From contig OZ253496.1 in assembly GCA_965262115.1 (NCBI GenBank), positions 768,001 through 832,000 of the forward strand: 64,000 nucleotides of DNA, in the 5' to 3' direction. Each line of letters opens with the position of its first letter. Position 1 is the first letter of the stretch. The notes below the pieces were generated by a model. It saw only the letters and a list, made by a program, of their open reading frames with translations, was not told where the DNA came from and ran no database searches. The translations under genes and the position numbers were made by a program. Of the stretch, positions 1 to 64,000 are shown in pieces. This DNA is from Nitrospinales bacterium. Its GTDB lineage: Bacteria; Nitrospinota; Nitrospinia; Nitrospinales; VA-1.

Positions 1-646
1 TTTCATCGAATAATAAATGAAACAACAGCAATGAAATTTCATTATGCCGAGGATGCTTTTCCCATGAAAACTTGCCAGTTTTTACATCTATGTGTTGACC
101 ATCATCTGGCACATCTTCAAAATTTTTCTTCTTTAACAACTTAGCTAACCAATCTTGAAATCCAGAATCAATTTTTCCGATATCATGCCAGCAACCCGCA
201 ATGAAAACAGATTCAGCGAGATTGTCATCACCGGGCACTAATTTTCGTGTAATCCTATAAGCCAAATACCCCGCCGCAAACAAATGCTGATCCAGCCTTT
301 GACCCTTGGTATTTGCATAATATTGGTCTGTCATAATTTCTATCTCTCCGATAATTATTCGATTATTTGTGTGATTCACTGGCACCACGCCCTGCTCATC
401 AAACTTATCTTTGTTCCCCACCACCCAAAGAAACTGCGAGCGGCTGCGGCTTCTGATCCAATGACAACTCACTGCGGTATTTTTTGAAGCGGTTTTTCTC
501 AGCAGTTTTTTTACTGCACCCAACCCCTCACTGGTAATAACGGTTTGCCAGGTGTTGTCACCAATACGGTTGGCGAAGCTGTCCAGTACCCGCCGGGTTC
601 GGTTAAGGGCTTTTTTCTCGCATTGTGAAACAAAGGTGACCATCAT
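1..646 (-). CDS. cas3: Type I-F Cas2-Cas3 fusion, N-terminal part (continues beyond left edge)
   Basis: Manual translation from ATG 646, overlapping the cas1 stop (ATGA): MMVTFVSQCEKKALNRTRRVLDSFANRIGDNTWQTVIT...SCHWIRSRSRSQFLWVVGN (I-F Cas2 domain), then YANTKGQGLDQHL...AGCWHDIGK (HD nuclease). Open to position 1; absent from the ORF track. Confidence 0.93.
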   Translation of the reverse strand, partial: MMVTFVSQCEKKALNRTRRVLDSFANRIGDNTWQTVITSEGLGAVKKLLRKTASKNTAVSCHWIRSRSRSQFLWVVGNKDKFDEQGVVPVNHTNNRIIIGEIEIMTDQYYANTKGQRLDQHLFAAGYLAYRITRKLVPGDDNLAESVFIAGCWHDIGKIDSGFQDWLAKLLKKKNFEDVPDDGQHIDVKTGKFSWEKHPRHNEISLLLFHLLFDE

Positions 647-1605
647 GCGGCTTCACCTTTGTTTTTGTGATGCTGTAAGGCAATGGCTTTCACCTGCTCA
701 AACATAAAATCCAATGCTTTGTGATCGGTAAACGCTTGCAGGCATTGCTCGCGAAATTCCTGTTCGGTAGCACCTTCCTTGGCACAGATAAATGACCAGG
801 GCAGTACCAGCGTGTCTTTTATTAAATCTGCCACATCGAACACCAGTGCGCCACGGCGGGTTTTCCCGTGCATGACGGCGAAGCCGTGGGGGATGCCCAG
901 CACCCATAGCGTGGTTGCGGCCAACCCATAAGCCAGGTAGTTGCCGTGGTTCAAAAAAGCATTGGCAATATCGACTGATTCTCTTTCACGCACAAAATCG
1001 CCATGCTTGGTTCTGCCGGCGGCTATTTTGTAAAGCCGTTTGGTGAGGTCGGCTTCAATTTGGAATAACTTGCTGACTTTTTGCGCCTGTTCGATTTTGG
1101 AGCCGGTATTATTTAGCACAGACGTTATATCTTCATCATGACTATTAAATCCCGCGTCCATCAAGTCGCGGTCTTTTGACCAGATCGTTTGCATAAACTG
1201 AATACGTGCCGTTTGAAATTGCCTGGCCGCCGCCAGACGTTTTTGCTCGTCAAACCAGAAGTTCATCCAGCCCTGGACATACTCGGTAGGGCGATATTCG
1301 CTTTGCGGTGACAGCCATTCGATCTCGGTGGCCATGAGCAGTGGCGTACCGCCGCCGCCACAGAAGCCGACCAGCACGCCGGCCTGAGCCAGCATACGCA
1401 TGGCGGCCTGGGTGATGGAGGTGCCGGTTCCCAATAGCAAGCAGGTGGTATTGGCTATCGGAATATTCCAGTACTGGTTTTCGTTTTTGGCTTCCGTGAG
1501 ATACAGTACGCGTCCATCTTTCTGCATCACCCGGCATTTTTCCAGGTAATAGATATTGGCGCGCTTGGAATGCAGGATGGCTTTGAGGTCGGTGAGTTGT
1601 TCCAT
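643..1605 (-). CDS. cas1: Type I-F CRISPR-associated endonuclease Cas1
   Basis: LHSKRANIYYLEKCRV, YWNIPIANT, FLNHGNYLAYGLAA, HGKTRRGALVFDVADLIKD are I-F Cas1 motifs; coupled to cas2-3. Confidence 0.97.
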   Translation of the reverse strand: MEQLTDLKAILHSKRANIYYLEKCRVMQKDGRVLYLTEAKNENQYWNIPIANTTCLLLGTGTSITQAAMRMLAQAGVLVGFCGGGGTPLLMATEIEWLSPQSEYRPTEYVQGWMNFWFDEQKRLAAARQFQTARIQFMQTIWSKDRDLMDAGFNSHDEDITSVLNNTGSKIEQAQKVSKLFQIEADLTKRLYKIAAGRTKHGDFVRERESVDIANAFLNHGNYLAYGLAATTLWVLGIPHGFAVMHGKTRRGALVFDVADLIKDTLVLPWSFICAKEGATEQEFREQCLQAFTDHKALDFMFEQVKAIALQHHKNKGEAA

Positions 1606-1807
1606 GTTTTTTTCTAAAATGATCTGTGCATGTCCTGTTTTTTTTATGGATTTTTCCAGCTTCTAATTTATACCATATCTGTTTTATAGCCCTAACACCA
1701 TACTCATCTGGCGAGGTCGTGGAAGCGCGTAAGAAGGCAGTATATTATTGGAAAATACCGCATGGAAACAACTCCACCGGGGCAATCGGCTTAAAAAGGT
1801 TTGCATC

Positions 1808-1836
1808 TTGAAAACAAATTCGGAGAATGCTATAAT
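1808..1836 (+). promoter_or_regulatory. Sigma70-like promoter
   Basis: TTGAAA-17 nt-TATAAT with extended TG, upstream of the ORF at 1899. Confidence 0.6.
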
Positions 1837-1898
1837 GGGCGAGAATCAAAATATAAAGTCCGCCTGGAATCTGGATACCTAGAAGAAAAAGGAGGAGA

Positions 1899-2198
1899 AT
1901 GAAGTTAATTTTAATGATTTTTGCAGTTTCTTTTCTAACCTCTTGCGCCTCCTCCAATGGCGTTGTTTTGCCAGAAGTAATTCCCGTGGCCTAAAAAATC
2001 TTTACAGTCAATGATAAAGGGACCTTAGAAATTATAGGCCAGGACATGATAGCCCAGCCCAAACACTGGCTATATGTCCAATGCGATCACTGGCGCGGCT
2101 GTTATATGCGTTGCCAGGGAAAAATAAATTCCTGCAAAAAGGTAACTACGAATTTCAAGCTTGATGTAGATTATATTTTTTCTCAAGCTGGATCGTAG
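1899..2198 (+). pseudogene. Small Cys-containing lipoprotein interrupted by an in-frame TAA
   Basis: AGGAGG RBS; MKLILMIFAVSFLTSC lipobox; TAA at 1992-1994; the same frame stays open for 67 more codons (KIFTVNDKG...QCDHWRGCYMRCQG...AGS*). Confidence 0.65.
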
Positions 2199-2267
2199 AA
2201 ATAGCCAACATTTTATTAGCCTGTTTCTTTTTAGCTCCATCCAACATCGGCAACTTTAAATTCCCTT

Positions 2268-2296
2268 TTGACAATAGTTCAAAACTCGTTCATGAT
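2268..2296 (+). promoter_or_regulatory. Sigma70-like promoter
   Basis: TTGACA-17 nt-CATGAT just upstream of a structured GC-rich segment. Confidence 0.6.
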
Positions 2297-2301
2297 TTGG
2301 G

Positions 2302-2485
2302 ATGCGGGTTGCGTGGCGGGTTTAACGGGGAAGCCCATGGTGCCATATGTCAATTCCCTGAGAAGGAGGTGATCCCATGCTATCTGACAGTATCCGGGGA
2401 GCTTCTGGAGTAATTTGTTAACCCAAGATTAACGGAAGCTCCTGTGTTTTTAAAACGCCCCGCTTTGAAAGCGGGGCGTTTTTTT
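2302..2485 (+). ncRNA. Candidate ~185-nt small RNA / mini-ORF transcript
   Basis: Own promoter; AAGGAGGTGATCC (2363-2375); 14-codon ORF 2377-2421; hairpin GGAGCTTC/GAAGCTCC; strong terminator. Confidence 0.55.
2452..2485 (+). terminator. Intrinsic terminator (possibly bidirectional)
   Basis: AAAACGCCCCGCTTT-G-AAAGCGGGGCGTTTT followed by further Ts. Confidence 0.85.
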
Positions 2486-2689
2486 ATACTTCTTTAAAGA
2501 ATTAATTCGAACCACTTTTCATAAAAACTCATCATCCATATTAAGTTCTCCCTCGCAATTATTTTACCTTGTGCAACCAAAGACATTACAAAAATCATAA
2601 TTAATAATCACGCCTTAGAGTTTAATATTCCTTAAACCCTTGAAATATGATATTTTCAGCATCAGAAATGATTTCAAGGGAAATAACGA

Positions 2690-3772
2690 ATGGTGGATTT
2701 CAAACAATTGCTAGCCCAAGAAAACACATATATAATTCAGGCATTTCTGGTCATGTTCGCGGCATTGCTTGTGGATTTGTGCCAGAAGAAAATTTTTAGA
2801 ACCTTATTAAAAAAGGCGGAACACACCCGGAACAAATGGGATGATGCCTTCCTGCTATCCCTTCCCCGTCCACTAAGTCTCATCGTCTGGATAACGGGCA
2901 TCGCCTTCGCCGGCGAAATCATCCAAAAGGCCACCGGAGCCGTGATTCTGGAAGTCTTCACGCCCTTACGCGATACAACCATTGTTGCCGCCCTGGCCTG
3001 GTTTTTAATTCTTTCCATCCGCAATGCTGAAGCAAGCTATCTGACCTCCGACAAAGATATCGACCCAACCACCCTGGATGCCATATCAAAGCTGGCTCGC
3101 ATATCTGTCGCCATCACAGCCATCTTGATGATGCTGCAAACACTCGGGCTCAGCATTTCCGGCGTCCTGGCTTTTGGGGGTGTCGGCGGTATAGCCGTGG
3201 GCTTTGCGGCCAAAGACCTGCTGTCAAATTTCTTCGGAGGACTCTTTATATATATGGACCGGCCTTTCGCAGTGGGAGACTGGATCCGCTCTCCGGATCG
3301 GGAAATTGAAGGGGTTGTCGAGAAAATTGGCTGGAGGGTCACTATAATAAGAACCTTCGACAAGCGACCGCTGTATGTTCCCAATGCTATTTTTTCGCAA
3401 ATCGCGGTGGAAAATCCTTCCCGCATGCAGAACCGGAGAATCAAGGAAACCATCGGAATTCGTTATGACGATGCGGACAAAATGGAAACGATCACGAGTC
3501 AGGTTGAAAAAATGTTACAAGATCATCCTGAAATTGACGCCAATAAAACCTTGATGGTCAACTTCAATAGTTTTGCCTCTTCCTCGCTTGACTTTTTCAT
3601 CTACACTTTCACCAGAACGACAAATTGGGAAAAATATCACACCATCAAACAGGACATTCTTTTAAAGATTTTGAAAATTGTTGAATACAATGGAGCAGAA
3701 ACGGCATTCCCCACTTCAACCATTCACTTGGCCCAACAGGAAGCAATGAAAAACCCAGAAGCTCAACACTGA
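2690..3772 (+). CDS. mscS: MscS-family mechanosensitive channel
   Basis: GGVGGIAVGFAAKDLLSNFFGG, DRPFAVGDWI, GVVEKIGWRVT, VPNA motifs; N-terminal TM helices. Confidence 0.92.
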   Translation: MVDFKQLLAQENTYIIQAFLVMFAALLVDLCQKKIFRTLLKKAEHTRNKWDDAFLLSLPRPLSLIVWITGIAFAGEIIQKATGAVILEVFTPLRDTTIVAALAWFLILSIRNAEASYLTSDKDIDPTTLDAISKLARISVAITAILMMLQTLGLSISGVLAFGGVGGIAVGFAAKDLLSNFFGGLFIYMDRPFAVGDWIRSPDREIEGVVEKIGWRVTIIRTFDKRPLYVPNAIFSQIAVENPSRMQNRRIKETIGIRYDDADKMETITSQVEKMLQDHPEIDANKTLMVNFNSFASSSLDFFIYTFTRTTNWEKYHTIKQDILLKILKIVEYNGAETAFPTSTIHLAQQEAMKNPEAQH

Positions 3773-3779
3773 TTTTTGT

Positions 3780-4877
3780 ATGAACCCACGCTATTTTTTC
3801 CTAAAAACCCCAGTACTTCTTTGTTTAACCGCAATACTTCCATTGCTACTTATGAGTTGCGCAAACCTGGGCCCAACAACTTTGAAAAGCGAAAGAAGCA
3901 ACTACAACATGGCGGTGCAAAGAACTAACGACGAACAACTTTTGCTCAACCTGGTCCGGCTCAAATACCGGGACACACCTTTTTTCATGGAAGTGAGCAG
4001 TGTGGCATCCCAATTCACCCTGTCGACCAGCGCCAATGCCAGTGCCACTTTGCAGGAAGGCGTCAAAGGACTGTTTGGTTTAGGGGGAAGTGTGGGATTG
4101 ACTGAAAGGCCAACCGTGACCTATTCTCCTCTACAGGGAGACCAATTTATCCAGCGTGTGCTATCTCCCCTTCCCCTGCAGACTATCGTTCTTCTATTTC
4201 ATTCCGGCTGGAGCATTGAGAGAATTTTCCGGTTATGTTTTCAACGGATGAACCATCTCAAAAATGCTCCGGGTGCATCGGGGCCCACCCCCAGCCTTGC
4301 CCCAAAATTCAAGGAATTCAATTCTGCAATAAAACTTTTAAGAGAGTTGCAAGTTCAAGATGCCATAAACTTTTCTTATCGTGAGGTGAATGGAGTGCCT
4401 CAATTGATTCTGCATATAAATGAAGAGTATAGAAAGCGGGAGGAGGCAAAACAGTTTGCCCTTGCTATGAATATCCAACCTGGGAGAGCCCAATATGTAC
4501 TGACTTCTTCCTACAGAGAGAGAGACCAGATCGGGGTCGTCACCCGTTCCCTTCTGGGTATCATGTTCTATATTTCCCAGGCGGTAGAAGTCCCAAGAGA
4601 AGATGTTTTGAAAGGCAAGGTCACTCAGACCAAAACACCCGATGGAAATGCTTTTGACTGGAAGGAAGTGACGGGCGATCTGTTGAGGATTCGTTCTCGT
4701 TCTGAAAACCCCCAAGCCGGATTCATGACTATTTTCTACCGCAGAACCTGGTTTTATATTGACGATTCGGATTTATCCTCCAAATCCACATTCTCTCTTC
4801 TGGCTCAGATTTTTTCATTGCAAGCAGGCAAGATTACAAATAACGCCCCACTCCTCACACTTCCCGTAGGCCAATAA
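3780..4877 (+). CDS. Uncharacterised lipoprotein
   Basis: 365 aa, lipobox LLMSC, EQLLLNLVRLKYRD and WFYIDDSD motifs; follows mscS by 7 nt. Confidence 0.8.
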   Translation: MNPRYFFLKTPVLLCLTAILPLLLMSCANLGPTTLKSERSNYNMAVQRTNDEQLLLNLVRLKYRDTPFFMEVSSVASQFTLSTSANASATLQEGVKGLFGLGGSVGLTERPTVTYSPLQGDQFIQRVLSPLPLQTIVLLFHSGWSIERIFRLCFQRMNHLKNAPGASGPTPSLAPKFKEFNSAIKLLRELQVQDAINFSYREVNGVPQLILHINEEYRKREEAKQFALAMNIQPGRAQYVLTSSYRERDQIGVVTRSLLGIMFYISQAVEVPREDVLKGKVTQTKTPDGNAFDWKEVTGDLLRIRSRSENPQAGFMTIFYRRTWFYIDDSDLSSKSTFSLLAQIFSLQAGKITNNAPLLTLPVGQ

Positions 4878-4915
4878 AACCAAACCTCTTTTTGCTCTGC
4901 TGATATTTTTTTAAA

Positions 4916-5419
4916 TCAGGTGGAAAGTTCGATCCTTTTGTTCAAAGCATTTCGTCTGCTGACCAGCCGGTCCAGAAACAGCTTTCCATCCAAATGGTCA
5001 ATCTCGTGCTGAACCGCGCGGGCTTCATAACCCGACATGCGAAACTGACGCTTCTCACCATTTTCATTCCAAGCTTCCAGGACGATAGATTTTGCCCTCT
5101 CTACTTTGCCGGTATAGTCCGGCACCGAGAGGCAACCCTCCCTTCCTAAACTGTTTGCCTCACTAAACGTGATTTTTGGGTTTATCAAGACCAAAAACCC
5201 ATGATTCTCATGCTGAGGCTTATGGGAAATATCCACAAGAACAATTCTTTCAAATTTACCCACCTGCGGAGCCGCAATCCCTACGCATCCGGGAAAAGAA
5301 CGAAAGGTTTCTTCAAGATCCCGGATAAACTTCCTTATATCTTCAGAAAATTCTTTCACAGGCTGGGAGATTTGCTTCAGCCTTTTATCCGGATAAATCA
5401 GAACATTCAGGAGGGCCAT
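4916..5419 (-). CDS. def: Peptide deformylase
   Basis: GIAAPQVG, EGCLS and QHEIDHLDG motifs all intact. Confidence 0.96.
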   Translation of the reverse strand: MALLNVLIYPDKRLKQISQPVKEFSEDIRKFIRDLEETFRSFPGCVGIAAPQVGKFERIVLVDISHKPQHENHGFLVLINPKITFSEANSLGREGCLSVPDYTGKVERAKSIVLEAWNENGEKRQFRMSGYEARAVQHEIDHLDGKLFLDRLVSRRNALNKRIELST

Positions 5420-5425
5420 GGGGCT

Positions 5426-5950
5426 CTATCCCACCATGGTATCGATGGGAGTCATACGGGCCACCACATCATTTTCGCGGGCCAGTTTTTGCAGGGCCTT
5501 ATCCACAGCTTCCAAACCTTTCCCGGCAACCCCTTCGATATGCATGACATAAACAGGGCTGTCCGGATTGCCTCCTACATCCGACTCAAGATTGAGGATA
5601 TTTAACCCGGCTTTGTTCAACGCGTCGGTGGCACGAGCAACGATACCGGCCTGATCTGCACCGTGAATACTGATTCGCACATCTGGTTCGATATGCTGGT
5701 GTAGACCAGCATCTATCTCATCCAGATGAAAAAACAATTCCAACTTATCGCATACCGGTCGAAGCTTTTCCTGTACAGCGGATTTCTTTCCCGGAATGCA
5801 AACCATAAGCATGATGGTGAAGTTACCACCAAGGCGGGTCATTGATGCTTCCCCCAGGTTTCCCTTAAGATCAAACAAAGCATGGGTGATTTCGGCAACG
5901 ATTCCGGGTCGGTCTTTACCTACCAATGTCAGCATCAACCAGTTTTCCAT
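5426..5950 (-). CDS. Tandem ACT-domain protein (GcvR-like)
   Basis: GKDRPGIVA and GADQAGIVA ACT repeats; start chosen to match the paralogue at 17689. Confidence 0.85.
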   Translation of the reverse strand: MENWLMLTLVGKDRPGIVAEITHALFDLKGNLGEASMTRLGGNFTIMLMVCIPGKKSAVQEKLRPVCDKLELFFHLDEIDAGLHQHIEPDVRISIHGADQAGIVARATDALNKAGLNILNLESDVGGNPDSPVYVMHIEGVAGKGLEAVDKALQKLARENDVVARMTPIDTMVG

Positions 5951-5968
5951 CTCAATATCTCCCATTGA

Positions 5969-6226
5969 TTAAGCTTTCTGAGCCAGCCACTGTTGAAACA
6001 ACGCCAGGGCTTCTTTATAACGGCTCGCAACAAACCGTTTGTCTGTGGGGGGTTCCAAGCCATTATCATTTGAAATCACAATATACTTTTCGGTGATACT
6101 TTCATTTTGCATAAAAATCGAAGCACCGGTTCCCATCACATAACCCGTGCCGCGGAAAAGTTCTTCATGAATCGCTTTGGGATTATTGGAAACGGACAGG
6201 CCGTCTTTATTGATTAGATCAGTCAT
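5969..6226 (-). CDS. Hypothetical protein
   Basis: 85-aa ORF tightly packed between mqnE and the ACT gene. Confidence 0.7.
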   Translation of the reverse strand: MTDLINKDGLSVSNNPKAIHEELFRGTGYVMGTGASIFMQNESITEKYIVISNDNGLEPPTDKRFVASRYKEALALFQQWLAQKA

Positions 6227-6264
6227 ATTAAAAAAAATCTTCCTGCATTTCAGAACATTACATT

Positions 6265-7377
6265 CTAATACGCGCCACCCACCTGCAATTCCTCAACCTT
6301 CTCATAGAGTGTGTCCCGTTCTACAGGTTTTCTCCCGGATTCTGTGATCATGTGAATGATCTGATCCTTGTGAAAAACCTGATCCGTTGCCGCTCCAGCG
6401 GCATGAATGATCTTCTCTTCAACAACTGTTCCATCCATATCATCGGCGCCAAAAGATTGGGCAAGCTGGGCAATTTTAGGCGTGATCATAATCCAGAATG
6501 CTTTCACATGCGGGAAATTATCCAGCATCAATCTCGAAACCGCCAGAGCTCTGAGATCCAACTGCCCCGGCGTGGTTTTCAAAAAATCCAACACGGTGTT
6601 TTCCGGATGAAACGCTAACGGAATAAACGTGACAAAGCCATGAGTCTGATCCTGTAATTCCCTGAGCTGCACCAGATGATCCGATCTTTCTTCCGCAGTT
6701 TCCAAATGCCCATAAAGCATGGTCGCGTTACTTTTTAACCCAACAAAATGGGCTATTTCATGAACCTGCAACCACTCTTCACCCGTAATCTTGTCCCCGC
6801 AAATTTTTCGGCGCACCCGTTTCGCGAAAACTTCCGCGCCGCCGCCCGGAATGGACCCTAAACCGGCCGCCTTTAAAACTTCCAGCGTTTCTTTTAAAGG
6901 AAGATTCCCCAGGCGAGAAAGGTATTCCACCTCCACTGCTGTATAGGCCTGGATATGAACCAACGGAAAGCGTTCTTTCAACCCCTTCAACAGGTCGAGA
7001 TAATATCCAAACGGATAATCCGGGTGAAGGCCACCAACGATATGAAATTCACTGACCTCTCCCCCGTTATATTTTTCAGCATCCGAAAAAATTTCTTCCA
7101 GTGACTTTTCATAAGCGTGAGGATGATCGGCCTTGACGCCAAAGGCGCAAAACTGGCAACTCAAAACACAAACATTTGTCGGGTTAATATGCCGATTGTG
7201 AATGAAGTAGGTCTTGTCACCATTCAACCTTTCCCGCACTATGTTGGCCATAAACCCCACGCCCAGCAGGTCATGGGTTTTCCAAAGGATCACCCCATCT
7301 TCATAAGAAAGACGGGTCCCTGTCATTACTTTTTCATAAATGGGTTGCAACGTCGAATCTTCAAATTCAAAAAGCAT
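6265..7377 (-). CDS. mqnE: Aminofutalosine synthase (radical SAM, CofH/MqnE family)
   Basis: CVLSCQFC radical-SAM motif, IPGGGAE, FGADDMDGTVVEEKI; adjacent to a UbiA-like gene. Confidence 0.88.
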   Translation of the reverse strand: MLFEFEDSTLQPIYEKVMTGTRLSYEDGVILWKTHDLLGVGFMANIVRERLNGDKTYFIHNRHINPTNVCVLSCQFCAFGVKADHPHAYEKSLEEIFSDAEKYNGGEVSEFHIVGGLHPDYPFGYYLDLLKGLKERFPLVHIQAYTAVEVEYLSRLGNLPLKETLEVLKAAGLGSIPGGGAEVFAKRVRRKICGDKITGEEWLQVHEIAHFVGLKSNATMLYGHLETAEERSDHLVQLRELQDQTHGFVTFIPLAFHPENTVLDFLKTTPGQLDLRALAVSRLMLDNFPHVKAFWIMITPKIAQLAQSFGADDMDGTVVEEKIIHAAGAATDQVFHKDQIIHMITESGRKPVERDTLYEKVEELQVGGAY

Positions 7378-7479
7378 CTCGTAAAACTCCAATAATCAAA
7401 AAATTAGGAACCGTATATTATAACCTATCCCTCTCCCGAATGGTTATAGCAAGGTTCATGCCCAACCCGCCAAAAAAAT

Positions 7480-8337
7480 TTACACCCAAACGCAATCGAC
7501 AATCACGAAAATCATGAGCCCGATACTGATGATGCCGTTGACGTTGAAGAAGGCCATATTCACTTTTGACAAATCATCTTTCTTGACCAGCGAATGTTCG
7601 TAAACCAGAAAACCCGCAACCCCCACCACCCCCGCCAGATAAACCGGGCCTAGAAGAACCGTAGGTTCTAATAATACCAGCAGGAACACCACCATCACCG
7701 CATGCGAAGCAAAAGCCATCTTCAAGGCCGTCTCAACCCCGAACCGCTCGGGGATAGAGTGCAACCGGTTCACCCTGTCTGCCTCAACATCCATACACGA
7801 ATAAAGAATGTCGAATCCGACCAGCCAGAAAATCACCGCCGCGCCCAACAAAAGCGAGGTGAAAGAAATTTCTTCGCGGATGGCGACCCAGGCCCCGACC
7901 GGCGCAATAGAGATGGCAAGCCCCAGCCAGAAATGTGAAAACGCGGTGAAGCGTTTCGTCAAAGAATAAAAAAACACGATGATCAAAGCTACGGGAGAAA
8001 GGTAGAAAGCCAGTGGGTTCAGCATCCACGCAGAAAAAACAAACAGAGCAGAAGACGCGATCAGGAAGGCCCAGTAACTGCCCGTGCTGACCAGGCCGGA
8101 AGGCAGAGCCCGGTCCTGGGTGCGCGGGTTTTCCTTATCAAACCGGGAATCGACAATGCGATTAAAAGCCATCGCCGCACTTCTCGCGCCCAGCATGCAG
8201 ACCACGATCCAAACCAGTTTCTCAACTTCCGGCATCCTGCCGGCAGCCAGAAACGCGCTCATCACCGCAAACGGCAAGGCAAACACCGTATGCTGGATCT
8301 TAATGTCCGAAAAAATTATGGCGAGCTTAGTGGGCAA
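7480..8337 (-). CDS. ubiA: UbiA-family prenyltransferase (MqnP-like)
   Basis: IKIQHTVFALPFA, ARSAAMAFNRIVD..D..NPRT, GFDILYSCMD. Confidence 0.9.
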   Translation of the reverse strand: MPTKLAIIFSDIKIQHTVFALPFAVMSAFLAAGRMPEVEKLVWIVVCMLGARSAAMAFNRIVDSRFDKENPRTQDRALPSGLVSTGSYWAFLIASSALFVFSAWMLNPLAFYLSPVALIIVFFYSLTKRFTAFSHFWLGLAISIAPVGAWVAIREEISFTSLLLGAAVIFWLVGFDILYSCMDVEADRVNRLHSIPERFGVETALKMAFASHAVMVVFLLVLLEPTVLLGPVYLAGVVGVAGFLVYEHSLVKKDDLSKVNMAFFNVNGIISIGLMIFVIVDCVWV

Positions 8338-8416
8338 AACTCTTCGTTCTTTCTATTGGAATTTTCTATTTATTCGGTACTTTTCTCTAAAGCCACACCC
8401 ACCCCCGTGGGATGGC

Positions 8417-8454
8417 GTGATATTCTTCCCTAACATTCATGCTCTGGAGGGGTA
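8417..8454 (-). repeat. ~40-bp hairpin micro-element, single copy
   Basis: Reverse complement TACCCCTCCAGAGCATGAATGTTAGGGAAGAATATCAC fits the family consensus. Confidence 0.75.
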
Positions 8455-8549
8455 GAAAGTCATTGCTAGTCGGGTCCAGCGTCACGCTGGCGGCGGCTAT
8501 GCCAGTTTATGATACAGTGTTCCAATTCCAACGCAAAAACTTTACGCAC

Positions 8550-10295
8550 ATGACTGGTTATAGAAAACTTCTAAAATTACTTTCGCCTTATAAAAAGCCA
8601 TTGATCTTGGGCGCGATCTTCCTGGTCATCGCATCCCTGACCAATCTGGCCGTGCCTCTCTATATCAAAAAGCTGGTCGATGTGGTCATGGTTGAAAAAA
8701 ATATGGCGCTGATGAACAGCCTCACGTTCAGCATCGCCGGACTGTTCCTGATCCAGCTCATCTTTTCCACCGCCCATAATTACCTGTTTGATCTAACCGA
8801 AAAACGCATCATCACCGATTTCCGTATCAAGCTGTTCAAACATTTGCACACACTTTCGCTCAGTTTTTTTGTCAAACGCCGAACCGGTGAAATCGTCTCG
8901 CGCATGACCAACGACATCACCACGATCGAGAACATCGTCACCGACTTGCCGGCCACCCTCCTTCAGCAATCCATCCGTCTGTTCGGCGGCATCATCATAA
9001 TCACTTATATGAACTGGAGACTAACCGGGTTGATACTGGTGCTGGCCCCGGTTCTGGTATTGTTCGCCCGCACCTTCGGACGCAAGCTGAAAAAACTCTC
9101 AACCGAAATTCAGGACAAGCTAGCCGTGTCCACAATCATTCTGGAAGAAAATATTTCCTGCATCCAGATCGTAAAATCCTTTGTCCGGGAAAAACTGGAA
9201 AACGAACGTTTCGGCACAGCCATGGAGGACAGTTTCCAATCCGCTAAAAAACGCGTCATCATCTCTTCGTTTTTTGGGCCCAGCATTGGCTTCATCGCCT
9301 TTTCCACCTCACTCATCCTGCTCTGGTATGGCGGACGGGAAGTGATTCTGGGAGCCATCAGTCCCGGTGAGCTCATCGCCTTCATTCTATACGCCACCAT
9401 CATAGCCGGGCCAATGGGAAGTTTCGCTCGCCTGTACGCGCGCGTGCAGGAAGGCATTGGCGCCAGCAAACGCGTCTTTGAAATTCTGGATATGAAAGGG
9501 GAAGTCAGCAACATCACCAACGCCAAACCCCTGCCCCATATAGATGGCAAAGTTGAATTCAACAATGTGCATTTCCATTACCGTGAAGATCAGGAAATCA
9601 TCAAGGGCATCAGCTTTACCGTAGAACCAGGGCAAACCGTGGCTTTGGTCGGTCCCAGCGGTGCCGGCAAAACCACACTGGGCCAGCTCCTGCACCGGTT
9701 TTATGATCCGGTATCCGGAGAAATCCGGGTGGACGGCATTGTGCTCAAAACCGTGCAACTGAATAGCTACTGGAGTCAAATCGGCGTCGTGCCGCAAGAA
9801 ACCATTCTGTTTGGCAGCACCATCTTAGCGAACATTGAATACGCAAAACCTGGCGTAACAAGAGAAGAACTCGTGCAAGCAGCGAAAGATGCCAACGCGC
9901 ACAACTTCATCATGGAATGTCCAGACGGCTATGAAACGGTCGTCGGTGAGAAAGGCATCCGCCTGTCGGCCGGGCAAAGGCAACGCATCGCCATTGCCCG
10001 GGCGATTCTAAAAGACCCGCGCATCCTGATTTTGGATGAGGCCACCTCTGCACTCGATAACGAATCTGAATTGCTGATCCAGGACGCGCTGGAGCGGTTG
10101 ATGAAAGGCAGGACATCATTCATCATCGCGCACCGGTTATCGACCATTCACAACGCCGAGCGAATTATCGTTTTAGATAAAGGAAAGCTGGTCGAAAGCG
10201 GCAACCATGCCCAGCTTATGGAACAAGAAGGCATCTATCACAAACTCTACACCCTCAAAAGCCTGCAAACCAGCGTGACGCTGGACTCTAATTAG
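8550..10295 (+). CDS. msbA: ABC exporter, fused TMD-NBD (MsbA-like)
   Basis: Walker A GPSGAGKT, LSAGQRQRIAIARA, ILDEATSALD; start matches the paralogue remnant at 22851. Exact substrate unproven. Confidence 0.8.
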   Translation: MTGYRKLLKLLSPYKKPLILGAIFLVIASLTNLAVPLYIKKLVDVVMVEKNMALMNSLTFSIAGLFLIQLIFSTAHNYLFDLTEKRIITDFRIKLFKHLHTLSLSFFVKRRTGEIVSRMTNDITTIENIVTDLPATLLQQSIRLFGGIIIITYMNWRLTGLILVLAPVLVLFARTFGRKLKKLSTEIQDKLAVSTIILEENISCIQIVKSFVREKLENERFGTAMEDSFQSAKKRVIISSFFGPSIGFIAFSTSLILLWYGGREVILGAISPGELIAFILYATIIAGPMGSFARLYARVQEGIGASKRVFEILDMKGEVSNITNAKPLPHIDGKVEFNNVHFHYREDQEIIKGISFTVEPGQTVALVGPSGAGKTTLGQLLHRFYDPVSGEIRVDGIVLKTVQLNSYWSQIGVVPQETILFGSTILANIEYAKPGVTREELVQAAKDANAHNFIMECPDGYETVVGEKGIRLSAGQRQRIAIARAILKDPRILILDEATSALDNESELLIQDALERLMKGRTSFIIAHRLSTIHNAERIIVLDKGKLVESGNHAQLMEQEGIYHKLYTLKSLQTSVTLDSN

Positions 10296-10447
10296 CACGT
10301 GATATTCTTCCGTAGCTGTGATGTCCTCTTCCTTAAACTTCATGCCCGGCACGGGTACTTCGTGCCCCGGGGGGCAATAACTTTCACAGCACTCAAACCG
10401 TTTAGGCGGCATAATAAGCTATCGCTATTTGCCTCCCTCGCAGAGGG
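10292..10447 (-). mobile_element. MITE-like host repeat carrying two nested 40-bp micro-elements (10299-10378)
   Basis: Near-identical core to 50081-50161; CCCTCTGCGAGGGAGGC end. Confidence 0.8.
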
Positions 10448-10678
10448 TGATCGAGGAAAGCGAAGTCCCCAGCGACTAACCCGTCTTTAAGTTTACCGAC
10501 CTCGAAGCTCCCAAGTAGTCGAATAGTTTTCCCGTTCCAAAAATTTTATTGCCGGAACCGGTTCCGTGCCGGGATGTTGATTTTTGGCAAAGTTGGTTAG
10601 ACACGGGCTATCCACAATTTAAAAACCTGTTTTCGGAAAAAAAGTTAAAAAAATCGTATTTTTATTGATATTTAGGTC

Positions 10679-10707
10679 TTGCTTTTCAAATTTTCAGGGT
10701 CTATTAT
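10679..10707 (+). promoter_or_regulatory. rrn promoter
   Basis: TTGCTT-17-TATTAT; boxA-like GCTCTTTGAAAA near 10868; same sequence in copy 2. Confidence 0.65.
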
Positions 10708-10957
10708 TATCGAGTTGATGAATTTGCCTGCAATCTTTATCTGAAAGTTTTTTCCGGACAAAATTTTGGAAAAGGCTTTCAAATAGAGATTTCTTGCCTT
10801 TTTTTCAGAAAACAAATCAGTTGAAATATTATCCAAACTGCGTAAACTGTTGCGCTTTTTGGACTTCGCTCTTTGAAAATTGAATAGGTGTCAAAAGATG
10901 TTGCGGGTCTAGCAACAATTACTTTGAAGTAAAATTGGATTAAATTTCCATGTTTTA

Positions 10958-12487
<1,530 letters not shown>

Positions 12488-12606
12488 CACTTATCACTTT
12501 TAGTGATACAGCGCTATCTAGATCGATACCTGCAATGTCTTTGGCACCTATTCTTTCTTAATTATTAGGACACTTCAAAATTGGAAGTGCGCTTTAAGCC
12601 TATGAC

Positions 12607-12683
<77 letters not shown>

Positions 12684-12686
12684 CTG

Positions 12687-12778
12687 CTAGCCGCAGGGGC
12701 AGTGAGCAATCGCTTTTTATGGGGGACAAAAAGTTGTCTCGGCTTAAAGGGGTATTGCTAATCCAGCCCTCCCCCACG
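12687..12778 (-). mobile_element. Empty host-MITE copy inside the 16S-23S spacer
   Basis: Reverse complement ...CTTTAAGCCGAGACAACTTTTTG...TTGCTCACTGCCCCTGCGGCTAG aligns by eye with 50013-50184 minus its insert. Confidence 0.6.
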
Positions 12779-12816
12779 AGAGTGGGTATGGAGTTTGAGT
12801 CTGAAGATCCCGTAAC

Positions 12817-12889
12817 GGGGGTGTAGCTCAGTTGGGAGAGCGCCTGCCTTGCACGCAGGAGGTCATCGGTTCGATCCCGTTCACCTCCA
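12817..12889 (+). tRNA. tRNA-Ala(TGC)
   Basis: GGGGGTGTAGCTCAG...TTGCAC...CACCTCCA; CCA not encoded. Confidence 0.98.
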
Positions 12890-13003
12890 TACTCCGGATT
12901 TGTGAGTGTCAATAAAAGTTTAGTTTTTTTTGAAAAAGCCCCTGGCGGGGCGAATGTTCTTTGACAATTGAATATAGTTTGAAGTAGCTGAGGATAAAAT
13001 TTT

Positions 13004-16035
<3,032 letters not shown>

Positions 16036-16090
16036 TATTTTTTCCCCACTACTTCAGACTAATTCAATTGTTAATTCTAAAAATCGGATT

Positions 16091-16208
<118 letters not shown>

Positions 16209-16399
16209 TTTTATTCAAAACGCCGTCAGCTTTATGCTGACGGCACTCCTGCCGATAAACTCAATGAAGCCTTAAATCTACTTTCCCTGGCATTCCAGGT
16301 TTTCACCAGGCTTTTTGCGGATTCCAGGCTGGTCAATAAAATTTGCCACGGCTCTTCATGTAGAACCGAGACTAAAGTATGTCATTTCATTTTCTCCAA

Positions 16400-16692
16400 A
16401 CCAAACCAGATCAGGGTAGTCACAAGGTTTGTTGGGGGGGGGGGCTGTTTTACCTTTCCCAGGCAGTAGAAGCACACCCGAACAGGATATACGGGTAGGT
16501 AAAGTTACGAGCACACTTAAGGCATCCGGCGAAGTTTTTGACTGGATGGAAATTACCGGAGAACTGTTGAAGATTTAGAGAGAGGCCTAGTTTTATATAA
16601 AAGATTCGGATTTTAAATCAAAATCAACTTTTTCACTGCAAACGGGGAAAATTAAAGATACCACCCCTCTAACCCTACCCGTCGGCCAATAA
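16400..16692 (+). pseudogene. 3' remnant of the 3780-4877 lipoprotein
   Basis: Fragments NQIRVVTR, SQAVE, GKVT..GEVFDWMEITGELLKI, FYIKDSDFKSKSTFS, TLPVGQ* match that protein's C-terminus, with frameshifts and a stop. Confidence 0.85.
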
Positions 16693-17164
16693 GCTACGGT
16701 TATTATCCGTTCGCCTTTTAAGATCGCTTCTTTTGCCCATCAAATTGTCGATAAAAAGTTTGCCATCCAAGTGATCTATTTCATGTTGAACAGCTCGTGC
16801 TTCATATCCCTCCATTTGGTAAGTCACATTCTTACCAAACCTGTTTTGGGCATCAACCTTGATAAATTGTGAACGATTAACCTTCCCTTCCAATGTTATT
16901 TCCTTCGTAGAAAGTAATAACTGGATTAACCAGAACCAAACGACCATGATTCTTGTGTTGCGGGCGGGAAGAAACATCAACAACAACTATCCGTCTGAAA
17001 AAACCTGCCTGAGGAGCCGCAATTCCTACGCACCCCAGTAGAGCCATTAAAGTTTCTTCCAAATCAGAAATATAACTTTCGACATAGGCATCAAAAGTTT
17101 CAACAGGTTGAGATACCTGTCTTAACCTTTTATCTGGATAAACCAGAATTTCAAGCCTGGCCAT
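16675..17164 (-). pseudogene. def: Peptide deformylase paralogue, frameshifted
   Basis: Two ORFs join at GREG|KVNR; the CLSVPDYT segment with the metal-binding Cys is deleted. Confidence 0.9.
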
Positions 17165-17689
17165 TTAACCTACCATAGCGTCAATGGGAACCAAATGTAC
17201 AACAATATCCTTTTCAGTTTTTAAGGGTTGCAGGCACCCTTCCAAACTTGAAAAATCACAATCTGCCACTCCTTCGATATGCATTATATAAATGGGCTTA
17301 TCCGGACTTCCTACGACATCTGATTCAAGGTTTAAAATATTTATATTTAATTTTGCTAACGAGTCCGTTACTATCGCAACAATTCCAGTCTTATCAGCAC
17401 CGTGAACACTCAACCTGAAATCAGGTTCAACATGTTGGTGCAAATCACCTGTAATTTTATTGATATGAAAAAACAAATCCATTTTTTCCCCCAGAGGACG
17501 CAGCAAATTTTCAATCTCCTCTTCTTTAATACCGATTTGCAACATAAGCATTATAGTAAAGTTTCTTCCCAATCGTGCCATCGAAGCTTCACCCAAATTT
17601 CCTCCTGCTTTAAATAAAATTTGACTGCCTTCTGCGACAATCCCGGGACGATCTTTTCCTACCGCAGTTAGCATATACCAGCTTCGCAT
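17165..17689 (-). CDS. Tandem ACT-domain protein, second copy
   Basis: Full-length paralogue of 5426-5950 (GKDRPGIVA...PIDAMVG). Confidence 0.85.
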   Translation of the reverse strand: MRSWYMLTAVGKDRPGIVAEGSQILFKAGGNLGEASMARLGRNFTIMLMLQIGIKEEEIENLLRPLGEKMDLFFHINKITGDLHQHVEPDFRLSVHGADKTGIVAIVTDSLAKLNINILNLESDVVGSPDKPIYIMHIEGVADCDFSSLEGCLQPLKTEKDIVVHLVPIDAMVG

Positions 17690-17933
17690 TAAACCCCTCT
17701 ATCCATTTTGATTTTCCAACTCTATTTGAAATAATTCCAGAGCCTCTTTTATTCTTTCAACTACAAATCTTTTTTTGGTCGGCGTGGCATTTTCCTAATC
17801 TACTGATACGCTATTCTTTATAACTAAAAAATCAAAACATCAAACAGGCAGGCCTCCAATGCCTCGCAAACTCATAACTCCAGCACGCTCACAGTACCTT
17901 CATCCTCTCATGCCAGCCATACAGCAGATATCA

Positions 17934-20297
17934 TCAAAACCGTACCTTCATGTTGAGATATCCCGCAACAGAGTCCTCCTGTCCTGACCTGTGCATGTAC
18001 TCAACATCTCCCCCAAAGACAATGTCATCGTCAAGGGAATAGTCCAGTTTCAGACCGGCATAACCACCATGAATCATATCATCGCCCGGGATCCGGTAAG
18101 AAACAATATCCCCGTCACCCAAACGGGCACCGCCACGGTCGCCACCGTAATACGCGATTGTCCCACCACCACGCAACTCAACCTCTCCACGACCATCGGC
18201 AAAACCTCGTGTCAAAGCAAGCTGCGTACGGGCATCCACAATATTCGTGTTGCGGTGCATGAAGTTGATATTCGAATGCACAGTACCTTCCTCCGTATAA
18301 CTACCAAAACGCCCGTAGGTGTAAGCCAGCTGCACACCAGGACGCAACTCAAAACCATCACCCAGTGAATGGGCATACGTCATCGACAAAGACGGACTGA
18401 CATAAAAACTGTCGTAATCTCCCTTCGCTGTCTCATATCCGGATAGATTACGCACCAGACGCTCACTGTCATGAGATGCGTACCCCAGCATTAATGAACC
18501 ATCCAGAGTGAACCCGTCATTTGAATGCTCCCCATAAACCCCGAAAAACACACGGCTGGCAAAATCCCGGACAGAAGTCGCAGAGGTACGAATGTCTCCC
18601 CGACCCCCACCTGCGAATACCCCCGCACGCACTCCATCCGACAGACCCGGAATATCATACCCCAGAACACCCCCATAAAAATTATGACGCCAGGATTGAG
18701 CAAGACCCTCTCCACCACGTTTCATATAACTACCTGAAAAACTCCCCCAGACACCCTCGCCAGACTCACCCCCCCCAGGCGACGCGAGATGTTGAAATAC
18801 CCGACGGTGAATCCGGCCTGTGGTCGCACCCAAAGTGATACGGGTGGCGGATTGCCCTGTCGGGTCAACCAAAACCACCAGAGTATTACCCGCATCACTA
18901 TGTCGTATCTCCAACCTTTCCATCTTCGAACACATGTAGTCTTCGCCCACAAACTCCGAACACAGGTTGACCTCCTCTGCCCCCTTAAAAAAATACGTCG
19001 CCGAATGCGGGTAATCCGCGTAAACTTCCACCACATCGTTGTCTTCTTTCTCCGCAAGTTCCATAACGAGGGTTAAAATATCCTCAGGGGTAGCATCGTT
19101 GCTCGCAGGTTTCCCAGCGCGTTTTAAAAAATCCCTAGCCTCAACCCTGCTCTTAGCCTTGTCGTCACCCCCAAAGTCCTCCTCAACGCGTTTTAAAAGA
19201 TCCCTAGCCTCGTCACCCCCAAGGTCGACTCGCCCAACAACACTCGCCCCTTGCAAAAGCTTCAACGTCTGACTGCCGCGAAAAGAACCTTTCACCGCAT
19301 AAGAACCCGCGCCGGCTGCCGATACACTACCGCCAATCACAATCCGGGCATTACCCCCCGCATAAATACCATGGGACTTATCCCCACTTGTTGTAATTGA
19401 GCCAGTGCTCGTGATCTTCGTTCCGGAGGACTCCTTCCCGTTGGGGGTCCGCGGCAAATAAATACCATGGGACTTATCCCCACTTGTTGTAATTGAGCCA
19501 CTGTTCGTGATAGTCGTTCCGATGAGGGAAGGGTCGGAGATCGCCGCCGCATAAATACCATGGGAATTACCCCCAAACGTTTTTATTACACCTGTTGCAC
19601 TATTCGTGATAGTCACGTCATTACCCCGAGTAACACCAATACCTTTGGAAGCAGTGCTCATGATTCTAGATCTCGTCAGCCCTGGTAGTTGTTCGGTGGT
19701 GCCAACTGTTATCTTGCCGCTATTTATGATAGTCACGTTATTGCCGGACGACGATAAAATACCGGAGGAGGCCCCACCTATTGTCTTGTCGTCCGGAAAT
19801 AACGTGACATCCCTGATCACATCTGTTATCTCGCCTCTATTCTCGATCCTCACGCCATGGCCGAACGATAAAATACCGGTGAAACTACGTGCATTCTTAG
19901 TGGAAGGTCTCAACTCTATTACACCTGTTTTACCATTGGTGATAGCCGCACCTGGACCCATAGATAAAACACCACTGCCTATATCTAGCGAGTCGGCGGC
20001 TACAGTAACCGCAATCGTACCGTTATTGGTGAGATTGGTACCCGCAGCAGTAAAATTAACAACAGTGCTTGTGCATTTTGTGCCCTCCGAAATGGTCATC
20101 TTATTCGCCGAAACGGTCCCCCTCGGCACTGTGCTATCCGGATTCGAGCAAAAACTTGGTAACATATCCTGGGCAAAAACAGGCCCTGATGAAAAAAAAG
20201 ACAAACCAGACACAAAAGCCAGTACAATCGCACTCTGCTGAAATAACAAGGTAAAACTAAAACTGGATTTCTCACTTCTTTTCAATGATGCAGACAT
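17934..20297 (-). CDS. Autotransporter (type Va) adhesin-like protein
   Basis: Signal peptide (VFA|Q), Gly/Thr/Ser-rich beta-helix repeats (GSITTSGDKSHGIY twice; 43-bp exact DNA repeat at 19362 and 19458), C-terminal beta-barrel ending in F. Confidence 0.85.
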   Translation of the reverse strand: MSASLKRSEKSSFSFTLLFQQSAIVLAFVSGLSFFSSGPVFAQDMLPSFCSNPDSTVPRGTVSANKMTISEGTKCTSTVVNFTAAGTNLTNNGTIAVTVAADSLDIGSGVLSMGPGAAITNGKTGVIELRPSTKNARSFTGILSFGHGVRIENRGEITDVIRDVTLFPDDKTIGGASSGILSSSGNNVTIINSGKITVGTTEQLPGLTRSRIMSTASKGIGVTRGNDVTITNSATGVIKTFGGNSHGIYAAAISDPSLIGTTITNSGSITTSGDKSHGIYLPRTPNGKESSGTKITSTGSITTSGDKSHGIYAGGNARIVIGGSVSAAGAGSYAVKGSFRGSQTLKLLQGASVVGRVDLGGDEARDLLKRVEEDFGGDDKAKSRVEARDFLKRAGKPASNDATPEDILTLVMELAEKEDNDVVEVYADYPHSATYFFKGAEEVNLCSEFVGEDYMCSKMERLEIRHSDAGNTLVVLVDPTGQSATRITLGATTGRIHRRVFQHLASPGGGESGEGVWGSFSGSYMKRGGEGLAQSWRHNFYGGVLGYDIPGLSDGVRAGVFAGGGRGDIRTSATSVRDFASRVFFGVYGEHSNDGFTLDGSLMLGYASHDSERLVRNLSGYETAKGDYDSFYVSPSLSMTYAHSLGDGFELRPGVQLAYTYGRFGSYTEEGTVHSNINFMHRNTNIVDARTQLALTRGFADGRGEVELRGGGTIAYYGGDRGGARLGDGDIVSYRIPGDDMIHGGYAGLKLDYSLDDDIVFGGDVEYMHRSGQEDSVAGYLNMKVRF

Positions 20298-20718
20298 CCC
20301 CCCTCCATTTCTTATCTTAACTGTTTTATTAATTCTTATATCTTATTAATGCTTATTTTAATTCTTATATCCTTACTACTTATTAATTGACAAGCTTATA
20401 TTTCCGGCACAACAGATCCCGATTTGAGCCCAAACCAGTCCAGTCATACCTGATTTCCCAGGTATACCAAGGCTGGTTGGTTAGCAAAGATTAAACCAGC
20501 AATACCCGCACGGAACTGTAACTCATTTTTGATTAAAAAACAATTACTTTTCTTTCAATTTTTTTCAACAAACTTGCACGGAGAATCGTCTAGCCACCCG
20601 AACGTTCTTAATGCCTTTTTGCCTTACCCGGCTATTCAGGCGAGTCAGAATATAGCAACTTAATACGCTTGATCCGGGTCCGTGCCGAGAACCTGACTAT
20701 CAGCTTCCCGAGTCTCCA

Positions 20719-21825
20719 CTAACCTCCTGCCGCCCCACTCCCCACTTTTCCATAAAGCGTATCCCTTTCAACCGCGTTTCTACCTGCTTCCGCAATCATC
20801 CTCACAATCTGACCCTGATGGAAAATCTGGTCTGTGGCCGCTCCGGCCGCGTGGATGATTTTTTCCTCAACAACTGTTCCATCCATATCATCTGCACCAA
20901 AGGATTGCGCTAACTGTGCTATTTTTGGCGTAATCATTATCCAGAAAGCTTTAATATGTGGAAAATTATCCAACATCAATCTGGAAACTGCCAATGCCCT
21001 TAAATCCAGTTGACCCGGTGTGGTCTTTAAAAATTCCAGCACCGTATTTTCAGGATGAAAGGCCAGCGGGATAAAGGTGACAAATCCTTTTGTGCGATCC
21101 TGCAGTTCCCGCAACCGAACTAAATGGTCAGCTCTTTCTTCCACAGTCTCCAGGTGACCGTATAACATCGTTGCATTACTTTTTAGTCCCAGCTCATGTG
21201 CCGTTTCATGAACACTCAACCAGTGTTCCCCGATTAATTTCTCACCGCAAATCTTTTTTCGCACTCTTTTGGCAAAAATCTCCGCACCCCCTCCAGGGAT
21301 TGATCCCAGGCCGGCTTCTTTAAGTATCATCAGGGTTTCATTCAAGGGAAGTTTGGCCATTTCTGCCAGATAACCCAGTTCAATGGCAGTGAAAGCCTGA
21401 ATGTGAACTTCAGGAAAACGCTCTTTCAATCCCTTCAACATATCCAGGTAATACTCAAAAGGCAGATCAGGATGCAGCCCCCCTACAATATGAAACTCGC
21501 TGACATCGCCACCATTATATTTTTCCGCATCTGAGAAAATCTCATCCAAAGACTTTTCATAAGCATGAGGATGATCCTCTTTCACCCCAAACGCGCAAAA
21601 CTGGCAACTGTGTATACAAATATTGGTAGGGTTGATATGACGGTTGTGAATAAAATAGGTCGTATCCCCATTCATCCTCTCACGAACATGATTAGCCAGA
21701 TAACCCACACCCAAAAGATCCGGACTATTCCAAAGCATCACCCCGTTTTCTAAAGACAGTCGCTCCTGAGCTCTTACTTTTTCATATATAGAATTCAGGT
21801 TTTTATCTTCAAACTCAAAAAGCAT
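20719..21825 (-). CDS. mqnE: Aminofutalosine synthase, second copy
   Basis: Intact paralogue of 6265-7377 with CIHSCQFC. Confidence 0.88.
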   Translation of the reverse strand: MLFEFEDKNLNSIYEKVRAQERLSLENGVMLWNSPDLLGVGYLANHVRERMNGDTTYFIHNRHINPTNICIHSCQFCAFGVKEDHPHAYEKSLDEIFSDAEKYNGGDVSEFHIVGGLHPDLPFEYYLDMLKGLKERFPEVHIQAFTAIELGYLAEMAKLPLNETLMILKEAGLGSIPGGGAEIFAKRVRKKICGEKLIGEHWLSVHETAHELGLKSNATMLYGHLETVEERADHLVRLRELQDRTKGFVTFIPLAFHPENTVLEFLKTTPGQLDLRALAVSRLMLDNFPHIKAFWIMITPKIAQLAQSFGADDMDGTVVEEKIIHAAGAATDQIFHQGQIVRMIAEAGRNAVERDTLYGKVGSGAAGG

Positions 21826-21914
21826 AAAAAGTCACACGCGTTAAATTAATAATCAGGGAGCAAAAATTATACCGGACTTCACGTTAATGAGGAATAAAGT
21901 AATTGAGCAACCAT

Positions 21915-22793
21915 CTACATCCACACACAATCAGCGATAACAAAAACCATAAGACCTGTACTGATAATTCCATTCATATTGAAAAATGCAACATTTATTT
22001 TTGAAAGGTCGTCCGGGCGCACCAGCGAATGCTCATACATCAATAATCCGGCGACAATCACCACCCCGACAGAATACAAAATCCCCAATTCACCAACAAA
22101 TTGCAAAAGCACGAATAGAAAAAGAATCATTAACCCATGCGAAGCAAACGCAATGCGCAAGGCATTTGCAATACCATATTTTTGCGGAATGGATTTTAAA
22201 TTACTTTCCCGGTCAAACTCCACATCCATACAGGAATAGAGGATATCAAACCCTGCCAGCCAGAAAACCACCGCCGCCGCCAACAGCAAAGAAACAAAAG
22301 AAATTTCTTCACGAATGGCCACCCAGGCACCCACCGGTGCAATAGAAATGGCAAGCCCCAACCAGAAATGCGAATAGGCAGTAAAACGTTTCGTCAGCGA
22401 ATAAAAAAATACGCTTATGAGTGCCAAAGGTGAAAGATATAACGCAAGCTCGTTCAACTTACCCGAAGCAAAAATAAAAATTGCAGAAGATGCGATCAAA
22501 AATAACCAGTAACTCTTCACATCCACACGACCCGAAGGTAAAGCCCGACCCTGAGTGCGCGGATTCTTCAAATCAAACCGTGCATCTATAATACGATTAA
22601 ATGCCATGGCCGCGCTTCTCGCACCGACCATACAAACAACAATCCAAACCATCTTCCCGGTTTCAGGCAAGCCTCCGGCCGCAATGAAAGTGCTCATCAC
22701 GGCAAACGGCAACGCAAAAACCGTGTGCTGGATTTTTATATCCGCAAATATAGCTGAAAGTTTCGCCAACAAATAAACCTCTCCCCCAATCAC
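21915..22793 (-). CDS. ubiA: UbiA-family prenyltransferase (MqnP-like), second copy
   Basis: Intact paralogue of 7480-8337; start uncertain. Confidence 0.88.
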   Translation of the reverse strand: MIGGEVYLLAKLSAIFADIKIQHTVFALPFAVMSTFIAAGGLPETGKMVWIVVCMVGARSAAMAFNRIIDARFDLKNPRTQGRALPSGRVDVKSYWLFLIASSAIFIFASGKLNELALYLSPLALISVFFYSLTKRFTAYSHFWLGLAISIAPVGAWVAIREEISFVSLLLAAAVVFWLAGFDILYSCMDVEFDRESNLKSIPQKYGIANALRIAFASHGLMILFLFVLLQFVGELGILYSVGVVIVAGLLMYEHSLVRPDDLSKINVAFFNMNGIISTGLMVFVIADCVWM

Positions 22794-22850
22794 GATCTAC
22801 AAAAAAAATATGATACATTAATCAACTTAACCAAAACCTGCACAATTTAA

Positions 22851-23356
22851 ATGAAAAATTACCGGCAACTCCTGATTCTTCTCATTCCCTGCAAGAAAGC
22901 ATTGTATGCAGGAGCGGTCTGTCTCGTCATTGCCTCATTGACCAACCTCGCCGTCCCCTTCCATATCAAAAAACTGGTAGACGTGGTCATGGTTGAAAAA
23001 AACATGGCATTGATGGCATACCCATTAATACCGTTCAACAAGCCAGCTACTGGCAACAGATCGGCATCGTGCCCCAGGAAACCATTTTGTTTGGTGGCAC
23101 CATTGTAGAAAACATCGAATACGCCAAACCGGGAGTCACCAAGCTGGAAAGGCTTATGGAGGGACGTACTTCGTTCATCATTGTGCATCGGTTATCCACA
23201 ATTCACAACGCCGAGCGCATTATTGTATTGGATAAAGGCAAACTAATCGAAAGCGGTAATCATAGAGAGTTGATGGATAAAGAAGGTTTGTACCACAAAC
23301 TCTATACCCTCAAAAGCTTGCAAATGGTGCAGGAAGCCAACACAGGTTCGCAATAA
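22851..23356 (+). pseudogene. msbA: MsbA-like ABC exporter remnant with two internal deletions
   Basis: N-terminus (to VEKNMALM) fused out of frame to IDG...VPQETILF...AKPGVT, then directly to LERLM...LYTLKSLQ; Walker A, signature and Walker B are lost. Confidence 0.92.
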
Positions 23357-24326
23357 CCTTTATTATCCCAGGTAAACATTTTTCTATACTTGATGATCTT
23401 TCATTTTGTGCCTGGAATCAGAAAAAAAAGGGTTGCGGATTTCCTATATTATGGCAACGATGCTTTGAACCTTGTTCGCCCGTTTTCAGGGCTTCCCGTG
23501 CTGGTATTACAGGTCTGGTTTTTGCCTTCCATCCCTCAATAAGCTTCTGCAAGGCATTGGCACTGTCACTTGCAAATTGTTTTCCCCTTTTTGGTTTTCA
23601 GAAACTGTATTTTGGCAGCGATTTCATGAACGAGCTTCCATGGTATTTTCAATTGTTGTCTGCTGTACCAATTGTTGTCTGCTGTACAAGGAGTGATCGG
23701 TTTCATCCTGCTGTTTTTAATTGGTCTTGGTTTACGTAATCGGTTCCGTTTGAGATAAGGCCAGATGTGGACAAGGGTTCATGCTTTTGAAAAAGGTGTC
23801 GACATGAGTCATGACATAATAGCTTAAGGCTTATTTTGATGATGGCGGGATTGATAAGCGGGCGCGTATTGCGATGCCAAATACCCTGGCTCTTCTTTTC
23901 TCGCCAATCGGATAGAGCGTGTGGGGGATGATTTCTTCTCTGTTTCCAGTCCTCCTCACGATTTAACGGGTTCTTGTTGTCGGAAAGATTAATGAACAAA
24001 TGCCGGGGTGATTGAAAAAAAATCGTATTTTTATTGATATTTAGGTCTTGCTTTTCAAATTTTCAGGGTCTATTATTATCGAGTTGATGAATTTGCCTGC
24101 AATCTTTATCTGAAAGTTTTTTCCGGACAAAATTTTGGAAAAGGCTTTCAAATAGAGATTTCTTGCCTTTTTTTCAGAAAACAAATCAGTTGAAATATTA
24201 TCCAAACTGCGTAAACTGTTGCGCTTTTTGGACTTCGCTCTTTGAAAATTGAATAGGTGTCAAAAGATGTTGCGGGTCTAGCAACAATTACTTTGAAGTA
24301 AAATTGGATTAAATTTCCATGTTTTA

Positions 24327-25856
<1,530 letters not shown>

Positions 25857-39612: not shown

Positions 39613-40278
39613 TCAGCCTGCACGAAGGGAATCGATCGCCTTTTTATAGTCTTTCGCGTTAAAAACCGCCGACCCGGCGACTAACACACCGGCTCCCGCT
39701 TTCGCGATCTCTCCGGCATTTTCGGGATTGATGCCACCATCGACTTCCAGTGCAATCGTATTTTCGTAATGGCTTATGATTTCGCTCAGGTTCTGGATTT
39801 TATCCAGCATGGATGGAATGAATTTCTGCCCACCAAACCCAGGGTTGACCAACATCAGCAAAACAATGTCGATCTCGTGCAAAATTTCCTCCAGTGAAGA
39901 AAGAGGCGTGGCCGGATTCAGCACAACCCCCGCCATCACATCCTTTTCTTTGATCAATTGAATGGTGCGATTCAAATGCGGGCAGGCTTCAACATGAACG
40001 GTGATGATATCAGAACCTGCGGATATGAAGTCGGCAATATAGTTGTCAGCATTTTCAATCATCAAATGCACATCTAACGGCAATTCGGTCACTTTTCGGA
40101 CAGCCTCCACCACCGCCGGGCCAATAGTGATATTGGGCACAAAATGACCGTCCATCACATCCACATGAATCCAGTCAGCTCCCGCCTGTTCTACTGCTTT
40201 GACTTCATCCCCCAACCGGGCAAAATCCGCGGAGAGGATGGAAGGCGCGATGATTACCCCGTCGTTCTTCTCGGCCAT
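39613..40278 (-). CDS. rpe: Ribulose-phosphate 3-epimerase
   Basis: [38 protein letters not shown]. Confidence 0.97.
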
Positions 40279-40436
40279 TGGCTCAATCAACCCCCATTTA
40301 GAAAATAAATCGACCCGAAGCATAGCATAAGCTGATAATTCCTTCCATTTTTATAGGCCGTATCTGGCAAACCCTCTGGCACTCAATGGCTTCTTTCATT
40401 ATAATAATGGGCTTTATGTCTACTATTTTTAAGCCC

Positions 40437-42191
40437 ATGCAGACCACACTCGAAAATCTCCGTGCGAAGATCAAGCACCTCTTGATGCAGGACCACAATA
40501 TGCTATTGCTGGCGGCAGTGATCGGATTTTTGGCCGGGTTGGCATCGACCCTATTTCGCTGGCTGATCGGATTTTTCGGAGATGTTTTTTCCTCCGAGGG
40601 GCTGTCATGGATTGTAATAACCGGTTCTACGATTCCTTTCCTGTTGCCGCTCATGCCAATGATAGGCGGAATCATCACCGGTGTTATCTGCCATTTTTTT
40701 CCCGATGCAGTAAAAGAAAATGGCGTGCACCGGGTCATGCATGCGGTCACCTTGAAAGCCGGAAAGATTCGCAAACGCACCTTACTGACCTGTTCTACCA
40801 CCTCGGCTCTCACCATTGGGTCCGGCGGTTCAGCAGGGCGCGAGGGACCTACCGTGCAGATCGGATCGGCAGTGGGTTCGGCCCTAGGAAACTTGTTCCA
40901 TCTTTCTCATGAACGAGTCCAGGTCTTAGTCGGATGTGGTGCGGCGGCGGGAATCGCCGCCTCCTTCAATGCTCCTTTAGCCGGGGTTCTGTTCGCTCTG
41001 GAGATCATTCTCACGGATTTCACCATCCACACGTTCAGTCCCATCGTTGTTGCATCCGTCATTGGTACGGCGACCGGACGGGCTCTGGAGGGCAACGAAA
41101 TTACTTTCCATGTGCCGGTTCATGAACTGGTCAGCTATTCCGAAATTATTTTTTATGTATTTCTGGGGCTCCTTTGCGGAGTGGTTTCAAAATTGTTCAC
41201 TTTCGCCTATTTCAAGGCTCATGATATTTTTGAAAAAAAGATTCAACTTCCGAAACCCTTGAAACCTGCCCTCGGTGGGCTGATCGTTGGATTCATCGCC
41301 ATATTTTTTCCGGCGGTTCTGGGTAACGGCTACGAGTTCATGGAAAAGGCTCTGCACGGGGATATGTTCTGGGGACTGGCTTTCGCGCTGATTTTTTTGA
41401 AAATCATCAGCACTTCCACAACCCTGGGTTCGGGGGGACTGGGAGGAATCTTCGCACCCTCTTTGTTTGTAGGGGCTATGCTGGGCTCTGCCTATGGAAC
41501 CCTGGTGCACGCGATCAATCCCAGCTTCACGGCTTCGCCAGAGACTTATGCTCTGGTGGGAATGGGAGCCGTAGCAGGAGCAGTGATGCAGGCTCCTTTG
41601 ACCAATATTTTGATGCTGTTTGAGTTGACCAACGATTACACCATTATTTTGCCGATCATGATCACCTGCATCGTTTCGACCTATACCTTTCGCGCCTTCG
41701 ATAAAAATTCCATTTATATCCAGAAACTGCTGAAGGAAGGCATTAATATCAAACATGGTCGGGAAGTTTCCATTCTCAACTCCATCAAGGTCAATGATGT
41801 TTTGAGCAAGGATGTCACGACGGTCCCCGAAGGCATGCCGTTCAGAAAAATTATGGAAACCATTTCATATTCTAAGAACTTTTACTTTCCTGTGGTAAAT
41901 GGTCAGGGAGAGATGTCGGGCATTTTGTCGTTCCACATGGTTCGGGAAATGATTTTTGAAAAAGAACTGGGTGATCTGGTGGTCGCCAACGATTTAAAAG
42001 TCGAATCTGTGATGACCCTCACGCCGGAAAACAACCTCAACGAGGCCATGGAAATGTTCGCCAAACTCGATGTAGAACAGCTTCCCGTAGTCCGCCGGGA
42101 TGATCCCAAGCGAGTGATCGGCATGGTCAATCGAGGCGAAGTGGTCGCCGCTTACAACCGCGAAGTGCTGGTCTCCGGATTTGACCGGTAG
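40437..42191 (+). CDS. ClC-family anion channel/antiporter with CBS pair
   Basis: GSAGREGP, FNAPLAG, GGIFAP and C-terminal CBS domains; start uncertain. Confidence 0.93.
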   Translation: MQTTLENLRAKIKHLLMQDHNMLLLAAVIGFLAGLASTLFRWLIGFFGDVFSSEGLSWIVITGSTIPFLLPLMPMIGGIITGVICHFFPDAVKENGVHRVMHAVTLKAGKIRKRTLLTCSTTSALTIGSGGSAGREGPTVQIGSAVGSALGNLFHLSHERVQVLVGCGAAAGIAASFNAPLAGVLFALEIILTDFTIHTFSPIVVASVIGTATGRALEGNEITFHVPVHELVSYSEIIFYVFLGLLCGVVSKLFTFAYFKAHDIFEKKIQLPKPLKPALGGLIVGFIAIFFPAVLGNGYEFMEKALHGDMFWGLAFALIFLKIISTSTTLGSGGLGGIFAPSLFVGAMLGSAYGTLVHAINPSFTASPETYALVGMGAVAGAVMQAPLTNILMLFELTNDYTIILPIMITCIVSTYTFRAFDKNSIYIQKLLKEGINIKHGREVSILNSIKVNDVLSKDVTTVPEGMPFRKIMETISYSKNFYFPVVNGQGEMSGILSFHMVREMIFEKELGDLVVANDLKVESVMTLTPENNLNEAMEMFAKLDVEQLPVVRRDDPKRVIGMVNRGEVVAAYNREVLVSGFDR

Positions 42192-42198
42192 AACCCTG

Positions 42199-43257
42199 AT
42201 GTCTCACTCCCTCACTTCCCGAATTCCCCGAACCTCCCGAACCTCTTTAACTTTTCTTCTCTGTTTATTTATCCTTATCTCCGGTTGCAGCAAGCCTGAA
42301 TCGTTGATCCACCGAAGATCGCAGTTCTTGATGGGAACTCTGATCGAGATTTCCGTTTTTGAAAAAGATGAAAGCATCGTCCAGACTGCCATCCAGAGTG
42401 CTTTCGACGAAATTCAACAGTTGGAAGGATTGATGAGCACCCATATTCCCGGCTCAGAAGTTTCCAAAATCAATCAAGCCGCAGGAATCAAGCCAATACC
42501 CGTATCTCCCGAGGTGTTCGAGGTGATCGACCGGGCTATTTATTGGGCCGAGAAAACAAATGGAGCCTTGGATATAAGTGTAGGCCCGATTCAGGAGCTT
42601 TGGGAGTTCGAGGACGAACACCCTTCTCTGCCTGGCAAGAGAGCTCTTGAGCAGGCACTTTCCCAAGTGGGCTACGGTAAAATCCGGTTAGAAAACCAGA
42701 CAGTATTTTTAACAGAAAAAGGAATGCGTCTTCATCTCGGCGCCATCGCCAAAGGATACGCCGTGGACCGGGCTATAAATATATTGCAGGAAAAAAATAT
42801 TCATCATGCTTTCATCAATGCGGGAGGCGACCTGAAAACCCTCGGCGGCAGACCCGATAAATCGGCCTGGAAAATCGGCCTGCAACATCCCAGAAAACCC
42901 GAGTCGATCCTGGCGTCCTTTTCCCTTTCAGGAAAAGCTGTCGCCACCTCCGGTGACTACCAGAAATATTTTGATCATGAAGGAACTCGCTACCATCACA
43001 TCCTGAACCCAAAAACAGGATATCCGGTCATCGGTCTGATGTCCGCCACGGTCGTTACCGATACCGTGATGGATGCGGATGCTCTTTCCACAGCCCTGTT
43101 CGTCATGGGCGCAAAAAAAGGTTTGGCTTTTATCGACTCCCTGAAAAACACCGAAGGCCTCCTCGTCAATCAGAACAAAGTTCCCCACTTGTCCCAGGGC
43201 ATGGGGGATTTAGGAAATTTCTCCCTTGAAAGTTTCAAAGAGAACCTCAGCCATTAG
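42199..43257 (+). CDS. apbE: FAD:protein FMN transferase lipoprotein
   Basis: Lipobox ISGC, MGT, GAIAKGYAVD, ATSGDY, HHILNPKTG, ADALST. Confidence 0.93.
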   Translation: MSHSLTSRIPRTSRTSLTFLLCLFILISGCSKPESLIHRRSQFLMGTLIEISVFEKDESIVQTAIQSAFDEIQQLEGLMSTHIPGSEVSKINQAAGIKPIPVSPEVFEVIDRAIYWAEKTNGALDISVGPIQELWEFEDEHPSLPGKRALEQALSQVGYGKIRLENQTVFLTEKGMRLHLGAIAKGYAVDRAINILQEKNIHHAFINAGGDLKTLGGRPDKSAWKIGLQHPRKPESILASFSLSGKAVATSGDYQKYFDHEGTRYHHILNPKTGYPVIGLMSATVVTDTVMDADALSTALFVMGAKKGLAFIDSLKNTEGLLVNQNKVPHLSQGMGDLGNFSLESFKENLSH

Positions 43258-43538
43258 ACTATGCCCAATTTCGTTTGGGTGGCAACGGTCGGGAAACAAG
43301 AAGGCGAGCATGGGGTTCGCTTCCATACCCTCTCCATAAGCTTCAAAGTAAGTGACAAACAAGTCGGGAAAGCGGTCGTGAACGAAGGAATGGCATAGGA
43401 TTTATAGTGGAATACCGGCTCAAACCTGGAAAACCTGAGAACCAACTCGACAAACCCGAAAAAGAAAAAGACCACACCTACGGAGAACCAAAAAGACTGA
43501 ACGGTTTTTAATCTTTCTCGTGGGGCCACAAGCCACCC

Positions 43539-46007
43539 CTAAAGTTTGGAAGGAGAAAATCGTTTTAACAAAAGAGAGTTTCCAACTACCGAAACAGAAC
43601 TCAAAGACATGGCTATAGCGGAAAACACAGGTTTCAGGAGGACACCATAAAAAGGATACAAGACCCCCGCCGCTATAGGAATTCCCAGCACATTATAAAA
43701 GAAAGCCCAGAAAAGATTTTGCCGGATTTTCGCCAGGGTTTGTCGGCTCAACTCAATAGCCTGGGGCACAGCCTGAAGGTCGGAGGTGACCAGAGTGACG
43801 TCGGAAGCCTCCATCGCGACATCCGTACCGCTCCCCAAAGCAATGCCAACAGTGGATTCGGCCAATGCAGGAGCGTCATTGATTCCATCGCCCACCATCG
43901 CGACCTTGCGGCCTTCTGCCATCTGTTTTCTAATTTCATCCCGCTTCCCCGAAGGCAGGACTTCCGAGATCACATCATCAATACCCAATTGCCGGGCAAC
44001 TGCCTGTGCGGTTTTCCGGTTATCACCCGTCACCATCATCACTTTCAGGCCCATCTTTTTGAGACGGTGAACGCATTCTTTGGCATGGGGTTTTAATTTA
44101 TCGGTGGTAGTGATGATGCCCTCAATCTTTCCATCAACACTTAATATCATCGGCGTTTTTCCCTGCCCGGACAGCTTTTCCAGTTCATCGCTCATAGAGG
44201 AAAAATCAATTTGTTGTTCCTGCATTAGTTTAATATTGCCCAGGAATACATTTTGACCGTCTATTTTTCCCTGCACCCCGAAACCGGGCAGAGCTTCAAA
44301 ATCGACAACTGTTTCAAATCGGAGGTTGTGCTTTCTCGCTTCAGCAACTACAGCCTGAGCTAAAGGGTGTTCCGATTTTTTTTCCAGAGAACCGGCCAGC
44401 ACCAGCAAATGGTCCGCATCCAATACAGATGTAGGAGACAAAAGCACATCGGCCACTTCTGGTTTGCCACAAGTGAGGGTTCCCGTTTTATCAAACACAA
44501 TCGTATCCAATTTTTCTGCCTGCTCCAAAGCCTCCCCTCCCTTGATCAGGATGCCCATCTCCGCACCCTTTCCGGTTCCGACCATGATCGCTGTAGGAGT
44601 GGCAAGGCCCAATGCGCAGGGACAGGCAATGATCATGACAGAAATTAATACCATCAAGGCAAAGAGAAACGGCGTAGTCGGTAAGGGACCAAATGCATTT
44701 CCAAATCCCCACCAGAATGCGAAAGCCAGAAGAGCCAGGCCAATCACCACCGGCACAAAGATTCCGGCAATTTTATCCACAAGCCTTTGCACAGGTGCTT
44801 TCGATCCTTGCGCTTGTTCCACCAGTTGAATGATCTGTGCCAGCACAGTATCTTTACCCATGCGGGTCACACGCATTTTAAAAAATCCGGTTTTGTTGAG
44901 GCTGGCCCCGATCACTTCATCGCCGGATTTTTTTTCTACCGGAACACTTTCACCCGTCAACATCGACTCATCAATAGAAGATTGTCCCTCAACCAGAATT
45001 CCATCCACAGGAATTTTTTCTCCGGGCCGGACCAGGACCACATCTCCCTGGACCAAATCCTCCACGCTGATTTCAAGCTCCCTACCCTCTCGTTCAACAT
45101 GGGCGGTTTTAGGCTGGAGCCCCATTAATTTCTTGATAGCGGAAGAAGCACTGTGCTTGGCACGCGCTTCCATCCAACGCCCAAGCAGGACAAGAGCGAT
45201 GATCATGACCGAGGTATCGTAATAAACTTCAGAAAATCCCACCAAGCTCGGGAAAAAGGTAACCCAAACGCTGTAAAGATATGCCGCCGAAGTGCCTACG
45301 GCAATCAGCGTGTTCATATCGGCGTAACCATGACGGAACCCGTTGAACGCCCCACGATAAAACTGCCAGCCACCAAAAAACTGCACCGGAGTTGCCAAGA
45401 TGAATAAAGTGATATTCAGCGTATTCGATTCGATATTGAACAACGCACTCATGGAAAGAAACATGACCACCAGGCTGGTCAGTCCACTAAAAATCAGTTT
45501 CAGTTTAAGCTCAGCCAGGTTTTTGAGATAGCGTCCCTCATCCCCTTCCGATGAAACATCTTGAGATTTTTCAGGCAAAAGGCGATAGCCGGCTTCTTCC
45601 AAAGCGGATTGCAAGATTTTAAAATCGACCAGAGCAGGGATGTAATCAACCAGCACCTGTTCGGTCGCCAGGTTCACATCGACTTCATGAACCCCTTCCA
45701 CAGACGCAAGTTTTTTCTCGACCCTTGAGACGCAGGAGGCGCAGGTCATACCTTCTATAGCAAACGTCGTGCTCTGCCGGGGAACTTCAAATCCCAGTTT
45801 TGCGATTGTCTCGGGGAACTGGCTGGCCGATATTTTTTGTGGATCAAACTCAATGGAGGCCGCCTCTGCGGCAAAATTGACATGGACAGAGTCCACTCCT
45901 TCCAGTTCGCCAACCTTCTTTTCGATCCGTGCGGAACAACTGGAGCAACTCATGCCCTTAACCGGCAGGGTTATGTTCTCTTTATTTTTGGATTTAAGAC
46001 CCGTCAT
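43539..46007 (-). CDS. copA: Cu(I)-translocating P1B ATPase
   Basis: Two HMA domains (CSSC, CASC), [24 protein letters not shown]. Confidence 0.95.
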
Positions 46008-46123
46008 GACGAACCTATATTAATGAATAATACTGTATCAGGATACACACTTTCGAGAACCGAATCTAATAACTATATTTGGAAAATTGGGAAGGTTGCT
46101 TGGTAGAATTAAAGAAAGAGGCC

Positions 46124-46519
46124 CTATTTATTACTAAACAGGGTTTTCAGGGTAACCACTCCATAACCAATAAGCAGGAGGGCGATCAGTCCACTGGAAA
46201 AAGAGTTCTGGCTCATAGCGCTGGTGAACACAAAAACACCCACTGCGCTCAAAATCACACCGAGGACAAAAAAACTAAATGTGCGATAAATCGGGATTTT
46301 GCTTTCCAGAGAATCGCGTTTTTGTTTGAGTTGCCACCGCCAACGAAGGATATAATAGGTCTGGCGAACCCAGTTGAACAATCCACTGTCTTCAATCAGG
46401 CTGGTCTTACAATACATGCAATGGGTGTCCGTATTGCGATTGGGGAACCCGCAATTCAGGCATATTTTGCTGTCCTGGTTTTGATTTAAAATCACAGGTT
46501 CTTTTTCCGGCTTATCCAT
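46124..46519 (-). CDS. Zinc-ribbon membrane protein
   Basis: CLNC...CMYC plus two C-terminal hydrophobic helices. Confidence 0.7.
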   Translation of the reverse strand: MDKPEKEPVILNQNQDSKICLNCGFPNRNTDTHCMYCKTSLIEDSGLFNWVRQTYYILRWRWQLKQKRDSLESKIPIYRTFSFFVLGVILSAVGVFVFTSAMSQNSFSSGLIALLLIGYGVVTLKTLFSNK

Positions 46520-46637
46520 CAAAACTCCCAGGCGAAGAACCTCCGCCGGCCAGCATGACGCTGGACTCAGTTAGCAATAGCTTTTTACCGCTAGCAATCA
46601 TTCTTCATTGGCCCCGCGCCTAGTGGCCCTCTAGCGA

Positions 46638-46766
46638 GAGACCTTTGCGTAAGTCTATAAATCAGAAAAGCGAGATGCTTCGACAAGCTCAGCATGACAA
46701 TAAAAGGCTATTTTGTCATTCTGAGGAGCTATTGCAACGAAGAATCTTGGGTTATGCAAAGGTCTC
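46638..46766. mobile_element. 129-bp MITE with 15-bp TIRs and 9-bp target duplication
   Basis: GAGACCTTTGCGTAA / TTATGCAAAGGTCTC, flanked by CTCTAGCGA at 46629-46637 and 46767-46775. Confidence 0.88.
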
Positions 46767-46768
46767 CT

Positions 46769-47096
46769 CTAGCGAGGGAGGTAACTGGGCAGGGGTTTCT
46801 TTAAGCCGCGAAACCCTTTGCTCACCAAATAAAATTATTACCCCTTCGGGGCACGAAATACCCGTGCCGGGCATGAAGGCAAAGGTAAAATATCACATAC
46901 CCGTGCCGGGCATGAAGGCAAAGGTAAAATATCACATACCCGTGCCGGGCATGAAGGCAAAGGTAAAATATCACATACCCGTGCCGGGCATGAAGGCAAA
47001 GGTAAAATATCACATACCCGTGCCGGGCATGAAGGCGAATGAAGAGGACATCACATCTGAGGAAGAATATCACGTGCTCATTGGCCACACGCTTAG
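46769..47096 (+). mobile_element. Host MITE with a micro-element holding five tandem inner copies
   Basis: Matches 50013-50184 apart from the expanded insert. Confidence 0.85.
46858..47054 (+). repeat. Tandem array: 4 x 39 bp identical plus one 41-bp variant
   Basis: Unit ATACCCGTGCCGGGCATGAAGGCAAAGGTAAAATATCAC at 46858, 46897, 46936, 46975; variant at 47014. Confidence 0.95.
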
Positions 47097-47298
47097 TGGA
47101 TCGGCACATTTCGCCAAAAAGATTAAAAAAATCACGCTTAACGGGTAAGTTTAAATTTTATTACTTATGGAAAGCACTGTCAATCTCCATCGTTGAGAAT
47201 AAATCTATCCCCGCGGAGATCTATTAATCATGATTGAACCGGAAGGCTCAATTGCCTATAATCCAGTTCCCTTTAAAAAAATTAAAAACTCCATGGTA

Positions 47299-48087
47299 AT
47301 GAAACAGATTCTTTTCTTCCTTTTATCGCTTTGTATGGTTTCGCCCGGTTTTGCCGCGCCCTCTTCCGAAGAAATGGCGCTCATTCCGGCTGGAAAATCT
47401 CAGATGGGGAGCCGGAAATCCCTGTTGGAACTCAAACCCCACGATTTATTCAACACTGACCGACACACCCTGGGCCCGGAAAACCCAGCTCATGAGGTTT
47501 ATCTTGATGCGTTCTACATAGATATTTATGAAATGACTCACAAAAAATATAGAAAGTATGTCGACGCTACCGGAGCCAAAAAACCCCAGAGCTGGAAAAA
47601 TCCCAAATTCAACGGTGACCAGCAACCGGTGGTCGGCGTTTCCTGGAAGGAAGCAGTCGCTTATTGCGAATGGAGCGATAAAAGGCTTCCCACAGAAGCT
47701 GAGTGGGAAAAAGCGGGCCGGGGCAAACGACCGGTCAAATACCCCTGGGGGGATTCTCCACCCGATTCAGAAAAACTGAACTATAACGAAGAGAAGATGA
47801 ACACCACCCCGGTGGGTTCCTATGAAAAAGGCAAATCGGATTACGGCATCTATGATCTTTCCGGCAACGCTTCCGAATGGGTTCATGACTGGCATTACCC
47901 GGAGTACTACCTGTTTTCTCCCAAAGAAAATCCGCAGGGTCCGGAAAAAGGACAATATAAAATCATTCGCGGGGGAAACTGGAGAAACAATGCCGATGAT
48001 GTCGACCTGACCTACCGCAATGCAACCACACCCCGCCTGAAGAGTAACGGTGTAGGATTTCGTTGCGCTAAAAACGCATCGGAATAA
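47299..48087 (+). CDS. Secreted FGE-sulfatase (SUMF1-like) domain protein
   Basis: Signal peptide; RLPTEAEWEKA, YPWG, GNASEWV, RGG, GFRCA. Confidence 0.9.
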   Translation: MKQILFFLLSLCMVSPGFAAPSSEEMALIPAGKSQMGSRKSLLELKPHDLFNTDRHTLGPENPAHEVYLDAFYIDIYEMTHKKYRKYVDATGAKKPQSWKNPKFNGDQQPVVGVSWKEAVAYCEWSDKRLPTEAEWEKAGRGKRPVKYPWGDSPPDSEKLNYNEEKMNTTPVGSYEKGKSDYGIYDLSGNASEWVHDWHYPEYYLFSPKENPQGPEKGQYKIIRGGNWRNNADDVDLTYRNATTPRLKSNGVGFRCAKNASE

Positions 48088-48103
48088 AGAGCAAACTTTA
48101 TAA

Positions 48104-49303
48104 TTAAGGGCGTTTGAGCCGGGTGAGAATTCTATCGAGCAGGAGATCGGCAATTTCCCGCTTCGGTTTCAAAGGAAGGTGTTCCATATTTTCCTCACGG
48201 TCAATGATCGTCACCTGATTGGAATCGTACTGAAATCCGATTCCCGGTGCACTGATATCGTTGGCAACAATGAGATCAAGGTTCTTTTTTTTCAATTTGT
48301 GAAAAGCGCTCTCCAGCAGGTTCTGGCTTTCAGCGGCAAAACCCACTATCAGTTTACCTGAGTCACGTTTTGCCACTTCCAGCAAAATATCTGTAGTGGG
48401 AACCAGCTTGAGAACCAAGCATCCATCATCCTGTTTTTTAATCTTTTCCTTTTCCAGTTTTTCTGCGGCAAAGTCACCCACTGCGGCAGACATCACCAGG
48501 ACATCGCAGTTTTCAAGATGCTCCTGAACCAAAGCATTCATCTCATCCGCCCTTTTACAGGGTTTAAAGTCCACATCCAGTGGCGGCTTTAAATGAGTGG
48601 GACCGCTGATGAGAACCACTTCCCCTCCCCGCGCCTTAACCTGCTCGGCCACGGCGTAGCCCATTTTCCCTGAAGATGGATTAGATAGGTATCGCACAGG
48701 ATCTATGGCTTCATAAGTGGGCCCAGCTGTGATGAGAAACCGTATGCCAGTCAGGTCATCACGTTGGTCAAAATAACTCCTGACCTTGTCAAGAATAACG
48801 GTGGTGTCAGCCAAACGACCGGGTCCGACCACCCCGCAAGCGAGTTCTCCGGATTCGGGATCGACAAACTCAACACCTCTGGATTTCAGCAGAGCAATAT
48901 TTTCTTTCACGGCGGGGTGTCCCCACATTCCTTCGTTCATGGCCGGGGCAACCAGCACCGGGCCTTTAAACGCCAGATGCAAACATGACAGGGCATCGTC
49001 GGCAAGGCCATGCGCCATTTTGCCCAGCATGGAGGCGGTAGCCGGAGCCACAACCAGAAGATCCGCCTTCTCTGCAACGCGGATGTGCTCCATCTCCGCA
49101 GAATTTTGCGAATCAAACAACGTGTGATAAACCGGATTTCCGGAAAGCGCCTCAAAAGTCAGCGGGGTCACAAATTGGCCAGCATTGGCACTCATCACCA
49201 CCCTCACCTCGGCTCCTTCTTTCACCAACAGGCGCACTAACTCCACAGCCTTGTAGGCGGCTATACCGGTCGAGACACCCAATACAATCTTTGCGTTTTT
49301 CAT
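48104..49303 (-). CDS. coaBC: Bifunctional PPC decarboxylase / PPC synthetase
   Basis: GIAAYKA, APAMN, LACG..G.GRL, TAGPTYEAIDPVRYLSNPSSGKMG, VGFAAE. Confidence 0.97.
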   Translation of the reverse strand: MKNAKIVLGVSTGIAAYKAVELVRLLVKEGAEVRVVMSANAGQFVTPLTFEALSGNPVYHTLFDSQNSAEMEHIRVAEKADLLVVAPATASMLGKMAHGLADDALSCLHLAFKGPVLVAPAMNEGMWGHPAVKENIALLKSRGVEFVDPESGELACGVVGPGRLADTTVILDKVRSYFDQRDDLTGIRFLITAGPTYEAIDPVRYLSNPSSGKMGYAVAEQVKARGGEVVLISGPTHLKPPLDVDFKPCKRADEMNALVQEHLENCDVLVMSAAVGDFAAEKLEKEKIKKQDDGCLVLKLVPTTDILLEVAKRDSGKLIVGFAAESQNLLESAFHKLKKKNLDLIVANDISAPGIGFQYDSNQVTIIDREENMEHLPLKPKREIADLLLDRILTRLKRP

Positions 49304-49455
49304 AGTCCAATTATAAGTGTTAATTTTGGAGCAAGCAATGTTTTTAGACAGGCTGAGCGATTGACTTTCCACCCTTCATTTCCTAAAGTATCGCCATTAT
49401 TTCCTATAGGAATCCAGCTGCTTTCAACGCTTTCACCGTACCTGGGGCACACGCT

Positions 49456-49971
49456 ATGGAAGAAAAGTTCAGGATAGCTATCCGAGTTCCAGAAGTTTTT
49501 TATGTCCTCAGGCACCATGAATCACGCGAACCCGACAGGTTTGTAGCCGAAGCAGAGTTGATAAAAAAACACCAGTCGGAGGAAGAAAGCGAAGAATCCG
49601 TTTCAGAAGAAGTTCAATTGGGACGTGACCAGATAGATGCAATTTGCAGGACGCTTAAATCAGATTTCACGACCGAGACAAAAAACATAACCTCATTCAA
49701 AAGCTATATTTATAACTTGAAATCAAATGCCCGGGAAGCAGCAATACAGGAGACTAAAAGTTTTCTTCAAGAAATGAGAAATATTGAACAGAACTATAAA
49801 GGCGATAATATATCTAAATTTTTTCTAAATCACTGGGCTCGATACGGAGAGAATTTTTATTTCATTTTAAAAAGCATTGATCTTGCCGGAATCAGGGTGA
49901 CGCGGGACAGCCATCTGCTCAAGCACCTGACTGATGAACAAAAAATCGACATCTATCTCGAATCCTATTGA
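49456..49971 (+). CDS. Hypothetical protein
   Basis: 171-aa ORF with protein-like composition; no motif recognised. Confidence 0.7.
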   Translation: MEEKFRIAIRVPEVFYVLRHHESREPDRFVAEAELIKKHQSEEESEESVSEEVQLGRDQIDAICRTLKSDFTTETKNITSFKSYIYNLKSNAREAAIQETKSFLQEMRNIEQNYKGDNISKFFLNHWARYGENFYFILKSIDLAGIRVTRDSHLLKHLTDEQKIDIYLESY

Positions 49972-50012
49972 AACATCAAAAAAAAATCCACCCAGGGGAG
50001 CTGAGTGGCCCT

Positions 50013-50184
50013 CTAGCGAGGGAGGCAACTGGGCAGGGGCTTCTTTAAGCCGCGAAACCCTTTGCTCGCCAAATAAAGTTATTACCCCTTCGGGGCACGA
50101 AATACCCGTGCCGGGCATGAAGTTTAAGGAAGAGGACATCACAGCTACGGAAGAATATCACGTGCTCATTGGCCCCACGCCTAG
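50013..50184 (+). mobile_element. Host MITE (CTAG-bounded) with two nested micro-elements (50081-50161)
   Basis: CTAG-CGAGGGAGGCAA...TTGGCCCCACGC-CTAG imperfect inverted ends. Confidence 0.85.
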
Positions 50185-50218
50185 TGGCAATCTTAGCGAT
50201 CCCCCCCTACCTCCAAAT

Positions 50219-50316
50219 GAGCAACCCTGCCGCAAGCAGACGGAGCATCCCGGATAAAACTCTGTTTTAAGCGACGTGCCAAGACACAGGGAACAAAACC
50301 CACTTGTGGGGTTCAA
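50219..50316 (+). repeat. Two-hairpin ~95-bp repeat (IS200/IS605-end-like)
   Basis: Homologous to 63665-63765 (reverse) and partly to 58205-58235; ends GTGGGGTTCAA. Confidence 0.7.
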
Positions 50317-50507
50317 TCCGATTTTTTTTCTATTCCCTTGACGATAGAGCGTCCTTTTGGCGCGTGGTTTCTCAAGTGTTCACGCACAAGCATCACTGCA
50401 TGATTGTCATCCATAGCCGTGATGAAGATGCTAAAATCCTCTTCGGAATTATCCTTCTCATTTATTAAAACACCTTTTACTTTAAAACTATAATGTTTGG
50501 GTGGCAT
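50313..50507 (-). CDS. Small hypothetical protein
   Basis: 64-aa ORF MPPKHYSFKVKG...; its stop lies in the repeat end. Confidence 0.6.
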   Translation of the reverse strand: MPPKHYSFKVKGVLINEKDNSEEDFSIFITAMDDNHAVMLVREHLRNHAPKGRSIVKGIEKKSD

Positions 50508-50598
50508 GGTATTCTCAAATCGGTTTAAAACAACATTATATGATATCAACCCTACTTAAAAAACCCGCCGAAATTCTTCGGGGAGCCCGGATAGAAAC

Positions 50599-52041
50599 AT
50601 GCAACTGAAAATCCTTTTAGTCTCCGCCGAAGTCCATCCTTTCGCCAAAACCGGAGGTTTGGCAGATGTCAGTGGCGCATTGCCCCCGGCCCTGAAAAAA
50701 CTCGGGCACGACATCCGGGTCATCATGCCAAAATATCCCTGCACTGCCAAAGCAGGACGAAAAATACAGTCTCTCAAGATTGATCTAAAACTCCCCGGCT
50801 TCAGCCAGAAAGGCTCCCTGTTCAAATCTGAACTTTCTGGTGGCGTTCCAGTTTATCTGATCAAACACGACGGATACTTCAAGCGGAAATACATTTATGG
50901 CAAACCCGGCACAGATTATCCCGACAGCGTTGAGCGGTTTGCTTTTTTCTCCCAGGCTGTTCTGGAGGCCGTCAAAAATCTCCACTTCAAACCGGATATT
51001 ATTCATTGCAACGACTGGCATACCGGACTGATACCGGTGTATCTAAAATCGCTTTACCGTAAAGACTCATGGTTTTCCAACACTAAAACTCTTTTCTCGA
51101 TTCACAATCTCGGTTACCAGGGTAACTTTCCTCATTCTCACTTGAAAAAAACTGGGCTGGGCGAGTCTTTGTTCCGAGAAGACGGCATTGAGTTTTACGG
51201 CCAGATCAGTTTTTTAAAAGGCGGATTGATGTTTGCCGACACCTTGAGCACAGTGAGTCCCTCCTACAGCCAGGAAATCCAAACTACGGAACTGGGTTTT
51301 GGCATGGAAGGAATTTTGCAAAAACGTTCCAGCAGCCTGTACGGGATTTTGAACGGCGTCGACTATACTGTCTGGAATCCGAAAACCGACTCGTTGATTG
51401 CGGCTAACTATGGGCCGAAATCCCTGTCACAAAAAAAACAATGCCGCGATGACCTGATCAAAACGTTTTCTCTCCGGCTCAATAAAAGGACACCCATTCT
51501 CTGCATGATCACCCGGCTTTCAGAGCAAAAGGGAATCGATTTGATCATGGAAGCCAAAGACACGCTCGATGAACAGGACATATCTTTATTGATTCTTGGA
51601 ACAGGTTCGGCCCAATACGAATCCTTTTTTCAGCAATGGAGCCGGGACCGGCCTGACCGTATCGCTACAGCATTGAAGTTTGATGAATCTCTGGGACACC
51701 GTATTCTTGCAGGCAGTGACATGCTCCTCATGCCGTCCCGTTATGAGCCTTGTGGACTCACTCAGATGTATGCCCTGAAATATGGCACGGTTCCTATCGT
51801 CCGGGCCGTCGGCGGTTTGAAAAACTCTGTCCAGGAATTCAGTCCTAAAACGGGAAAAGGAACCGGGTTTAAATTCAAAATTCCACAAGAAAAATTTTTC
51901 CTACAATCTCTGCAAAAAGCCTTATCCTGTTTCGACCAAAGCAAAACTTGGAAAAAGCTGATGTTAAATGGGATGGCAAAAGACAATAGTTGGGAGTCTG
52001 CCGCCAAAAAGCATTTATGTCTTTACAGGAAATCCCCCTGA
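50599..52041 (+). CDS. glgA: Glycogen synthase
   Basis: KTGGLADV, HCNDWH, HNLGYQG, MPSRYEPCGLTQ. Confidence 0.96.
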   Translation: MQLKILLVSAEVHPFAKTGGLADVSGALPPALKKLGHDIRVIMPKYPCTAKAGRKIQSLKIDLKLPGFSQKGSLFKSELSGGVPVYLIKHDGYFKRKYIYGKPGTDYPDSVERFAFFSQAVLEAVKNLHFKPDIIHCNDWHTGLIPVYLKSLYRKDSWFSNTKTLFSIHNLGYQGNFPHSHLKKTGLGESLFREDGIEFYGQISFLKGGLMFADTLSTVSPSYSQEIQTTELGFGMEGILQKRSSSLYGILNGVDYTVWNPKTDSLIAANYGPKSLSQKKQCRDDLIKTFSLRLNKRTPILCMITRLSEQKGIDLIMEAKDTLDEQDISLLILGTGSAQYESFFQQWSRDRPDRIATALKFDESLGHRILAGSDMLLMPSRYEPCGLTQMYALKYGTVPIVRAVGGLKNSVQEFSPKTGKGTGFKFKIPQEKFFLQSLQKALSCFDQSKTWKKLMLNGMAKDNSWESAAKKHLCLYRKSP

Positions 52042-52064
52042 CACACCGGAAGGAGTCCCATTCA

Positions 52065-53971
52065 ATGACGGAAAGCAATCTCGGCCTGGAAATTCTTCAG
52101 GAAGTTACACGGATCGCCAACTCCACTCTGGACCTAGATGAAACTCTGGAGAAAATAATCCCGGTGATCAGGAATAAAATGCATATGGATGCCTGCGCCA
52201 TATACCTGATCAACGAATCGGACAGGCTCCTGCACCTTAAAGCCTCCATGGGCCTTCCTGATAAAGCCATGCATATTAATCTGGAAATCGGCCAGGGGGT
52301 AACAGGCTGGGTCGCCCAGCAGGGAAAGTCCTTGGCCTTGAGTGAAGCCATGCAGGACCCTCGGTTCGTCTATTTTCCAGAAATCGAAGAAGAAAAGTTT
52401 AACTCCATGCTTTCGGTGCCAATTCTGGCCAACTGCCCACCCCTGGGTGTCATCAATGTTCATAGCATTGAAAAGAGAGTTTTCAGTCCGGAGGAAATCT
52501 CTGTCCTGGAAACGATTGCCGGTCAGGTCACCGGTTGCCTGAGAAACGCCATTCAGTTTCACCAAAACCAGATGACATTAAAAGAAACCCGAATTCTATA
52601 CGACATCAGTTTGGCGGTTCAATCCACCCTCAAACTGGAGCACGGATTGTGGATCATTCTCAGTGCCATCACTATGGGAGAAGCGGGAGGATTCAACCGT
52701 GCCATGCTGTTCACCCTTAACGAAAAAAGCCAGCGACTTCAAGGGATCATGGGACTAGGTCCCGATTCTCAGGAGGATGCTGTGAGAGTCTGGACTGAGC
52801 TGGATAAAAAAAAGGCGACTTACTACAATGGGTCATCAAGGAAGCCCAGCGTGACTTGCATAGAGACTCCCCGTTCCACAACTTTGTTTGCGGATTAAGT
52901 TATCCGGTCACTGCCAACGATAATATTCTTTCGGAAACCGTGCTGCAAAAAAAGCCATTCAATATTAGGAAAGCCAAAGAACATCCACTCGTCAGCCAGG
53001 AGTTCATCGATGCGCTGGAGGTGGACTCCTTCGCCACCGTCCCCCTTATCGCGCATGAAGAAGTGCTGGGAGTCATCCTGGTCGACAACCGTTATGACCA
53101 AAAACCCGTCACCGAAGAAAACCTGCGGTTTTTGACACGATTTACCGTTTACGCCAGCTGGGTCATCGAAAACTCCAGGCTTTTCTCTAAACTGCTGGAC
53201 ACCAACCGCGAACTGCTTTCCATGAAAGAACAACTAGTCCAGGCCGAAAGATTGTCTGCCCTGGGAGAAATGGCCGCAGAAGTCGCCCATGAAATTAAAA
53301 ACCCCCTGGTTTCAATTGGCGGATTCGTCCGCAGGCTAAAAGATAAAATGACCCACCTTTCACAAAAGTGGGAAGACAATAACGATTTAAAATCAGCCGC
53401 TAATTATTCTGAAATTATTCCCAGCGAAGTAGATCGCCTTGAAAGATTGCTCAAAAACACCTTGATCTATTCCAAGTCCGGAGCGCTAGAAACGGAAGAG
53501 TGCCAGCTCAACAAATTGATTGAAGAAGCCCTCTACCTGTTCAAATCGGGGCTCTATGAAAAAAATATACACATGGTGACCGATCTACAAGCAGACCTTC
53601 CCTTGTTAAACCTCGACCGGCAGAAAATAAAACAGGTCCTGATAAACCTCTTCTATAACGCACTCGAGTCTCTCTCTCTGGGCGGACTACTGAAAGTTGA
53701 AACCTTTCAGGAAGAATACGCCCAGAAACAGAAAATGATCACAGTGCGGGTTGAGGACACAGGAGGAGGCATTCCCCAGGAAGTTTTTGAAAATATTTTT
53801 AATCCCTTTTTCACCACCAAACATACGGGAACCGGGCTCGGACTTTCCATCTGCCGGAAAATTATAGAGAATCATGGCGGAACAATTCGGGTGGAAAACC
53901 AATTAGGTAAGGGGGTTATCGTCTATCTCCATTTACCGTTGCAAAACAGCCCCGATTATTATAAAAACTAG
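52065..53971 (+). CDS. GAF-GAF sensor histidine kinase, split by a frameshift at an A8 run
   Basis: GAF domains; AHEIKNPL, QVLINLFYNA, DTGGGIP, GTGLGL. The frames join at 52806-52813; intact gene versus pseudogene is unresolved. Confidence 0.85.
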
Positions 53972-54046
53972 TGTCCTTCTGTCATGGTGAATCCATTTTC
54001 TTTTTTCCGGGATCCTTGACCTGAACCCATAAAAGCAAAACTAAAC

Positions 54047-54412
54047 ATGAAAACCATCCTCGTTGTTGATGACGAACAAAATATCAGGTTTCTTTATAAA
54101 GAAGAGCTTGAAGATGCCGGTTACCGGGTTTCGGTGGCTGCCACCGGCGAGGAAGCCCTGAAAATGTTAGACAAGCAGGCTCCGGACCTCATTATCCTGG
54201 ACATCAAAATTCCTGGAATGGACGGCATTGAGGTCATGCGGAAAATCAAGAGTGAAAAGGGCGATATTCCCATAATACTTTGTTCTGCTTATGGCCAGTA
54301 CAAGCAGGACTTTAGAGTATGGGCCTCGGATGCCTATGTGGTCAAATCGGCGGATCTCAGGGAACTGAAACTCACCATCAAGGAGATTTTCAATCAGCTA
54401 AAAGCGGGTTGA
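54047..54412 (+). CDS. Single-domain response regulator
   Basis: LVVDDE, IILDIKIPGMDG, YVVKS. Confidence 0.93.
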   Translation: MKTILVVDDEQNIRFLYKEELEDAGYRVSVAATGEEALKMLDKQAPDLIILDIKIPGMDGIEVMRKIKSEKGDIPIILCSAYGQYKQDFRVWASDAYVVKSADLRELKLTIKEIFNQLKAG

Positions 54413-54422
54413 TCAGAATAAA

Positions 54423-55073
54423 ATGGCCAAGCAAACCATCGAACCCAGGTTCATTGCTGTTGAAGGCGCTATAGGCGCGGGCAAAACATCTTTGGTCAGC
54501 CTCCTTGAACAACAATATGGCGCCCGGGTAATTCTGGAGGAGAACGATTCCAATCCCTTTATCGCGAAATTTTATGAGGATCAGGAAACCTACTCCTTTC
54601 AAACCCAGATTTTTTTTTTACTGAACCGTTACAATCAGTATATGGAGCTAGCGCAGAGAGACCTGTTTAACTCCGTGGTCGTGATCGACTACCTGTTTCA
54701 ACGCGACAAAATATTCGCCCAGCTCAACCTGGAAGATCACGAGTATCGCCTGTATGAACAAATCTTCAACCTACTCGGTCCCAAAGCTCCGAAACCCGAT
54801 TTAGTCATTTTTTTGCAGGCCAGCACCGAAGTGTTGATGGAGAGAGTTTCCAAAAGAGGCCGGGATTATGAAGCTTTTATGGACCCCGATTATCTTGGTT
54901 CGGTGAACAAGGCTTTCAATAATTTCTTTTTTTACTACTCCGACACACCGCTTTTGGTCATAAATACCAATGAGATCGACTTTGTTGAAAAAAAATGTGA
55001 CCTGGAAGAGTTGATTAACAAGATCAACAGCCATAAAATAGGCAGAGAATATTATAACCCGCTTGGATCCTAA
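54423..55073 (+). CDS. Deoxynucleoside kinase
   Basis: AVEGAIGAGKT, FQTQIFFL, PDLVIFLQA, RGRDYE. Confidence 0.92.
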   Translation: MAKQTIEPRFIAVEGAIGAGKTSLVSLLEQQYGARVILEENDSNPFIAKFYEDQETYSFQTQIFFLLNRYNQYMELAQRDLFNSVVVIDYLFQRDKIFAQLNLEDHEYRLYEQIFNLLGPKAPKPDLVIFLQASTEVLMERVSKRGRDYEAFMDPDYLGSVNKAFNNFFFYYSDTPLLVINTNEIDFVEKKCDLEELINKINSHKIGREYYNPLGS

Positions 55074-55086
55074 CGGACCGGGACGG
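55059..55086 (+). promoter_or_regulatory. Candidate pan RNA motif
   Basis: Hairpin CCG-CTTGG-(A)-TCC[TAAC]GGA-CCGGG-(A)-CGG with two bulged As, upstream of panB. Confidence 0.6.
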
Positions 55087-55249
55087 AGTGAGCTTCATAA
55101 ATCAAGGCGAACGTAATTCGGGGACCCCATTGGCGGCCTCAAAATTTTTCATAGCGTTCTCCATGCTACGCTGCTCCCACAGCATTTGCTGCTGGTTTCA
55201 TTTTTTGATTCCCCCCGTTTGGCCTCAAGCCTTATCCGTATAAAAGACC

Positions 55250-56095
55250 ATGGATAACAGGCCTGTCACCGTCCCTGAAGTTTCAGGGAGAAAAAATTCA
55301 GGGAAAAAGATCACCGCCCTGACCGCTTACGATTACAGCTTCGCGAAACTCCTCGACGCAACAGATTTAGACATCATTCTGGTGGGAGATTCCTTAGGGA
55401 TGGTTTCCCTAGGCCATGAGAACACCCTCGCAGTGACTATGGAAAACATGGTCGACCATATCCGTGCCGTCAAACAAGGCGCCCAGCGCGCATTGGTTGT
55501 GGGCGATATGCCGTTCATGTCCTATCAGGTTTCAGTGGAACAGGCAGTGACTAACGCTGGCCGCCTGATTCAGGAAGGCGGGGCCTCCGCCGTCAAACTC
55601 GAAGGGGGAGTCCGCGTGTCCGACAGGGTTCAGGCGATTGTTCAGACGGGAATTCCCGTCATGGGCCATATTGGCTTGACCCCGCAATCCGTCCATCAAT
55701 TTGGCGGCTATAAAGTGCAGGGCAAAAACTATCTCGACTCCCGGCAAATCAAGCAGGATGCGCACGAGCTGCAAAACGCCGGCATCTTTGCTCTGGTTCT
55801 GGAGGGCATCCCCGGTGGACTTGCAGAAGAAATCACTGCCGAACTAAAAATACCGACCATCGGTATTGGGGCCGGCTCTAAATGTGACGGACAGATTCTG
55901 GTGCTTCACGACCTGCTCGGACTGAATCAGGACTTCGTGCCCAAATTCGTAAAACAATACGCCCAACTGGCTGATAGTCTGAAGGACGCGGTTTCCGAAT
56001 ACATACAGGACGTCAGGAGCGAAACCTTTCCGGGGCAGGAACATACCTATCATTCAAAACAGGGAAAACTCAAACAGGTCAACGATGGGGACTAA
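55250..56095 (+). CDS. panB: 3-methyl-2-oxobutanoate hydroxymethyltransferase
   Basis: LTAYD, ILVGDSLG, GDMPF, VKLEGG, GHIGLTPQS. Confidence 0.97.
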   Translation: MDNRPVTVPEVSGRKNSGKKITALTAYDYSFAKLLDATDLDIILVGDSLGMVSLGHENTLAVTMENMVDHIRAVKQGAQRALVVGDMPFMSYQVSVEQAVTNAGRLIQEGGASAVKLEGGVRVSDRVQAIVQTGIPVMGHIGLTPQSVHQFGGYKVQGKNYLDSRQIKQDAHELQNAGIFALVLEGIPGGLAEEITAELKIPTIGIGAGSKCDGQILVLHDLLGLNQDFVPKFVKQYAQLADSLKDAVSEYIQDVRSETFPGQEHTYHSKQGKLKQVNDGD

Positions 56096-56960
56096 AATTA
56101 AATCTAGAACCTTGCGAGAAATATCCTCCATTTCCGAAATGAAAGATATTTCTCAATCGTTGCGGAAACAGAACCTGACTATAGGTATTGTGCCGACTAT
56201 GGGTTGCCTCCATGCAGGTCATTTAAACCTGGTCAAAAGATCATTGGAAACCTGTGACCGAACCGTGGTCAGTATTTTTATCAACCCCACCCAGTTTGGT
56301 CCCAACGAAGATATTGATACCTACCCACGCCAGTTGGAGAGCGACATCGAGAAGCTGGAGACAATAGGCGCCGACATTATGTTCCATCCGACCAAAGAGG
56401 AGATGTATCCACCTGACTACAAAACCTATGTAGAAGTGCAGAGCATCACCGAACAGTTATGCGGCAAAAGTCGGCCCGATCTTTTTGCGGGAGTCAGCAC
56501 AGTAGTGTTAAAACTGTTCAATATCGTGCGACCCCATCATGCTTACTTTGGCGAAAAAGACTGGCAACAGCTTGCCGTCATCGAGGCTCTGGTCGACGAT
56601 TTAAACCTTGATGTTGCCATCATCCGTGTCCCAATTGTAAGGGAACCTGATGGACTTGCCATGAGTTCCAGAAACCGCTATTTGTCACCTCAAGAGAGAC
56701 AATCCGCGCTGTCTTTATCGCGTTCGCTTCAGCAGGCCCGGGACAATATTCGCCGGGGGACGACTTCGGCAAAAGTGATCCACGATTCAATCCGGCAATG
56801 CCTGTCTGAGGAAGAAGGAACAGAAATCGACTATATTTCCATTTGCGATCCAGAAAGTTTCAAGGAAAAAGAACAAATACGTGGTAGAACGCTGATCGCC
56901 CTCGCGGTGAAGGTCGGCCCGTCACGGCTCATTGACAATTGCATTATCGAGGAGTTCTGA
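56085..56960 (+). CDS. panC: Pantoate-beta-alanine ligase
   Basis: VPTMGCLHAGH, FINPTQF, FGEKD, GLAMSSRN, RLIDN. Confidence 0.97.
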   Translation: MGTKIKSRTLREISSISEMKDISQSLRKQNLTIGIVPTMGCLHAGHLNLVKRSLETCDRTVVSIFINPTQFGPNEDIDTYPRQLESDIEKLETIGADIMFHPTKEEMYPPDYKTYVEVQSITEQLCGKSRPDLFAGVSTVVLKLFNIVRPHHAYFGEKDWQQLAVIEALVDDLNLDVAIIRVPIVREPDGLAMSSRNRYLSPQERQSALSLSRSLQQARDNIRRGTTSAKVIHDSIRQCLSEEEGTEIDYISICDPESFKEKEQIRGRTLIALAVKVGPSRLIDNCIIEEF

Positions 56961-57313
56961 TGCAAAGAATTATGCTTAAATCCAAACTTCACCGCGCCCG
57001 GGTAACGGCAACAGAGATTGATTATGAAGGCAGTATCGCCATTGATGAAGACCTGTTGGAAAGGGTCGGCATTCTGCCTCTTGAACAGGTCCATATCTAT
57101 AACATTAACACCGGAGGCCGGTTCGTCACCTATGTCATCACCGCCGAACGGGGGTCCGGAATTTTTTCAATCAATGGCGCAGCCGCCCGTCTGGCGCAGA
57201 TAAATGATCGTATCATCGTCGCGGCTTATGGTATGATAGATACCGAACAAGAAAGCCATAATGCCCAGGTCGTTCTTCTCGACGAGAGCAATAAAATCGT
57301 CGAAGGCCAATGA
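56960..57313 (+). CDS. panD: Aspartate 1-decarboxylase
   Basis: MLKSKLHRA, YEGSI cleavage site, NGAAAR. Confidence 0.96.
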   Translation: MQRIMLKSKLHRARVTATEIDYEGSIAIDEDLLERVGILPLEQVHIYNINTGGRFVTYVITAERGSGIFSINGAAARLAQINDRIIVAAYGMIDTEQESHNAQVVLLDESNKIVEGQ

Positions 57314-57363
57314 GCATTTATTAAGTTTGTCCCAATAGTCCCTTTTACAAAAAAGAGGTTATC

Positions 57364-58113
57364 TTGCCCGATCTTTTTATATATGGCGCCGCCGGATTCA
57401 TGGTCTGGATGTGTCTGGACTGCATCCAGCGCCGCGAGCATTTTATCTGGATCATCATCATGATCATCCTCTTCCCCGTAGGGGCGGTGGCCTATTTCTT
57501 TGTGGTGAAAAACCGCGCTGGTGAAGGTAAAACTGGGTTCTCCATCACTCCTATCCGTAAAGAAGCTGAAACAGAAGAAACCCTGCAACTCAAGGAGCTG
57601 ATCGGAAAACACCACAAAGCCTACCACTACGAAAAACTTGGGCAGGTCTACATCGAGCGGAAAAAGTTTGAGCAGGCAATTCCCGAGTTTGAGGAAGCCA
57701 TCCAACGCGACCCGGAAATGCTGGAAGCCCGTTATGGTCTGGCCAAAAGCCTTCACGGAATGGGCAACTATGCAGAAGCCGCCGTTGCTCTGGAAAAACT
57801 GACCGCCATCGACAAAAAATACGATTATGGCAATGCCATTTTCGGCCTCGCAGAAAGCTATCGTTTGTCCGGCAATGAAGAAAAAGCTCTGGAAAAATAT
57901 CGTGAGGTCATAAACTCCTTCCACTTTTTTAAGGCCTATTACCACTACGCCCGTCTTCTCGACAAAAGAGGTAAAAAACAGGAAGCCATCGACCATATGA
58001 AAAGTATTGTCGGCTCTTCCAAAGACCTGCCCGACTACAAACTTGAAAAAGAGCGGTTCTGGATTGATGAGGCTTATAAATTTCTAAGAAAAAATGGAAT
58101 TGAGTTGGCCTGA
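57364..58113 (+). CDS. Membrane-anchored TPR protein
   Basis: Two N-terminal TM helices followed by TPR-like helices. Confidence 0.82.
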   Translation: MPDLFIYGAAGFMVWMCLDCIQRREHFIWIIIMIILFPVGAVAYFFVVKNRAGEGKTGFSITPIRKEAETEETLQLKELIGKHHKAYHYEKLGQVYIERKKFEQAIPEFEEAIQRDPEMLEARYGLAKSLHGMGNYAEAAVALEKLTAIDKKYDYGNAIFGLAESYRLSGNEEKALEKYREVINSFHFFKAYYHYARLLDKRGKKQEAIDHMKSIVGSSKDLPDYKLEKERFWIDEAYKFLRKNGIELA

Positions 58114-58240
58114 GCGGAAAACCTCCGCTGGCATAAGTAATAGCTTTTTAAGCCGGGAGCACTAGTTAGCCAGACAAATCTAGGCTTATTGGCCCCACCT
58201 GAGCGGGGGAAGTAAAACCCACTTATGGGTTTCAAAAACA

Positions 58241-58792
58241 ATGACAGTCCTTTCTGAAAATCTAAAGACCCTCAGAAAAAAACTCAACTGCACACAGATG
58301 GCCCTTTCAGAAGTCCTTGAAATCGGATTCAGTACCTATGTCCGATACGAAGCGGGGGAAAGAGACGCGCCGGTCTCGGTCATGGTCAAACTTGCCAAAC
58401 TGGGGAACGTGTCGCTCGACCGCCTGCTGACCACTAAAATCCTGCCGGAAGACCTCGACACCCCGGACCAGGAAAAACCTCAATCCACCATCCACAACGC
58501 AGAAGTGACCGGTGGTGGCATTGAAGAAGGACGGTTGATGCTCAAAGGATTTCTGACCGACAATCTGGTCACCAATAATAAAGAAGAGCAAAAATTGCTC
58601 ACCCTGTTTAGAAAAACCAACCGCCCTAATCGGGAAAAGTTCCTGCTCGACCTGGAATGGGTGTTCAGCAATACCCGAAGGTCACGACTCACCAGCGCAA
58701 AAAAAATTCCCCGCAAACTGGAAAAAGCCCAGACCGCCGTCAAACTGAAAAAACTCGCCAAAAATATCAAAAAAATTACCGTCCGCGGCTGA
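58241..58792 (+). CDS. XRE-family HTH regulator
   Basis: NLKTLRKK..TQ..LSE.L.I...TY.RYE.G. Confidence 0.85.
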   Translation: MTVLSENLKTLRKKLNCTQMALSEVLEIGFSTYVRYEAGERDAPVSVMVKLAKLGNVSLDRLLTTKILPEDLDTPDQEKPQSTIHNAEVTGGGIEEGRLMLKGFLTDNLVTNNKEEQKLLTLFRKTNRPNREKFLLDLEWVFSNTRRSRLTSAKKIPRKLEKAQTAVKLKKLAKNIKKITVRG

Positions 58793-58963
58793 CCGGCGAG
58801 CCGCCGGGGGCAACTGCAATAGCGTTAATGACCTAACAACGGGTTAACTCGGCTTAAAAAGGCTTTGCCCCCTCTTTTTAAAGAGGGTCGGGGTAATTTT
58901 ACATTCAGGGAGTTGAATTCCCACAGTCGCGACCACCGAAAGCGTGGAGGTCGACTTACGGCC

Positions 58964-59082
58964 ATGGTATTTGTGCTATCCACTTCCTTAAACTTCATGA
59001 GCGTATGATATTTCCAACCTCGGACTCATCCCCGCAAGGGGTAGCACGGGTACTTCCTAAACTTCGTGCCTCAGAGGGGTAT
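58964..59082 (-). repeat. Three nested 40-bp micro-elements
   Basis: Outer 58964-58972 + 59054-59082; middle 58973-59004 + 59044-59053; inner 59005-59043. Confidence 0.75.
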
Positions 59083-59128
59083 GACCCCTTTACTTTATCT
59101 GACAATACAAATAACTTGAGGAACGTTC

Positions 59129-59724
59129 ATGCAAACTATTTCACTACCAGAACTGAGCATCGTCTTCATTCCAGCGGCTTTTCTGCTGGCTGTAATGTTC
59201 CACTGGCAACTCAAAGCCTGGGTTGGCCTGTACGCGAATGTCCGTATGCTCCTCCAGCTACTATTGGTTGGCTATTTTATCACTTACGTCTTCGACACCA
59301 CACAACCCCTGGTCATTGTTGTAGTGGTGGCCATAATGATAGCGGTCTCTGCGTGGATCGCACTCAGATCGCTCGACGAGCACGGACCCAAAAACTCTAC
59401 CTCATCGTTCTGGTCTCAATCGGGGGGCCTGGGTTGGTCCTGCTGGCGGTTGTGACACAACTTGTGTTGGAGATGCCACGATGGTTCGAGCCAAGCCTGG
59501 TAATTCCAATTGCCGGAATGATCTTTGCGAATTCAATGAACACGGTTAGCCTGGCAGCAGAACGTTTTGAATCGGAATTCAAACGGGGCGAAAACACCAT
59601 AATCGCAAGGCGGACTGCTTTGGATGCCGCTCTTATACCGCAGATCAATAGTCTTTTTGCTGTCGGATTGGTTGCGCTACCTGGAATGGACGGGACAGAT
59701 TCTTTCCGGCGTGGGGCCAAATAG
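59129..59724 (+). pseudogene. UPF0014/FetB-type ABC permease, frameshifted and 3'-truncated
   Basis: RMLLQLLLVGY...; frameshift near 59390; IPIAGMIFANSMN, IPQINSL, LPGM; second shift into TGQILSG, then a repeat replaces the C-terminus. Confidence 0.82.
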
Positions 59725-59731
59725 GGCGGTG

Positions 59732-59771
59732 ATAACCCTGCGGGGCATGAAGGCCAGGGTAGGAACATGAC
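59732..59771 (+). repeat. 40-bp micro-element inside a GGCGGTGACGC...GCGACCGCC hairpin
   Basis: Uninterrupted hairpin copies at 60296-60319 and 61791-61814. Confidence 0.8.
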
Positions 59772-59929
59772 ACGCACTCGCGACCGCCTTCTTCTGCGGA
59801 CCCAATTGGTTGCCGTTGCGAGCCGCAGAGCGGCGCGGCGACCCAGTTTAATTTGTTTATATTGATAAGTTAAAACTGTTATTCTTAATAAACAGGTTTC
59901 ATCCCCGACATAAACTCCAGGAGATCAAA

Positions 59930-60295
59930 ATGAAAAAGATATTTTTTGCGGTTCTATTGCTAGTGACGGGAATCTTATTTTCTTCCACCGCTTTTGCCCA
60001 CGATGGTGAAGCCCATGCTAAAGATATGTATGAAGAAGGCAGTGGCGGTTCCTCAATGGATATGGGCCACAAAGCTGGTGCAACGGATCATGAATATAAA
60101 GGTGAACATGCCGGTGGAGCGGAGCATTCCAAAGAATATTATGAAAAGAAATACGGCAAATACGAACATGAAAAACAAGGAATGCAGGAAGAAGGTAGCG
60201 GTATGAAAGAAGAAGCCATGAAGATGAGAGAAATGGAACATCAACGCATGGAAGAAGGCAGCAGAATGCAACCCGCTAGCGAGGGAGGCCAATAG
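59930..60295 (+). CDS. Secreted His/Met/Glu-rich protein
   Basis: AGGAG RBS, signal peptide AFA|HDGEAH, three EEGS repeats. Confidence 0.8.
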   Translation: MKKIFFAVLLLVTGILFSSTAFAHDGEAHAKDMYEEGSGGSSMDMGHKAGATDHEYKGEHAGGAEHSKEYYEKKYGKYEHEKQGMQEEGSGMKEEAMKMREMEHQRMEEGSRMQPASEGGQ

Positions 60296-60446
60296 GGCGG
60301 TGACGCTACCGCGACCGCCTTTGAACCGGTTTTAATAATTCCTCTCCCCTTGAGGGAGAGGATTAAGGTGAGGGGGATTGCAAAAAATTCTCATAATTTC
60401 TAGTAGGCTTAAAAGTGGATCGTCTGTTTCATAGCAGAGTCGGCTA

Positions 60447-61232
60447 TTAATGCCTTAAATGAAAATCAACTATCCCAGCTTTACCCGGCCCAAAATGACA
60501 AGTAGCCGTATAAGGCAGTTCTGCACCAAGCAGATTTTTGGCATCAAAATTAATTTTCACCACAACGTTGTGAATTGTAGGAGCCTTATATACACTTGTT
60601 CCTATAAAGTGATGGATATCTAACTCACTGGGAAGTGTTGCGCTGGATTTTATTGTATCTATGCAAGCCGCCCTCGCCATTTACTTATTCCACGATCTAT
60701 CAGCTTGAGTCATTACTTTTTTGCCTTTAGCAATTTCTTTTTCATTAAGAAATACCCTATGCCCATTACGGCAGTCGGCAAAAAATGTTAAGTTGTTTAT
60801 TGGACTCTTCAAAGATAATTCTACAAATTCTATAAATTTGCACTTACGGCTATCTAATACCATTTCAGCGGTACGCCTTCTAAAATGCTCAATTTCTTTC
60901 AAACGAGTTTTATATTTCGTCACTGTCTCAGGATAACCTTTCATTGTATAAGGCCATAAGCCACTAGGGCCGATCCTATTACGATACTTGTCCAGGGAGG
61001 CCTCTTCCAGCATGTTAGTATACTTTGTTGAATAACTAAGAAAATCACGAGTGCATTCTTCCATGTCCAGAGGAAGGTTATAACCATGACCGCTGCTTGC
61101 TAAAAATTTACAAGTCGAATAGCGGTTTGATTCTCTTGTTTTCTCGGCGTTTTCCCCAAATGATAAACTGGTAAAAAACAAGAAAATAAAAGACCCAAAA
61201 ACAACTCGCCTGATATCCGCTGATATTTTCAC
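60447..61232 (-). pseudogene. AT-rich exported hypothetical gene with in-frame TAA at 60681-60683
   Basis: Two ORFs abut in the same frame (RSWNK*MARAAC); could alternatively be two genes. Confidence 0.55.
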
Positions 61233-61438
61233 AAATCCTCCCTATGTTTTGTTGAAAAAAATAACTTTAGCATCTATAAAATAAAGCGTAACCTTATGAA
61301 GGATTAAGACACAGGCCTTCATACTCCCCCGGCTTCGTTTCAGTCAGCTTGAAAGTGATACCGTTGATGGAGGTTGCGGTTTGCTTTTCTAAGTTAATTT
61401 TGTAGGAACCCATCACTCACTAAAGGGGTAAAGGGGTC

Positions 61439-61477
61439 ATACCCCTCTGGGGCACGAGAGTTAATGAAGAATATCAC
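61439..61477 (+). repeat. 40-bp micro-element
   Basis: GTAAAGGGGTC|ATACCCCTCTGGGGCACGAGAGTTAATGAAGAATATCAC; same left flank as the 59082 locus. Confidence 0.8.
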
Positions 61478-61619
61478 GAGATTCTTGACTACAACTTGCA
61501 GCGAACCCTTCTTTATATCCCTGAAACAAATTCCCCAGACGAAATCATACCACATCCTTCGAGGACCTCAGGATGACAACTAACCCTCTCCCTTATCTGG
61601 GAGACCCGTAAACTAGATT

Positions 61620-61740
61620 CGTCATCGCGAGCGACAGAAAGGAGCGCGGCGATCCAGTCTTTCTGGATTTACCCCTGCGGGGCACGAAAATTAATTAGGA
61701 GATATCACGGCTTCGTCGCCTCTGGCTCCCCGCAATGACG
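61620..61740. repeat. REP-like palindrome pair interrupted by a 40-bp micro-element (61669-61708)
   Basis: CGTCATCGCGAG...GCGATCCAG / CTGGAT[insert]GGCTTCG...CGCAATGACG. Confidence 0.8.
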
Positions 61741-61838
61741 AATAGAGCAACCCCCTCAATCCCCCTTATCAGGGAAAAGTTTTTTATTTTGGCGGTCGCG
61801 TCAGCGTCACCGCCTCACTGCCCGCCCCTGCTAAGGGG

Positions 61839-63656
61839 CTACTTGCGGAGGAATTTTTTGAGAATGGTATCCATATCGAACAGGAGGGAGATGGGTCGTC
61901 CGTGCGGACAGGTGTAAGGCATGGAAGTCTGTTCCAGATCGGAGATCAGTTTCCTTATCTGGTCGAGGTTGAGAGTGTGGTTGACCTTGATGGCGTTGCG
62001 GCACGACATCATGATGAGCACATCCTCGTATTTTTCATTGAGGACATCGTCATGCGCTTCTCGTGGGAGCGCTTCGAGAGTTTCGCGCAAAAGTTTTTCG
62101 TGGTCGCCGTTTTTGAGTATTGCTGGAACGGATCGCAATAAAAACTCATTTTTGCCGAACGGTTCCAGTTCTAATCCCAAATCGAGCAATCGTGTTAGGT
62201 GGGGCGTTAAAACTTCCGTTTCTTCGGGAGAAAGTTCTATGGGAAGCGGAAACAAAAGTTTCTGGATTTCTACTTTGCGGTTTTTAGCGGCACCGCGAAA
62301 CCGTTCATAGAGAATCCGTTCATGGGCGACGTGCTGGTCGATGACCAGAATTCCTGCTTTGCCCTGCATGATGATGAAAGATCGGTCCAACTGTCCTAAT
62401 GGTTCGAACTCCGAATAGATCAGGTCGGCAACCGGGGTTGGAGCTTTATCGAACCAGGTAACTTGTTGTGATACGGAGTCGGCTTCAGGTTTCAGTATGC
62501 TCCGCAAAGCTTGTGACAAATCGCCCCGCACCGGAGGATGCGATTTATCGATCCACTGCGGTGGCTGGTAGTTGGCTCGCGACGGTTGTCTCGATTCGTC
62601 CAAGGGGATGTCGGTTTCGTCCCGCGCCGTTAAGTCGACTTGCTGGTTTTTTTCCAGAGCCGCGCGAACACCGTGCGCCACAAACTGGTGCACATCCTGC
62701 TGAAACGCAAAGCGCACTTCTGCCTTGGAGGGATGGACATTCACATCGAGCAGTTTGGGGTCCATCGTCAAATATAGGAACATCGCCGGGTGTTGCCCTT
62801 TCGGCAACAAATGACTATAGCCCTGCTGGGTGGCATGCAGAATAACTTTGTCCCGCACAAAACGGCCATTGATAAAACAATACTGGGCATTGCGGTTAGA
62901 GCGAGTATAAACGGGGCTCGAGACAAATCCTTTTAATTGGTAGTCACCGGAATGCGCTTCAACCTCGAGCAGGGATTTGCCAAGATCGGGCCCGAATAAT
63001 TCAGCGATCCTGTAATGCAGTTGATCGGTGGGCAGGGTGTTGATCACCTCACGTCCGTTATGGGTTAAATGGAACTGGATGTGGGGATAAGCCAGCGCCT
63101 GTTGCGTGACCACCTGGGTGATGTGGGAAAATTCTGTTGAGTCGCCTTTCAGGAATTTACTGCGTGCGGGGGTCACATAAAAAAGCTGGGCCACCTCAAT
63201 GGTCGTTCCCTGGGGGCAGGCCGCATCCTTTTCTTCCAGAATCTCTCCCCCTTCGACGACGATCAACCTGCCGCCTTCACTTTCGCTGCGGGCGCTGGTG
63301 CAACGCACTTTAGCCACGGACGCGATACTGGGTAGGGCTTCGCCGCGAAACCCTAATGACTGGATGCTCTCAATATCTTCGAACCGGGAGATTTTGCTGG
63401 TCGCATGGCGGGAAAAAGCCAGACTGCATTCTTCCGGCACCATACCCGTTCCATTATCCATGATGCGGATTTTCTTTTTCCCGCCGCCTTCAATATCGAG
63501 CCGGATCAGGGTCGCCCCGGCGTCAATGGAGTTTTCAACAAGCTCCTTGACCACGGAAGCAGGGCGTTCCACCACTTCCCCGGCGGCAATCTGGTTGGCC
63601 AGGTCGTCGGAAAGGACGCGGATTTGCGGGTGTGTTTTTTGAGAGGAAACAGGCAT
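61839..63656 (-). CDS. mutL: DNA mismatch repair protein MutL
   Basis: NQIAAGEVVERP, HATSK, GFRGEAL, DQHVAHER, CPHGRP. Confidence 0.98.
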   Translation of the reverse strand: MPVSSQKTHPQIRVLSDDLANQIAAGEVVERPASVVKELVENSIDAGATLIRLDIEGGGKKKIRIMDNGTGMVPEECSLAFSRHATSKISRFEDIESIQSLGFRGEALPSIASVAKVRCTSARSESEGGRLIVVEGGEILEEKDAACPQGTTIEVAQLFYVTPARSKFLKGDSTEFSHITQVVTQQALAYPHIQFHLTHNGREVINTLPTDQLHYRIAELFGPDLGKSLLEVEAHSGDYQLKGFVSSPVYTRSNRNAQYCFINGRFVRDKVILHATQQGYSHLLPKGQHPAMFLYLTMDPKLLDVNVHPSKAEVRFAFQQDVHQFVAHGVRAALEKNQQVDLTARDETDIPLDESRQPSRANYQPPQWIDKSHPPVRGDLSQALRSILKPEADSVSQQVTWFDKAPTPVADLIYSEFEPLGQLDRSFIIMQGKAGILVIDQHVAHERILYERFRGAAKNRKVEIQKLLFPLPIELSPEETEVLTPHLTRLLDLGLELEPFGKNEFLLRSVPAILKNGDHEKLLRETLEALPREAHDDVLNEKYEDVLIMMSCRNAIKVNHTLNLDQIRKLISDLEQTSMPYTCPHGRPISLLFDMDTILKKFLRK

Positions 63657-63664
63657 GAAAATCC

Positions 63665-63765
63665 TTCAGCCCCACCAGTGGGGTTTTACTCCCCATGACT
63701 TGGCTATGTCTTTTAAAATAACTCTTTATCAGGATACTCCATCCGCTTGCGGCGGGATTGTCACT
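63665..63765 (-). repeat. Two-hairpin ~95-bp repeat, second copy
   Basis: Reverse complement aligns with 50219-50316. Confidence 0.7.
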
Positions 63766-63857
63766 CTGAAGCTCCGATCAATTTTTTAAAGCAATTCGGA
63801 AACGATTGCAAGTCAATTGGTGATATGATGGTACCGATGCAATACGGAGACGCCCCG

Positions 63858-64000
63858 TTGGACAATCATTTCTTCGAAAAAAACCTCCAATCGTTGAAAA
63901 CTCGAACTCTTCAGTCGGGAAACCTTCCTGATATCCTATCTGGAAAAATATCCGTGATATCAACCTCCTCCGGCCAGCCCACCCTGCGCTTTGAAAATAC
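63858..64000 (+). CDS. 5' end of a gene, possibly motility-associated-factor (Maf) family
   Basis: GGAG plus TTG; (M)DNHFFEKNLQSL...SGQPTLRFEN open to the window end; family guess rests on FEKNL and GxPTL only. Confidence 0.45.
   Translation, partial: MDNHFFEKNLQSLKTRTLQSGNLPDILSGKISVISTSSGQPTLRFEN

What the first reader, a model, noticed from the sequence alone, without database searches (positions are those of the whole stretch)
8417..61708. A ~40-bp hairpin micro-element that inserts into other repeats and into itself
Seen: about 18 copies at 9 loci (8417, 10299 x2, 38369, 46837 x6, 50081 x2, 58964 x3, 59732, 61439, 61669). Consensus is (A)TACCC(C)-N3/4-GGG(G)CAYGAA-variable purine-rich ~14 nt-ATATCAC, 38-41 bp, with sharp ends and no target duplication. 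All copies are intergenic and most sit inside another palindromic repeat. Established: HUH/Y1 transposases (IS200/IS605 TnpA, RAYT) move hairpin-bearing ssDNA without duplications and cut at short tetranucleotides. Inference: a minimal single-hairpin non-autonomous element, shorter than usual MITEs, mobilised in trans. I do not recognise it as a named family, and no mobiliser is in the window.
Basis: partly seen in the sequence, partly recalled or inferred. Interest (0 to 1): 0.85.

Follow-up and report, generated by a model that had tools for sequence, protein, structure and literature searches.

The report
Tiny mobile DNA pairing its ends
A 39-41-base piece of DNA sits at about 200 places in this marine Nitrospina-type genome, inserted cleanly into other repeats and into itself; its sequence variation predicts a base pair that brings its two ends together, it likely moves as single-stranded DNA using an enzyme not yet found, and an RNA-guided jumping gene lands in its hairpin.

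Summary
Confirmed: 18 copies at 9 window loci and 212 in the genome (0 in the reversed control). The unit is TACCC...ATCACR, 39-41 nt; the last purine belongs to it. Empty sites, within the genome and in relatives, show exact insertion without duplication. (1) Across 447 distinct copies the two strongest covarying pairs are Watson-Crick: the closing pair of an opposite-strand GNA hairpin, and position 16 with the very last base. The latter can pair only if the ends come together, which predicts an end-joined single-stranded intermediate. (2) All 26 right ends and 25 of 26 left ends of an IS621-like IS110 lie in the element's loop, and bridge-RNA-type guides track the targets of homologues. (3) Filled sites often show GG>CT at +3/+4 downstream, never seen in 554 empty sites; unexplained. 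No HUH/Y1, IS91, Rep_trans, TnpB or intact RT gene was found in the genome. Much copying carries flanks along. Closest known: cyanobacterial SDRs (recalled, not read) and REPs. The scan found this element before in other windows of this genome.

The parts
8416..8454 (-). single copy, 39 nt, decayed stem; T16 with terminal G (mismatch class)
10298..10376 (-). outer copy (head decayed) with nested 41-nt copy at 10317-10357; inner copy shared with G019
38368..38406 (-). single 39-nt copy; also filled in G019, different sequence at this site in G013
46839..47074 (+). outer copy split after CACGAAA by five head-to-tail copies (46859-47014 four identical 39-mers, 47015-47055 a 41-mer)
50083..50162 (+). 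outer copy with nested 41-nt copy at 50103-50143
58963..59081 (-). triple nest: outer 58963-59081, middle 58972-59052, inner 59004-59043 inserted in the middle copy's loop
59000..59001 (-). GG>CT change at +3/+4 downstream of the inner copy, with the recipient's own +1 C kept
59733..59772 (+). single 40-nt copy with variant first bases
61440..61478 (+). single 39-nt copy
61670..61709 (+). single 40-nt copy inside a GGATT|GCTTCG host repeat that also occurs empty

Best explanation
This is a non-coding 39-41-nt mobile unit that inserts exactly, without duplication, and likely moves as single-stranded DNA folded so that its two ends meet, cut and rejoined by an enzyme that was not identified. Shown: fixed ends, exact empty sites, nesting, and two Watson-Crick covariations. 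Inferred: on the reverse strand it reads 5'-YGTGAT...TTCR-TGCCCS-GNA-SGGGTA-3'. The CR at the hairpin foot pairs with the first two bases YG, so joining the ends gives one 8-bp stem with a GNA loop, a 40-nt dumbbell circle or the same fold in place. This is the guide-at-the-hairpin-foot logic of HUH (IS200/IS605, RAYT) substrates, used here on the element's own end. Targets are weakly specified (WK|NSYNC) and lie mostly in other palindromic repeats. Inferred second route: many copies spread together with flanking bases (host-repeat movement or short-homology copying), more often the downstream flank. Separately, an IS621-like IS110 uses the hairpin loop as its landing site, as a parasite, likely not the mover.
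For: Ends. Orthologues: 12 of 194 comparisons are exact empties (11 sites, some self-targets); one pair aligned over about 150 bp each side. Covariation in 447 distinct copies: top APC-corrected pairs are 6-10 (C-G 308, G-C 56, T-A 25) and 16-last (T-A 236, C-G 154, T-G 43, C-A 11). MI 0.47 against at most 0.20 for any column between; coupling holds within 18 strata (Mantel-Haenszel OR about 100). An independent metagenome set gives 106 of 134 Watson-Crick. Reverse-strand loops are GNA in 217 of 233. End-joining adds 2.1 kcal/mol on the reverse strand against 0.7 on the forward strand with DNA parameters. De novo insertion: 74 singleton target classes of 103 and 22 near-identical pairs in unrelated flanks; copies on two phage contigs in unique flanks. 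Guide logic of HUH enzymes: passages of PMC6006769 and PMC8266576.
Against: No HUH-type gene in the genome (93.9% complete): PF01797 none, NF047646 best E 0.02, PF04986 none, PF02486 none. Y1 genes are absent from copy-rich G013 and G007 and present in copy-free G009. No replichore bias: 34+/43- and 48+/51-, summed from the bins. Identical copies share both flanks in 66% and only the downstream flank in 21% of pairs. In RAYT the cut lies inside the paired dinucleotide (C|T), whereas here both paired bases travel with the element. T-G mismatches at 16-last outnumber C-A (43 vs 11), the opposite of a reverse-strand wobble. Copies are related, so covariation counts are not independent events. The GG>CT change is not explained. 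No circle or transcript was observed.
Confidence: 0.5

Rival explanations
1. No dedicated enzyme. The element spreads mainly by hitch-hiking in mobile host repeats and by short-homology copying (gene conversion or annealing of ssDNA fragments at the fork). The end-pairing fold just extrudes the 40 nt so that the flanks pair with an empty site.
For: Element identity predicts flank class, with a downstream bias. 137 of 194 orthologous comparisons lack the host repeat altogether. One orthologous insertion also changed 5 of 6 downstream bases to a sequence seen at other filled sites. All 17 IS3-borne junctions in the genome are filled. No mobiliser was found.
Against: 74 singleton target classes, 22 near-identical pairs in unrelated flanks and unique phage flanks need homology-free insertion. 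Most orthologous empties have unchanged flanks. Apart from GG>CT there is no general excess of flank changes.
Confidence: 0.27
2. It moves through a short RNA (linear or circular) that is reverse-transcribed; the forward strand can form cUNCGg loops.
For: The commonest forward-strand heads read C-UNCG-G. Head-to-tail arrays occur (33 distinct junctions).
Against: Covariation pairs position 6 with 10 (triloop register), not 6 with 11. No bias to transcription direction (38 sense vs 40 antisense). The only RT match in the genome has internal stops. No duplications or truncations typical of target-primed RT.
Confidence: 0.08
3. The resident IS110 recombinase mobilises the element in trans and writes its CT core as the downstream change.
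For: About 26 IS110 copies bind this very sequence as target. The change is CT, the IS110 core.
Against: There is no shared core at the element's junctions, and the CT is 2 nt away with recipient bases in between. The IS110 left end is found in 8 of 70 family genomes, while CT rows occur in G004, G005, G008, G018 and G020 without it (fragmented assemblies). Homologues in other families target other repeats. No guide for the element's tail was seen by eye; not formally tested.
Confidence: 0.07
4. The copies are fixed sub-parts or ends of one larger element or gene (for example the start of a GxxExxY gene, since many copies read MKFKEEDIT-like).
For: 41-nt copies encode a plausible N-terminus.
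Against: No conserved ORF continues from the ATG. No PF13366 in the genome. No recurrent gene lies between or beside copies. Flanks are unrelated and exact empties exist.
Confidence: 0.04

Closest known systems
Small dispersed repeats (SDR1-8) of Nostoc punctiforme, Elhai et al. 2008 Genome Res 18:1484 (paper not held; features recalled; one citing sentence seen in PMC4390886)
   Same: Very small mobile modules, precise insertion, no known enzyme; recalled to insert into one another without duplication.
   Different: Recalled as 21-27 nt and cyanobacterial; SDR5 inserts at a fixed HIP1 site. No sequence comparison was possible. I do not recall an end-to-foot pair or a flank change being described for them.
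REP/BIME and REPINs with RAYT (TnpA-REP); passages of PMC3116915, PMC3733652, PMC8266576, PMC6006769
   Same: High-copy intergenic hairpin, lineage-specific, a few unpaired bases at the hairpin foot that could act as a guide, targeted by an IS110.
   Different: No GTAG or CGTC tag, not an inverted doublet, carries a 20-nt tail with a fixed far end, no RAYT in the genome or flanked by copies, junctions are not C|T.
IS200/IS605 elements (IS608, ISDra2) and their non-autonomous derivatives; passages of PMC6006769
   Same: No target duplication, strand-specific hairpin, bases 5' of the hairpin pairing with a cut site, weak motif in the flank 5' of the element on the hairpin strand.
   Different: One hairpin serves both ends, 40 nt in all, no fixed target tetranucleotide, no replichore bias, no TnpA or TnpB in the genome.
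IS621 / IS110 bridge-RNA elements (PMC11208160, passages) - for the passenger IS, not the 40-mer
   Same: PF02371 recombinase, CT core on both sides, left non-coding end with left and right target guides matching the target, donor junction ACAGTTG-CT-TGTAT, insertion into palindromic repeats.
   Different: The target is itself a mobile 40-mer. Activity was not tested.

Membership tests
REP/RAYT (REPtron) | GTAG (or CGTC) tetranucleotide at the hairpin foot | tested here: not met
   The foot reads TTCR on the GNA strand (consensus).
REP/RAYT (REPtron) | RAYT gene flanked by the repeats | tested here: not met
   None in G000. 16 Y1 loci from 12 of 41 family genomes: 1 has a copy within 1.5 kb, none is flanked.
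REP/RAYT (REPtron) | high-copy intergenic imperfect palindrome | tested here: met
   212 copies; 5 of 180 blocks in ORF proxies.
REPIN | mobile unit is an inverted REP doublet | tested here: not met
   Single-hairpin units leave exact empties; multimers are head-to-tail or nested.
IS200/IS605 non-autonomous derivative | separate left-end and right-end hairpins | tested here: not met
   Only pairs 6-10 and 16-last covary strongly.
IS200/IS605 non-autonomous derivative | no target duplication | tested here: met
IS200/IS605 non-autonomous derivative | fixed target tetra/pentanucleotide next to one end | tested here: inconclusive
   Weak motif only: +2 S 88/103, +3 Y 81/103, +5 C 62/103 target classes.
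IS200/IS605 non-autonomous derivative | orientation bias to the lagging-strand template | tested here: not met
   34+/43- and 48+/51- by replichore (bins); host-repeat movement could blur it.
IS200/IS605 non-autonomous derivative | circular ssDNA intermediate | not testable with these tools
   Predicted from covariation only; no raw reads were available.
MITE | terminal inverted repeats and target duplication | tested here: not met
   Ends are unlike and there is no duplication.
SDR (cyanobacterial) | sequence or structure shared with SDR1-8 | not tested
   Paper not held.
IS110 (passenger IS) | PF02371 recombinase | tested here: met
   32 matches in G000, 15 in a 336-aa frame.
IS110 (passenger IS) | CT core and guides in the non-coding end that covary with the target | tested here: met
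   Read by eye on G000 and five homologous loci with flanks (G052, G041, G047, G050 x2): 7-nt guides match their own targets with 0-2 mismatches; guides lie in an internal loop.
IS110 (passenger IS) | RNA-guided recombination activity | not testable with these tools
   needs an assay

The most novel reading that the evidence does not exclude
A 40-nt dumbbell-circle element, among the smallest mobile DNAs, in which one hairpin guides both ends by pairing with its own terminus. It is moved by an enzyme outside the HUH, DDE, tyrosine-recombinase and RT families searched, and that enzyme rewrites two target bases (GG>CT) at a distance of 2 nt from the junction.
Probability: 0.2. Interest if true: 0.9.

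Novelty: new variant of a known kind. Interest (0 to 1): 0.66.

Why it matters
How very small repeats without a dedicated transposase spread (SDRs, CGTC-type REPs; PMC3733652 passages state the latter lack one) is open. This family supplies a sharp, testable substrate: a 40-mer with a predicted two-base end clasp, a defined strand, filled and empty alleles, and a reproducible flank change. A precise, duplication-free 40-nt insertion reaction would be of mechanistic and tool interest. It also shows a three-level chain in one genome: IS110 inside the 40-mer inside IS3 or host repeats.

Tried and rejected
Mobiliser searches in G000: PF01797 none; NF047646 weak; PF04986 none; PF07282 none; PF02486 none; PF13366 none; RT broken; four tyrosine-recombinase matches, not examined further. 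TIGR02249 gave 0 of 23 genomes but the control also gave 0, so it is uninformative. Small GIY-YIG genes are in nearly all genus genomes, including copy-free ones. DUF559 is missing from copy-rich G007 and G004. No recurrent ORF lies between or beside copies. The variable middle as a target guide was rejected: no Watson-Crick covariation with flanks in 132 class representatives. The MKFKEEDIT-like reading frame leads to no gene. Matches outside Nitrospinota in the genome scan are single hits without the stem, judged chance by eye, except L053. The 16S search against plasmids was uninformative. Runs: no RNA holder listed. Contigs break at the tandem array, so its copy number was not independently checked. 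One related contig (X5) lacks the whole host-repeat blocks at 46613-47088 and 50008-50202. None of the nine window loci gave a clean empty orthologue. Literature searches found no description of this element; the library lacks most subscription papers.
Full report
Observation. The 18 copies at nine loci are in the window as described, and the head pattern has 11 matches against 0 in 100 shuffles. The genome (G000, 2.68 Mb, one contig, 93.9% complete) holds 212 full copies by iterative excision and 0 in the reversed sequence. A stricter tail pattern used later gives 202 copies in 180 blocks. A pattern is found in 24 of 36 other genomes of the family and 0 of 24 in three sister families. Named records with true copies are Nitrospina/Nitrospinota. 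Two phage contigs carry three copies in unique flanks.

Ends and mobility. In 21 of 140 distinct non-tandem sites the joined flanks occur elsewhere in the genome as an exact 18-mer with nothing gained or lost; 6 fit only at +1, 1 at -1, and the rest have no exact match. The unit is therefore TACCC...ATCACR with the last purine included. I compared G000 with 0.84 Mb of G013 and 1.03 Mb of G019, parts only. Of 194 comparisons, 12 are exact empties (11 sites; three are self-targets and weaker), 2 are offset parses, 29 filled, 14 other, and 137 lack the host repeat or flank. One pair is orthologous over about 150 bp each side.

Anatomy. In 447 distinct copies (G000, the fetched parts of G013 and G019, and scan loci filtered for a stem) the two top APC-corrected pairs are both Watson-Crick. 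Pair 6-10 closes a 3-nt loop that reads GNA on the reverse strand (217 of 233 loops); GNA triloops being extra-stable in DNA is my own knowledge. Pair 16-last links the Y of CAYG with the final base: T-A 236, C-G 154, T-G 43, C-A 11, 3 gaps. Its MI is 0.47 against at most 0.20 for columns in between, and it persists in 18 strata of the adjacent four bases. An independent metagenome set gives 106 of 134. Among near-identical middles (edit distance up to 1) 13 pairs switch both bases, 15 only Y and 8 only R, so ancestry and decay contribute. The pair needs the far end to lie beside the hairpin foot. With the ends joined the reverse strand forms CRTGCCCS-GNA-SGGGTAYG, an 8-bp stem. Permuting the ends lowers the mean DNA folding energy from -3.55 to -5.65 kcal/mol on that strand and from -3.63 to -4.35 on the other. 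The same pair could form in place without a circle. The excess of T-G over C-A argues against a reverse-strand wobble; chimeras of younger A-type inner and older G-type outer copies could explain it (inference; all 33 tandem junctions have an A-type copy upstream).

Targets and routes. Among 279 non-tandem sites there are 103 flank classes, 74 of them singletons, with a weak motif WK|NSYNC. 22 near-identical pairs lie in unrelated flanks. Identical copies share both flanks in 66% of pairs, downstream only in 21% and upstream only in 10%, against about 1% for distant copies. So homology-free insertion and flank-linked copying both occur. The middle does not act as a target guide. There is no bias by replichore or transcription.

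The unexplained flank change. Against the empty-site consensus, changes pile up at +3 (G>C 17) and +4 (G>T 17) in 97 sites, with no matching peak upstream. In the element's own loop CT is seen in 23 of 32 filled and 0 of 408 intact sites. In a second, unrelated host repeat it is 20 of 34 filled-pattern hits (that pattern admits some chance hits) and 0 of 146 empty. A third class has A>C at +5 in 13 of 13 filled and 0 of 27 empty. The orthologous pair shows the same GG>CT. In 23 loop insertions the +1 base follows the recipient's closing base in 22, while +3/+4 are CT in 17; the window's 58963 nest is one such case. Family-wide, a pattern without the upstream flank and limited to S-K at these positions gives 41 CT and 12 GG in 11 genomes of the own genus. 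In other genera it gives 36 GG plus 21 CGCTC rows in G071 and G074; those appear to be a different target where CT is native (inferred from like copies). CT rows are nearly all 39-40-nt copies (40 of 41) and GG rows mostly 41-nt (9 of 12). AGGGC-type targets are unchanged. Two readings remain open: carry-over from donors whose flank fits the preferred motif, or a change written during insertion.

IS110 passenger. G000 has 26 left and 26 right ends of an IS110. All right ends are followed by the element's right arm and 25 left ends follow its left arm; one follows the IS's own non-coding end. The core is CT. The left non-coding end carries TACCCCT and the complement of CTTCGGG in an internal loop, and in five homologous loci from sister families both guides change with the target (by eye). 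This matches the bridge-RNA scheme in passages of PMC11208160. The IS is patchy (8 of 70 genomes by its left end; only a 48-bp remnant in copy-rich G007), so it is likely a parasite of the element.

Mobiliser. Not found; see Tried and rejected. The HUH-like reading rests on anatomy and on passages of PMC6006769 and PMC8266576, where bases 5' of a hairpin select the cut by pairing. It differs in that RAYT cuts inside the paired dinucleotide.

Literature seen. Passages only: PMC3116915, PMC6006769, PMC3733652, PMC8266576, PMC11208160, PMC4390886; reference list only: PMC2884548; PMC3184786 was searched with no hits. Elhai 2008 was not seen. No supplements were read. Searches gave no description of this element.

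Verdict. A real, lineage-specific, ultra-small mobile unit. It works like SDR/REP-type repeats but fails membership of REP, REPIN, MITE and IS200/IS605 derivatives. The end-clasp covariation, the IS110 targeting in this genome and the flank change were not in the short earlier notes I saw; one note describes a similar IS110-on-tiny-insert case in another genome. New variant of a known kind; interest 0.66.

Noticed in passing
G000:C1, 26 sites (e.g. L021, L192); none in the window: IS621-like IS110 inserted in the element's loop at a CT core, with bridge-type guides that covary with targets across homologues; one copy follows another IS110's own non-coding end (near 2035033).
   Followed up: yes
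G000:C1 695213, 1391696, 1667298 and others: An IS3-family element carries the 40-mer inside; 17 of 17 junctions are filled, 10 of them further split by IS110.
   Followed up: partly
window 10647-16234 and 24016-29603: Two identical rRNA operons 13,369 bp apart in direct orientation, preceded by paralogous gene blocks about 76% alike (6265-10295 and 20719-23324).
   Followed up: no
G000:C1 first about 80 kb: Long low-complexity tandem repeats and no element copies in the first 100 kb; (CA)n and poly-G words are the commonest in the genome. Possibly foreign or mis-assembled sequence.
   Followed up: no
G000:C1 377342, 660854, 735352, 1582297, 1589932: Multi-copy small DUF559 nuclease genes, bounded by a CCCCTCCC-type palindrome where inspected; small GIY-YIG genes also occur. 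Possible repeat-plus-nuclease units.
   Followed up: partly
L331:3001-3040, L332:3001-3040, L333:3001-3041: Copies on phage contigs (one looks Mu-like by eye) in unique flanks; the L332 copy overlaps the 3' end of an ORF.
   Followed up: partly
L053:1501-1542: A contig labelled Neomarinimicrobiota carries a true copy among Nitrospina-type host repeats; mis-binning or transfer.
   Followed up: no
G069:C62 8140-14577: Dense cluster of loop-nested copies (7 matches in 6.4 kb), all without the CT change.
   Followed up: no
window 19362-19614: Three roughly 95-bp direct repeats inside the 787-aa ORF 17934-20297.
   Followed up: no
G000:C1 50216-51029 (L028, L029): Broken reverse-transcriptase remnant with internal stops.
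   Followed up: no
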